Source: Octopus bimaculoides
Lineage: Eukaryota
Assembly: GCF_001194135.2 (NCBI RefSeq)
Contig: NC_068983.1
Location: forward strand, 135,335,853 to 135,393,580
Direction: 5' to 3'
DNA length: 57,728 bases
In this document: positions 1 through 57,728 of the stretch, piece by piece
Position numbering within the stretch: the first letter of the stretch is position 1
Layout: each line of letters opens with the position of its first letter
Position numbers and translations under genes: made by a program
The notes under the pieces: generated by a model
The model's database searches: none
Told to the model about the DNA's origin: nothing
What the model saw: only the letters and a program-made list of their open reading frames with translations

Positions 1-232
1 ACGTAATACTTAAATAGTGGAAGAGATATTATGTTGCCGTGTGCTCGAACTCTGCAAGAAGTTTAAAAAAATTTTTGACTAAAACACAACTGGAACCCTA
101 AGTAAGGCATGTGTAAAATTTGAATGAAATTGGTTGCGTAGTTCTCGAGTTTTAGGGATTCACACACACAGACAGACAGGCAGACAGACAGACAGACAGA
201 CAGACACACATTCTCATTTTTATATATAGAGA
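1..232 (-). mobile_element. Non-autonomous Helitron-like element, 5' end
   Basis: Minus strand begins A|TCTCTATATATAAAAATG followed by a (GTCT)n tract, as is typical of non-autonomous Helitrons; cut by the window edge. Confidence 0.5.
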
Positions 233-3200
233 TTTTGTACAAATTATCGGTGGTGCGGGGCATTATCAAATTATCTGAAAATGACATTGAACAAAACTTC
301 TTAGGGTATTTAGTTTACAGCTCTACATGTTCTGAGCTCAAATCCCATCGAGGGAAACATATACAAAATTCAAAAGATAGCCGGCTTTTCAGAGACATCA
401 TAAAGAAGCAGTTTTAAATGTCAATGCGAACGAAATTTCCCCCTTCGATCGAAGGGTTCTTCTGCCGTAGCGTAGAGGGTCCGTTGTTTGAATTCGTATG
501 AAGTTAGTAGATTAGGTTCGTTATCTGTGGTATATAAATTATTTCATTTGCTTATTTAATTTTCTATTCCCTTGGTTTAAAATATAAAATTATAACGTTT
601 TTTTTTTCTGACATGAATCGTACACACGCATGCACCTAAATGCATCTCCTTCCAACATACTTCGTACACATACAGAAAAATCTCATTTTTAAAAAATAAC
701 AAATACACATAATACACACGTATGCAGACACATTGATGCAAAAATATTGACAAATACCCATTACACACTCACGCGCACAGACACACACACACACGTCTGT
801 GTGTGTGTGTGTGCACATGCACAGAGAAATACTTTTCTAACAAAAGTATAATACACATAAAATTAATACTCATATTGAACACACATACATATATAGAAAT
901 GTGTTTTTCAAATACATTTACATTGTAGCGTCTGTGCAGCTTGCATTATAATTTTTTTTGGAGGGTGGATGACATGATATATTTTACTATTCACTTTTAT
1001 CTCTAACCCTTATCCTTTTCTCTGTTAACCACTGTCTCATTCTCATCCCTCGTCGCCTATTGTCACACGTCCTCTTACATTTATATACTTCTCTCTCTTT
1101 GTTTCTTTCTTTTTCTCCATATCTCCCCTTCTCTGTCTCTGTGTGACTTATTTCGCTCGTTCTCTAGCTATTACTCCTCTCATTTCTTATTTCTATTTCC
1201 TTCTCTCACATTCACCCACTCTGTGTCTTGTGATTCATTTTCTCACAATCATAGTTATATCTCGCCTCCTTTACATTATCTCTCTCGCCCCTCTCTCATT
1301 CTTGCATTCTCCCTGACACGTTTTCTCTCAATCATTCTCCATATCTTTTTGACTGTCACTATCTCTCCGTCGCTATTACTCCTTTCTTATACTTTTTCAT
1401 TCTCCATTTCGTTCACTCTCTCATTCACTTTGTTTTCTCTTATATTTCCCTATTATCATCCATCAGTCAATGTCTTTTCTACTACTCTCTGTTATTTTCT
1501 CCATCTCTCTCTCTTCCTCTCTGTCTCTCTCTTCCTCTCTCTCTCTGTCTATCTCTCTCATACATTTCTTTTTATAACGTGTATCTATTTGTTTCTGCCT
1601 CTCTCCTTATCTCTCGGTCTAACGTCGACTGTGCTACGTGCAGCCGTTTCTCACTAAGTTTAAAGTCCATCAATAAGAAAATAAAACGATAAAATAAAAC
1701 ACTGAACCGCCTACGTAACCAGTCAAATGACATGCTGGAAACACAAACACATCAGTTGACATGACATTAAAGTAGTAAAAAGAACCTTTAAGATTTCTTA
1801 ATCTCCCTTTTCTTCCCAGCCTGACCTACTGCCCGTCAAAATATTCCTTCTCTCTACTTCATGAACACTCGGTTGTTATAAATACAAAATAACAGCGTTA
1901 CGCCATAAGCTTTCAACGGCATAGGCGATTCTTTTCTGGTACTCATTTCGAATTGTCATGTTACTTTCTGCCGATATTTTTTTTTCTAACATGACCTTAA
2001 ACCACATATTTAGTGAGAGATACTCAACCGCTTATGTTAGCTGACTTTATTTTATCTACTACAACGAATGTCAAAATAAAGAACTCTTAATGTACTTTTC
2101 CCTCCCATCCATCCATAACCCACACACGCGCGCGCATACATAGATACATACGTACACACACACATACATACACACACACGCACACATACATACATACATA
2201 CATACATACACGTATATACATACACATACATACACACACATATACATACATACATACATACATACATATGATGCTAAAAAGTGTCGGTGACCAGGTCTTA
2301 GATAAATAACTTAAAATGATAATAAAGTAAAAGGGAATATAACGGTGTGTGTGTGTGTGTGCGCGCACGCGCCCGGTGTGCGTGTGTCTACTACTTTTGT
2401 TTTAGTCCGAAACCATTTCAAACAAATGTGTGTGCATGCATGTGTACACACCAAATTTGATTTTACATTTTATTCCAATTAGGTAGTTTCACTACATATT
2501 TTTCAACGAAGCTTTTTCTGTGACCGCTGATCATCAATATCACCATCATCATCTTCAATATCATCATTATCATCATCAACAACCTTCCCAGCACTACCAC
2601 CACCGGTTTTATCATTACCATTGTCATTATCCTTATACTTATTGTTACAGTAGCAACAACTTATGGTTGGAGTTCATTAACCCGGCGCACCCAGTCCGCG
2701 ACTCTGTTACGATTGTCGGATGAAGCCAGTTTCCCTTTATTTTGGGTCACTTGTGCCCTTGAGAATGACATGAACATCATAATATCTCAATTTACAATCC
2801 GTTAAAACTGTCAGGTTTCGTTACTACGTAAGAAACCGTTATTTACACGAAGGTCACCTTGACAACTCGAGATAGGACGTTGCAGAAATCTATCTTTCCT
2901 TGTTTTCGTAAAACAGTTATTGAGTCAATAAGGTGTCAGACTGAAGTTACAATGACCTTTTAGTTCATATTCCAATACTAGCATTGCGACGTGTCCCAGG
3001 AACAAAATAATTCTCAAATAGTTGAAGCCACCTATTTATAAGTAACCACTACAATTCCTGTGTTCGTTGAAATATTGATTACTTAGGCACAAGATATAGA
3101 TGTATGTAGGTGGAGGGTGTAATAATGATGTCTTATTCTTATTTTGGCACAAGATCACAGCTTATCAGTATAGAAGGGGCAGCTAATAAAAATCCACTAC

Positions 3201-3307
3201 TGTATTTGACAAGATTTTATTTATCAAATCCAAGAAGAACGAAAACATAACTAAATACTTCAATGCATTTTTCCAACGATTCTTCCTCGCTGTCACCCTT
3301 TTCAGAC

Positions 3308-3366
<59 letters not shown>

Positions 3367-4414
3367 TTCAAATTGTGGCCCAGAGCCAGGAATTTCGGGG
3401 AAGTGGGTGAGTTGAATACTTCGACCCCAGCGTTGAACTGGTACTTATTTTATCGACTTCCGAAAGGATGANNNNNNNNNNNNNNNNNNNNNNNNNNNNN
3501 NNNNNNNNNNNNNNNNNNNNNNNNNNNNNNNNNNNNNNNNNNNNNNNNNNNNNNNNNNNNNNNNNNNNNNNNNNNNNNNNNNNNNNNNNNNNNNNNNNNN
3601 NNNNNNNNNNNNNNNNNNNNNNNNNNNNNNNNNNNNNNNNNNNNNNNNNNNNNNNNNNNNNNNNNNNNNNNNNNNNNNNNNNNNNNNNNNNNNNNNNNNN
3701 NNNNNNNNNNNNNNNNNNNNNNNNNNNNNNNNNNNNNNNNNNNNNNNNNNNNNNNNNNNNNNNNNNNNNNNNNNNNNNNNNNNNNNNNNNNNNNNNNNNN
3801 NNNNNNNNNNNNNNNNNNNNNNNNNNNNNNNNNNNNNNNNNNNNNNNNNNNNNNNNNNNNNNNNNNNNNNNNNNNNNNNNNNNNNNNNNNNNNNNNNNNN
3901 NNNNNNNNNNNNNNNNNNNNNNNNNNNNNNNNNNNNNNNNNNNNNNNNNNNNNNNNNNNNNNNNNNNNNNNNNNNNNNNNNNNNNNNNNNNNNNNNNNNN
4001 NNNNNNNNNNNNNNNNNNNNNNNNNNNNNNNNNNNNNNNNNNNNNNNNNNNNNNNNNNNNNNNNNNNNNNNNNNNNNNNNNNNNNNNNNNNNNNNNNNNN
4101 NNNNNNNNNNNNNNNNNNNNNNNNNNNNNNNNNNNNNNNNNNNNNNNNNNNNNNNNNNNNNNNNNNNNNNNNNNNNNNNNNNNNNNNNNNNNNNNNNNNN
4201 NNNNNNNNNNNNNNNNNNNNNNNNNNNNNNNNNNNNNNNNNNNNNNNNNNNNNNNNNNNNNNNNNNNNNNNNNNNNNNNNNNNNNNNNNNNNNNNNNNNN
4301 NNNNNNNNCAACTCCGGGCTTGACTGGTGTTTTCATTTTAACTACCCCGAAAGGATGACTAGCATACTTGACCCCTCGACGGGATATGAACTTAGAACGT
4401 ACAGAAACGGAATA

Positions 4415-4486
<72 letters not shown>

Positions 4487-5060
4487 TAATTCGTTTTATT
4501 GGCCACAAGGGCTAATATCAATTAAAAACATGTAAATAATAATGGTTTCAAATTTTGGCAAAAGGTCAGCAAGTTTGCGAGAGGGGATAAGTCGATTACA
4601 TCGACCACAGTGCTCAACTGGTACTTATTTTATAGACCCCGCAAGGATGGACAGCAAAGTCGGCCTCGGCGGAATTTGAACTCAGAACGTGAAGACGGGC
4701 GGAATACCGCTAAGCATTTTGCCCGGTAGGCTAACGATTCCCGCCTTACTAAAATTAATAATAATAATAATAACAACAACAACAACAACAATTTTGGCAC
4801 GAGGTCAGTAATTTCGTGGGAGAGGGGTGGGTAAATCGATGACATCGACCTCAGAACTTGACTAGTAGCTATTTTATCGACCCAGAAAGGATGAAAAGCA
4901 AAGTCGAATTCGGTGGAATTTGAATAATGATGATAATAATAAGAATGATAATATTAATATAAATTGTTTCAGATTTTGGCACAAGGTCAACAATTTTGGT
5001 GGGGGTGAAGGTTTTAATGAATTACATTGAACCCTTGTACTTTATTTTACCAACATTAAA
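3308..5060 (-). mobile_element. Cluster of about 5 stacked tRNA-derived SINEs with a MetaSINE-like core and (AGT)n/(AAT)n tails
   Basis: Repeated ctggtacttattttatcgacccc.aaaggatg...ggaatttgaactc; most complete copy 4543-4745; N gap 3472-4309. Confidence 0.75.
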
Positions 5061-8000
5061 CCTCGGTGTTATTTCAGTTGCGGACGTAAAAGAAAACTCG
5101 AATCTTAATAGTTCAGTTAATTTTCTCCAACGATTTACCGAATGAAGCACTCTACTAATGTTTTCAGCAACATCAATAATGATTTCTAAATTTTCCACAT
5201 GAGCACACATTTTGAAGAAACTAAAACTGATTATATTGATCTTAGTTGTTTGAGTAATTTGAACCAATAAATAAAATTACTACAATCGGACTAACGAGAA
5301 ATTATTTCGCTGAAGCTCATGAACTTTTATAAATAGTACAAGGGAGGCAACGCTATGCAAAAAACATTTGTATGAATTTGGGTTAATGATGGATGTAAGG
5401 GAGACAACTCTATATCTAAAACTAGTGTGGGAATAAAAATGTAACAATGCAAGGGAGATAATTTTACTTGTAACATGATATTTAATGCAAGGGAACTAAC
5501 TCCCACTAGATACGTTAACACATCTCTAACAGCGACAAGGACAGGAACCTGTACAGAGAACAGTCGACTATATTAACCTTTGTACATGACTGGCATTGGT
5601 TTCATCAATTCTGGAAAAATGGGAGGTAAAACTTCACTTATTCAATGTCCCCCACTTTCTATTAAAAAAAAAAAGAACTCTTGTTCGTGTCAGTGTATGT
5701 TGGACCAAGCTGTAACAATTAATTGTACCTCTTGCATATCTAAATGATCCTTTCATTGTAAGTAATTTCAGATTCATTGAGTAAGCATTGTTAATTTGTT
5801 TAAATCATTAGAGCTATATCCTGTAAAGATATAAAGTTATATTTTTATATTTCTTGACATAATTTTTATTGATGAATAAACATTAATGTAAAAACTTTTG
5901 CTTTAATCTGTCACTGCCAGAACTCACCTCTCCTCATAGCAGAACTTTGTGTTCTATCTATCTATGTAAGTGCGTGCACATGCACACAATTCTTACTCAT
6001 TGTTCTTTGAGGCTCAAACCATCTTTAAGCTTCCTCTTACTAGTTTTATTTCTCTAATAATTGGCTAAAAAGTCTGAAGAAATACATCAGGAGGTAAAAT
6101 ATGTTTAGTTTAACTCAGAATTGCTAGCATCATAGTCTCTTATATTATAGATTTCCATTCAAAATATTGGGGTTACATGTCCATTACTTCTGCTGTATCT
6201 ATGATCCAAACACTTAATTTAAGCAACCTAGCTTTAAATGAATACAGACTGCTACTGTAAGGAAGATGGAGTGATGTACTATGTAACTTATAAGCATTTT
6301 GTTACCTAGCCATACAAATTTCAAATATTGTGGAGCTGTAAAAGAAAATGAGTAACTAACACAAAATAACTACTAGAGATGTCAATTCATCCCAAGAAGT
6401 AAAAGTTATGATAAGAACCCCATCAAATAGTTGATGCGTAAAGTTCAGTTTATGCTTAATTCAAGTTTACTTAGAATTTACATTTTATTAAGGTACTTAA
6501 AACTTGGTTATTACATAATCATTCTTGAGAATCAAAAAATATAACTCTGTTAAAGGCTCATATAGTGGATTACATCTTTTAACAACCCTTTATCAACTTG
6601 AAATGCTATTCAATGGTGATCAAATCTTGTAATTGAAATTAAATTTGTATCAAAACTTATACATCTTTTTATTGGTGTTGTTAAATGAAACTATATTAGT
6701 TGTTAATACAAGAAAGCATAAACAGTTAGACAAATATAGATTAATAATGTATCCAAGAGAAATTAAAATTTAGATAATTTTTAATTAACTGTCAAGTATA
6801 CCATACAGAAATACAAAATTTTACATGTTGGCAATATGGAGAGCAAAACTTTACAAAATACAATTTATAAACAATTTGATAATTTTATTTTCCAGATGAT
6901 CACATATGCAGACAGATAAAAATACTTGCCATTTCATTAGACAAGAAGCAATTTTTCTCATCACAAAAATCACAATAAATTTGTTATTTTCCATGGATAT
7001 ATTATCAAATAGAGGATTTTTACATGGAAATTTGAATAAAACTATCAAAATATTTAATATAGAATTAAATATGAAAATATGATCAAAAAAAAGTTTTGAG
7101 ATATTAGATTTAAATTACTCAATTTGGGCTAAAGGCTATCTTAGCTGTAATCATGTACCATGTGGAGGTGCAGGAGAGAAAGAGCATTGTTTTATCTAGA
7201 AATATATCTTAGTTTACAGTGCTAAATTCAGATTCTCCTACAGTAAAAAATCTTTTATTCATATGCAGAGAAATGTTTTTCAAATGCTTAATACCACAAA
7301 AATTTAGGAGGGTAAATTCTAGATATTTGTCACCCTCGTTTACATTGTAAACTCAAGATGTGTTAAATGATCCACAATAAATTAATAAAACTATGTTTAT
7401 CCATGCCAGCATGGAAAATAGGACATTAAACAATAATTAATATCTACTAATTAGCTTGCACTTTTATTTTCATTTGTTTAGATGAAATAATGACTTTAGA
7501 CAAAATAATGTTAAAAGCTTTATTACACATCTAATCTATCACACATTGGCCCCAAGTAAATAATATTAACCTTGTTTGTTAAGAATATTAAACTGTCTTC
7601 TATGAAAGTTAACAATTGACTAGCTTAGTTCAGTATAGTTAAACATTGTCATTTTTTCGACATCTTTGTCTAACAAAAGAAATGTTGATCTACAAAGCAA
7701 GTTTCAAAATAATGAAGCAAATACATCATTTATAAATTAAAAAGTCCCTTCATATTGATTCTGTATCTATTATTGAGGTATTTCCTCAAGATTTATTGGT
7801 ACTTTTCCCTTAAACATTAAAACAATCTTTATATTATACTATTCTTTATACTATTCTTCCATCTATTTCACATGTTTTACTAATCAAAAGCTATTTATTA
7901 AACCATTCACTAAAAACAATTTCTCTTTAACAGAAATACAAATCAAATCTTACTCAAATCATACTCTGCTGTTTTAAAACACATTGGAGAATATGATGCT

Positions 8001-8558
8001 GAGTGCAGTATTTCTAGAATGAGGGAGGGACAGCCATGGCTAGAATGCCTTTTATTTGATTAGAGCTGACTTGTGAGCAAAACAATAACAGCAATGGTTT
8101 CATCCACACAATGGTCACTAGTTCTTAATAAAGAAAACTAATATGTTAATATGTTTACAAATAAACATAAAAATTATTGAAACACAAGTATGTTTTTTTT
8201 TTATAACAAAAATGAGGAAAATAGCAAAAATAAAATCTCATGTAAAAAATATGCTAACATTCTAAATATATCACTGATTCAGGAAACAAAGTAACTTATT
8301 TCATGAAAGGCTTTAAAAATAAAGATATATTACTACCATGATTGTCAATTAAACAACACTAAAACTTCCAGTCTATCAGTGATGCCATCCAACACAATTA
8401 TTGCTTGATACTGAAACAAGAAAATAAATATTGCTTAATAAAATGAATGCTATATAAATGTCAGCTCTCTGTGAACATATGGAACAGACAGGAAGAGAGT
8501 AAAAATGTATTCATAGCTTTGACTCTGTCAAAGTGATGTCACTACACTTACACAAAAG

Positions 8559-8905
8559 GTAAAACCTGGAGACCCAGTCAACTTGAACTGTACAATATGT
8601 ATGTGAGTATGTGCATGTGTGAATCACCAACGGTGAAGTTGTGGCTCACCCATATTCCTCATCCTATTTTAATGACTCCTCCACCACACATCATATGGGT
8701 GGACCTCAAAGCATGAACATTTGAAAGGTGGGAGGACGTTGTTAATGATCACCACCAGAAGAGACTGGAAATAGACAAAGGTTTAAAAAGAAAAAAAGAA
8801 AAGGAAAATCAACAGAAAAACAGCACCAATACATGACTGGCAGACAACACCTTCAAGCACAGTAATTGTAGCCAGGACTGTCACCTGTATGTGTGTTTCT
8901 GCAGT
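8559..8905. repeat. Local direct duplication, partner 10640-10966
   Basis: About 340-bp blocks aligning almost throughout with small indels, about 2.07 kb apart. Confidence 0.9.
8742..8764 (-). CDS. Ubl/coiled-coil gene candidate last exon, distal duplicate (VSSGGDH*)
   Basis: Same acceptor and stop position inside the duplicated block 8559-8905. Confidence 0.4.
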
Positions 8906-10805
8906 CACAGCAGAAACTGTTCTGTCGACAATACTTTCCAGGTGCAGATTTTTTGTCTAACAAGACAAACACATGTCTAGTGTGTATTATCAACATTATT
9001 TAATACCCACCTTCCATACTAATATGGGTTGGACAGTCTGACAGGGTCTAAGGACTCGCAGGACTGCATTATGTTCTATTATCTGCTTTAACATTGTTTC
9101 AATAATTGGAGGTCCTAATACCAACCACAAAGAATATACTAGGTTCTTTACACTTCCAATAAATAATTACAACTAAAAATGATTGTAGCTACCAGACTAA
9201 CAGCTATTCTCAATATGATGCTCTACCTTTGTTAAAATCATTCCTTTGAAGTCTGAAGTCTTTGCTTCAAACTAAATCGTAAACTGTTCACTTTGTTACC
9301 ATTGAACTCAAGCCAATATCATTTTATCACTCAGAAACCTCCTTCCTTATTCCCTCTGAACAACAATACACTGTGTATCAGCTTTCACTAGCTCTACATT
9401 ACATATAACACTAATTTACTTCATCTCAGTCATCCATCTCTTTTAACCTTTTCCCTGTCCTGTGTGATACATTGGATGTAATACACTGGATGTATTTCTT
9501 CGGTGTCTGTGCATTAGATATGATACACATTCTAAATTTTTTCAACTACTAACAATTCTTTTAACTTAGGACTTATGAAAGGAAAGCATAACATAACTCA
9601 GAACATATGAAACAAAGGGTTAACAAAACGTCTGGAGACAAGTATGGACATTTAAGACAAACTTATGAAAATAATTTGGACAGGCAAAGGATTAAAATTG
9701 ATATTTATGTGTACAGTGTACATCTACTTTATTTAGCCCACTTTAGTGCTTCCATTGAAGAAATCCAACATATATGATCAACTGTGGTCAATAGTAACAG
9801 CAGGTATTTTATTTAAGAGAAACGAGGATGTGTCATGCAGTTTTTTTTTTCTTTTCTTTTTGTTTTTTTTTGTAAATTAGAAACATAAATGAAGTGAAAT
9901 GGTTCGAATACAGAATCAAAACCAGATCACTAATTTATCCTGCCAAAGAATTTACCTCTATGGCACTCGTCACATTGGAAGTCAAAAATATAAACTATCA
10001 AAGTAGAATTAATACAAGATTTCACAGATAATGAAGCTTTACTCAATGATTAATTAATTTTCAAAAACCTTGTTTTTCTTTTTACTTTTCTTTTTTCAAT
10101 AGATAAATAACTGATAGGGACAAAATATAATTGGTTAAAATAAGAATATTTTACAATAAAAGCAAATTCACTTTTTAAGATTTATACAGTTAACAAAAAT
10201 ATCAATAATGATCAACAAACATTCCCAGGATTCTAAATAGGTGTGAAACAAAAAAAAAAGATATAAAAATAAATTTAAAGTTACTAATTTAAGTCACTGT
10301 TCAGAACTAGTCATCACACACAATGTATGAATTTGTGAATGTATATCCACAAATAACAGAACAGTACACTATACATACACACATATTTACATACATACAC
10401 ATACAAACACACATAGATATTTAGATAAATAAAGAGATAGATATACAAATAAAAGTATATGTGTGTATGTGTATGTATATATATTTGTGTGTGCACATGT
10501 ACAGTTGTATGTATGTGTAATTGTATGTATAAGATCATTATTTTAAAACTTGTTTAAGAATACATTTACTAAAGGTGCCTGTACTGAGAGTGGTGTCAAA
10601 TTTATGAAGACCAAGTTCACTGGTTGAATAAACCAAAATGTAAAACCTGGAGACTCAGTCAAATTGAACTGTACAATATGTATGTGAGTGTGTACATGTG
10701 TGAATCACCAACGGTGAAGTTGTGGCTCACCCAGATTCCTCATCCTATTTTAATGACCTCCTCCACTACACATCATATGGACATTTGAAAGGTGGGAAGA
10801 TGTTG

Positions 10806-10828
10806 TTAATGATTACAACCAGAAGAGA
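10806..10828 (-). CDS. Ubl/coiled-coil gene candidate last exon, proximal copy (VSSGCNH*)
   Basis: Long polypyrimidine tract plus ttccag|; phase 1 gives V-S-S-G-C-N-H-TAA. Confidence 0.45.
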
Positions 10829-12789
10829 CTGGAAATAGACAAAGGTTTAAGAAGAAAAAAAGAAAAAGAAAATCAACAGAAAAACAGCACCAAGACATGA
10901 CTGGCAGACACCTTCAAGCACAGTAATTGTAGCCAGGACTGTCACCCATATGTGTGTTTCTGCAGTGTGTTTCTAACTACAATAAATACCTTGTGTGGTG
11001 AATTATAAAATTATTACTCTGCACGCATAAGCAAAAGCAGGGTATTGGAGTTGCTTGTCTTTGTCTATGTGTTTGCAAAATTACTGCAAAATGGCTGAAG
11101 GGATTTTCACCAAATAAGGCAGAAATACTCATTGGGTGAGTGGCTTCAACTCATTAAATTTTGGTTTGATTATTTTCAAAACTGACGGACAAGTGAATCA
11201 ATTTTTTTTTTGTTTTTGTTATATATGCGGGGAAAATAACTCATGTCATTTTGTTGAAATATGAATTCACCTGAGAATATATTTATCAAATTAAATTTTA
11301 TTTTATCCTTGTGTGCGTGCAGGGTATGCATCGCCCTTCCAACACAACATTGTGTGTAATAGTCATCTCTAAGATATTACTGAAACACAAATAAAGAATG
11401 AAGTAATTATATTAATCTGTTTTCTTCATCTCCATTATTTAACTATTGTATTTTACTCTATAGTCATTATAGCCTATCATCATCATCATTTAATGTCCGT
11501 TTTCCATGCTGGCATGTGTTGGATAGTTCCATAGGAACTGGCCAATATAGCTGGATGCCCTTCCTTGCCAAACACTTAACAGAGCACACTGGGTGCTTTT
11601 TTACATGGCACCAGCAGCAGTGAAGTCACTAAATAACTTGCAAGACAAGACCCATCAACTGAGGTGGGGAGCAGTATTGAGGGACACAAAAAGGAGTCTT
11701 GCATTACAGATAAAAACATGGCTGACTCAGGTGGGAGAGAGTGAGAGAGAGAGAGAACATGGTGGTGATGGGGAGTGGACCAGGGACTGGAGAGGGTGAG
11801 TTCTGGAGAGGGTGAGTTCTGGAGATTGTGAAAGATGAGTGGTAGATGGAGGGGGATGTAATGAGTGGGCACAGGTATGGGGAGGGGGTAGGGAAGAGAT
11901 TCAAAGGGACATAGTGTGTGCCAGTAGGTATGTGAGGTAGAGTAGGGGAATCCAGCACGTCGTGTGCATGGGTGGTGGGAGAGGTTTGTTTGGGGATAGA
12001 TTATGTGCAGGAGGTGAGGGACAAGGACATAAAGGATATGCTTTTATAGCCTTGATTTTACTAAGCTGGGCAGGTCTTCTCAAGCACAGTAAATCACCAA
12101 TCGTCTCAGTCTTTCGTCACCACCTCTATGAGGCTGAAATACATGCATTACACACACACATACATACGTATGTATGTATAAACACTAATACATTCATGAG
12201 TGTATGTAGGGGGGTGTAATAAATTGAGTTCTAAACTAATACATATTGTGCTGTAATTGAGGATAACAAGTTCACTTCCAAACCTTGTGATTTCAGGTTC
12301 AGTCCCACTGCACTGTACCTTGAGCAAATATCTACTATAGCCCTTGACCAACTGAAGCTATGTGAGTCGATCTGACAGACAGAAAAAGGAAAGAAACCTG
12401 TCATATATATGTGCATGTTTGTGTGTGTGTGTGTGTGTGTGTGTTTGTTTATATCTGCAGTCACTGATACAAAAGTTTGAGAGATGCTGCTGGCACTTCT
12501 ATCAATCATTCACTTACTTTGTACCTTTGAAGCATTGTGAAATAAGAGATACTTTACTTGGAAAACAAGGGTTAGTGTCAGGAAGGGCATCAAACTAAAA
12601 TAATGCCTCATCAACATATACATCTAACCCATGCAAGCATGGAAATCCAGACATAAAAGCAAATGAATAATATGTTTGTCTGTGTGCACATATTATATAT
12701 ATATATATAAGGGAACAAATTTTCATTTAAACATATTATACTGAAAACATCGTATTCTAAGTGTTAATAACTTTTTATTAAACATTTTT

Positions 12790-13700
12790 CATATTTGTAT
12801 ATTAGACTCTTATAGTTTGTTTGGAATAATAAAACTTCCTCATCTTTATCAATGCCTCCTGGTTATCTACCTCTCAACATCATTCTTCTTAACATGGAGT
12901 GGTTGTAGCTTCTGTACAGCCTCCTTTATGGTGAGCATCTTAAGTTTAGTTATGCTTTCCCCATCAGAATTTGATTGTTAGAGTTTTACAGCTTCAGATC
13001 TGTATTTGTGGTGTACATTGTATGTTAATTGTATGTTAATTGTAGCCTTGTGGTGTAAAATTAATTTTGCTTCCATAATCAGTTATGTATTACTGTGGAG
13101 AAATCTGTTATGGAAGTTATGGAAGTATTTTCTGTTAATATTTTCCCATCTGGTTTTGTTTTATGATGTGTGATATAATGTGAAGCAACTGCTCTCTGTT
13201 TTAAATCATGGTGAGCATACAAGTGGGTGTTGTACTTGTTTGGTCCACTATAAAGTTGGAATCATCACGTCTGCAAGTTTTTGATTAGAATAAAACAAAC
13301 ATTAACTTAACATTTAAAACAAAGAACAGTTGCTACCACACACTATACCAAACAACAAAAGCAAATTGGACAGGAAAATATTAACAAAAAATACTTAGAA
13401 ATTCTCCCCAGTAATAGATGATTCCTTATGGAAGCAATGATAAAAAGCAACAACATTTACATGATATAAATGCAAATCTGATGATGCAATACTCTAACAA
13501 ATTCTGGAAGGACAGTCTATATAAAGACAAACCACCCACTGTTAAAAGGGTAATACAAAAACCAAAACTGTTTTCCATCCTAAAGAAAAGGCTGAGATAG
13601 TCTGGAAACATTGGTAATGATCAATATAGAAGCTTTAATGTTCCAAACAAACTATTAGGGTCTGATAAACAAAAGAACTTTAATCCAAAAAGATTATATT
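12790..13700 (-). mobile_element. Possible Penelope-like (GIY-YIG) remnant
   Basis: Highly degenerate FIVDQTSTTPTCMLTM resembles the YIGQT.TTL..RLTMH motif; contains stops. Confidence 0.3.
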
Positions 13701-14341
13701 AGAACATAGTCATGTTTTGAATATACATAATATACATATACATACAATATACATAAGTATATTGTATGCATGCATGTGTTTACACACACACACATATATA
13801 TATATATGCATATTATAGATACATACACTTATATATAACTTATCTATACATACACATGCATGCATACAAACACATGTATATATGCATATATATATANNNN
13901 NNNNNNNNNNNNNNNNNNNNNNNNNNNNNNNNNNNNNNNNNNNNNNNNNNNNNNNNNNNNNNNNNNNNNNNNNNNNNNNNNNNNNNNNNNNNNNNNNNNN
14001 NNNNNNNNNNNNNNNNNNNNNNNNNNNNNNNNNNNNNNNNNNNNNNNNNNNNNNNNNNNNNNNNNNNNNNNNNNNNNNNNNNNNNNNNNNNNNNNNNNNN
14101 NNNNNNNNNNNNNNNNNNNNNNNNNNNNNNNNNNNNNNNNNNNNNNNNNNNNNNNNNNNNNNNNNNNNNNNNNNNNNNNNNNNNNNNNNNNNNNNNNNNN
14201 NNNNNNNNNNNNNNNNNNNNNNNNNNNNNNNNNNNNNNNNNNNNNNNNNNNNNNNNNNNNNNNNNNNNNNNNNNNNNNNNNNNNNNNNNNNNNNNNNNNN
14301 NNNNNNNNNNNNNNNNNNNNNNNNNNNNNNNNNNNNNNNNN

Positions 14342-14374
<33 letters not shown>

Positions 14375-14964
14375 CAGATAGATAGATATTCACACATTTT
14401 GTGTGTATATAATCATCATCCATCTCCTCATTTTACATCAGTTTTTCTTTACTGCCATAATAAGACATAATGACTGTGGGATTAAGATTTTGGCTTACTT
14501 GCTATCGTTCAGTTTAATTCCTACTACACCCATTGTGTCATGCCCATGCTCACCTCAGTATACCAAGGAATAAAGCATCCCCATACCCATTGAATGGTTG
14601 AGTGGGTAGTGCTAGGAAATGCATCCAATTGTAATGCATTTTTATGTCAATATCATGCAAATGTACAGATTTGTGGAAACCATCTCCCATGTTATCAAGA
14701 AAAACGGATGAAAAATATGTAGGGCGAGGTTTGATAAACAACATGGATATGAGTGTATATGTTAACAGAGAATGGATCACCAAAGAGGAGACTGTTTCAA
14801 GCTTCCTTCCCAGCAAGCTAAGCTGGACTGTTCCAAACGAGTATCAAGGAAATCTAGAGTAGGTTTCAAATTTTGTTGCAGATCCTGGAATGAAAACAAT
14901 ATACATAGATTGCATAAGTTTATGTACATATATACAATATATATGCATAAATACACTCAAACAT

Positions 14965-15052
<88 letters not shown>

Positions 15053-15270
15053 ATATATTGTGGCTGTTGACTTTATTTGTCTTGACTAAGGGTAGATCCA
15101 GGTAATTTATGCTTAAGATTTTTTGTGAAACAGTGTATTATCTATCAGTTCAGAACATAGCTGTCACAATTGTAGTTTAATATTATTCATCTGAAACTAA
15201 ATCAAAGCACTCCAAACTAGACCACACACTTCAGTTGTGACCTACTCTGACATTCTGGCATTAAGGTTAC

Positions 15271-15352
15271 CAGAAAGGATAAGTTTGTCACCAGTCATTG
15301 TGGAAAGAATGATATTTCTAAGATTCTCATAGAAAAGAGACAGTTTCTTCCA
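15271..15352 (-). CDS. Ubl/coiled-coil gene exon 8 (WKKLSLFYENLRNIILSTMTGDKLILS)
   Basis: cttcactcag| acceptor and G|gtaacc donor; 82 nt, phase 0 to 1. Confidence 0.55.
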
Positions 15353-16439
15353 CTGAGTGAAGTGCGAGTGCATATACAGAGAAGAAAGTTACATGTCACC
15401 TGCAGGATAACAACAACAGCAGCAAAGAGTTTAAGGATTGGATGGTAAACTACTAACCTTATCAGCTAGGTTCTTCCTCACCACAAAGTCAATACCTCCA
15501 CTCATTTATCATTCTGTTAGATTACCTGCCCAAAAGAAACTAAAGCCACAACCAATTTCAATTTGCAGACTTTCCCTGGCAATCATGTCCCAGAAAGAGT
15601 AGCTATATTGGTCATATATCAATCAGGTTCTGCTACAACAAGAGCAATACAGCACTCAGGTCTGCAGGATTTTCCAACAACCACCAGGCCTCACACACTC
15701 CAGCAACTGATCCATAGATTTGTCCTTAATTTTTTTTTATGCTTATACATTTATTTCTCCTGTTGAAATGAACATCTATCAATCAGGGAAACTAACCAGC
15801 ATGTAAAGCAGTCAATATTTAGGACACCTTTTCTAGTCCTATCCCAGTAACAGAGAAAGCAGTGCCTTCCTTAAATAAGGCTGCTCACAGACACAGGGAG
15901 TTTCATGCAATTCCTTAACTGCTAAGATTGAAGAAAACAATGTTAAGATAAAACCCTTGCCACTTAATACACGGGTTCAAGACTGCATGGTTCCAACTCA
16001 TCAAATTTGCATATGTTGCCATGCACCCATCGCCAAAAAAATTTGAAAGCATAGTATAGATAAAACTGGTTCCATTCATCATAAAATACCATAATGTTAA
16101 ACAGTACTAGTTATGAGAGGTGTAATGTACTACAGTGTTTGAAGGTGCCTGTACCTCATAGAGACTATAATGATAGATACTTGTAGAGCATGAATTCCAC
16201 TCACTAAGTATCATTTACCATGTGCAGTGACAAGAAAAGATCAAGGTTTCTATATTAGAATTTCCTTCTCTTAGTCTTTGTCAACCAAGGTAGCCTACAA
16301 GAGCATGAGTATAAGAATTCCAAGACTAGAACTAGGGATTTATCAATCTCAAGTGGTCTTAGAACACACTTGTTCACCATCTTGAGTTCTATGTTTCTAT
16401 ATTTTGTCAACATATAGTCGTTAGCCTTATATCAGCTAC

Positions 16440-16495
16440 CTCTGCTTTTTGGCAGGTATTGTATTTCTTCTGCACAATTTCTCGCAAATCTTCCT
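16440..16495 (-). CDS. Ubl/coiled-coil gene exon 7 (EDLREIVQKKYNTCQKAE)
   Basis: Open helical-looking frame with compatible phases (1 to 0), but weak splice sites (cttgtaaaaag|, GAG|gtagct); boundaries uncertain by a few nt. Confidence 0.5.
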
Positions 16496-16891
16496 CTTTT
16501 TACAAGAAAAGAAGCACATTAAAACATTATACAGTGCTCCTCCCACTTGTAACAACAACCTATACCATTCATTCTACCTATTTGCATTTAGATGAACTGG
16601 GTAAACAAAATGTATATATTTCTGCTACAGATACAAAACAGATCCAGTGGCAGCATACAAACCATGAATTATTTTGCTAGTGGCAAGCACATTCACTATT
16701 TTTCTAATCAGTTGTGATTTTATAACAGACCTATGATAGGTTTAGAAAAGCAGCTCCTTAAAAGTACTCATCCACAAGTTAAGGAGTTGGTAAAAAGAAA
16801 GGCAGCCATTAATAAATCACCACATGAATGATACACAACTGTGAGCAAAATATTATTCTTAAACGGACAACAAAGGCAGAGACAAAAATAC

Positions 16892-16958
16892 TTGCTTTTA
16901 ATATTCTTTCTTCAATAGTTTTCGGATAATCAGGAATAGCCTCTTGCAATGCTTCTAA
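16892..16958 (-). CDS. Ubl/coiled-coil gene exon 6 (LEALQEAIPDYPKTIEERILKA)
   Basis: tttttgtattatag| acceptor; donor A|gtattt (a GC donor AAA|gcaagt 4 nt earlier is also possible); phase 0 to 1. Confidence 0.72.
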
Positions 16959-17707
16959 CTATAATACAAAAATATAAACAAAATAATAGTCTCTTAATAA
17001 AAATTCAAAAACACTTAAACTAATAGAAACATTTTCTTCAGATTGTTACCCTCAGTTTTCATGTATTTTTATTTATTTTTTTGTAAAATACATTTCAAAC
17101 TGTTCATCATTAATTGACATATTTGCAAATATATGTACATGTTCATGCAGGTACTGAACAAACATTTACTTTACATGAGTTAACATTCTTATTTATTATG
17201 CCACGTTTCCAGCATAATCACTCCAAAAATAATTTTGAAACACTCATGATTTAAAATTAAGACTGATAATCTTATCAAAGGACTTGTGTAGGATAAAGAT
17301 GCTGCAAAATATTTTGAAGTTAAGACTCTGCAAGAATGTGTGGATCTGTGTGTCATCAACTTCAATGTAAGTAGTTTAATAAGCAAGGCTAAATATATTT
17401 AGATGATGATCATCTTACTACAGACAGTATGTTCTGTCCTTGGGCATGGCACACAAATTTGCTTGTTTTTGCTTGTTCTTGTTTGATAAAACCACTCCAC
17501 TGGGGAGCAGTTAGCAGTAAGAAGGGCATCTGGCTGTAAAACAATTGCATGGAATAATGGATGTAAAACAAATAAAAAAACAACAAACAACTCCTTTACA
17601 TACCCTATTGTATGTAAAATAATTATTGCTATTGAGTTTTATAAATACATGAACAACATTAAATTCATAATAGTAGTAGTAATGATGATTCAAATATATT
17701 TACTTAC

Positions 17708-17784
17708 TCTTTTTGTAAAAGATTTTAACTTTGCATTAACAAATACTCTCAGATAATCTCTGTTTACAAAGGATAATGGCTTTG
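17708..17784 (-). CDS. Ubl/coiled-coil gene exon 5 (KPLSFVNRDYLRVFVNAKLKSFTKR)
   Basis: ttcttctatttccag| acceptor and AGA|gtaagt donor; 77 nt, phase 1 to 0. Confidence 0.8.
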
Positions 17785-18362
17785 CTGGAAATAGAAGAAA
17801 AATGAATTTAAATAAATAAGAGAATTAAGTGACAGCTACAGCTTGTATATCCACAATATAAGTATACACAAAGACAGATATACTATTTATCTACAGCTGA
17901 GTCTGATACTAAAAGTTTTTTTGTTTTAATCATCAGGTAACTGGTAAGTTTGATCTGTTTGGGTCATGCTGTCAGTTGACATATGGACATATAACGTGTA
18001 AAAATGTACAAAAAATTTATTAAAATTTCTGTGGAACAAATTCTACAAATTCACATTGAAAAGTTTACTTTATGAAAAATTTGTATGGAGGGTTGTAAGT
18101 AGGTATGTTCACACATATAACTTACTCAAAAATGCATATGTATGTGTACATATATATGTGTTTATGTGTATGGATGTATATGTACAAATACCTGTGTGCA
18201 GTAATATATTTGAATATATTTGTGTATTTGTATTTATTTGGGTTTGTATGTGTATGTGTGTGTGTGTGTGTGCATGCATGTGCTTGCACACGTGAGTATG
18301 TATATTCAGCAAAAAGTGACAGTAACAATGAATATGACAGAAAAGGTGAAACTTTCACTTAC

Positions 18363-18400
18363 CATGATAGTAATGTGGAATTACTTCAATGTTGTAAGGA
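18363..18400 (-). CDS. Ubl/coiled-coil gene exon 4 (PYNIEVIPHYYH)
   Basis: ccctcttcttctag| acceptor and G|gtaagt donor; 38 nt, phase 2 to 1; completes the PSNT..NPY.IEV motif. Confidence 0.8.
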
Positions 18401-18850
18401 CTAGAAGAAGAGGGAAAAAATAGAAATCATTATCAAATCTACAGATTAATATATATTTTAGACTGCAGTGGTGAGCAATATCATTATTGGTTACACATTT
18501 TTAATGAAGTAAGAAATGACGAAGGATTGTCTGTGCAATTCACTACAAAATAAATATCACACAGATATTGTTATTTAAATGCATCAACTATTCAGTTTTC
18601 TTGATAAATTTTACATATTTTTTATGTCTTTTCGTTGATGTACTGTTCCATGATAGAAAATTCAACAAAAATATTGTGTTACGCTAAGAAGCAGTGCATG
18701 GTACAAGAATTTTAACTTAAGCCAAATATAACAAACTACTCCAAATTGTTGTTAGACTATCCACACAAGTGGAGTCAATACCAGCTAGTTTGTACTAGCA
18801 TCGATTTACATTAGTTGTAATAATGAAGTCAAACCAAATAGTGATATTTC

Positions 18851-18974
18851 TGAAATCATTTAATATGTACAATTCAAGTTTGAATAACACGTGACAGGAA
18901 ATGCACCCATTATGAAATGGCTGCATTTCCTGTTATGTATTATGCAAACCTGAAACACATATTAAATGATTTCA
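18851..18974. repeat. 124-bp imperfect hairpin
   Basis: tgaaatcatttaatatgt...caggaaatgcacccat / atggctgcatttcctg...acatattaaatgatttca. Confidence 0.8.
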
Positions 18975-19032
18975 AAATATTATTTGGCTTGCCTTTGTTA
19001 TTACAATTATATATACAGTATGTATGTGTGTC

Positions 19033-19094
<62 letters not shown>

Positions 19095-19098
<4 letters not shown>

Positions 19099-19269
19099 AA
19101 GAAAAGCAACAAAAATTCAATAGGTTATAGCAGTACGTACATTTCGTACAAACTTTATTTATTTATGTAGTGAGAACACCACTGGTATTCTCACTACATA
19201 AATAAATGAAGTTTGTATGAAACGTACGTACTGCTATAACCTATTGAATTTTTGTTGCTTTTCTTCAAA
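19095..19269. repeat. 175-bp near-perfect palindrome
   Basis: Arms tttgaagaaaagcaac...gagaacacca / tggtattctc...gttgcttttcttcaaa; 4 mismatches by my count. Confidence 0.9.
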
Positions 19270-19967
19270 TTTTATTCACCAAATCTCTTGATTTTGTTTT
19301 TGGTTTTTACCCTACCAAATTCTGGTGCCTCAAACATTTTAAGTACCACATTTAATCTTTTGATTAAATCTATATTATTATTATATATATATATATATCC
19401 GAGCTGTATTCTCTGTCATCACTCATGCAAATACTGTCTAACAGAATGTATATCAGATGGTTTACTTTAAAGAAGAAAACTATTGATACAAGTGAAATTC
19501 TAAGACTAATGAATTAGTCACAGAGTACATTACATCAAGTTAAAAAATGGAAGTTGTGGTGTTGTATTAGGTTCTTTGGTTGCATGCATTTCAACACTCT
19601 AAGTTGTATGCAGTTTATGAGTGTAACTATGAATGTACATGTGGATGGTTTCTGTAAAACAGCACACAGCAACATGCTGTGTGCTGTAGATGTTTTGTAG
19701 GGCAAGGATTGACAGTAGTACAGTTTACACTTGGAAGATTGTGGTATATGATTTACGAGTTCCTGCAGGGGAAGAAACTGTGTCTATATGTGTGGATAGA
19801 GAGGAACTGAGATTTAGGATAGGGATTGTGCAAACTTCTTAACTATATAGCTATGCCTGCATCTACACACATACAATGAGCGACATTTATAAAACAAAGT
19901 AATTCATCTTAGAAAATAAGTTAAATGAATATCAGAAAAACATCCACTTCAGTGTGGACTTACATAC

Positions 19968-20032
19968 TTGTCAGAAGTATTTGAAGGTACTTTTCCAGTT
20001 AGAGTAATCACTGAGCCTTTACTGTTACGTGC
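19968..20032 (-). CDS. Ubl/coiled-coil gene exon 3 (ARNSKGSVITLTGKVPSNTSD)
   Basis: tttttttttccag| acceptor and AA|gtatgt donor; 65 nt, phase 0 to 2. Confidence 0.8.
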
Positions 20033-21110
20033 CTGGAAAAAAAACAACAATATAATGAAGGTAGAATATAACTATACATTATAGTTTTGATTACAGAGTA
20101 TCCCTGTAATATGCTTGAATGACAGTGATAAAGATGAAGAACAAGGAAGGTGTATAGGAAAAGGGAATGATTGATGCAATAAAACAAGAGGTTTACAAAG
20201 TTATTGGGCATCACCAACCTACTAAATAGCATTTGCTTTTCTTTTTAGATGTCAGTTTTAATGAATTTTGTATCTTAAATCAAGATGATACAGGATCATA
20301 AAAAAATTGCAATGTGTTAGACTATGGTGCAGCACAAGGCACACTGGCATAGCAAAATGAATGCTGAAATGATGTTACTGAATGGAAATTTAACCACTGA
20401 TTATTTGTTGAATAAAACATTTTAGAATATCATGCTGTTCATGACTAAATTACTAATGCCCAATAGCCCCAACTTTTAGATTAATTCAATCTATTTCCAA
20501 GCTTTACATAATTCATCATGAAGTAACACACACCACCATTAATGTTTTTACATATATTTTTTCATGGAATGAAATAATTTGGTACAGCTGACTGGACGTT
20601 CAACCTGTTTTGATGACAGTACTTTTTGATACTGGAGACACACACGTGTGCACACAGAGATTACAATTTATTAACTGAACACAACTGGCATAAACTCTTT
20701 CCCTCTCCCCATACACATGAAAAGAAATATACTCACACATGAAGAGAGAGAGGGATAGGAGAGAATGAGAGAAACATTAAAATGTCTGATGTCAGTTTTG
20801 TAGTAATTGGATTGGATTGGATAACCTATGTTCAGTCCACTGCAGGATGAATGCCTCAGCATGTTCTTTCCACCAACCACAGTATGAATTAGAGACTGTG
20901 AATTTGAACTTGAGATCATACTGGCTTGAAAAAGCTAGAGCATTATCCCCTATTGTAGCAAGTAATGTAGTAATTAGTGACTAATAGTGTCTGATACATT
21001 TTAGATATTATCTTATTGCTTCTTTCTATCTCAGTTATTTATCAAAGTTTCCTCAGTCAGATAATATCTGGTAATGAGCTTAGCAAATCAGTAAATGCAG
21101 ACTTCCTTAC

Positions 21111-21226
21111 CTTGATGACATGAGACTTGTTATCAATGTCAATTTTATCCAGAATCTTCTCCTGAATATTACGAAAAGAGCAGCTGGAGTCAACAATTAT
21201 ACATTGGACTTTCTTGGAATGGCAGA
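21111..21226 (-). CDS. Ubl/coiled-coil gene exon 2 (CHSKKVQCIIVDSSCSFRNIQEKILDKIDIDNKSHVIK)
   Basis: ttttctttcag| acceptor and AAG|gtaagg donor; 116 nt, phase 1 to 0. Confidence 0.8.
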
Positions 21227-22022
21227 CTGAAAGAAAATGGCCAAAAACTAAATGAGACACTTTAATAACAAAAAAACATTAAAAAGTTTCACAGGTTTCT
21301 TTTTTAATTCTTTCTCATCTTTTAATTTTTTAAGTGAAAATAACTTGGAGATAAAGACTACTAACACTTACACACTGATGAAGATGAAGTCTTTTTATGA
21401 GATACAAAAAAGGATAAAGGTGTTAGGAGTGAAAATATGCAAAAAAAAAAAAAAAAATAGGTATATCTAAATCTCAGTACATAATGAAAGTATGTATATT
21501 CTTCTTTCTAGTTCAAAAGTAGTGGGTGGGCAGATTGGTTTTAGAACATCATATTTTTTTTACATTTAGGACAAGCATTCCCTACTTGTCTTCCCCTAAC
21601 ACCCATCATTCCTCTATCTATGGTTCTACTCAGTTGCTGTAATCACCTGAGGGCAGAATCAGAACGTATTGCATCATCTCCCTTCTTTTGTACTTCCAGT
21701 TACTTCCCTCTTCCCCATGAGATTACTTCCATTTCTCATTATCATCCCTGCCCACACTATTTCTGTTAACCATCTCCTTTCTATGCCTTCAATCATTGCT
21801 CTCTCTCTCACTCTCTCTCCTCAACCATACTCCATTTTTAACACTTCTCACATCTGCTCAATGCCTTCTCATATCTGCCAGCATGTCCCAATTAATACAA
21901 CCACCACCTTATGTACCTCTACCTCTCTCTCCTCACCACTCCTACTCCTTGCATATTATTCTGCTTCTTTCTGCTCTATACTCCTTCCTGAGCCATCCCT
22001 ATATCTCTCACCATGTTGTTGG

Positions 22023-22397
22023 TACTCTGTCGCTTACGATGTCGAGGGTTCCAGTTGATCCGATCAACGGAACAGCCTGCTCGTGAAATTAACGTGCAAG
22101 TGGCTGAGTACTCCATAGCCACGTGTACTCTTAATGTAGTTCTCGGGGATATTCAGTGTGACACAGTGTGACAAGGCTGACCCTTTGAAATACAGGTACA
22201 ACAGAAACAGGAAGAAAGAATGAGAGAAAGTTGTGGTGAAAGAGTACAGCAAGGTTCGCCACTATCCCCTGCCAGAGCCTCGTGGAGCTTGAGGTGTTTT
22301 CGATCAATAAACACTCACAACACCCGGTCTGGGAATCGAAACCGCGATCCTATGACGCGAGTCCGCTGCCCTAACCACTGGGCCATTGCGCCTCCAC
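22023..22397 (-). mobile_element. tRNA-derived SINE, full length
   Basis: Minus-strand head ggaggcgcaatggcccagtggttagggcagcggactcgcg...ggtttcgattccc with A and B boxes; second copy at 54317-54670. Confidence 0.8.
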
Positions 22398-23502
22398 ATC
22401 TCTCACCATACCCTTACCCATACTGATATCAACTGCACTGCAACTCTTGTTCATCACTCACTACATTCACCTCTACCCCCATCTCTAACCATCTATTACT
22501 TCCCGTTCAAACTCTTAAGAAACTCTCCCCTTTCCCCCCTAACTGATTCACTGTCTGTATTCTTTTTTATACCCATCTTCTTGTATCCTGAAATGTTCTG
22601 GCAACTTGCTACCACCATTTCTACCTTCTCTCCAGGTACTCTCATCTACTATATAATGTGAGATATCCTTGTATCTCCTGTACAGTGAAACACCTGGGCT
22701 TGCCCATCTATCACCTTTGGCCTCTCAACAGCTGATATAGAACCATAGCGCTTCCTTTCCCTCTCAAATACTCTCATCCCACTTTTGTCAAAGAAGTTTC
22801 TTCCGTTTTCTTTCTTCCTGTTCTTTTGTCTTGCAAATTGCTTAGCAACCTCACTAGTGCCAATAGCATGATAAAAGCACCCTGTACACTCTGTAAAGTA
22901 GTTGGCATTAGGAAGGACATCCAGCTATAGAAACCATGCCAAAACTGTCACTGGACCTCAATATGACCATGTGGCTGGCCAGATCCTGCCAAATCATCTG
23001 AATCCATGACAGTATGAAAATGGACACATGATGATGACGATCCTTCTTTACTCTGGAGTTGTTAAAATAAGTACAAACCAACTAATAACATATTAAATGG
23101 ATTCAATTGCCTAAATTCTCTCCTAAAAACATTAGTTTTCTGCCTCATTAAAAGAAATTATCTTCAATGAAAACATTTCACTCTATCAATAAATTTCTAT
23201 ATGCAGACATGAGTAGGACATAACTATACCAGTTGCAGCAATTAAATATATTTCATAACAAACATAGCAAGGTTAGTAAAGTAATCTCAAGAATATAATG
23301 TATTTATTTTCTCCTTAGTCTTTTTTTTTTTTTGTTAAGAATAAAGAAATAGCAATATGCAACTTGCTTAATAAATAGAAATTGATAAAACAAGTACGAT
23401 GATGACGTAAGTACAGAGGTTAGTATGATCAATTAAAATGTGCCTCAGAATGGCTACAGTCCAATGACTGAAACTCTAGTTAAAATCTCGAAGCAATTAA
23501 AG

Positions 23503-23506
<4 letters not shown>

Positions 23507-23583
<77 letters not shown>
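23507..23583. repeat. (GA)n microsatellite; other long SSRs include (TA)n 14981-15050 and 31711-31782, (ATAC)n about 2136-2268, (ATT)n 29133-29174
   Basis: Direct reading. Confidence 0.95.
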
Positions 23584-23587
<4 letters not shown>

Positions 23588-25208
23588 GACAGGGAGGGAG
23601 AGAAAGTAGAGTGGTAAAATAGAGCATGCATGTATATGAGAGAGGGCAACACTCTGATATTTGAACTTTTGAACACCTTAATACACATCCACACCTATAT
23701 AGGGGTGTATAACCAGGTTATGTTTGGTGCGCTGCTAAAGTCATTAAATGAAGATTTAATTAATTTCATTTATTCCAAGTATAACTTACATACATGCAAT
23801 TTACTATAAATTCTCATAACATTTTGTACGTTTTAAGTTAAGCTCAGCTATCACCAGCATCTTTAGATCTACCTGCAAGTGGTAAAAACAGTAGTATGTG
23901 AAGTGAACAGCAAAAGAACAATGAATGAAATGGGGATAGTAACACACACCATTACTACAGGGAGGTAACATGTCACTGGTCTTTCAATACTGACAAGCTG
24001 GTGACATGTCAAGAACATCTACCAAGTGAATTTTTCAATGTTTTCCCCCTAATAGCCATCATGAAACATGCCAGTCCGGCTCAAACCTCCAATCTCTCTA
24101 CAACAAATTAAACAAAGTACAAAGAATATAAAACACCTCAACAGTGAATTATATTGACGTTTTTAATGCCCTGTGTTTTTTTATCTTACCTGGATAACAT
24201 GACTATACTTCACAAACAGTCCACACCATCTACACAATGAAATAAATATACCCAAAATGAAAGCCCTCCAAAATATACAAGGCATAAAGATTGTTGCTGT
24301 AGCTAACTTTCCCTACACTACCACTGCAACAGGTTCAATCACCTCACGTGCAGCTACAAAATGCCTTTGTTCATAGGTTTGCTTCATCGGGTTTGACCTG
24401 GATAAAACAACAGCAACAACAAAACTACATCTTCATATATAGAACGTGGTTTTCAGCTAAGTAAAAGTATGGAATATCTGGAGCACTGAATCTGAATTGC
24501 ATCTGGTCATTCAAGTCACTACTTACAGATCAGGGTAATACAACAATGAGGGACTATAATGATCCAAGTAGTGAGTCAGTAACACTCAGCCAACTAATAT
24601 TGATAGGGTTGTTCCTTTTAAGTGATTAACCATCTGTTCTAAATCTATTTATGTTTCTGCGCTTTCTCTAAACATTCAAGGTATTTTAAAATTATGTATG
24701 TATACATTAAAGCGATTATTTATGACTTGTGACTATATTTAATTTTGACACTTTGCTGTACACGGTCATTTAAATACCTGCTTTTATATATATCTTTATT
24801 TATATCTATTTGTTTTGCTTACGGTTGAGTGTGAGAAGAAAAGAGTATAATTTGCATCAGGAAGTAGTTTTCGCAAAACTGTCGGATACTGGGAGATATT
24901 TTACCCAAACCATATTGTAAAAGATACTGAGCAAGTACCTAAAACCACCTTGTCATATATTAGTTCATAAAGAATGGATCGACAACATTGTATTCTATCC
25001 AATATGTAAAATAATCCAAAAGTATATGTACTTTTAATAGTTTTTCTTTCCACAGTTAAACTGAGAAAACAAAGAAAGAACAAATTTAAAAGATAGATTG
25101 TAATTACTGTATAAAAATATAGAGAGAATGTCAAATTCACTTAAGTCTTAGTAAAATAATAAATGGATTAAATATTCTTGGAAACCGAAATACAGTTGAA
25201 AGACTCAC

Positions 25209-25263
25209 TAGCAACAACAGGTGATGATATTTTGACATAAAATATTTTCTTGTCAACAGCCAT
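25209..25263 (-). CDS. Ubl/coiled-coil gene exon 1 (MAVDKKIFYVKISSPVVA)
   Basis: ATG in a locally CpG-rich context; A|gtgagt donor, phase 1, matching exon 2. Confidence 0.7.
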
Positions 25264-25320
25264 CTCGCGGAAGTGGACTGCTATAAACGCGGTGTCATAC
25301 GAATGTAGCGGCTTCTGAAA
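25264..25320 (-). promoter_or_regulatory. CpG-containing 5' region with an ETS-type motif (CACTTCCG / CGGAAGTG) just upstream of the ATG
   Basis: ctcgcggaagtggactgctataaacgcgg...; local CpG cluster in otherwise CpG-poor DNA. Confidence 0.35.
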
Positions 25321-27005
25321 ATTGTTCCATTATAATAAGTTTCCAAGAGATTAGTGGTCAGCATGAACAAGAAGCCACGGTAAAAATAGGCAAAAGCGAG
25401 AGGTTATGATTGTGTAAGATAATATTTAGTGATGCAATGTAATCAAAACTAGTGGTTCTTAAACGTTATTGTTAGGTGTTCTTATTTTTCAAGCCTCTAC
25501 GTGGTCGTTCGACTAGCTAAAAGTAGCAACCAAATATTCTTCAAATAACATCTTTAAATAAAGAGGGAACACAGGTAATATTAGATACACTCCTAACAAA
25601 AGACGAGATGGTGACAGTTGGAATGTTTTGATCAGATATCTGCTTGATCAGAGCTGACCTAGGGTTCAGTGACACCAAGCAGAATACCGAGCCAACGCGT
25701 GAGCCTACTAATAATAGCAATCAAGTTCCCAGTCCTAGATATATAAAAAAAAGACGGGATTAACACGTCTTTGGTCATAAGTGTTCTTAATGAAGGCAAG
25801 ACAATAAAGGAGACATTCAAGACTTATTCACTTCTCTAATGAAATAGAAAATGAAAAAAAAAAAGAAAGGAAAAAAACCTCTTCAAAAAATGAGTTTGGT
25901 CAACGTAGTGTCATGTTTTCATTTACAAGGTAATCGGTGCTCTATCCAAAGCAGAGTTCTAACCCTTTCTACTGAAAGTTCTTTAAGAATGGTTAATGGA
26001 AGGAAAGGGATATGATCCAAGCAACTTCTTACATTCTCATGGTATTCTGGTAACTCTAGAAAGTATGAGCTTACCTTTAATTTCATGTTCTTCTGTGAAA
26101 ATGATAATTGCATATAATACGTTTCTTTACACGTACACACATAACAAGGGAGGGCACAATATAGAAGGAAATAATTTGGTAGTCATTTATTTTCACCAAA
26201 TGAGGGAATCAATCATAAGGAATATTTTAAGATAGATTTTGCTGAAATATTTTCCTTCTTTTTTTTTTGGCTATCTATTTACCAATCTTATAATGTGTGT
26301 ATGTATGTTCTCTTATGTTTTTAATTATTTGAAATCTTCCTCTGAAGAAGGAGCTGGTTTCTGTTGCACATACAAAGTTCTGTCATTGGAATATAAATAA
26401 CAAAAACAAATTAACATTTTAAACTAATAAAGTCTTGCATATTTTTACTGTTCCACTTTTAGATTATTTTTGCAATGTGTGAATTAGCTGGTTGATTTAT
26501 TTTTCTGAAAACTCTAGCTTATCCAAATTGTCACTTAGGCATTTACTCACAAACCTAAGTACAACAATTATTATTGGTATAAATGTGAATTTATAATCTG
26601 GATACAAAAGCTGGAGGTTTCAATGTATGTATGTATGTATGTGTATATATGTATACATATAACAAGTGTTTATGAAGTTTCGAATGGAAAGTGGTTGCTC
26701 TTTCACAAGGATGTATTTTATCCAAACGTCACCAGTTTAGCTCAGTATCAATTAATATACTTTGGATTTTATTAATTTGTGTTAGTATTAGTGTTATGAA
26801 GTTCCAGTTGTCGTTATAGATGTTTTCATCTGAATCTTCTTGTCAATGGTGGAGATTGATGGGCATCATGCTCTCTCTTTGTGCATCAAACTTGTCTGGC
26901 CACTTTTAAATTTCTCGATCCTCTCATACAAACTTCTACACAGTAGTGCACTGTCTCTGCACTGTGCTAAAAGCCGCTGATGAAATCAGATCACTGCTCT
27001 TTTTT

Positions 27006-27187
27006 CTTCATTCATATTTTGCAATGAAGATTGCATTATGCATTTAAAAGGTAAAAATCTCTTCAGGGCAAGAATTGCAACTCTACATCCATTAGGATGG
27101 GAATTAATTTTTTGTCAATTTTTGTCCTGAAGAGATTTTTACCTTTTAAATGCATAATGCAATCTTCATTGCAAAATATGAATGAAG
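27006..27187. repeat. Inverted repeat with about 70-bp arms
   Basis: cttcattcatattttgcaatgaagattgcattatgc... / ...gcataatgcaatcttcattgcaaaatatgaatgaag. Confidence 0.85.
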
Positions 27188-29132
27188 GTAAGAAATTGAA
27201 ACATACGTAGGCGGTATGAAATTGACTATTAAATAAATAGATTTTTTTGTGTTCAAACTCTCCATTTTCTTTATATGTATATGTATNNNNNNNNNNNNNN
27301 NNNNNNNNNATATATATATATATATATATACACAGTGGGTTTCTTTAAGATTCCATCTACCAAATCCACTTACAAGGCTTTGGTCAGTCCGAGGTTACAG
27401 TAGAAGACACTTGCCTAAGTGGCACTGAACCTGGGACCATGTGGTTATTTCTGCCTTGTTTGAAATTTATTTTATGCTTCTCTGTTGCTCATGAAACCAC
27501 ATTTTTCACACATCAACTTTGATTCCATTCCTTCTTTACACAATCAATCAATCACATTCTCCATCTCCTTAGCAGGTGAGGCACACCTTACTCATTGAAA
27601 ATCTTTCTGCTCAACATGGGATTTTATACACATCATGGACATAGTAAATATGATTTCACTACTTTACTAATGCAGGTACAGTACACACAACACACACTGA
27701 AGTTATATAAGAAATCATGTGTTGCTTTATGATTATTTCTCCAGTCCCTACTGGTCTAACATTTTGAATAAAAAAGTTTCAGAAACTTTGATGATGTCAT
27801 CTGATCATTAAGTATTTCAGTAGTTCAATAATTTTTTCTCTTGGAAAAGACATTTTACCAGAGTTTTCTGATGAGCAATCCAAATATACTCTTCAGTTTT
27901 AGTAAATAAACAACAAAATACAAAAATATTAAAATAATTTATTTTCTGTATGGAGAAACATTAACAAATTAAATTTTAAAAATTATGAATATATATATAT
28001 ATATATATTATAACACACACACACTGTGCATATATATATAAACTGATGTTAAATAAAAGTAAATAAATAGAACAAATATTTAATAAATAAAAATGAATTG
28101 AACATTTCTGTGGAATACAAATTCAGGTAATTTAAAATACTTTGGACTTATATTTAATACCATCCAAATTAACAAAGACATTCCTGATATAAGTTAAACT
28201 AGTTCATGTGTCATAGAACAAAAATATTTCTAGAATATTCATTGTGGTTTAATTGAAAAGTTTTTCTAATCCTTTCTCACATCATTCCAGTTTCCTCCCA
28301 GCTCACATTTTTTGTGTAGACAATCAGGCATCAATCACATTAACCTCACTAGTCTGCAATGGTCATTCATGGGCACAATTCTTCCCCTCCTGATTAACTT
28401 ATAAAATGATATCTAAAGCAGTCAAAACTTCATTTCTACAAATCAACACTAATCATTCCCAACATAACCACTTCCAGCCTATTGGAACTGAGGAGTGTGG
28501 TTTCCAGTAAAAAGAGAAAAAGTGTCATTCTAAAATCATTGGTGAAGCAAGTTCAATAAGGCTAAACAAAAAGATTTAATTAAGATTAAAAAAAGAAAAA
28601 TAGAGAAACTAAATCAGAAATGAATTTAAATTAGTAAACCATTATCCCTAATCAAGTTTTGTGAAGCAGCATCTACTTATTATATTTAATCTTTGAAAAT
28701 GAAAAGATACAGTAGATCAAAATGAATATCCATCAAAAACATGTTTAAATATCCCAAAGACATATAATGGCTACAGAGACTGCCGCTTTTCCAGTTATTT
28801 TTATAAAGGTAAAAGAATCCAATTTGTAAATTTATTGATTTATTTTTCTCTTATTAAGTGACAATCTGAAAAGATGTAATTGATACAGGAATGGATTTTG
28901 ATCTCCATTTTTAAAAATAATGACTGGTGGTGGTTATGTTACATTTCTTGAAACCATTTGCATGTTAGTAATGTTTGATGTTTCATTGCTTTTAGTATAA
29001 CTTTTATCAATGCTTAAACACCTATTTCCATTTTTACCAGAATTAGACTGGTTTATTTGACCATATTTGAGATTGCTAAACCATGAGTTCTAGTGCACCT
29101 GAGCACTATAAACACTATTTTCATCATCATCA

Positions 29133-29175
<43 letters not shown>

Positions 29176-29548
29176 CTTCTCATCAAAAGTATCAGTTTAA
29201 AAATCTGTCTTGCTGTGTTGAGTTTGACATTTCTGTTATCTATTTTTGGTGACAAATTACGTTCCTATATTTGGTATGGATGTTTACAGTAAGGTTTTAT
29301 GGAAGACAGAAGGAAAAGAAGAAATAAACTAATCTTATCATTTGCTTGCAATGATCAAGAATTAGGAAATGCTGTTCAGATACCAACTACTGCAAGATTT
29401 TTTAGCTCTTAAAGTATTCACATTTATGGATACAAACCTATACCCATCACAAAAGCAGGTTTTGAGACATTTCAGTTAAGAATTGTTGAGGAGACATAAA
29501 GAGTAATAATGAAATGAAGCATTGGCTTTGAATATATATATACACACA

Positions 29549-30100
29549 CAGGGTATCCCAAAAGTCACTGATAGGTTTCAATTTTTAATAACTTCCTTAA
29601 CTTTACAAATAAATGTATGAAATTTTGATGCAATATAAAGGATATAATGGAAATTAATATGCACAAGTCAAATTTTGCAACACCACTACATCACATGAAA
29701 AATGACATAGCTTAAATGGCAGCCATTTTCGGTTTTGCATGCCTATGCTCTTAACAAAACTTGTACCATAACACCCTCAAGAGTTTCAGACCCCACTTCT
29801 CTGATTTCTCTATTGATGTTCTCCTTCAGTTGCACCAAGGTCTCCGGTTTGTTGACACAAACCCTCTCTTTCAGGTATCCCCACAAGAAAAAATCCAGGC
29901 TTGTCAAGTCTGGGGAATGATGTGAAAGCCATTCAAACTAGACCTCACACATGGTTCCAGCAAGACGGAGCAACTGTTCATACAGCAAGAGAAACAATGC
30001 AGTTGCTACAGCAGTGCTTTGGAGAGAGAATAATCTCCTGCTATGGCAATGTCAACTGGCCTTGATGTTCCCCAGACTTTACTTGCTCTTAAGTAAGGTA
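29549..30100 (-). mobile_element. mariner-like transposase C-terminal remnant
   Basis: Minus strand reads SPDLTSLDFFLWGYLKERVCVNKPETLVQLKENINREIREV; TIR-like cagggtatcccaaaagtc at 29549. Confidence 0.7.
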
Positions 30101-31384
30101 TTTTATACCACAAGTTGTCACTGAAATGCTGGACATATTTATGCAGGACACAATATCACTACAGCCCAAGAAGTGTCAATGCAAAGACATACAGAGACAA
30201 ACACACACATATTTGCTTGTTTGTTTAAGGTCCCTCTTTCCACACTCACATGAGTTGGACAGTGATTTAAGAAAAGATTTTACAGCCAGATGCTCTTTTT
30301 GTTACCAATTCATACTTGATTTTCAATTAAGGAATCTTTTATTTCACTGGTCTTTGAAACGACATGGTGATCAATTGTATACTCAACAAGGAATGTAAAC
30401 ATCATATCATCATTTCACTCAGATGGCAATAGGTTAAGCCATAAAATGTCAACATTTACACACACACACACGCACACACACAACCTCACACATACACACA
30501 TCAAACTTTCGAACAATTTCCATCAACCAAATTTAACTCACAGTTCATAGAAAGAACATCTGCAGCTAATACTTAATTTCTGACCCAAAAGAACACAAAG
30601 TATGTTTCAGAAAGAGAACAAGTATGTTTTTTTTTTATAATTCTAATTCAATAAATGATGCAGTCATTAAATAGAGATGGTTTTAAAACTATTAGCTATC
30701 ATAAAAAGAGCTTATTGCGGTATGTTTTAGAAGAGTCATCTCTTTTAAATATATCCTGAGAATTACAGTAGAAGCATTCTTGTCACAATTTTGGTCAGAA
30801 ATTTTCTGTGAGTTGTGCTAACACTATTTTCAATCTTTAAAATTGTTCTCTAGCCTTTCAAACAATAATTCAAGATTCAAAGAAAATTTTTGTTTGGGCA
30901 ATTTAAGAAATAATTTGAATATTTGATACAGACACTAAATAACAACAACAATAATAATAATAATAATAATATAACTGCAAGTCTACAATCAGTAGTTGTT
31001 TCTAAAAATTCATTTAATTTTATTTGAACTCAAGAAACTGTTTTGCTATTATATCATTTGTTGCTATGTAAATTAAGAAAGATGGTTTGGTACTTGATAT
31101 ACAGTTAAACATATGAGAAACAAGGTAAGCTTCAGATGACAGGAAGGTGAATAGGAGAAGTGGTACAAAGGATTGAAGAGAGTGAGTAGTAGGTAGACAA
31201 GTAAATTCACATGAGTGCAAAAGGAGAGTGACAAATGGATAAAGATAGTGATAGAGGTGAATGCAGTGAATGGTGAACACATGTGGAAGTATGGTGGAAT
31301 GTGACCATCAGTTGGTGGGAGAAAGAAATAGGAATGGGTCAGGGAGCTAAAGACAACACACACACACATATACATACATACATA

Positions 31385-31708
31385 TATCATCATCATCATC
31401 ATCATCGTTTAACGTCCGCTTTCCATGCTAGCATGGGTTGGACGATTTGACTGAGGACTGGTGAAACCGGATGGCAACACCAGGCTCCAGTCTGATTTGG
31501 CAGAGTTTCTACAGCTGGATGCCCTTCCTAACGCCAACCACTCAGAGAGTGTAGTGGGTGCTTTTACGTGTCACCCGCACGAAAACGGCCACGCTCGAAA
31601 TGGTGTCTTTTATGTGCCACCCGCACAAGCCAGTCCAGGGGCACTGGCAACGATCTCGCTCGAAAATCCTACAGGAGCCAGTCAGGCGGTACTGGCAACG
31701 GCCACGCT

Positions 31709-31710
<2 letters not shown>
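31385..31710 (-). mobile_element. SINE/short LINE remnant with RTE-type 3' tail and (CAT)n
   Basis: catcatcgtttaacgtccgctttccatgctagcatgggttgg...ggatgcccttcctaacgccaacc; related copies near 11480, 22850, 37560, 46570 and 47730. Confidence 0.7.
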
Positions 31711-31785
<75 letters not shown>

Positions 31786-32387
31786 TACACTCATGTGTCT
31801 GTCTGTGAATACTGGTGTAAAACACTGCATCAAGTTGCATCCTTTTACATCAAAAGCTAACTTAGCTGATCAATAAAATAATTATCAGACTGAAGTACTT
31901 GATTGAATATAGATTATTATAAACCTTGAAAGATACGCTCAGCATGAACCACCAGAGTCCAGTGACTTAAATAGCCAAAGAAAATTTATTTCGAATAATG
32001 GGAAATTTGGCTGGCATTATACATTATATTTCATCTGAAGCATCCTTTAAAATTTTATTACTTGAATGTCTCCATTTTACGGTTGAATGATGAATGGTAG
32101 GAAAATCTGACCTTCAAATGTAAAAGCTTTAATATCAACCACACAGAGATGACAAAATTATTTAAAATCTACTCAAATCATGCTATTATTGAGAAATAGA
32201 TGTAACAGTGCATAAAGTGTAATTTCAAAAATAACATTACACAACATATAAAATAAATATGTCAACAATAAATCCATTTTTAATAAATTTGATTTGAATA
32301 ACAAACGGAAATTTGTAATTTGCAGTTAAAAATACTTATAAGTCCTTTATACAAACCTAATATTAGGAAAAGGTAAATAAATATTTT

Positions 32388-33413
32388 TCATACTTTTTGA
32401 AGATTTGTATTTTTACTGTCATGTGCAGAAATAAAACTAATGGGATATGGTCCTGAATTTGATGGCTGAGGTAATTCTGTATTTGAAGATATCAAACTGG
32501 AGATCTTTATCACATCAGAATTATCACTGAGACTGTCTTCATTTATATTTCCCGTAGCAGATGTAACTGAAATTAATTGCAGTTCTTTTTGATTATCAGA
32601 ATCTTTATCACAATCTTCTGAATGCTGTGAACAAGTCTCTTCAGATCTACAGGTATCAGATATATTGATGCTATCACTGGAATCAATATTAACAACATTG
32701 TCTTTATTGATATTTCCATGAGTGGTACTGGCAGCAGGTTTTAACCGAACATTATTTTTATAACTGGAAGTATGAATATCCACAGAAAATTCTTCAATAC
32801 TGCTTTGATTGTCTTCATGACTGCAGGGTTCCATTTTTAACTGTAGGGTCTTTGGGTTGATGGCAGGCTCTGTCTCTGGTTCCACTTCAGTCTTGATATC
32901 GACAATCTGGTCTGTAACCATATTTTCTGCAGATCTTACATCAGAACCAGAAGTTGTATTGGATGTAGATGTTGATGCAATGGTAACAGCAGCATCAGCT
33001 TGCATGTTAATATTGTTGTAATTATTTCTAAATAACTTCATTAGCATAGAATTTTGTACCTCGTTAGTGTCTCCTTGTGTTTTAGAAGGAAATAGTCCTG
33101 ACAAAGAACAAGGTTCTGCCAATAAAGGTTCCACCACATCAGATAAAATATCTTTTGTCTTAGCTTTGTTCAATTCCTTACAACAAAGATCTTCAAAATC
33201 TTTCATTTCTAATTTTTCAGCAATAATCTTCAGTTGGATTAGAATTTCTTCATTCAGATCTAAAATACCACTGTACATGTATTCTGCAAATGCTAAAAGT
33301 CCTTCTTTACTGACTGAACTTGGAAAGACCACTTTGGGAAATGAACCTCTTAACGAATGATGGAGAGCTGGCAGCAGTTTTGGACACACAGCTCCTAAAA
33401 CCATTTTATGGAC
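32388..33413 (-). CDS. STPR-BTB copy A exon 4 (BTB core VHKMVLGAVCP...FAEYMYSG...LKIIAEKLEMKDFEDLC plus low-complexity tail)
   Basis: ttttcag|GTC acceptor, phase 0; BTB/POZ consensus (HK.VL.A.S/C, F..YMY.G, A..L.M..L...C); open to TGA at 32388-32390. Confidence 0.88.
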   Translation of the reverse strand, partial: VHKMVLGAVCPKLLPALHHSLRGSFPKVVFPSSVSKEGLLAFAEYMYSGILDLNEEILIQLKIIAEKLEMKDFEDLCCKELNKAKTKDILSDVVEPLLAEPCSLSGLFPSKTQGDTNEVQNSMLMKLFRNNYNNINMQADAAVTIASTSTSNTTSGSDVRSAENMVTDQIVDIKTEVEPETEPAINPKTLQLKMEPCSHEDNQSSIEEFSVDIHTSSYKNNVRLKPAASTTHGNINKDNVVNIDSSDSINISDTCRSEETCSQHSEDCDKDSDNQKELQLISVTSATGNINEDSLSDNSDVIKISSLISSNTELPQPSNSGPYPISFISAHDSKNTNLQKV

Positions 33414-34431
33414 CTGAAAACATATAAAATACATCTGGAATAAATCTAACAAAAATTACAATGATCCTATTTCACCTCACAGTAAAATAAATTTGTAATT
33501 TATACACATTAAATATCCTTTCACCCATTTAATATTTGCAAAGATCATTCAACTGGAGCCTGTTATTGAATTTAGGATAATCACAAAGTTTTACTGACAA
33601 AGTTATCCTAATACATTTCATTGTAGCAATATTGACTAAATTCTGACTGAAAAAAATTTCAGAGTAGCACTGAAGTAGGGTATTGATAGCATTGAAACTG
33701 AAATTAAAAAGACATGACATTTGGAGAAGTATCAGAACGAATTTCTGTCCCTGTGTAAAGATCAATTCAAATAGAGCATGTGTAAAAGTTATGCTGTAAG
33801 GCAGTAAGATACTGACAATGAATGTAGAAGACCCATTGTAGCTGACAAGTAACAAGCTGATTGATATATATTGCTAATTTGTAAAAAATGCTAAATACAT
33901 GAGTTGAGACAGTTACATAGCATCTTAGTTATCGATTGATATATGACAGGAAAGACAACTATACAGGTTTACATATATAATGGCAATAACTGTTGCTTAG
34001 TGAGTAAAAATGTGTAGTAAGTTACTGGTGGAAGGTACATACGAGATAATATTAGGTAGAAGAAATTAGGATGTCGTTGGAAGAAATTACACAGATTCAA
34101 GACAAAAGGAAAAGGCTGTATGAATGAAATCATAGGGGTGAATTATGAACTACATTAAATATTTTAAAGATTGGTAGAATCATTAGTGTCAGATAAAGTT
34201 TTTTGCAGCTTTTAGTTGTAATATTTTATGTTCTGAGTTTAAATCCTGCTAAAGTCATCTTTGCATTTCATCTTCCCAAAATTGATAAAATGAAGTTGCT
34301 GTGCAGAACTGAAGCTGATTTAATTATATCCATTCCACAAAATTTTAGCCTTGTGCATATGTTTGAAATTATTATAATTACTATATTACAACTATAATTA
34401 TAGTTGCATTAAAATTAAATTTATGACATAC

Positions 34432-34609
34432 CAATATATTTGTAGTACCATTACTGATGTATGAGTCACACAAACGTCCTGCTTCCCACATGGAAAATAG
34501 ATTGGACATCACTGCTGTTTGATGATTTGGAACCACTAAAATGCGTTTCTCCTGAACAGGAGGTATAGCTGATTGTGGATGAAGTAAGATTTCACTGGAG
34601 ACAGAATGG
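34432..34609 (-). CDS. STPR-BTB copy A exon 3 (BTB N-terminal part, HQTAVMSNLFSMWEAGRLCDSYI)
   Basis: tttaaag| acceptor (alternative ctccag| at 34594) and TTG|gtatgt donor; 178 nt, phase 2 to 0; the H...L..M....LCD motif is the typical start of a BTB domain; near-identical block at 47484-47646. Not in the ORF track. Confidence 0.85.
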
Positions 34610-35754
34610 CTTTAAATACAAAAACATAAAACACATAACTAGTTAGATAACAGTCAACAGTAACATCAAGTATACCCATTAATAAATTCAAACAATACAA
34701 AGTGTTTGTTAAAGATCTCTGGACATTGCACACAACACCATTTGCTTCTGTTTGCTTGACTGACAAAAAGGTTTCATTCTTACTTCTTGTATGGGTGTTC
34801 AACTATAAGGGCATTCAACTCTAAGAACATTTGTTCCAACCAAATAGTGGGTTGAGGAATAAATTCATGAGCATTTTTCTCAAATTTAAAAATGCACACA
34901 GAAATAAAATTCAATGGCAAAATGTCTTATTTATTTAAAAGAGAATTTTTTGCTCTACAAGATAGTGTACAGTGTACCCCCACTAATTCACGGTTCAGCA
35001 TTTGCAGACCCGGTTATTTGTGGAATCATAAATATCATCTGTGATTTTTTATGGCATTTTTACGTGGCAATATATACTTTTCCACACTTTTTAAGGCTAA
35101 ACTATTAATAATAATATACCGTATTTGTCAGTTTACTGGACGCCCCTTCACAGCAGAAGATCCCTTTGATTTGAATAGCCATGCATCATGTTGCTTGATT
35201 TTTTTTAGATACGAGTACACTGTATCTTGTATCTCTTATTTCTGCTTTCAATCAAAGCTTGCTAATTAGTATAGCAACTATCAGCGCATTTTTTAAAATC
35301 ATCATTACATTTGATCATACACAATATTTATTTCAACAGGATAATTTTTAAGGTCACGAGCTAATATAGCACCATTGAAATTAGGTCACTTACTGGTCCC
35401 TCCCTCCCCTTCTCTCTCACTCACTCACTCTCTCTTATTATTATAGTATAGGTAATACAAACTAAATTTTTCAAAACCATGATTATTTTTAATCTCGACA
35501 TCGCTCAATACATGGTCACAAACAGCGTTTTCTTTACCATATTGTCAGTGGCGATAGAAAATGGTGCCTTTACATCAATATGGAGCAGCAAAACAAATGG
35601 TTCAGCTCTGACAAACAAGTGACTCTACAAGCAAAACAAGACCTTCATCCTTGAAAGACCATGTGGTGTGTATGGTGGGACTGGGAAGGCATAATTCATT
35701 ATGAACTGGTTGAGTGCAATCAAACTTTTAAAGAAGATGATCTAAGATACTCAC

Positions 35755-35980
35755 AACACTGCATTAGTTCTGGTTTTGCATAATTTGGAGTTTGCTTTAT
35801 TAGAAGTGTAGACTGAGATCAATTGGTTCCTCTGTGCTCTGGTTGTTGTTTTGGTTTTCTTTTTCCAATTTGCACCATTTCCAACAGAGACTTTTTGCAA
35901 TTTTCTTGTTTCAACACAACGAAGTTGAGAAGTGGGAATGGAATTAAGTCCTGATTTTTCAACAAGAGCTTGAAACTTTT
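35755..35980 (-). CDS. STPR-BTB copy A exon 2 (linker)
   Basis: ttatttttacag| acceptor and TT|gtgagt donor; 226 nt, phase 1 to 2, matching both neighbours; KFQALVEK...CKTRTNAV; paralogue at 50636-50846. Confidence 0.8.
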
Positions 35981-36879
35981 CTGTAAAAATAAGAATTACT
36001 TTCAAGTAAATTTTTTTCTGGATGGAAACAATTAAAGTGTAATAATTGGAAATATTAAGTCCTATTTTTACAGAATTCATATTTCTTGTTTCAGTGTTAA
36101 TTTTGATTTTAAAACTTCAAAGATATCTAGTTTTTTTTTTAAGTCATCATATCCCTTGTCAAAACGCTATACTATGTTCTCCTTTCCTCTCTTTAAATTC
36201 AATAAATATCAATATTTCAAACTTTGGTTTAATCTTTCAATAATATATCTAAGACATTTTCAAAAGAACAGGCATTAATATTTTGGAAATAGTAGTTATG
36301 AATGTTGCAGAAGAAGAGGTAAGCTCTCGGAGAGCTGGATCCACGAGCTGATATCCTTTATTTACATTAATCTCATTCAGAAAAACATGAGATAACTTCC
36401 ATTTACTCTCTCTTTAAAAAAATCCAATCCCCATGACTGTGAAAATCAATAATTTAGAAATAATGTTTGTAGGTTCTTCATAATTACTTACTGTTTAGGG
36501 ATCAACAACTTTAAAACTCAGAATGCCTTTGCTGTTCAATCACAATCTAATATGCCACTTCCTAATTTCTTGATAAGAAAACCATTAAAATTCCTATTGT
36601 TTAACATTATCACTTCCCCTCTACCACCTTTATTCATCACTCACAATATCCACTCCTACATACCTCTGCTCTCCATCTCTGTGCATCCCTTTCTCATACC
36701 CATTCCACACACTGAACATCATCTCACTATCTCTCATCTGTCTACAGTTTTATTATACTGTTTCTCTTCATCAACCTCTTTTCGTACTGCCATTTATCAC
36801 CTCCTGCTCCCTGACCCACTCCTATTTTCTTCCCCTTCCCCTCCAAACTGATAGTCACCATTGACTACATGTCTACCTA

Positions 36880-37096
36880 TACTCTTTTACTCTTCTACTT
36901 GTTTCAGTCATTTTACTGTGGCCATGCTGGAGCACCACTTTTAGTCAAGCAAATCGACCCCAGGACTTATTCTTTGTAAGCCTAGTACTTATTCTATTGG
37001 TCTCTTTTGCCAAACCGCTAAGTTACAGGGACGTAAACACACCAGCATGAGTTGTCAAGCGATGTTGGGGGGACAAACACAGACACACAAACATAT

Positions 37097-37153
<57 letters not shown>

Positions 37154-37292
37154 TACGACGGGCTTCTTTCAGTTTCCGTCTACCAAATCCACTCACAAGG
37201 CTTTTGGCGGCCCCAGGCTATAGTAGAAGACACTTGCCCAAGGTGCCACGCAGTGGGACTGAACCTGGAACCATGTGATTGGTAAGCAAGCT
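36880..37292 (-). mobile_element. tRNA-derived SINE with internal (CA)/(TA) tract, CORE-like segment
   Basis: gaagacacttgcccaaggtgccacgcagtgggactgaacc; related copies at 12255-12545 (+) and 27310-27450 (-). Confidence 0.7.
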
Positions 37293-39037
37293 GCATTCAA
37301 CTCTGCCCTCATCACTAAACATCTTTCACTCTCCTTTCATACTTTCATGAACTTGACCATCCACCTTTCCTGATCTTCTATCTCTGTTCTCTTTCATTTC
37401 CTCCTTTTATCTTGAGGATATGCCCTGACACAAAATAACCACCATCTTTTCCTCTTTTTCTTGCTGAAGTTGCCATGTATCTCTTCTATAATTTATTAAG
37501 ACACCTGTTCTTGTCTTTCTATCACATTTTAACCTCTCAACACCTTACACCCCCAACTCAGTCAAGAGGATTTGTCTTCCAAGTCATTTAGTGACCTCAC
37601 TAGTGTTGGTACCATGAAAAGCACACTGTACACTTTATAAAGCGGTTGGCATTGAGAAGGGCATCCAGACATAGAAACCATGCCAAAGCAGACATTGGTA
37701 CTCAATAGTCCTCCAACTAGTGAGATTCTGTTAAACCATCCAACCCATGCCAGCACAGAAGACAGACGTTAAATAATGATGCGATGATGCTGATGGAGTT
37801 ATCTCCTGAAACAGTCACGTAATCTGCTTCATTAAAACGTTTTAAAACAGTGATTAATAGGTGTTAAAGTATATATTATTTCTATTTGGAATATATAATT
37901 TCTAGCTATATATTTAATGTCCATAAATAAATCTATAGCTCCTCATACACATAACATCATTTGGCTTAATTTCAATTTAAAGCTAAAATTAGTTTACATT
38001 TTTGTATGTTCTAGAGTTTCATTCTTCGTCTTTGCACACCTTCACACACGTCTTACATATAAATGCATTAAATGATTACAACACTAATGTAATTTTTAAT
38101 TTCTTGTGTTTCGAATAAAACTAATAATAATAAAAACTTAAAAAATAGAGGGTGCGAAAATGACTGATTTCATTCATACACTTTTGATGGAACGTAAGGT
38201 AGTATCAACAAAATTTATGATAACCATATATANNNNNNNNNNNNNNNNNNNNNNNNNNNNNNNNNNNNNNNNNNNNNNNNNNNNNNNNNNNNNNNNNNNN
38301 NNNNNNNNNNNNNNNNNNNNNNNNNNNNATTTCTGGTGTGACAAAAAAATGTTTAACCTACATAAAAAACTCAACATAAATAATCAATGTATGTTGTTAT
38401 TTAGATTTGCATAGTCGCGTCACGGAGCAATACTGAAACTGAAAGTGACTTCATAACTGTTTGACGTGGAAATCAGTAATAAACTCGAAAAGTGCATCGC
38501 TATTCCAAATGTTTACTTTAACATAACAACTTCGAGAATATATTAGAATGCAGTATAAAATTACATGAATTGATTATGAGCCCTTGCTACTTTTACGCGA
38601 CTCCTGCGGAATTTTTAAAACTTTTGCCATGAGGAGTTGATGTTGAGGAAGAAAAAGAAAGGACATCAATACGATTATCCTCTCACACACATCGTGAGAT
38701 GAAACAGAAAATTAAAGAAGTACTCTTCAAAATATCATAGGATATATATATGTGTCCAGCTTATCTAAACCCAAATGTCAAAAATTAATCCTCATTAGAA
38801 CATCAATACTGAGATCTTATAATGATATAAAATCTGTTTTCGTAAAAACAGTAAATGAGATTATGTGACATTGACGCCGTTATCTTGGACGCTAGCCAAA
38901 TGGTTTACAACTTGGACAAGAAGCTGTCACGGAATTGCCGGCATGGTTTGTTTACATTAATAGTGTTAGAATAAAGAAAATTAGATATGCTAGTTATTAT
39001 CACCCTCAAATGAATCAAAAGTTCATAGGACAGATAC

Positions 39038-39533
39038 CAGGATCGTGATGCATCTGCTCCAGGTAATGGCTTTCTTGGTCATCGTAACAGTTGGTCAGGG
39101 CGATCTTAATGCCATTAGCAGTCTGCTTTCGGCCTCGCGCCATTTTAGCCACTTGTGTATTATGACAATTTGGCTCCGAAGTACGCTTGTTCTTTGCATA
39201 TTCGGCGAGTTTCTTAAGTCTTTTCTTTCTTTCCTCAGACGTTTCTCTGGCACGCCTCCTCATTTCGCTCTCAGACAGTTTGCGAAGCCGATTTGCTCTC
39301 TCTTCTGCCGTTTCCTTAGCCCGTCTCTTCCGTGCATTTACGGACAGCCTTTTAAGTCTCTCATTTCTCTGTTCAACTGTTTCACTTCGTCGCCGTTTCC
39401 ATTCATTCAAAGATAATTTCATCAGTCTTTGATCTCTCTCTAAAGGTGTTTCATTAGCTCTTTTGACTCGTTCACGCTGTCGCCTGGCATCTCGTTTTTC
39501 TGCTTCAGTCTTGTATTTTCTCGGCCTTGCCAT
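39038..39533 (-). CDS. STPR-BTB gene copy A, coding exon 1: four 23-aa STPR-type repeats (ETxxxRxxRLxxLSxxxxxRRxx)
   Basis: ATG at 39533; 165 codons +1 nt, then donor G|gtatct. Repeats ETPLERDQRLMKLSLNEWKRRRS / ETVEQRNERLKRLSVNARKRRAK / ETAEERANRLRKLSESEMRRRAR / ETSEERKKRLKKLAEYAKNKRTS are each exactly 23 aa (nt 39177-39452). Paralogous exon at 53191-53659. Confidence 0.85.
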
Positions 39534-40479
39534 TATCTGTAACTTTAATCGGATTTCCTAAGAAACGAAGTGATGCGACTTAGAAGATAATTGATGTAGC
39601 GATATCCGAGGTTAGACAGGTAGTGTATTCTTCGTTAAGCTAAACTAATGCATAATAAATTAACTAAATTATAGCATAAATATATTGATAGTAAAGATGA
39701 AGGGACATCAAAGATAATTAAATAGCACTTTTCTTTTACCCTTTTAAAGGGATTTGTTTTCGGTAGGTTCCGTCAGTTTCCGAGATCCGTGGTTTATGAC
39801 ACGAGGGTAAATATGACACTTAAAGCCATATTCCAAAAGAAGTGAAGTAGAGGGAGGTAATTATCCATTTCTGTTTTAATTTGTGTTACTGATGCGGCGG
39901 ATAATTTTCCCGTAGATAAATAATAATGATAATAAATATACAAGCTGAAGGTTAGTATTCATTTGTTGTTCCGTTCAACCAATTGAAGCACTTGGTTCAT
40001 ACATTGATATCTTTTTCTTTCTCCTTCTATTTTTCTTTGTCTTTCTTTTGTAAAATATATTCCTGTTCATATTTTGAATTTTATGTATGACACCAGTGCA
40101 ATACCAGTAACAATGAATTTGGTAAATTGTTAACATACAATTATAAGGGTTGTCAACTAACTTGAATGAACATGCTGGAAAAAGAAATTGCTGAAACACG
40201 GGAAAATAGTCGTAAATGCTACAAAATTTAGCATAGAATTTAGTCTCAGTTAGGATAGGTGTTGTTTTGCTTTCAGCTGAGTAGGTTTGTATATACCGAA
40301 TTATTGCCAGATTTTTAAACTTTAAAAATAGGTGTTCCATGACGCAAAAACTAATTTGGTACTTGAGTGTTTACAGGTTTTGGTTTGTAAATATAGCGAA
40401 GGCTGTATTTATTTTAGCACATCCCTATAGTGTATTTTATTTACGAGAGATATTTTCCCATCATTTACAAAACTTGGAA

Positions 40480-42680
40480 AAGTTTTGCAGTGCGTCAAGA
40501 CAGACTCTATTAGTTGACATTTCGGTAAATATACAGTTTGAGACCCATTAACGAAAGCCCCCCCCCCCCTCCAAAGCCTACTAGGTGTAAAAAGATGTGT
40601 AGAAAACGAATATGAAAAAAATTGCGCAAACGACGGGTGGGGAGAAGTTTTTAGGAAAATTTCCAAAAGTCCGATTTTTCCTCATAACTTTCAGGAAAAT
40701 GCATATTAGTGAAATTTTATAGAAATACCGTTTAATTGGCACAAGTCCAAATCAAATTACGATTATAAAGAAATTTGTGGGGAAAATGTTTTTCCGAAAG
40801 GGTGGGGAAAGGACTGTTGGAAAGTTCACACGATCCATTNNNNNNNNNNNNNNNNNNNNNNNNNNNNNNNNNNNNNNNNNNNNNNNNNNNNNNNNNNNNN
40901 NNNNNNNNNNNNNNNNNNNNNNNNNNNNNNNNNNNNNNNNNNNNNNNNNNNNNNNNNNNNNNNNNNNNNNNNNNNNNNNNNNNNNNNNNNNNNNNNNNNN
41001 NNNNNNNNNNNNNNNNNNNNNNNNNNNNNNNNNNNNNNNNNNNNNNNNNNNNNNNNNNNNNNNNNNNNNNNNNNNNNNNNNNNNNNNNNNNNNNNNNNNN
41101 NNNNNNNNNNNNNNNNNNNNNNNNNNNNNNNNNNNNNNNNNNNNNNNNNNNNNNNNNNNNNNNNNNNNNNNNNNNNNNNNNNNNNNNNNNNNNNNNNNNN
41201 NNNNNNNNNNNNNNNTTTCATTATAATCGTAATTTGTGCAATTTGAACGGCATTTCTATAAAATTTCATTAATATATACAGGGGTTGGACAAAATAATGG
41301 AAATACCTTAAAATTTCAAACAGATTTATTTTAATATGGAGTAGGACTGCCTTTGGCAGTAATTACAGCTTGAATTCTATGAGGTATGGACTCGTACAAA
41401 GTATGAATTGTTTCCAAAGGAATTTTTGTCCATTCTTCAGCTAAAAGTTTCCAGTTCTTGTAATGATGATCTTGTTTTTCTAAAATGCACCATAAATGTT
41501 CAATAATATTGAAATTTGGGGACTGTGGTGGCCAGATAAGATGTTCAACTTCACTAGAATGGTCCTCATGCCATACAGTTATGCAACCATAAGATGAATT
41601 TAATTAAATAAACTGCTTAAATAGTCTTGACTATTAATTCTGCCACGAAGGGAAGCCATTGGGCCGGCAGATTTCCAAGCTATAGCCTCCCACATCATCA
41701 CAGGTCCTCCTCCATGCTTAACAGTTGGAAGAAGGCAGTCTGGGTCAAATGCTTCTTTTGGCTGTCTCTACACGTATACTCGGCAGGCGGTCGGAAATAA
41801 GGAAAAGGATGACTCGTCCCAAAAAATAACATTCTTCCATTGCTCTTGGGACTAATTCTATAGGTTTTTACTCCACTGTAAACGCTTTGCAACGTTTGTT
41901 TTTGAAAGTAGTGGTTTTCTGATTGCAGCCCTCCTGTGAAATCCGACTTCGTGCAGCTCCTGGCAAACAGTTTTTGTAGAAACTGGGTTCTCGAGGTGGT
42001 CATTAAACTCTGCAGTAATTTTGGGAACTGTACTTTTATGATCCTTTCTAAAAATTTGCATAAGAGTCTGACGGTCCCTATCTGAAAGTCTTTGTTTTCT
42101 TCCTGAGTTTTGTTTCGCCGAGGTTTTCCCCTCTTCCACAAAGGCAGTCATTACTTTCGAAAGTAGATCTTCTTGATACACCAAACATTTTGGCTGTTTT
42201 TCTTATGCTAGCACCTGCCATACGAGCACCAACAATTTGACCTGTTTGAAAGTCCGATAGATCTGTCATTTTAATTACCTTTTTCTGATGATATCTGAAA
42301 AGAAACAGTAATTTTAGCAAAACATATTAAGCAACACTAATAATAAATAAATATAAAAACAAAAATAAACAAGCTTTTGACGGTTTTATAGATATTTCAA
42401 AATTATGATACTAGATGTTTCCATTATTTTGTCCAACCCCTGTATATCCATTTTCCTGAAAGTTATGAGGAGAAAATTGGATCTTGTGAATTTTCCGAAA
42501 GTCCTCTCCCCACTCTATCCGTTCATTTGCGCAAATTTTTTTTCCATATTCATTTTCTATTACACCCAGTAGGCTGGGTTTTTTTTGATTTTTCATTAAC
42601 AGATCTCAAACTGTATATTGACCAATATTTCTAGATGCCTTGTTGAAGCATATCTGTATTTGGTATAACAAAAACAAAAC
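40480..42680. mobile_element. Fold-back/MITE-like element with long inverted arms; right arm split by the Tc1
   Basis: 40480-40775 is the reverse complement of 41216-41276 plus 42445-42680 (e.g. ctcataactttcaggaaaatg / cattttcctgaaagttatgag). Confidence 0.6.
41279..42442 (-). mobile_element. Tc1/mariner transposon, frameshifted
   Basis: TIRs caggggttggacaaaataatggaaa / tttccattattttgtccaacccctg with TA TSDs; transposase pieces MTDLSDFQTGQIVGAR, KPLLSKTNVAKRLQW, WDES, TVKHGGGPVMMW. Confidence 0.92.
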
Positions 42681-43334
42681 TCTTCTAACCACCCCTTTTC
42701 TCTTCTACTCTTATCAAAAAAGTAAAACAGATCAAAGAAAAGGTTTTATTTGTTGAAAAACATACATCCATAAAACTGGCTGAACCAAGAGGATCTCAGG
42801 AAATTAGCAAAAATTGTATATCTCTATTATGAACTTTAGTCAGGACTTCCCACGTTTTACTTATAGCAGCCTCATTTTTAAAAAAAATATTTTTTTGTTT
42901 TTCCACAATCGGTACCAGTTATATTACATATACCATACCTATTAATGTTTGTGTATGTATCACCTATTAATAATGAAAATTTTAATACATGTTTGAACAA
43001 TTAGCTTAGTGAATGGAACTGCCTTTCACTCGCCCCAGGTGGCACCACTTTTGGGTCTGGTATAGGCAATAGGTATTTTTTGTGGTGATGCAGGAATGGA
43101 ACACACCCTAGCTATGCTAGTGCTGCCTTTGCTCTCCAAGAACACAAAAGCACATCACAGAGGTAAAGACATATACCATCAACATGACTTGTGGCACATA
43201 AAGGTTAATTCCTATTTTATTAACATATCAAAAGTTAAATAAAATAAATTAAAAATGGCGAATTGATTAAATGTATTAGTTTATTCATTAGTTTGGATAT
43301 ATATATATACTGCGTATTGTGTTTCAATAACTAC

Positions 43335-43620
43335 CATCCTACCCTTGCTGGCAACAAAGAGCCTCTCTCTCAAGGCAGAGTGATGCCTGTGTGCAAACAG
43401 CTATGCTGCATGGCGGTGAAACATGGGCTGTGACAGCTGAGGACAGCGTAGGCTTGAAAGAAACGAAGCCAGTATACTTTGCTGGATGTGCAATGTCGAG
43501 AGAAAAGTTAGGCATCAGATGTGATGTGTAAGAGAGCAAGAGAGATGACTGCGCTGGTATGGTCATGTGATGTGTATGGACGAGGACAGCTGTGTAAAGA
43601 AGTGCTAATCTCTAACTGAT
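43335..43620 (+). mobile_element. RTE LINE reverse transcriptase C-terminal fragment
   Basis: Degenerate ...AMLHGGETWAVTAED...LERNEASILCWMCNV. Confidence 0.65.
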
Positions 43621-44694
43621 ACCAAAGAATGCTGTCATTGATGCTTGATCAGGAAAGACCTGCAACTAAAGAACTATTTTGATAAGTCAATATATGCAAT
43701 TAACATTGAATTGGATAGATATGAAAGCTTTAGTTTCAATCAGATAGATTTGGATATATACAAAATTTATATTTTAAGACAAGAAAGTTATATAGCTTCA
43801 AGTCAGCCTTGATTGAGAAAACATGAGTAAAAACATTCTGGTTTTGACCTTAACACTTTTTTTTCATACATTGTATGTAAGAATACACTGTATCCTTTTT
43901 TACAACAATTTTTGGCTGCTATTTCTAGCAGGTTGAACGACTCTACAGAGGCTCCCTCATTGGTATGGACTAAATTTTATGTAGGGAGGTGAATTTCGAT
44001 TTAACTGCTTTTGGTTTAGGAAGTCTGTTATTGTGAAGTGAAAACAAGACATCCATTCTCAGAGTAATGTGTTATTGAACCAGTTGTCGTTAGCACCACT
44101 GTTCACGGGGTTTAATTGATATTCACTGTGACACCATTTTACAGTTAAACTCATTGAGTGGTGGAAAACAATCAACTGAAGGTAACGAATACTATTTTCC
44201 TCCTTTTTACTTATATACCAGAATTTTCTTGCAATTTTTCAGACATTGTAATGAAATTCTCCAACAAAGTCATAATTAAAAATTTCTTCTAAAAGTTTAT
44301 TAATAAAAATTTAGAATGTTTGTCTTCAAAAAATAACAAATCCATTGACAATTACGCAATAATTATGATTGTTAAAAATCAAATGTCTCTTTGTTACAAC
44401 CCCCCCCCCCACAAAACAAAAAATAACCAGAAAATGTTGCACAAACCAAGTGTATAAAAGAAAATATGTTCTCTCTTGTTTTTTTCTTTAAAAAAATGTG
44501 GTTCAGTAAGGCATAGCAGACATTTTATTTAAGAAGATTATTGATAGTAGAGGCAATGAAGAAGCTCATATGAAAGAGATGATTTGGTAGAAAACTTACT
44601 AGAAAAGAATTTTGGTTTTAAACAATGAAAGGAAACATGAAATTTGTAGTTAAAAAATATTACATGCTGGGAAATTTAATTGAACATCTGCACA

Positions 44695-45738
44695 TTATAC
44701 AGCTGTATAGTCACCGTTATTCACAGAAAATAAACTAATAGGGTATGGTTTAGAATTTGATGTTTGCAGTTGTTTTGTATTTGTAGGCATTGTACTGGAG
44801 GTCTCTACCAAATCAGAATTATTGCTGAGATTGTCTTCATTTATATTGCCTGCCACAGATGTTATTGAAATTAACTGTAGTTCTTTCTGATTATCAGTAT
44901 CTTCATCACAATTTTCTGTATGCTGTGATAAACAAGTCTCTTCAGATTGAGGGGCATCAGATATATTGATGTTATCACTGGAAACCATATTCAGATCATT
45001 TTTATACTGGTTGTCTGAATAAGTAACTGTTAAGTCATTGTCTGTATTGATATTTCCAGAAGTGGCACTGGTAGCAGGTGGTAGATGATGGTTATTATTG
45101 GAACTAGTGTTACCAATATCCATGTATAATTCTTCTTGAAAACTATGTTGGTTTTCATCAGGACTATAAGGTTCTATTTTTAACTGTAGAGAGTTGTGGT
45201 TTGTTGCAGACTCTATCTCTGGTTCTACTTCACTCTGGATGTCAATGATCTGATTTGTAGTCATAATTTCTTCAGACCTTACATTAGATGTACTAGATCC
45301 AGTACTAACAAGAACACCAGGCTGCATGTTATTACTATTGCTGTAATTATTTCTAAACAAGTTAATTAACATAGAATTTTGTATTTTGTTAATGTCTCCC
45401 TGTGTTCTGGAAGGAAATAATCCTGACAAAGAACAAGGTTCTGCCAACAAAGGTTCCACCACAGCTGATAAAATATCTTTTGTCTTAGCTTTGTTCAATT
45501 CATTACAGCAAAGTTGTTCAAAATCTTTCATACTTAATCTTTCACCAATAGTCTTTAGTTGGACTAGAATTTCTTCATTCAGATCTACCACACCATTGTA
45601 CATGTATTCTGCAAATGCTAAAAGTCCCTCTTTACTGACTGAACTTGGAAATGTCACTTTAGGAAATGAACCTTTTGATGAATGATGGAGAATTGGCAGC
45701 AATTTTGGACACACAGCTCCTAAAACCATTTTATGGAC
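44695..45738 (-). CDS. STPR-BTB copy B exon 4 (BTB core plus tail)
   Basis: ttttcag|GTC acceptor; BTB motifs as in copy A; open to TAA at 44695-44697. Confidence 0.88.
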   Translation of the reverse strand, partial: VHKMVLGAVCPKLLPILHHSSKGSFPKVTFPSSVSKEGLLAFAEYMYNGVVDLNEEILVQLKTIGERLSMKDFEQLCCNELNKAKTKDILSAVVEPLLAEPCSLSGLFPSRTQGDINKIQNSMLINLFRNNYSNSNNMQPGVLVSTGSSTSNVRSEEIMTTNQIIDIQSEVEPEIESATNHNSLQLKIEPYSPDENQHSFQEELYMDIGNTSSNNNHHLPPATSATSGNINTDNDLTVTYSDNQYKNDLNMVSSDNINISDAPQSEETCLSQHTENCDEDTDNQKELQLISITSVAGNINEDNLSNNSDLVETSSTMPTNTKQLQTSNSKPYPISLFSVNNGDYTAV

Positions 45739-47483
45739 CTGAAAACATATAAAATACATCTGAAATAAATCTAGCAAAAATTATTGATTCTATTTTTTTC
45801 TCACAGCATAATTAACTTTACTCTATAACTTTGTAGTGTTCACTCACGCAATTTCTTATGACAAAATTATTCTAATACATTGACTAAATTCTGACTACAG
45901 AAAATTTCAGAGAAGCACTGAAGTGGGGCATTGATAGCATTCGATTACTATCGTAAACAGCAGTAGCTTTCTTCAACTGAAGACACCAGTCGTTGATTGG
46001 TTGAAATTACCCAAATATGACAACTTTAACATGAAATAACTTCTAAAATACGAAATTTTGACAAAAACGTTCAGAATAAACCATGTTCTACATGAGAAAT
46101 TCTACCAGTATTCGAAGTTTCAAGCTGTTTAGTTAAAAAAAAATCTGATCGAGATGGAATAGATCCCAATTTTTTTTACAGAAATGATATAACCCCTTCC
46201 TCATCTACAAACAACCTAGACACCAACTACCAAACCTAAATTCTATCAACAGAGATCTCAAAAATGCATCTTCTAGTGGGACCATGTCAAACTTGTTTCT
46301 TAAACAGCAAAAACCTCATTAGAAAACATCAGTGCATCACAATCCACTTGAACAAGAGTAACGCTAAACTAGAGCCCTCACTGTTACCTCATGTTAGGTC
46401 TCTCTATTATTGAAAATTTCTTGGTGAAAGCTAGAGCCACATCTCAAAAACTAGCCTTTCCTTGAAGGTCAGAAAATACTTCATGCCCCATCAATTGCCG
46501 AGCACCATACCCAGTCCTTCAGAACATCCACCCTATCAGCTCCTGTAGGTATTGACTTGCAACATTTTAAGCAGAACCAAATCGTCCAACCCATGCTAGC
46601 ATGGAAAGTGGACGTTAAACGATGATGATGATGATTAGCTAATTAGTCTTAGTGTTCTCACCTCAAGTATCTCTAAAGTAATGCAGACAGCCAATAACAA
46701 TGATACTCTCTAACAACTTGAATCTATCTCTCACTTTGGTGATGAGCAGCATGGCTTCCAGAGCCATTTTTATTGGTAACCTACTCTCTTACATCACTCA
46801 TCAGGGGCTCTTGCTTTAAAGAAGTTTGGTGAAAGCAATGTTGTTATTCTAGACTGGCTCTTCTCTTCAGAGCTAGAAAGTATTTCAGCCTCCAGTAACT
46901 GCTGAAACTGTACAAGATTCAAGTGAGGCTCAAAATGCTGTATTGCTTTCACAAACTAGGAGAGTGCAATTACGCTCACAGGCATCAAAGAGCCACTCAA
47001 CTATTTGCTCCAGCAGTTTGGCCCACATGCATGCTGTCTCCTCTGTCTTTTTTATCACTAATATAATGCCCTTGGTAACTCTGCATTGGCTGGACCCATC
47101 CTTATTCTTGACATCTCAACATCCACACCTTTCTTCCTCACAAAATCAGACCTCTAGAATCTTTAACCCAATCTTTCTTGCAGGTGTTGAACTACAACAG
47201 TTTAAATGGAATGTCAACAAAATCAAGCTCTCTGGTCTTGGAGAGCCCACAAAGGTCATGGTAATAGCTCCTCCCACACTAGAGTTAGATCAAGATAAAC
47301 GAGGCTAAAAAAAATTAGGAAGGCATTCAGAACATTGAAATTCATGGAGGAAAAGAACACAGAACCAAGTTAAATTATACACTAAATATAGGATGTAATT
47401 TAACATATATATAATTTGAATGTATTTAATATTTATTATATTACAATTGTTATAATTACATTAAACTTAATATTATAACATAC

Positions 47484-47646
47484 CATTATAGTTGTAGTAC
47501 CATTACTGATGTACGAGTCACACAAACGCCCTGCTTTCCACATGGAAAATAGATTGGACATCACTGCTGTTTGATGATTTGGAACCACTAAAATGCGTTT
47601 CTCCTGAACAGGAGGTACAACTGATTGTGGATGAAGTAAGATTTCA
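47484..47646 (-). CDS. STPR-BTB copy B exon 3 (BTB N-terminal part)
   Basis: tttttgtatttgaag| acceptor and ATG|gtatgt donor; 163 nt, phase 2 to 0; HQTAVMSNLFSMWKAGRLCDSYISNGTTTIM. Confidence 0.85.
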
Positions 47647-49450
47647 CTTCAAATACAAAAACACATAAAAACAGTTAATAGTAACATCAAATATTTTAGA
47701 ACATGTAAATAAATTCAAACACAGAAACATTATCATCATTCAAAGTCTATGTTCTACAATGGCATTGGTTGGATGGCCTGCAGGATTCAACACATCGAAA
47801 ACTGCATCATGTTCCAATGTCAGCCATGGCAAAGTTTGTATAGCAAGATGCCCTTCCTAACACCAACCATTTTACTGTGTGTACTTGGTGCATTTGTTCA
47901 TGGCATCAGCACTAATGAAGTCACTTGTAAGAGTAGGATCCCTTTCAACTGAGAGGGGCTAGAGTAGAGAGGGAGGTGGCTTTTTGTTGTGGGATGAGGG
48001 GTTAATAAGCGAAATGTTTCCAGGTAGTAAGAATGATAAGTGGTATTAGGGAAAAGCTAATAGAAGATACCTGTTCTGCTAAGAACAGTTCAGTTAAGAG
48101 AGATGATGGTAAGTGGTGGAGATGTCTTAAAGAAGAAATGGTGATAGAGGAGAGACAGTTGGGTATGTTGTGCTTTCAGATATGGGTAGGTCTTTTTGAG
48201 AACCACATATTGCCAGTCATCCCAGTTCTTTGTTATTTTGTCTGTGTGGTTCAAGGTCCTGAGATCAGCCTTTACCACTTCATTCCATGTCTTCTTGGGT
48301 CTCCCTCTTCTGCAAGCTCCATCCACATTCATCATCATCGTTTAACATCCTCCTTCCATGCTGGCTGTCCTCAGCCATATGCATCACATACCAGTACATT
48401 CTTCTTTCTTGCACACACCTGAGTTCTCTAGTTTTTTCTCTCAAACCAATTGTACCTTGTTATTCAGCACATCCAACAGAGCATGCAAGCTTCATTTCTT
48501 TCTAAGTCTTCTAAAGTCCTCTGCATTTTAGGCCCATATCTCACTATGCAGCACCACAGTTCTAATAAAAGCATTATACAATCTATCTTTAGGTCTAAGG
48601 GAAAAGATCTTTGTTACCAGACGTAATAGAAGCTCTCTGAACTTTTCCAACCTTTTCTTACTCTGGCTACTATACTTTTGGTGCAACCACCTCCCTTGCT
48701 AACCACATCCAAAGTAACAAAAGCTATCAACTGTTTCTAGTGACCTCAGGAGGTCTAAAGCCGAGACAAAATTTAGCGCAGACAAGCTAGCTAGTTATGA
48801 GAAATAATTGGCTCAAACAGGGGTTCAGAAAACTGTTGAACGCGACCTTATCTGAAGGTGGAGATTGGTTGGGTTGCACTCTGGCGTGAGATAGAGTAAA
48901 ATACGCCAATACCAACCAATCAAAGTGGTGGACATAAGGGTCCAAAGAAGCGGCCGAAGGCTAGCTGTTATCTGCTATGTTCATGTGTATATAATAGAGA
49001 GAGAGAATAGCTTCGCTACACCTCTATAGATTCACCTATGAGGACTAGATCATCAGCCTATAGATGTATGGGCAGCATGTCTTAAATACTTCCATGACAG
49101 TCTGTAGGACTGAGGACTAAATTTGATAGATACTTACCTTCACATCAGATTCATCACTGAATCCTCACTTTACTTACTAAATCTTTGTACATAACTTGTA
49201 TAGCACCCACAAGTCATTTGCTATACTTCGTTTCTTTGGAGACCATCAAATTACTGAACATGGTACCATGTCAAATGCCTTCACCAAGTCAATGAATGCC
49301 AAGTATAGTGGTTTACTCAAAGCCAAATATTTCTCTTGTAGTTGCCTCACAAGAAAGATTGCATCCATGTTACTTCTTTTGGGCACAAAGCCAAATTGCA
49401 TCTAATGTATATCTCCCCCAATTATGGATCAATTGTGCTATAGCGGAGAC

Positions 49451-50067
49451 GGACTATATGTAATCTGAACCTTTCCCACCTTTATTTATTTTTTTTATTT
49501 TTTTACGGAATCCCACGTTTTAGGCTATGGAGATTCCAGTTCTGAAAAAATTTTTTTCAAAAATCTCAAATTCAAAATTTCGAACCCCCCACTCCCATTT
49601 CCTCATTTCAAAATATTTTCCGGAAATTTTTTTTTTTAGAAATGTGTAAAAAAATACGGAGATTATGATTCTGAAAAAAAATTGTTTGAAAAATTTCAAT
49701 TCCCCACCACCACCAAGCAGGCTATTTACATGTTAGAAATAACAGCCAAATCTCACAANNNNNNNNNNNNNNNNNNNNNNNNNNNNNNNNNNNNNNNNNN
49801 NNNNNNNNNNNNNNNNNNNNNNNNNNNNNNNNNNNNNNNNNNNNNNNNNNNNNNNNNNNNNNNNNNNNNNNNNNNNNNNNNNNNNNNNNNNNNNNNNNNN
49901 NNNNNNNNNNNNNNNNNNNNNNNNNNNNNNNNNNNNNNNNNNNNNNNNNNNNNNNNNNNNNNNNNNNNNNNNNNNNNNNNNNNNNNNNNNNNNNNNNNNN
50001 NNNNNNNNNNNNNNNNNAAAAAAAAAAAAAAAAAGGGGGGGGGAAAGGTTTAGATTACATATAGTCC
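49451..50067. mobile_element. MITE-like element with 27-bp terminal inverted repeats
   Basis: ggactatatgtaatctgaacctttccc / gggaaaggtttagattacatatagtcc; interior partly N. Confidence 0.55.
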
Positions 50068-50635
50068 ATCTGGACCGTTTCATGACCTTCAAAAACTGAT
50101 CCAGTAGTTCGATTCCACTATAGCTGCTTCTCTCTCAGGCATCTCGTTTGCTTTTGCAGCAGTTTACAGTGATACTACTATGCCTATCATGGGGTATGAT
50201 ACCTTCATGTATCTCACTAGATATTTTGAGCATCTCTGCAACTGTCACTGATGGACCCACAGCTTTCACTCTCTTCAAACCTTGCTTCATCTACCATGTC
50301 AACTTGATTTTCTGGTTCCTCTGTATGGTCAGGATGAGATAGTCCCTTCTTTATCCCATATATTCTCCATATTCAACAGCCTCACAATAGCACTTCCATA
50401 CCACTTTCTTGTCCTGCACATCAATGGTGAGCATGCATTCATCATTCTGAATACAGAATGTTTGTTGACAATCTCTAGACAATGCACACAAAACTATTTG
50501 TTTTAGATTGGTTGACTGACGAAAAGTTCCATTCCTACCATTTATTTGGATGCCTTGTTGTAGGAAGGGCATACATCTCTAAGAACATTTGCTCAAATCA
50601 AATAGATAACATATGTTAACAAAATTCTATTTCAC

Positions 50636-50846
50636 CTGTTATTTTTGCATAATTTTGAATTCACTTCATTAGATGTGTTGACTGAGATCAATTGGTTTCT
50701 CTGTGCTCTAGTTGTTGCTTTGGTTTGCTGCTTCAAATTTGCATCATTTTCAACAGTGACTTTTTGTAATTTTCTTGTTTCAACAGAATGTTGAGAAGAC
50801 TGAATGGAATTAAGTTCTGATTTTTCAATGGGAGCTTCAAATTTTC
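50636..50846 (-). CDS. STPR-BTB copy B exon 2 (linker)
   Basis: ttttgacag| acceptor and AG|gtgaaa donor; 211 nt, phase 1 to 2; homologous to 35755-35980. Confidence 0.78.
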
Positions 50847-51673
50847 CTGTCAAAACATCAAAGTTACAAGTTACATCCAAATAAAGATTATTCTGACTGA
50901 AAACAATAAACAAGTATTTTGAAATATTACTCTATTTTCACAAACTTTACATTTCCCATTTTAGTGTAAATTTTGTTTTTAAAGTGTAAAATATTGTATC
51001 TATAAGCTCAAAATTAATATAGCTCATCTTCACTATTTCCCCAAACCATCAACGTTCATTTTATCATTATCAAAATTAAGAATTTATATGTATATTGGTA
51101 TCATAAACCAGTTCAAAGTATTCTACTCGCCGTCTAATCCGTTAATCACGGCTGTTCAACGTTTTTATATTAGGTAAAGGCAGTAGCCATCTATCAACGT
51201 CTTTCGACACTATGCCTCATTTTCGTACTCAATACAAATTAAGATACCTATATTTCAATCTATTATTTACCATTGTAGAAAGGAATTAATGATAGGATAT
51301 TATAATTCATAACAATTGGAAATTTCATTGAATTTTCCAAAGTAAATGAAGCTGTTGCCAATGAATCATAATCCAATGTAGAGTTATTGTTATTTATGCC
51401 CTTTCATCAAAAATGTACACGTTGTGCCACATCCAACATGAGACTATGTGAGAGTCAAGCCTTCATTAGGAGTGGACAGAATGCATACCGAGAATGTTGA
51501 CATACAAATGGCACCAGCTGCGAATCAAAGGTGAAATTACATCAGAACATAATCGCAATATTTATATTAGAATGTAGTATAAATTGAGTAAAGTTTATGA
51601 ACACATTGTTACTTTTACGATTCCTATGGTATTTTGACAACTTTTCATTCAGAGTTGATATATTAATATGATA

Positions 51674-52880
51674 TACACCTCGACTTACGACCGAATTTCG
51701 TTCCGACTGGCAGGTTGTATGTCGGATTAATATTTTTCAGCCCTATTTTCATTCAAACGGGTTATAAAAATATAAAACACAAAAATTTAATCCATAATTA
51801 TTGTTCATAATGTGAAAAATACATAATATGTACTCTATTGTACTATAAACAAAAATTAAAGGGTTTTCCGAATGACAGATAGGCATCGAGGTGAAGTTAC
51901 TTGCTTCTCTGGCGGCTATAATTTGGCGCCACTACAGATAAGAAAAGGCTTCAGCTTAGAACGAGCGGCATTACCACCAAGCAACCAAGTTAACCTATCC
52001 TTAAGAGCTTTGAATTCTGGCATCTTTTTTCCTTCTTGATGTATGTACGTACGTACGAGTAGGCCTTCGTTTCCATAGCAAGTCTGTTTCGTCTACGTTG
52101 AATATATGTTCTGGTAGATAACCTTCAATTAATTCGTCAAAACTATCACCGAATTTCTGGGCTCCTTCTTCATCTGCACTTCCTGCTTCTCCTATAACAC
52201 ATACATTATGTAAAGCAAATCTTTTTTTAAAACGTATAAACCACCCTTTACTAGCCTGAAAATCTTGTGTGTAATCGTCTCCGGAGCGTGATTTTAAAGT
52301 CTGAAACAAACTTTTAGCCTTTGTTTGTACTGTAAGAAGGCTGATGGGTGTTTTTTTCTGTATTAAACCTTTCATCCACATGAATAACAATTTCTCCATT
52401 TCATGGATGGGTCCCTGTCGTTGTTTGGTTAAAATTGTAGACTTCATAGGCACAGAACTTTTCACAGCTTCACGAATTCTTTCTTTGCCCTTAAGTATTG
52501 TTGATACCGTGGAATGCGATAACTTCAAGTCACGTGCTATTGTATTCACTTTCTTTCCGCCTTCATACTGCCGAATAATCTTCATTTTACAGTCTAAATC
52601 AATAGCCTTCCTTGGTTTCTTAGCTGGTGCATCTATAGATGAAAGCATTTTCCTTTTACCAATCATTTTAGAGGTATCTCAGATACAATTGTAACAAATC
52701 CACACACAACGGATGCTTGAAAGCGACTGAGTGAGAGACGGTGACAGGCAGTGGGTGCCTGGGACTGAGGGACGCATGCGTTGCCAGATGCTGCCAGTCA
52801 TCGTACACGCAGCTGCCCAACGTCCGAAAATCGATTTTTAAAATTTATTTATTGTGGTCGTAAGTCGAGAAGGTGTGTGT
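51674..52880 (-). mobile_element. Tigger/pogo DNA transposon, truncated, in intron 1 of copy B
   Basis: ORF 52001-52666 with CENP-B-like HTH, ASKGWFIRFKKR and IFNVDET; inverted ends ctcgacttacgacc (51679-51692) / ggtcgtaagtcgag (52856-52869). Confidence 0.88.
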
Positions 52881-53190
52881 ATGCACACACACACACATAT
52901 ATATATACACCTTCCACACACATTAATGAAACAGAGATGTAAAGAAACGAAATTCATGCTTGAAAAGTTGTCAAAATGGCATGTGATATGTAAAGTTAAA
53001 AACACGTCAGTAGATTATATAAATCCAGCAAAAAGAATACAAACATTGATTTCTTGTTAGAGGAAAAAAAGACAACCACAAAATTTAGACATGGTAGTTA
53101 TTACATTAATGGTGTTAGAGTAAAAGCAAATTAGATACGCTAGTTATTATAATCCTCAAATGAATAAAAAAAAATTCATAGGACAGATAC

Positions 53191-53659
53191 CAGGATCTTG
53201 ATGAATCTGTTCCAGGTAACAGTTTTCGTGTTCATTATAACAGTTGGTCAGAGCGATCTTAAAGCCATTAGCAGTCGGCTTTCGGCCCCGCGGCCTTTTA
53301 GCCACTTGAGTATTATGGCAATTTGGTTTTGAAGTACACTTGTTTGTATTTTTGTTTCTTTTCTGACTCGATTCTCTGGCACGTCTTTTCATTTCGTTCT
53401 CAGATAGTTTTCGAAGCCGATTTGCTTTCTCTGCCGTTTCCTTAGCCCGTCTCTTTCGTGCATTTAAAGACAACCTTTTAAGTCTCTCCTTTCGCTCTTC
53501 AATTGTCTCATTTCTTCGCCGATTCCATTCATTCAAAGATAAATTCATCAATCTTCGATCTCTCTCTAAAGGTGTTTCATTAGCTCTTTTGATTCTTGCA
53601 CGCTGTCGTGAGACCGCTCGTCGCTCTGCTTCAGTCTTGTATTTTTTTGGCCTAGGCAT
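53191..53659 (-). CDS. STPR-BTB gene copy B, coding exon 1 (STPR repeats; 3rd and 4th shortened)
   Basis: ATG at 53659 (MPRPKKY); 156 codons +1 nt; the same G|gtatct donor as copy A. Confidence 0.82.
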
Positions 53660-54184
53660 TATCTTAATTAGATTTCCTAAGAAGTTAATTGATGCGGCGA
53701 TATTTGAGATTAAACAGATATTAAAATCTTCAGTGTTTAATAAGTTAACCAAATGGTAGCATAAATAAATATATCAATAGTGAAAAAGACGGGTAGCATA
53801 AACAAATATATTAATAGTGAAAAATGAAGGGATATTCACAGACAATCAAGAGACATTATCCTTCTTTTTGTCTTTCTCTCCTTAAAAGGGACTTATTTTC
53901 GGTAGTTTCCGAGAACTGGTATTAAAATTAATAGAAACTATGGTAAAGGACAATCAGTCGTTCAAAAACACACAAAATCTTTAACTTCGTTTAACATATA
54001 TTATTTAGAGTAAAAAATTTTGTCCCGCCAACTGTGACTGGGTTATTTACCCGCTTCCACTGACTATAATACTCTAATGAAATATTTCAGCTGAGAGGAA
54101 TTAAAGGGACGTAATTACCCAATAGTCTTTTTTTTTTTTTTTTTTAACACGAATATTGATGTTCATAATACAAAGAAGCTAATT

Positions 54185-54770
54185 CTGTTGGAACTTGCCG
54201 TGACCTACAAGATGGCAGGAGGCGCAAGAGAGACAGCTAAATATCAAGAGCTAGTGGAGAACGAGGTGTTTGCCAGTCGAGAGTTCGCAAATCGTATACT
54301 GGGCATTATTGTTGGCACTCCGTCGATTACGACGTCGAGGGTTCCAGTTGACCCGATCAACGGAACAGCCTGCTCGTGAAATTAACGTGCAAGTGGCTGA
54401 GCACTCCACAGACACGTGTACCCTTAACGTAGTTCTCGGGGATATTCAGCGTGACACTGTGACAAGGCTGACCCTTTGAATTACAGGCACAACAGAAACA
54501 GGAAGTAAGAATGAGTGAAAGTTGTGGTGAAAGAGTACAGCAGGGTTCGCCACCATCCCCTGCCGGAGCCTCGTGGAGCTTTAGGTGTTTTCGCTCAATA
54601 AACACTCACAACGCCCGGTCTGGGAATCGAAACCGCGAGTCCGCTGCCCTTTGCGTTTCCACACTGGGCATTATAGAAACGAGCTAAAGATCTATCGAAA
54701 ACACCGTAGAGGCTGCTGAGAAAGCATCTAAATCTTTCAGGCTGAAAAGAGGTGATCGGTGAGGCCAGTA
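54185..54770 (+). mobile_element. HERO/R2-like non-LTR restriction-like endonuclease remnant split by a SINE
   Basis: LELAV....A.E.AKYQELV...LGII before the SINE and IENTVEAAEKASKSFRLKR after it. Confidence 0.4.
54317..54670 (-). mobile_element. tRNA-derived SINE, same family as 22023-22397
   Basis: High identity to the 22 kb copy (gtcgagggttccagttga.ccgatcaacggaacagcctgctcgtg...). Confidence 0.8.
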
Positions 54771-56246
54771 GAACACCACTTGGAGAAGCCAATGGTTCAT
54801 CAACCTAGGTCAAGTCACCCTGGATGAAGGATACTGTTAGGTCCAAAATACCCAGTGACTTCGACGATGAACTCAAGCATTTCATTTGTAGATGCAGAGC
54901 AGTAATAGCAGTGAATATTTTTTCATCTATTAATTTTATGTACGATTCCAGTGCTATAAAAGTGTCACTGGGAATTTGGTAAATTGTCGCTTAGTAGACT
55001 CCAAATATAAAAAAAATTTGGGGGGAAAGTGTTTTAGGAGGGGGTGGGATGGGGAATTTCGGAAAATTCATCGGCGTCCACTTCAATTTGTCTTAACTTT
55101 CAAGAAAATAAATACTTTTTAATGAAATTTTGGAAAGACTCCCACCTCCCTCATTTTCTCCCAAATTTGTTTAATTTTGTAATTTTTTTTTGCCAAAATC
55201 CCCGTTTTCGGATACGGAGGTTCCGGAAAATTNNNNNNNNNNNNNNNNNNNNNNNNNNNNNNNNNNNNNNNNNNNNNNNNNNNNNNNNNNNNNNNNNNNN
55301 NNNNNNNNNNNNNNNNNNNNNNNNNNNNNNNNNNNNNNNNNNNNNNNNNNNNNNNNNNNNNNNNNNNNNNNNNNNNNNNNNNNNNNNNNNNNNNNNNNNN
55401 NNNNNNNNNNNNNNNNNNNNNNNNNNNNNNNNNNNNNNNNNNNNNNNNNNNNNNNNNNNNNNNNNNNNNNNNNNNNNNNNNNNNNNNNNNNNNNNNNNNN
55501 NNNNNNNNNNNNNNNNNNNNNNNNNNNNNNNNNNNNNNNNNNNNNNNNNNNNNNNNNNNNNNNNNNNNNNNNNNNNNNNNNNNNNNNNNNNNNNNNNNNN
55601 NNNNNNNNNNNNNNNNNNNNNNNNNNNNNNNNNNNNNNNNNNNNNNNNNNNNNNNNNNNNNNNNNNNNNNNNNNNNNNNNNNNNNNNNNNNNNNNNNNNN
55701 NNNNNNNNNNNNNNNNNNNNNNNNNNNNNNNNNNNNNNNNNNNNNNNNNNNNNNNNNNNNNNNNNNNNNNNAAATATACTTCGGACTATGTAGATTCCGA
55801 GAACATAGAAATTTTGGGGGGAAAACAATTGGGGGTTACTTTTGAGGACCGTTCCCTACCCGGGGGTGTTTCGGAACAATTCGTCCATATTTGTTTCATT
55901 TTCTCCGTTTTGTAAGTTTGTGCATCCGTAGATTTCTACTGAAGCAGCAGGCAATGAAGCTGTCACCAGAAAACTCGTTATGCTAAATATACCAGCTAAA
56001 GGTCTAAACGTTTCTCACAGAAAGACATTGAATAGAATAATTCCCCGTTTGAACTTTTCTAATTACATATATATGTGTGTGAGGACACTGAGAATAAGCA
56101 TGCCATCCCTTTGTGCTTTTTTTTCCCGCTCCGTTTTGACAGGAATTTTTCTGATTTTATTTTTCGGTCCGGATGGGAATAAAAAGGAAAAGGGAGGGAG
56201 GTGAGATTCTCAGTGTCCTCACGCACACACACATATATATATATAA

Positions 56247-57472
56247 CTAGCAGAGGCACTCGGCGTTGCCCGGGAATGAAATTGTTGCTTATATACTGGA
56301 AGAAAAAAAGCAAAATATGCCGTATAGAAATTTGAGGACATTCTGTAGATGGACTCTCAGATGAATGATGGCTGGGCGCCACTCATGAATGTGAAAATTG
56401 AAGATGCACCAAAACCGGGTTAAAGAAAATAGGGTTAACCCTGACCCTAACCCTTCCATTTAGGATTGCATGTGAAGGTTATGAAGAGGTCTGGTCTGCC
56501 ATAGTGTCTAACATATGTCATGGCATCTTGTGTGCGCTCATGCATGTATCTTGGGCTTCCTGTGAATGATCAGCTGGCCCATGTTGTTGACATCATGATC
56601 ATTCAGCACTGCATCTTGCAGGTGTGCATATGATTCCACTCTCAGTTTCTTCTGGTTCAGTCTCAAGAAGAGTAATCTTTCACTTCCAATTTTTGCATAC
56701 ATGTCAACAATGAACTGACTGAACAGATCTCTATAATGTAGAATGTGGTTTGAATCTTGACTCCTGACCATGATGTGGAATGCATAGAAGTCACTGGATG
56801 AGTTTGTCTGTCTCATGTCAATGTGGTAAGTATCTTGTCCATAACAGAACAGTAATGGATATTGTAGTGCATCATAGAATCTGTGTGTTTCTGAAATNNN
56901 NNNNNNNGGATCTTGAAAGTTTGCATGAATCCTGGCTCAGTTATATCTTTTGTGGCCCCAAATGATGTCATCTGTAGAGCAGCATTGTACTGTCTAATTT
57001 CGTTTTGAAAGTGCTTGGAATCTTGATCAGTTGATGATAACAGTTTCTTCAATAGCTCTGGAGGTTGGGGGACTGCAGGGAGTTTAACCTTTCCACCACT
57101 GCAGCACAGTGCAAGTGTCTCTCCAGGCCACTTCCTTGCTTTACAATGAATGCACTCAGTTGTCATTGCACCAATGGAAACTCTAGTATCATCCGACTAA
57201 TGAACTGCTGGATCATAATTGAAAGCTGCTTCATAGAAGTTGCTTCTCTGAGCTTTTGCAACTGCTCTTCGTTCTGCATTGGAGATCTTATTCCTTGTCA
57301 GTCGTGCATACCTCTGTTCATCACTTTCAGATGCTCTGGCTTTTGTAGTGCACAGTCTGTTCTTTTCTTGGTGTGCTTCCCTTTCTGCAGCTGTCTCTCT
57401 TTTTCTGGACAGAGACGTTCTTTTGGCTGACCTTGATTTTATAGACAAATTTGACATTTTCCTTCTAGGCAT
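56247..57472 (-). mobile_element. Helitron, internally deleted and degraded (RepHel N-terminal part only)
   Basis: Fragments MPRRK...RETAAEREAHQEKNRL...ESDEQRYARL...AAFNYDP; C..CKARKWPGE...CCSGGKVKLP...PPELLKKLL...F...IRQYNAALQMTSFGA; LFSQFIVDMYAKI.SERLLFLRLNQKKLRVESY..L.DA. 3' end is a GC hairpin (cccgggcaacgccgagtg) followed by CTAG|T at 56247-56250. HUH Rep motifs and helicase are absent. Confidence 0.9.
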
Positions 57473-57728
57473 GGTTATATACGTATACAGAAATACACGA
57501 GTGCAGAAGATAGTAAACAATGAAAATAACTTGGTAACGGAAATTATGTTTCTTAATACGACAGGCAGAAAGTCAATAAGAATTTTTAACGAAAAATAAA
57601 GTATTGTACAGGTTGAAGCGAAATTTGTCACTCAGTGAACCAAAGAGCCAGTATCGAAGGTACCAGAAGAAAAAAAAGAAACCTCAGCAACAGGAAAACA
57701 CAAAACCGTACTTCTGTTAGTAAATTAC

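What the first reader, a model, noticed from the sequence alone, without database searches (positions are those of the whole stretch)
32388..39533. STPR-repeat plus BTB fusion protein: an apparently unusual transcription-factor architecture
Seen: four exons join in frame with canonical GT/AG sites and matching phases (496+226+178+1026 nt = 641 aa plus stop). The N-terminus has four exact 23-aa repeats of the ETxExRxxRLxxLS type, followed by a linker, a complete BTB domain (LCD...VHK.VL...YMYSG) and a disordered tail with no zinc fingers, Kelch or BACK domain. Known: 23-aa STPR repeats form the DNA-binding domain of silkworm FMBP-1 and occur in vertebrate ZNF821; BTB domains dimerise and recruit co-repressors or Cullin-3 and normally sit N-terminal to C2H2 fingers. 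Inference: this is an inverted-architecture DNA-binding BTB factor in which STPR replaces zinc fingers. I know of no described STPR-BTB protein.
Basis: partly seen in the sequence, partly recalled or inferred. Interest (0 to 1): 0.9.

Follow-up and report, generated by a model that had tools for sequence, protein, structure and literature searches.

The report
Octopus STPR–BTB gene with swappable heads
This is a real, conserved octopus gene that joins an STPR DNA-binding repeat to a BTB dimerisation domain, and it belongs to a cephalopod gene family in which one BTB "body" is spliced to interchangeable DNA-binding "heads", most of them taken from transposons.

Summary
The four minus-strand exons (39533-39038, 35980-35755, 34609-34432, 33413-32388) join in frame with GT/AG sites. 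They give 641 aa, identical to RefSeq XP_014774311.1 (Octopus bimaculoides LOC106872012, "uncharacterized"). Pfam finds STPRs (E=9e-18) and BTB (E=1e-7) and nothing else. The assembly gap lies inside intron 1. Its flanks are collinear with a gap-free O. sinensis orthologue, where they sit 39 nt apart.

The gene is not a one-off. The window holds a second tandem paralogue, LOC106872008. Its RefSeq isoforms splice one BTB body to an STPR head or to either of two pogo/CENP-B-like heads. Across cephalopods the same body carries THAP, FLYWCH, CG-1, Tc1/mariner, FAR1, DUF3504 or integrase heads.

Exon sizes and intron phases are conserved as far as Argonauta. dN/dS is 0.13 for the STPR part and 0.28 for the BTB part. 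STPR repeats also occur in Helitron transposases, and a Helitron fragment lies in the window, so the STPR head may be Helitron-derived.

It is most likely a dimeric DNA-binding regulator. A 2023 paper catalogued octopus CENPB-BTB and THAP-BTB proteins; I found no paper describing STPR-BTB or the alternative-head layout. I rate it a new variant of a known kind, of moderate interest.

The parts
39038..39533 (-). Gene A (LOC106872012) coding exon 1: ATG at 39533, STPR head, 496 nt, ends in phase 1 before GTATCT
   Evidence: identical exon size in O. sinensis
39177..39452 (-). Four 23-aa STPR repeats (aa 28-119). Glu1, Thr2, Arg6, Arg9 and Leu10 are kept in all four
   Evidence: Pfam E=8.9e-18; in-register alignment to FMBP-1 5d23; repeat table; helices at pLDDT>90
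35981..39037 (-). Intron 1, containing the assembly gap 38233-38328
   Evidence: flanks collinear with gap-free O. sinensis, about 39 nt apart there
35755..35980 (-). Gene A exon 2 (226 nt): disordered linker. It is the first exon of the constant body, the same junction to which all three heads of the paralogue are spliced
34432..34609 (-). Gene A exon 3 (178 nt): end of linker and first part of the BTB domain (BTB starts about 34525)
32388..33413 (-). Gene A exon 4 (1026 nt including stop): rest of BTB (to about 33117), then a disordered tail with psi-K-x-E motifs (IKTE, LKME) and a C-terminal PYPISF motif
   Evidence: family consensus
53191..53659 (-). Gene B (LOC106872008) STPR head exon, used in isoform X3
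   Evidence: exact reconstruction of P0004 from the window
52057..52666 (-). Gene B alternative head exon, used in isoform X1: CENP-B_N + HTH_Tnp_Tc5. It is the N-terminal 203 codons plus one base (610 nt) of a pogo/Tigger-like transposase, cut at a GTACGT donor just after the first catalytic Asp motif NVDET
   Evidence: transposase frame continues past the donor
44695..50846 (-). Gene B constant body: exons 50846-50636, 47646-47484, 45738-44695 (linker, BTB, tail)
56449..57472 (-). Degenerate Helitron fragment lying between gene B head 1 (outside the window) and its STPR head. It holds an STPR-like N-terminus, a CxHC...CC motif, then Helitron_like_N

Best explanation
Window 32388-39533 (minus strand) is the intact Octopus bimaculoides gene LOC106872012.

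The protein has four parts. An N-terminal STPR domain has four canonical 23-aa helices plus one degenerate helix. A roughly 150-aa disordered linker follows. Then comes a ZBTB-type BTB/POZ domain. Last is a roughly 240-aa disordered acidic, Ser-rich tail with two psi-K-x-E (SUMO-consensus-like) motifs and a family-conserved C-terminal PYPxxLF motif.

Most likely mechanism. The STPR helices lie along the DNA major groove as in FMBP-1. The BTB domain makes homodimers, and possibly heterodimers with paralogues and isoforms, so two heads are presented together. The BTB and tail recruit co-regulators, most plausibly co-repressors, to the bound sites.

The gene is one unit of a tandem cephalopod family built as 'variable DNA-binding head exon + constant three-exon BTB body'. 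Three STPR-BTB genes sit head to tail in the order LOC106872009, LOC106872008, LOC106872012. The middle one uses three alternative heads. At least one head is demonstrably the 5' part of a pogo-like transposase captured through a splice donor inside the transposase ORF. The STPR head was probably captured the same way from the N-terminus of a Helitron transposase.

Shown: the gene model, domains, fold, conservation, purifying selection, tandem organisation, annotated alternative heads and the pogo origin of one head. Inferred: DNA binding, dimerisation, repression, and the Helitron origin of the STPR head.
For: Gene model and identity to XP_014774311.1.

Domains: Pfam STPRs and BTB; STPR in register with solved FMBP-1; BTB nearest to Miz-1, gigaxonin, ZBTB9 and PLZF by sequence.

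Structure: AlphaFold gives pLDDT>90 for the helices between aa 10 and 118 and 85-96 for most of aa 270-399, with the linker and tail below 50. Foldseek matches BCL6, PLZF and ZBTB9 BTB domains with TM up to 0.83 and rmsd 2.2 A.

Conservation: exon sizes 496/226/178 are identical in O. sinensis. Intron phases 1, 2, 0 are conserved to Argonauta hians. dN/dS against Argonauta is 0.13 for STPR (dS 1.3), 0.28 for BTB and 0.71 for the tail.

FMBP-1 residues: the stabilising and backbone-contact residues Glu1, Thr2, Arg6, Arg9 and Leu10 are kept in all four repeats, and Arg20 in three of the four (Lys in R4) (compared with PMC4856987).

Family and heads: RefSeq isoforms sharing one body with different heads. 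P0004 and P0007 were rebuilt exactly from the window with heads 53659-53191 or 52666-52057. The head order CENPB#2, STPR, CENPB#1 is conserved in O. sinensis. Three tandem genes occur in both species. A census of 50 family proteins gives THAP 10, STPR 8, CENPB 7, CG-1 5, FLYWCH 4, DUF3504 3, DDE_3 2 and others. All named members are cephalopod.

Spliced transcript: a 901-aa THAP-BTB ORF is contiguous on a 3.5-kb Logan contig of a sequencing run, which indicates a spliced head-body transcript in a decapodiform.

pogo capture: the head ends at NVDETDLLW, and the frame reads on past the donor into 'TYIHQEGKKMPEFKALKDRLTWLLGGNA'.

Helitron link: STPRs + DUF6570 + OTU + Helitron_like_N + PIF1 occur in one protein (P0081), and STPR + DUF6570 in P0033. 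The HELIANO paper lists STPRs as a stable Helitron domain. The in-window Helitron N-terminus aligns in register with STPR repeats 1-2 of gene A (E=1e-3) and, from residue 2, with the head of another octopus BTB gene (E=8e-6). Its homologues carry Pfam STPRs.
Against: No RNA-seq reads or cDNA spanning the 39038|35980 junction could be examined. Support for the exon 1-exon 2 join is comparative (conserved phases, selection, RefSeq Gnomon models in several species), not direct.

DNA binding, dimerisation and repression are untested.

Residues that contact bases or thymine methyls in FMBP-1 differ here: Tyr16 becomes N/N/S/Y, Leu21 becomes Arg, Met13 becomes Leu. So the AT-rich preference of FMBP-1 may not transfer.

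The Helitron origin rests on weak similarities between short, compositionally biased repeats. The Helitron fragment in the window is a recent O. bimaculoides-specific insertion, not the source. Most STPR-only relatives carry no transposon domain, so capture of a host STPR gene is not excluded.

Gene A itself has only one annotated head. The pogo head exon of gene B is absent at the collinear site in gene A.
Confidence: 0.72

Rival explanations
1. Transposon-silencing reading, which overlaps with the best explanation. The family would be a cephalopod analogue of KRAB zinc-finger proteins. A BTB repressor scaffold acquires DNA-binding heads from transposases, so each isoform recognises the ends or internal sites of the transposon family it came from. 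STPR would target Helitrons, CENP-B-like heads pogo, THAP heads P-like elements, and so on, and would silence them.
For: Most identified heads match Pfam families that are transposase- or integrase-derived, or that papers treat as such. One head is shown to be a captured pogo N-terminus. The BTB is of the co-repressor-binding ZBTB type. The family is tandemly duplicated and lineage-specific. A Helitron fragment, a Tc1/mariner fragment and a pogo-like remnant lie in this same window.
Against: No binding data exist. The STPR and BTB parts are under steady purifying selection back to Argonauta (dN/dS 0.13 and 0.28), not the rapid turnover typical of an arms race. Many domesticated transposase DNA-binding domains regulate host genes instead.
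Confidence: 0.2
2. Cullin-3 substrate adaptor. The BTB domain binds CUL3 and the STPR region and tail select substrates or chromatin sites for ubiquitination, rather than the protein acting as a classical transcription factor.
For: BTB domains of the KLHL and gigaxonin type are among the sequence hits (gigaxonin E=1e-6).
Against: No BACK/3-box, Kelch or MATH domain is present. The best structural matches are ZBTB transcription-factor BTBs such as BCL6, PLZF, ZBTB9 and Miz-1. The partner domain is a known DNA-binding domain.
Confidence: 0.08
3. Gene-model or scaffolding artefact. The STPR exon and the BTB exons belong to different transcription units that were joined only because phases happen to match and a scaffold gap lies between them.
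For: Exon 1 and exons 2-4 are on different contigs of the scaffold (gap 38233-38328). No junction-spanning reads were available to me. An in-frame ATG at 36080 could in principle start a head-less product.
Against: The gap flanks are collinear with a gap-free orthologue. The same four-exon structure with the same phases occurs in three paralogues and in three genera. The STPR exon is under strong purifying selection and has no stop-terminated stand-alone form beyond 7 read-through codons. The same acceptor is used by three different heads in the paralogue.
Confidence: 0.04
4. Origin alternative. The STPR head was exon-shuffled from a host STPR gene of the FMBP-1 / ZNF821 kind, not from a Helitron.
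For: STPR proteins are widespread host genes in animals (PMC4856987). Of 52 STPR-only relatives scanned, none had Helitron domains and one had C2H2 fingers. The best single-stretch matches are to short arthropod STPR proteins.
Against: In host STPR proteins the domain is not at the extreme N-terminus: the FMBP-1 construct is residues 99-193. In Helitron proteins and in the octopus heads it starts within about 30 residues of the Met. All other well-identified heads in the family are transposon-derived.
Confidence: 0.35

Closest known systems
Bombyx mori FMBP-1 STPR domain (PDB 5d23/5d2q/5d2s) and vertebrate ZNF821
   Same: Four tandem 23-aa repeats, each a 2-residue linker plus a 21-residue helix. 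Glu1, Thr/Ser2, Arg6, Arg9 and Leu10 are kept in all four repeats and Arg20 in three.
   Different: Here the STPR is at the extreme N-terminus and fused to a BTB domain. Base and methyl-contact positions (Tyr16, Leu21, Met13) differ. Similarity stops outside the repeats, so it is not an orthologue.
ZBTB (BTB-zinc finger) transcription factors: BCL6, PLZF, Miz-1/ZBTB17, ZBTB9
   Same: Long-form BTB fold, with TM up to 0.83 to PLZF and BCL6 BTB domains. The likely logic is the same: a dimeric BTB plus a DNA-binding domain.
   Different: The BTB is central, not N-terminal. The DNA-binding domain is N-terminal and is STPR, not C2H2. There are no zinc fingers.
Drosophila mod(mdg4) and lola: common BTB exons plus alternative DNA-binding exons (my own knowledge)
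   Same: One BTB module is combined by alternative splicing with many different DNA-binding modules, including FLYWCH. Tandem arrangement of the variable exons.
   Different: Mirror image. In octopus the variable exons are 5' and the BTB body is 3', so choice must be made by alternative promoters or 5' exon selection, as in clustered protocadherin or UGT1A loci. Trans-splicing is not known here. Heads are of many unrelated fold types.
Host-transposase fusion genes / transposase capture (Cosby et al., bioRxiv 10.1101/2020.05.07.082677), and octopus CENPB-BTB and THAP-BTB proteins catalogued in PMC10027918
   Same: Transposase DNA-binding domains are joined by splicing to a host regulatory domain. 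Gene B's CENP-B-like head is the 5' part of a pogo-like transposase with a donor inside the ORF. LOC106872008 is listed as 'CENPB BTB/poz' in that paper's supplement.
   Different: Transposon origin of the STPR head is only suggested. Several alternative heads share one body in one gene. The 2023 catalogue treats BTB itself as transposon-derived and mentions neither STPR, isoforms nor Helitrons.
Helitron Rep/Hel transposases with N-terminal STPR arrays
   Same: The STPR array lies close to the initiator Met (P0081, P0033). STPRs are listed as a stable HLE1 domain in PMC11417382. The in-window Helitron N-terminus aligns in register with the head.
   Different: Gene A has no Rep, helicase, DUF6570 or zinc-finger-like Helitron motif and is a conserved single-copy host gene under purifying selection.

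Membership tests
STPR domain (Pfam PF21107) | Score above the Pfam gathering threshold | tested here: met
   64.9 bits against a cutoff of 27, E=8.9e-18
STPR domain (Pfam PF21107) | Tandem repeats of exactly 23 residues with conserved Glu1, Thr/Ser2 and Arg9 | tested here: met
   Four repeats at aa 28-119, all with E1, T2 and R9, plus R6 and L10. Criteria taken from PMC4856987
STPR domain (Pfam PF21107) | Each repeat is one long alpha-helix | tested here: met
   AlphaFold helices 30-50, 53-73, 76-96 and 99-118 at pLDDT>90. This is a prediction only
STPR domain (Pfam PF21107) | Binds double-stranded DNA along the major groove | not testable with these tools
   Needs EMSA, SELEX or a structure
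BTB/POZ domain (Pfam PF00651), ZBTB-type fold | Pfam gathering threshold and near-full-length match | tested here: met
   32.2 bits against a cutoff of 20.5; profile positions 4-108 of 110
BTB/POZ domain (Pfam PF00651), ZBTB-type fold | BTB fold including the N-terminal alpha1 extension | tested here: met
   Foldseek to PLZF, BCL6 and ZBTB9 with TM 0.79-0.83 and rmsd 2.2-3.1 A. The sequence alignment starts at VPNHQ...LCD, matching alpha1 of Miz-1
ZBTB transcription-factor family | N-terminal BTB followed by C-terminal C2H2 zinc fingers | tested here: not met
   BTB is at aa 270-399 of 641 and there is no zinc-finger hit. So it works like a ZBTB factor but is not a member
Host-transposase fusion gene | The DNA-binding part is derived from a transposase | tested here: inconclusive
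   Met for the neighbouring gene's CENP-B-like head. For the STPR head there are only indirect links to Helitrons
Host-transposase fusion gene | Fusion to a host domain by splicing, kept under purifying selection | tested here: met
   Conserved phase-1 junction; dN/dS 0.13-0.28 for the two domains. No direct transcript evidence for this gene
Variable-exon / constant-exon BTB locus (mod(mdg4)/lola-like) | Several alternative DNA-binding exons spliced to the same BTB exons | tested here: met
   Met for LOC106872008 in the window (three heads) and for LOC115209549 and LOC115209547. It rests on RefSeq models. Gene A itself shows one head only
FMBP-1 / ZNF821 orthologue | Similarity extending beyond the STPR repeats, or a shared architecture | tested here: not met
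   The PDB alignment is confined to aa 27-120. In the exhaustive profile search, hits covering both the STPR and BTB parts were few, and all that were identified are octopod

The most novel reading that the evidence does not exclude
Cephalopods have evolved their own counterpart of the KRAB zinc-finger system. In this reading a tandem array of BTB repressor 'bodies' recruits, as alternative 5' exons, the DNA-binding N-termini of the transposons living in the genome: Helitron STPR, pogo CENP-B HTH, P-element THAP, Tc1/mariner, MULE FAR1, Crypton DUF3504 and LTR integrase. Each isoform would then home to and silence the transposon family it was stolen from. BTB heterodimerisation would mix specificities. 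STPR-BTB would be the anti-Helitron arm.
Probability: 0.15. Interest if true: 0.85.

Novelty: new variant of a known kind. Interest (0 to 1): 0.55.

Why it matters
BTB transcription factors and transposase capture are both well known. Here three things come together.

1. The STPR domain has been characterised in a single silkworm factor. Here it is an N-terminal DNA-binding head on a BTB protein that has been conserved across octopods.
2. One BTB body is served by several unrelated, mostly transposon-derived DNA-binding heads as alternative 5' exons. This is a mirror image of Drosophila mod(mdg4)/lola and an unusually clear case of modular transcription-factor assembly.
3. A plausible Helitron origin of the STPR head would add rolling-circle transposons to the known sources of animal transcription-factor domains.

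Cephalopods are known for lineage-specific regulatory gene expansions (my own knowledge). This family would be a further example and is directly testable: DAP-seq of the heads, and dimerisation assays of the bodies.

Interest is tempered for three reasons. The gene is already annotated. Part of the family was catalogued in 2023. No function has been shown.

Tried and rejected
1. Hidden exon in the gap, rejected. I asked whether the assembly gap hides the pogo/CENP-B-like alternative exon seen in the paralogue. The collinear position of that exon in gene A (38952-38641) is fully sequenced and lacks it. tblastn finds no CENP-B-like coding sequence in intron 1. The orthologue has only about 39 nt where the gap is.

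2. Direct transcript evidence, not obtained. The spliced protein itself could not be looked up. No Logan (assembled sequencing-run) contig encoding STPR-BTB was returned by the full-length protein search. Only a THAP-BTB contig from a decapodiform was found. The 164-aa Logan protein P0021 turned out to be an unspliced genomic STPR exon with the same GTATCT donor.

3. Word-indexed search with the STPR exon alone was uninformative: 92 candidates and 1 hit. The exhaustive profile search replaced it.

4. In-window Helitron as the source of the STPR head, rejected. It sits in a 7.7-kb interval that is 1.7 kb in O. sinensis, so it is a recent insertion. Pfam does not recognise STPR in it.

5. Stand-alone STPR gene, rejected. 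The exon-1 ORF runs only 7 codons past the donor, and the donor is conserved in paralogues.

6. STPR-BTB outside cephalopods: none was found among 1.84 billion representatives. Only 339 hits reached E<=1e-3. The hits covering both parts that could be identified are all octopod.

7. tRNA and Rfam scans of the window found nothing.

Full report
**1. The observation**

On the minus strand the four proposed exons are 39533-39038, 35980-35755, 34609-34432 and 33413-32388. Each internal boundary has a GT donor and an AG acceptor (…CTG|GTATCT, TTTTTACAG|AAAAG, …GTT|GTGAGT, TTTAAAG|CCATT, …TTG|GTATGT, TTTTCAG|GTCCAT). The exons sum to 1926 nt and translate without interruption to 641 aa plus a stop.

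Pfam finds STPRs (PF21107, E=8.9e-18, 64.9 bits against a cutoff of 27). It also finds BTB (PF00651, E=1.3e-7, aa 281-383 covering positions 4-108 of 110). Nothing else reaches E<=1.

Residues 28-119 are four repeats with an exact 23-residue period. They are not identical in sequence. phmmer aligns them in register with the four repeats of the solved FMBP-1 STPR domain (5d23, E=7.5e-11).

**2. The gap**

N 38233-38328 lies inside intron 1, so no coding base is affected. It does mean that exon 1 and exons 2-4 sit on different contigs of the scaffold.

The gap-free O. sinensis orthologous locus (L001) settles the join. Window 40839-38329 aligns to L001 8672-11240, and window 38232-37291 aligns to L001 11280-12209. 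The flanks are therefore collinear and about 39 nt apart there. The orthologue carries exons of 496, 226, 178 and 1023 nt on one continuous sequence.

**3. What the gene is**

The window is Octopus bimaculoides. RefSeq proteins of LOC106872008 can be rebuilt at 100% identity from it.

Orthologues or paralogues with the same STPR+BTB architecture are annotated in three other taxa:
- O. sinensis (94% identity),
- O. vulgaris,
- Argonauta hians (51% identity).

Intron phases (1, 2, 0) are the same in all of them, and the third exon is 178 nt in all.

Nei-Gojobori estimates against Argonauta give dN/dS 0.13 for the STPR repeats (dS about 1.3), 0.28 for the BTB region and 0.71 for the tail. The two domains are therefore maintained by selection as parts of one reading frame.

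**4. Structure**

AlphaFold2 was run with a 26-sequence family alignment.
- It predicts five consecutive helices (10-26, 30-50, 53-73, 76-96, 99-118) at pLDDT>90.
- It predicts a compact BTB fold at 270-399, with pLDDT 85-96 over most of it.
- The linker (123-268) and the tail (400-641) are below 50.

Foldseek places the folded core with BCL6, PLZF, ZBTB9 and Miz-1 BTB domains, with TM up to 0.83 and rmsd 2.2 A. Sequence search agrees, with Miz-1, gigaxonin, ZBTB9 and PLZF as best hits.

The FMBP-1 crystal-structure paper (PMC4856987) names Glu1, Thr/Ser2 and Arg9 as helix-stabilising, and Arg6, Arg9, Leu10 and Arg20 as backbone contacts. Glu1, Thr2, Arg6, Arg9 and Leu10 are kept in all four repeats here, and Arg20 in three of the four (Lys in R4). 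Positions that touch bases or thymine methyls differ: Tyr16, Leu21, Met13 and Ala17. DNA binding is therefore likely, but the ATAC or AT-rich preference need not carry over.

**5. The surroundings change the picture**

tblastn of the homologues against the window shows a second, tandem paralogue on the same strand. This is LOC106872008 ('gene B'). Its RefSeq isoforms share one body: exons 50846-50636, 47646-47484 and 45738-44695. They differ in the first coding exon:
- an STPR head (53659-53191, isoform X3),
- a CENP-B_N + HTH_Tnp_Tc5 head (52666-52057, isoform X1).

Both were rebuilt exactly from the window. A third head (isoform X2, another CENP-B-like domain) lies about 4 kb beyond the window end. 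The order CENPB#2, STPR, CENPB#1, body is the same in O. sinensis.

All heads end in phase 1 and use the same acceptor as gene A's exon 2. On the chromosome three STPR-BTB genes lie head to tail in the order LOC106872009, LOC106872008, LOC106872012. O. sinensis has the same order.

Gene A has no CENP-B-like exon. The collinear interval (38952-38641) is fully sequenced and is short.

**6. One head is a captured transposase**

The CENPB#1 head ends at …FNVDETDLLWKRRPT, with its final Arg codon split across the junction. This is the start of the pogo/Tigger catalytic domain. The donor is C|GTACGT.

Read past the donor, the frame continues as TYIHQEGKKMPEFKALKDRLTWLLGGNA… before it decays. I recognise this continuation as the usual sequence following NVDET in pogo/Tigger transposases; Pfam did not report a DDE_1 match on the read-through peptide, so that identification rests on my own knowledge. 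The N-terminal part does match CENP-B_N and HTH_Tnp_Tc5.

This fits the transposase-capture mechanism described for vertebrates (abstract of bioRxiv 10.1101/2020.05.07.082677).

**7. The family**

A profile of six STPR-BTB proteins was searched against 1.84 billion representative proteins. Only 339 hits reached E<=1e-3. Clear STPR+BTB coverage is confined to octopod clusters. Weaker STPR-like + BTB proteins also occur in octopus: P0031, P0036 'Ken-like', P0049 and P0093.

Proteins with the family-type BTB carry it centrally, behind a head. In a census of 50 such proteins the heads were:
- THAP 10, STPRs 8, CENP-B/Tc5 HTH 7, CG-1 5, FLYWCH 4, DUF3504 3, DDE_3 2,
- Integrase_H2C2 1, FAR1/ZSWIM3_N 1.

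All members that carry a source name are cephalopods: Octopus, Argonauta and Acanthosepion.

Other loci also show alternative heads on one body. LOC115209549 uses THAP+CG-1 or CENP-B-like heads. LOC115209547 and LOC106872006 use THAP or CG-1, with or without a Tc1/mariner cassette.

A 901-aa THAP-BTB ORF is contiguous on a 3.5-kb contig assembled from a sequencing run. That indicates a spliced head-body mRNA in a decapodiform.

The tail keeps two motifs across the family: psi-K-x-E-P (IKTE and LKME in gene A) and a C-terminal PYPxxLF. Their function is inferred only. The first looks like a SUMO consensus site, and the second is unknown.

**8. Where the STPR head may come from**

Among STPR-only relatives, P0081 (2069 aa) is a complete Helitron Rep/Hel protein with five STPR stretches, DUF6570, OTU, Helitron_like_N and PIF1. 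P0033 has seven STPR stretches followed by DUF6570. The HELIANO paper lists STPRs among domains stably included in canonical Helitrons (PMC11417382).

The window itself holds a degenerate Helitron fragment (about 57472-56449, minus strand).
- It has a Helitron_like_N match at E=3.7e-29.
- Its N-terminus aligns in register with repeats 1-2 of gene A (39% identity, E=1e-3). From residue 2 it also aligns with the head of another octopus BTB protein (36% identity, E=8e-6).
- Homologues of that N-terminus in spiders, flies and a moth are multicopy, and several carry Pfam STPRs.

This fragment is a recent O. bimaculoides-specific insertion and not the donor.

In Helitron proteins and in the octopus heads the array begins close to the Met. 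In FMBP-1 it lies at residues 99-193. I therefore favour capture of a Helitron N-terminus (about 0.5). Shuffling from a host STPR gene remains open (about 0.35), because most STPR relatives show no transposon domain.

**9. How it most likely works**

Shown: an intact, conserved, selected gene encoding STPR + linker + ZBTB-type BTB + disordered tail, in a tandem family with interchangeable heads.

Inferred from the two domain families: the STPR helices bind the DNA major groove; the BTB dimerises and so pairs two heads, possibly of different kinds; and the BTB and tail recruit co-regulators, most plausibly co-repressors.

Rivals are listed separately: a transposon-silencing role (compatible, 0.2), a CUL3 adaptor (0.08) and a model artefact (0.04).

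**10. Comparison with what is known, and novelty**

The protein works like a ZBTB factor but fails that family's defining layout of an N-terminal BTB with C-terminal C2H2 fingers. It contains a bona fide STPR domain but is not an FMBP-1 or ZNF821 orthologue. At locus level it resembles mod(mdg4) and lola turned around, and host-transposase fusions.

Mukherjee and Moroz 2023 (PMC10027918) noted that octopus CENPB and THAP factors carry BTB/POZ. Their supplement lists LOC106872008 as 'CENPB BTB/poz'. They do not mention STPR, isoforms, splicing or Helitrons. My searches for STPR with BTB, or STPR with Helitron, found nothing else relevant.

This is a new variant of a known kind, with interest 0.55.

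Noticed in passing
window 44695-53659 (minus), continuing beyond 57728: A second tandem paralogue, LOC106872008, lies upstream. It has one BTB body and alternative first coding exons: an STPR head at 53659-53191, a pogo/CENP-B-like head at 52666-52057, and a third CENP-B-like head about 4 kb outside the window. The head order is conserved in O. sinensis.
   Followed up: yes
window 51919-52056 (minus): The transposase reading frame continues for about 46 codons past the splice donor of the CENP-B-like head (TYIHQEGKKMPEFKALKDRLTWLLGGNA...). I read this as a remnant of the pogo/Tigger catalytic domain left in the intron. Pfam did not report a DDE_1 match on it.
   Followed up: yes
window 56449-57472 (minus): A degenerate Helitron fragment with frameshifts, one stop and an 11-N gap. 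It has an STPR-like N-terminus, a CxHC...CC motif and Helitron_like_N (E=3.7e-29). It is an O. bimaculoides-specific insertion between two head exons of gene B.
   Followed up: yes
window 41698-42184 (minus): A Tc1/mariner transposase fragment (HTH_Tnp_Tc3_2, E=5e-15) lies in the intergenic region between gene B and gene A, on the same strand as the genes. Related family members use Tc1/mariner cassettes as heads. There is no evidence that this copy is spliced.
   Followed up: partly
window 34362-34596 versus 47415-47648: Exon 3 plus about 70 nt of the following intron is 90% identical between the two paralogues, against 77-81% for the other aligned segments. dS over exon 3 plus the BTB-coding start of exon 4 is 0.12, against 0.25-0.43 in the other regions. 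This suggests gene conversion between tandem copies.
   Followed up: partly
P0002 (O. vulgaris model named LOC115209550): This protein is a chimera. Exons 1-3 are of the gene B type and exon 4 is of the gene A type. No separate A- or B-type O. vulgaris proteins were seen. It could be an unequal crossover or deletion, an assembly collapse, an annotation transfer artefact, or cross-unit splicing.
   Followed up: no
window 39555-39562 and 53675-53682 (minus); also L001, L007, L004: A conserved TTTCTTAG|GAAATC lies about 20-25 nt upstream of the STPR-head ATG in all Octopus copies. A TCTCATTTTTAG precedes the CENPB#2 head. Both look like splice acceptors, so the heads may be internal exons fed from a shared upstream 5' exon rather than true first exons. 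The sequence is not conserved in Argonauta.
   Followed up: partly
gene A protein aa 473-476, 492-495 and 621-626 (window exon 4): Short motifs in the otherwise disordered tail are conserved across the family: psi-K-x-E(P) (IKTE, LKME; SUMO-consensus-like) and a C-terminal PYP[IV][SG]LF-type motif (PYPISF here). Their function is unknown.
   Followed up: no
window 3472-4308, 13897-14341, 27287-27309, 40840-41215, 49759-50017, 55233-55771, 56898-56907: Seven further assembly gaps, none in a coding exon of either gene. At least four of them, and the intron-1 gap, persist in the chromosome-level assembly (L006). (TA)n and (TATC)n-type microsatellites flank several of them, and one lies near 31.6 kb.
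   Followed up: partly

Follow-up and report, generated by a model that had tools for sequence, protein, structure and literature searches.

A tandem array of octopus STPR-BTB genes with candidate interchangeable DNA-binding heads

Two intact STPR-BTB genes at the end of an array

The window analysed here is a 57,728-nt stretch of Octopus bimaculoides chromosome CM046603.1, to which all positions below refer. Two minus-strand genes, A and B, both annotated in RefSeq as uncharacterized, have intact open reading frames of 641 and 628 aa respectively. Each consists of four exons separated by GT-AG introns in phases 1, 2 and 0, and codes, in this order, for an STPR domain (FMBP-1-type repeats of 23 aa), a BTB domain and an acidic, disordered tail. 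The four-exon layout, phases, exon lengths and open frames proposed by an earlier sequence-only reading of this DNA were all reproduced exactly. The RefSeq record for the locus gives A as a 641-aa product, and the four-exon model of B is identical to isoform X3 of LOC106872008 (P0004). Elsewhere at the locus the annotation is faulty, P0002 being a chimeric model.

Exon 1 of copy A (39038..39533, 496 nt, on the minus strand like all exons and repeats below) ends in phase 1 and encodes, from its N-terminus, a basic helix of 27 aa, four STPR repeats of 23 aa each (R1 39452-39384, R2 39383-39315, R3 39314-39246, R4 39245-39177) and an AT-hook-like linker. Exon 2 (35755..35980, 226 nt, phase 1 to 2), which is also 226 nt long in the O. 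sinensis orthologue, encodes a basic, low-complexity linker. The N-terminal part of the BTB domain (beta1/alpha1) is encoded by exon 3 (34432..34609, 178 nt, phase 2 to 0), where the Pfam match starts at about 34491; a further in-frame acceptor lies at 34594. Exon 4 (32388..33413, 1026 nt including the stop) completes the BTB domain, to about 33165; after the BTB come a conserved motif and an acidic tail, rich in Ser and Asn, for which disorder is predicted.

The STPR module of copy B lies in exon 1b (53191..53659, 469 nt, phase 1), followed by exon 2 (50636..50846, 211 nt), exon 3 with the N-terminal part of the BTB (47484..47646, 163 nt) and exon 4 (44695..45738, 1044 nt including the stop) with the remaining BTB, to about 45490, and the tail. 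A 178-nt exon 3 is common to A, a third paralogue (C) and the Argonauta gene, relative to which exon 3 of B carries a derived 15-nt deletion. The BTB domains match PF00651 with 32 bits in A and 34 bits in B (cutoff 20.5). None of the three assembly gaps, located in A intron 1 (38233..38328), between B and A (40840..41215) and in B intron 2 (49759..50017), touches an exon. In O. sinensis, O. vulgaris and Argonauta, where the orthologous locus is free of gaps, the same four coding exons occur and no extra ones.

Although A and B are indeed two intact duplicates, they do not form the simple tandem pair initially described but the end of an array of three genes on the same strand, in the order C-B-A, itself within a cluster of five same-strand BTB genes. 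Comparison with other octopus genomes revealed the C-B-A order in O. sinensis and O. vulgaris, whose assemblies are independent and free of gaps here. In Argonauta the gene is single, with unchanged exon phases and four repeats. Alternative isoforms of adjoining genes in the cluster carry a THAP, CG-1, pogo or Tc1 head, and an mRNA-like contig encodes THAP and BTB in a single ORF.

DNA-binding modules of A and B

The STPR domain of A matches Pfam PF21107 with 64.9 bits, that of B with 33.2 bits (cutoff 27). All four A repeats align gaplessly with the crystal structure of the FMBP-1 STPR (5d23, E=7.5e-11), and AlphaFold predicts helices of 21-23 residues joined by 2-residue linkers in the O. 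sinensis orthologue of A (pLDDT about 90). The number of repeats differs among paralogues: four of 23 aa in A, three in C, and in B two of 23 aa (R1 53578-53510, R2 53509-53441), one of 22 aa (R3 53440-53375) and a 15-aa stump of R4 (53374-53330) that lacks repeat positions 9-16. The losses of 1 aa in repeat 3 and about 8 aa in repeat 4 noted earlier in B correspond to clean deletions of 3 and 24 nt. The repeat 4 loss is common to the species, and since the Argonauta gene and A keep four full repeats it is derived, B being the altered copy as first proposed; of the species compared, only O. bimaculoides has the shortened repeat 3. AlphaFold merges R2 and R3 of B into one long helix, and its confidence drops at R4.

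Each FMBP-1 repeat reads 4 bp, with contact residues at repeat positions 6, 9, 10, 13, 14, 16, 17, 20 and 21, and three repeats are enough for binding, with a Kd about 4.6-fold weaker (PMC4856987). By analogy, the STPR of A would track 4 bp of AT-rich major groove per repeat, hence about 16 bp in total with four repeats. The STPR of B would offer three usable repeats, or about 12 bp, probably at lower affinity, and fewer in O. bimaculoides.

STPR is not the only DNA-binding module of B. A Tigger/pogo transposase gave rise to an alternative first coding exon, exon 1c (52057..52666, 610 nt, phase 1), within the intron that follows exon 1b. This exon encodes CENP-B_N, HTH_Tnp_Tc5 and the initial residues of the DDE core, and ends at the donor ACTC|gtacgt. 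Its RefSeq counterpart is isoform X1, and it is 99% identical to the N-terminus of P0007. Just past its donor, a remnant of the catalytic DDE core of Tigger (51900..52056) persists out of frame, including KDRLTWLLGGNAA and then a stop; the remainder of the transposase is absent. A third first coding exon, the pogo-like HTH exon 1a, lies upstream of exon 1b just outside the window. Exons 1a, 1b and 1c all end in phase 1 and map, in two species, to one exon 2 with a shared acceptor, and their donors are conserved. The introns of A and B are largely unalignable and hold different multi-copy blocks, which agrees with the different transposon insertions described initially, except that the supposed element in intron 1 of B is this annotated coding exon.

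The sequence-only reading saw in A and B a subfunctionalised pair, in which B has altered specificity or serves as a DNA-binding-impaired BTB partner that modulates A. As a full account of the locus we find this unlikely, even though repeat 4 of B has lost core contact positions, repeat 3 is down to 22 aa in O. bimaculoides, the zig-zag helix geometry is lost in the AlphaFold model of B, and A and B hardly differ in the BTB interface encoded by exon 3. The BTB also resembles those of dimeric ZBTB and KLHL proteins; AlphaFold confidence for this domain being low (pLDDT 35-69), the argument for dimerisation comes from this similarity and not from the model. However, the pair leaves out exons 1a and 1c, which would be complete alternative DNA-binding domains of B, as well as copy C and the wider cluster. 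Because three repeats suffice in FMBP-1, B probably retains DNA binding, at least in O. sinensis, instead of being purely dominant-negative; a role as heterodimerising modulator is plausible. With exons 1a and 1c conserved in frame, B appears better described as a gene with three predicted DNA-binding modules than as a degraded A.

Constraint and divergence among exons and copies

Small indels occur in orthologous introns at 7.9 per kb, and for 75% of these the length is not a multiple of 3. By comparison, 10/10 coding indels between species are multiples of 3 versus 25% of the intronic ones; A and B account for two and three of these coding indels, all in frame. The species split is shallow (dS about 0.05-0.1), and per-exon tests therefore rest on 10-30 substitutions each. 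In the BTB domain, dN/dS between orthologues is 0.16-0.18, well away from the value near 1 expected of a domain free of constraint. The proposal that both copies are under selection thus holds for their frames and BTB domains; over this short split, dN/dS does not separate B as a whole from neutrality (0.80, P=0.24, not significantly below 1), and the tail of B reaches 1.55 (5 synonymous and 30 nonsynonymous changes). The suggested asymmetry between the copies is confirmed: with Argonauta as outgroup, B accumulated 49 lineage-specific amino-acid changes and A 28 (P=0.02; P=0.045 for B acceleration in a Fisher test), and between species the STPR exon of B diverged twice as much as that of A (6.0% vs 3.0%, P=0.03).

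Nucleotide divergence between species is 6.0% in exon 1b, 5.1% in exon 1c and 3.0% in exon 1a, against 5-8% in introns. Exons 1b and 1c thus evolve at about intronic rates, and constraint on both is therefore weak. One could argue that exon 1b is decaying and open only by chance, B working mainly through exon 1a and perhaps 1c. Its intron-like rate, two deletions in succession (one of 24 nt common to the species and a later one of 3 nt confined to O. bimaculoides) and the stronger constraint on exon 1a, the most constrained head of B (dN/dS 0.18), fit such a decay. Yet exon 1b retains its ATG, frame and donor in three species, its sole between-species indel is in frame, its Pfam score still exceeds the curated cutoff, and dN/dS of its repeats is 0.35 between species (P=0.045) and 0.42 between A and B (P=0.009), all of which makes decay a rather doubtful explanation.

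A similar question arises for exons 1a and 1c: they could be inert remains of transposons, attached to exon 2 by gene predictors. Isoforms X1-X3 of B are computational RefSeq models, no Logan-derived protein clustered with A or B, nucleotide divergence of exon 1c equals that of the flanking intron, and the chimeric P0002 illustrates how imperfect the annotation can be nearby. We nevertheless regard an annotation artefact as improbable. Both ORFs are open in O. bimaculoides, O. sinensis and O. vulgaris, their positions are orthologous, and their phase-1 GT donors are conserved. Exon 1a has zero indels in 472 nt (P=0.003 for its dN/dS), and the three indels of exon 1c between species (9, 3 and 9 nt) are all in frame (P=0.016), with a dN/dS of 0.43 (P=0.03). 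The genuine relic nearby, a Tc1 fragment upstream of A that provides a negative control, is not conserved. Head-swapping also recurs in the neighbouring BTB genes, and THAP and BTB are fused on the mRNA-like contig.

Between A and B, nucleotide divergence is 14.9% in exon 1, 16.6% in exon 2, only 4.3% in exon 3 (7/163 sites), 10% in the BTB part of exon 4 and 21.8% in the remainder of that exon. The BTB is thus the less diverged portion and the tail the more diverged, as first observed, but this pattern appears to be partly a mosaic of gene conversion among A, B and C. Because of this mosaic, per-domain dN/dS between A and B is no simple measure of constraint. Since the intron flanks of exon 3 are more diverged between A and B than the exon itself, its low divergence could alternatively reflect silent-site constraint. 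That A and B are divergent haplotypes or a duplicated assembly artefact wrongly placed in tandem is ruled out for practical purposes, despite a gap-rich assembly with at least one duplicated gap flank nearby, by the 15-22% divergence of most exons outside the BTB, the unalignable introns, protein identities of 94-97% between orthologues versus about 72% between paralogues, and the conserved synteny in three species, in which C, B and A keep orthologue-specific features in the gap-free O. sinensis and O. vulgaris assemblies.

Known systems and a proposed origin of the array

Judged from protein sequences, STPR plus BTB is a new domain combination: a set of 1.84 billion proteins yielded 100 further STPR cluster representatives, all without a BTB. 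The octopus proteins share with the Bombyx mori FMBP-1/STPR family (PF21107; human ZNF821) tandem 23-aa repeats with Glu1, Thr/Ser2 and Arg9, and A shares the gapless fit to the four 5d23 repeats, with 21-residue helices and 2-residue linkers in AlphaFold; like FMBP-1, they should read the AT-rich major groove by its shape. Unlike that family, they join the STPR to a BTB and a long acidic tail, and repeat number varies among paralogues.

Host-transposase fusion genes such as KRABINER and SETMAR arose through alternative splicing (Cosby et al., bioRxiv 10.1101/2020.05.07.082677). Likewise, B is predicted to splice in frame the DNA-binding domain of a DNA transposon lying within an intron of a host regulator, with the catalytic core lost, the parental isoform predicted to coexist and signs of purifying selection on the captured part. 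B differs in that the host domain is a BTB and not KRAB/SCAN, the lineage is a mollusc, the capture is an alternative first exon and not a downstream one, the isoforms are predicted, and two independent pogo/Tigger captures stand beside the parental STPR head. In Drosophila lola and mod(mdg4), an N-terminal BTB is combined with 20-30 variable DNA-binding exons at the 3' end, joined by trans-splicing in mod(mdg4), and BTB-mediated oligomerisation can mix isoforms. B resembles them in joining constant BTB exons to alternative exons that each carry another DNA-binding module, but its variable exons are 5', its BTB central, its variants three and its origin independent. Octopus BTB-associated factors of CENPB and THAP type have been catalogued, with 0 occurrences of STPR (PMC10027918). 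As in that catalogue and in arthropod BTB + HTH_psq proteins, the genes of this cluster associate BTB with pogo-derived HTH or THAP in lineage-specific expansions, and the proteins counted in the catalogue very likely include B isoforms X1 and X2 as well as those of the neighbouring genes; the survey does not describe the tandem array, alternative-first-exon organisation and gene conversion reported here.

We therefore favour, with a probability of roughly 0.6, a C-B-A array of STPR-BTB genes with interchangeable DNA-binding heads, in which B is a multi-first-exon gene and conversion acts among the copies; the DNA footprints, dimerisation, isoform usage and regulatory output of A and B are predictions within it. 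A and B would be the distal end of an Octopus-lineage tandem array of transcription-factor genes, within a larger cluster of BTB genes that are specific to cephalopods and have potentially interchangeable DNA-binding modules at their N-termini. A would represent the ancestral design: a basic helix, four STPR helices, a dimerising BTB of the long form and an acidic, disordered tail. B would have captured transposase sequence through alternative splicing and kept the parental STPR transcript, its three mutually exclusive first coding exons being spliced to the same exon 2 to yield BTB proteins with three different DNA-binding heads. Such redundancy would have relaxed constraint on exon 1b. Short-tract conversion among A, B and C may keep parts of their BTB near-identical, especially the interface elements of exon 3 in A and B, and this near-identity would permit homo- and heterodimers that combine different DNA-binding heads.

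The STPR-BTB gene array and its relatives

Gene models built from the splice sites visible in the sequence give two minus-strand STPR-BTB genes, copy A (exons 39533-39038, 35980-35755, 34609-34432 and 33413-32388; 496/226/178/1026 nt, 641 aa) and copy B (53659-53191, 50846-50636, 47646-47484 and 45738-44695; 469/211/163/1044 nt, 628 aa). All introns are bounded by GT-AG and have phases 1,2,0, and the rebuilt models reproduce exactly the exon lengths and phases proposed in a sequence-only reading. The window corresponds to the reverse complement of O. bimaculoides chromosome CM046603.1 at about 135.37-135.41 Mb. Copy A is annotated in RefSeq as a 641-aa product whose O. sinensis orthologue is LOC115209550 (94% identity), and copy B is an exact match to isoform X3 of LOC106872008 (P0004); A, B and the O. 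sinensis A orthologue are all labelled 'uncharacterized'. Assembly gaps lie within A intron 1 (38233-38328), within B intron 2 (49759-50017) and between the genes (40840-41215). They conceal no coding sequence, since O. sinensis, O. vulgaris and Argonauta all have gap-free orthologous loci with the identical set of four coding exons. The last 441 bases of the window (57288-57728) recur with 99.8% identity across a 1297-N gap in the chromosome record (positions 12341-12781 of our extract L003), probably as an assembly duplication at the gap edge.

A third STPR-BTB gene, C (LOC115209332; exons 430/223/178/1011), with the layout and phases of A and B, lies on the same strand upstream of B in O. 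bimaculoides, O. sinensis and O. vulgaris, and the order C, B, A is common to the three species. What had been described as a tandem pair is indeed formed of two intact duplicates, which belong to this larger array. In Argonauta a single STPR-BTB gene, with exons of 460/214/178/840, identical phases and all four repeats complete, has no second copy within 10 kb on either side of it. The gene structure is therefore old, while the triplication apparently occurred in the Octopus lineage. Mis-assembly of divergent haplotypes is excluded by the 15-22% nucleotide divergence between A and B, by synteny in three species and by the Argonauta gene.

A protein search in O. sinensis revealed two more BTB paralogues, LOC115209549 and LOC115209547. 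The latter lies on the chromosome and strand of C, about 70-110 kb upstream of it, and adjacent locus numbering suggests that the former is placed between the two. Their isoforms present THAP, CG-1-like, pogo HTH or Tc1/mariner HTH+DDE_3 domains ahead of a similar BTB and tail. A 3.5-kb Logan contig from run SRR8281692 (L008) contains an unbroken 901-aa THAP+BTB ORF with UTR-like flanks and 38% identity to A, and looks like the spliced mRNA of a family member, which lends indirect support to the expression of such fusion transcripts. In O. vulgaris, a protein model (P0002; 10001-34185 of extract L006, OX597816.1) spans 24 kb and fuses exons 1-3 of B with exon 4 of A. A real hybrid gene was rejected, as both parental genes are complete at that locus; the model may be a chimera of the annotation or else hint at read-through transcription from B into A.

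Introns of the STPR-BTB genes turn over fast through large indels. A intron 2 measures 4.9 kb in O. sinensis (13390-18337 of extract L001) against 1.1 kb in O. bimaculoides (34610-35754), a 3.9-kb insertion or deletion. At the start of A exon 3 (34594-34609, minus strand), two in-frame acceptor AGs stand 15 nt apart (tttaaag/CC and ctccag/TG), making a 5-aa alternative A isoform possible; RefSeq uses the upstream acceptor in both species, and B lacks these 15 nt. Exon 3 is 178 nt long in A, C and Argonauta, so the 15-nt deletion that leaves 163 nt in B is derived.

STPR repeats and BTB domain

The STPR profile PF21107 scores 64.9 bits on A and 33.2 bits on B, both above the Pfam curated cutoff of 27, and the STPR region of A aligns without gaps to the FMBP-1 crystal structure 5d23 over all four repeats (E=7.5e-11). 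By definition, STPR repeats stand in tandem, are strictly 23 residues long and conserve Glu1, Thr/Ser2 and Arg9 (PMC4856987). E1, T2 and R9 are found in 4/4 repeats of A, which in both species, as in Argonauta, consists of a 27-aa N-terminal segment followed by four repeats of 23 aa (R1 to R4). The first two repeats of B conform to this definition in both species and R3 does so in O. sinensis; the O. bimaculoides R3 (22 aa) and R4 (15 aa, without Arg9 or Leu10) do not. B thus reads 3 x 23 aa plus a 15-aa stump in O. sinensis and O. vulgaris and 23 + 23 + 22 aa plus the same stump in O. bimaculoides, while C has 3 x 23 aa, exactly one repeat being absent.

The R4 stump results from a clean 24-nt deletion of repeat positions 9-16, which include the FMBP-1 DNA contacts Arg9, Leu10, Met13, Ser14 and Tyr16 (PMC4856987). 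Because this deletion occurs in B of both species while A and Argonauta keep a full R4, the loss is derived and common to the species. The one-residue loss from R3, between Glu1 and Arg9, is found in O. bimaculoides alone among the species compared. Both losses had been recognized by the sequence-only reading (1 aa in repeat 3, about 8 aa in repeat 4) and are confirmed here.

In FMBP-1, each STPR helix tracks 4 bp of the AT-rich major groove, and three repeats are enough for DNA binding, with a Kd about 4.6-fold weaker (PMC4856987). For the A orthologue of O. sinensis, AlphaFold predicts a short N-terminal helix and four helices of 21-23 residues (H30-50, H53-73, H76-96 and H99-121; pLDDT about 90) separated by 2-residue linkers. 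This predicted geometry, a 2-residue linker and a 21-residue helix per repeat, is the one reported for FMBP-1. In the model of B, R2 and R3 form a single unbroken 53-residue helix (H53-105) and confidence drops at R4. In these predictions the zig-zag of separate helices is retained in A and absent in B, which is suggestive only.

Following the STPR region is what we take, by its consensus, to be an AT-hook-like motif (around 39150-39110 in A and 53320-53285 in B, minus strand), which appears canonical in Argonauta (KRPRGRPPKK). B has a near-canonical form (KRPRGRKP) and A a degenerate one (KMARGRKQ), and C has lost the motif. A functional motif would let the protein touch the minor groove of AT-rich DNA beside the major groove read by the STPR.

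The BTB domain (PF00651) scores 32.2 bits in A and 34.0 bits in B (Pfam cutoff 20.5) over profile positions 4-108 of 110. Both align across the full domain, beta1/alpha1 included, with the dimeric BTBs of Miz-1, BCL6, PLZF, ZBTB9 and gigaxonin; by sequence, score and full-length alignment place them in the long-form dimeric class. Both AlphaFold models, as single-chain predictions, render this region poorly (pLDDT 35-69). The C-terminal 220 residues or so of A and B are acidic, rich in Ser/Asn and predicted to be disordered. Short motifs in these tails (A, 32388-33100; B, 44695-45420; minus strand) are conserved across all paralogues, and a conserved PYP(I/V)S is found at the C-terminus. DIKTE and LKMEP/LKIEP fit the SUMOylation consensus psi-K-x-E, and the hydrophobic-acidic stretches LQLISVTS and SDLVEISS resemble SUMO-interaction motifs.

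Probable captured first exons, selection and likely tract exchange

In the RefSeq models copy B has two further first coding exons, both encoding transposase-type DNA-binding domains. Exon 1c (52666-52057, minus strand, 610 nt; CENP-B_N and HTH_Tnp_Tc5 in Pfam) starts RefSeq isoform X1, and exon 1a (472 nt, pogo-like HTH), just beyond the window and 7.7 kb upstream of the STPR exon (exon 1b), starts isoform X2, which has no record as a gene product. The introns of A and B had been said to carry different TE insertions, and they do hold different multi-copy blocks; the 'Tigger' ORF within B intron 1, however, is exon 1c, an annotated alternative first exon. In O. sinensis, a 3.8-kb stretch holds 1a, 1b and 1c in this order, each finishing in phase 1 and joining one common exon 2; O. 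vulgaris has all three. Their splice donors are conserved (3/3) between O. bimaculoides and O. sinensis, and the RefSeq models of two species join 1a and 1c, each a separate exon encoding an in-frame transposase DNA-binding domain, to exon 2.

Directly past the donor of exon 1c the transposase reading is shifted, and about 50 codons of DDE core follow out of frame before a stop. With its catalytic core broken and cut off after the donor, the element is an inactive Tigger, and the gene model splices its DNA-binding part to the BTB. B intron 1 is about 1.1 kb longer than A intron 1 at the position of exon 1c, which is consistent with insertion after the A/B duplication. Purifying selection was detected on exon 1a (8 synonymous/6 nonsynonymous substitutions, dN/dS 0.18, P=0.003) and exon 1c (11/19, dN/dS 0.43, P=0.03), in tests whose power is limited by a dS of only about 0.09. 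The arrangement, known for B from RefSeq models, matches the birth of host-transposase fusion genes by insertion into an intron and capture through alternative splicing, the parental transcript coexisting (bioRxiv 10.1101/2020.05.07.082677).

Upstream of A, in the interval that separates it from B, the gene strand carries a frameshifted Tc1/mariner fragment (41698-42184, minus strand; HTH_Tnp_Tc3_2). It was rejected as a fourth captured head for want of protein-level conservation at the orthologous O. sinensis site, and is an ordinary lineage-specific TE relic.

Selection on the genes was estimated by the Nei-Gojobori method between O. bimaculoides and O. sinensis orthologues, whose small divergence (dS about 0.05-0.1) yields low substitution counts. 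Purifying selection is clear for A (25 synonymous/35 nonsynonymous, dN/dS 0.37, P=0.0004) and not significant for B as a whole (20/60, dN/dS 0.80, P=0.24), the counts differing between the two genes (Fisher P=0.045). Within B, dN/dS is 0.35 for the STPR repeats (7/9, P=0.045), 0.16 for the BTB (5/3) and 1.55, not significant, for the tail (5/30); the value near 1 in the BTB that could have told against selection was not seen. Orthologous introns accumulate 7.9 small indels per kb, 75% of which are not multiples of 3, so neutral evolution would leave about 11 frameshifting indels in each 1.9-kb CDS. Over the coding exons of A, C and B (including 1c, 3/3), 10/10 indel events are multiples of 3 (P about 1e-6). 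This test is stronger than dN/dS and shows all reading frames to be actively maintained. The proposal that both copies are under selection stands on indels for A and B and on dN/dS for A, and the whole-gene dN/dS of B does not bear it out.

The proposed asymmetry between the copies also holds. With Argonauta as outgroup, lineage-specific amino acid changes number 49 in B and 28 in A for O. bimaculoides (P=0.02) and 43 and 26 for O. sinensis (P=0.05). Interspecies divergence of the STPR exon is 6.0% in B and 3.0% in A (P=0.03), the B rate being close to that of introns (5-8%). The asymmetry is real but modest. Among the heads of B, 1a (3.0%) is the most constrained, and 1b and 1c are relaxed.

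Similarity among the paralogues varies by segment. A and B differ by 15-17% in exons 1 and 2 and by 4.3% in exon 3 (P=1e-4), where dS is 0.06-0.09, about the orthologue level, and where A and C differ by 23%. In the second half of the BTB, A-C divergence is 4.4% in O. bimaculoides and 0.7% in O. sinensis, A orthologues being 3.7% apart and A and B 11-13%; in the distal tail, B is closer to C (13%) than A is to B (23%). In exon 3, A-B distances across species (4-7/163 sites) are not above those of orthologues. Strong constraint on silent sites could alternatively account for the low divergence of this exon, because the intron sequence on either side has diverged further. The O. sinensis A-C value below orthologue divergence, a segment in which paralogues are closer than orthologues, points to gene conversion after the species split. 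Taken together, these segment-wise similarities argue that the array exchanges short tracts among its copies. Such exchange would cause a per-domain A-B dN/dS to mix different coalescence times, and would make the contrast described between a conserved BTB and a diverged tail, which is present, partly a mosaic.

Origin of the heads and significance of the locus

With the STPR exon as the only query, word-based matching gave a single hit, and exhaustive HMMER was used instead. The A STPR exon matched 102 of 1.84 billion cluster representatives, only two of which, both cephalopod clusters, carry a BTB. The remaining 100 are mostly STPR-only, one having C2H2 fingers, and for the nearest relatives the cluster annotations are limited to insect proteins called 'hypothetical' or 'STPR domain-containing' and to contigs with no name. 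One match is a complete Helitron Rep/Hel protein (P0115) with an N-terminal STPR followed in order by DUF6570, OTU, Helitron_like_N and PIF1.

Just upstream of B lies a Helitron-like fragment (56813-57631, minus strand). Its first ORF (57631-57197) has an STPR-like 23-aa periodicity and 37% gapless identity to A exon 1, and in BLASTP it matches numerous proteins in their STPR regions (best E=1.7e-7); the second (57166-56813) is Cys-rich and matches proteins bearing an STPR and the same module (P0092, E=5.6e-17). Neither ORF has a Pfam match, so their identity derives from BLASTP to STPR-bearing proteins and from what we take to be the Cys motif found at the N-terminus of Helitrons. In O. sinensis, the stretch from exon 1a to exon 1b lacks this fragment. 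The Helitron protein and the fragment near B suggest that the STPR itself may be a transposon-borne head, a link that our literature search did not find. A 2023 survey (PMC10027918) recorded a BTB in most CENPB-type and THAP-type factors of Octopus; that survey makes no mention of STPR, of the array, of alternative first exons or of gene conversion.

The best-supported picture is that of a gene-converting array of STPR-BTB regulators, belonging to the Octopus lineage, in which A is the conservative ancestral form and B evolves faster, with two captured pogo/Tigger exons and an STPR head losing repeats; the proteins are predicted to be expressed, to bind DNA and to dimerise. The feature first described is real and correctly measured, and the inference drawn from it reasonable, within a frame that was too narrow.

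A broader reading, which we hold only tentatively and give roughly three chances in ten, is that octopods evolved a lineage-specific family of transcription regulators on a BTB-plus-tail chassis whose DNA-binding heads come from transposable elements: the HTH of pogo/Tigger, THAP, Tc1/mariner and perhaps an STPR of Helitron origin. Alternative first exons would provide several heads from one gene, and conversion would keep BTB interfaces compatible so that heads could be paired combinatorially as heterodimers. Such proteins might target cognate transposon sequences scattered in the repeat-rich octopus genome. N-terminal head-swapping of this kind would be the mirror image of fly lola and mod(mdg4).

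The genes were already annotated, and tandem duplication, transposase capture and BTB proteins with alternative DNA-binding exons are each known, which makes the interest of the locus moderate. The novelty lies in the union of STPR with BTB and in the 'before and after' of head replacement standing next to each other. Cephalopod genomes combine lineage-specific expansions of regulatory genes with heavy transposon loads, and to our knowledge few cases tie these expansions mechanistically to transposons. The locus appears to catch transposase capture in progress with its stages adjoining: the parental STPR-BTB form (A and the Argonauta gene), B with two captured exons and an eroding head, and C with another repeat number. 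STPR+BTB is a new architecture for a poorly studied DNA-binding fold, and natural variants of 4, 3 and 2.x repeats offer material for testing the rule that each repeat reads 4 bp. Should the isoforms prove real, the array would be a compact system in which to study the origin of transcription factors and the way conversion keeps dimerisation interfaces compatible.
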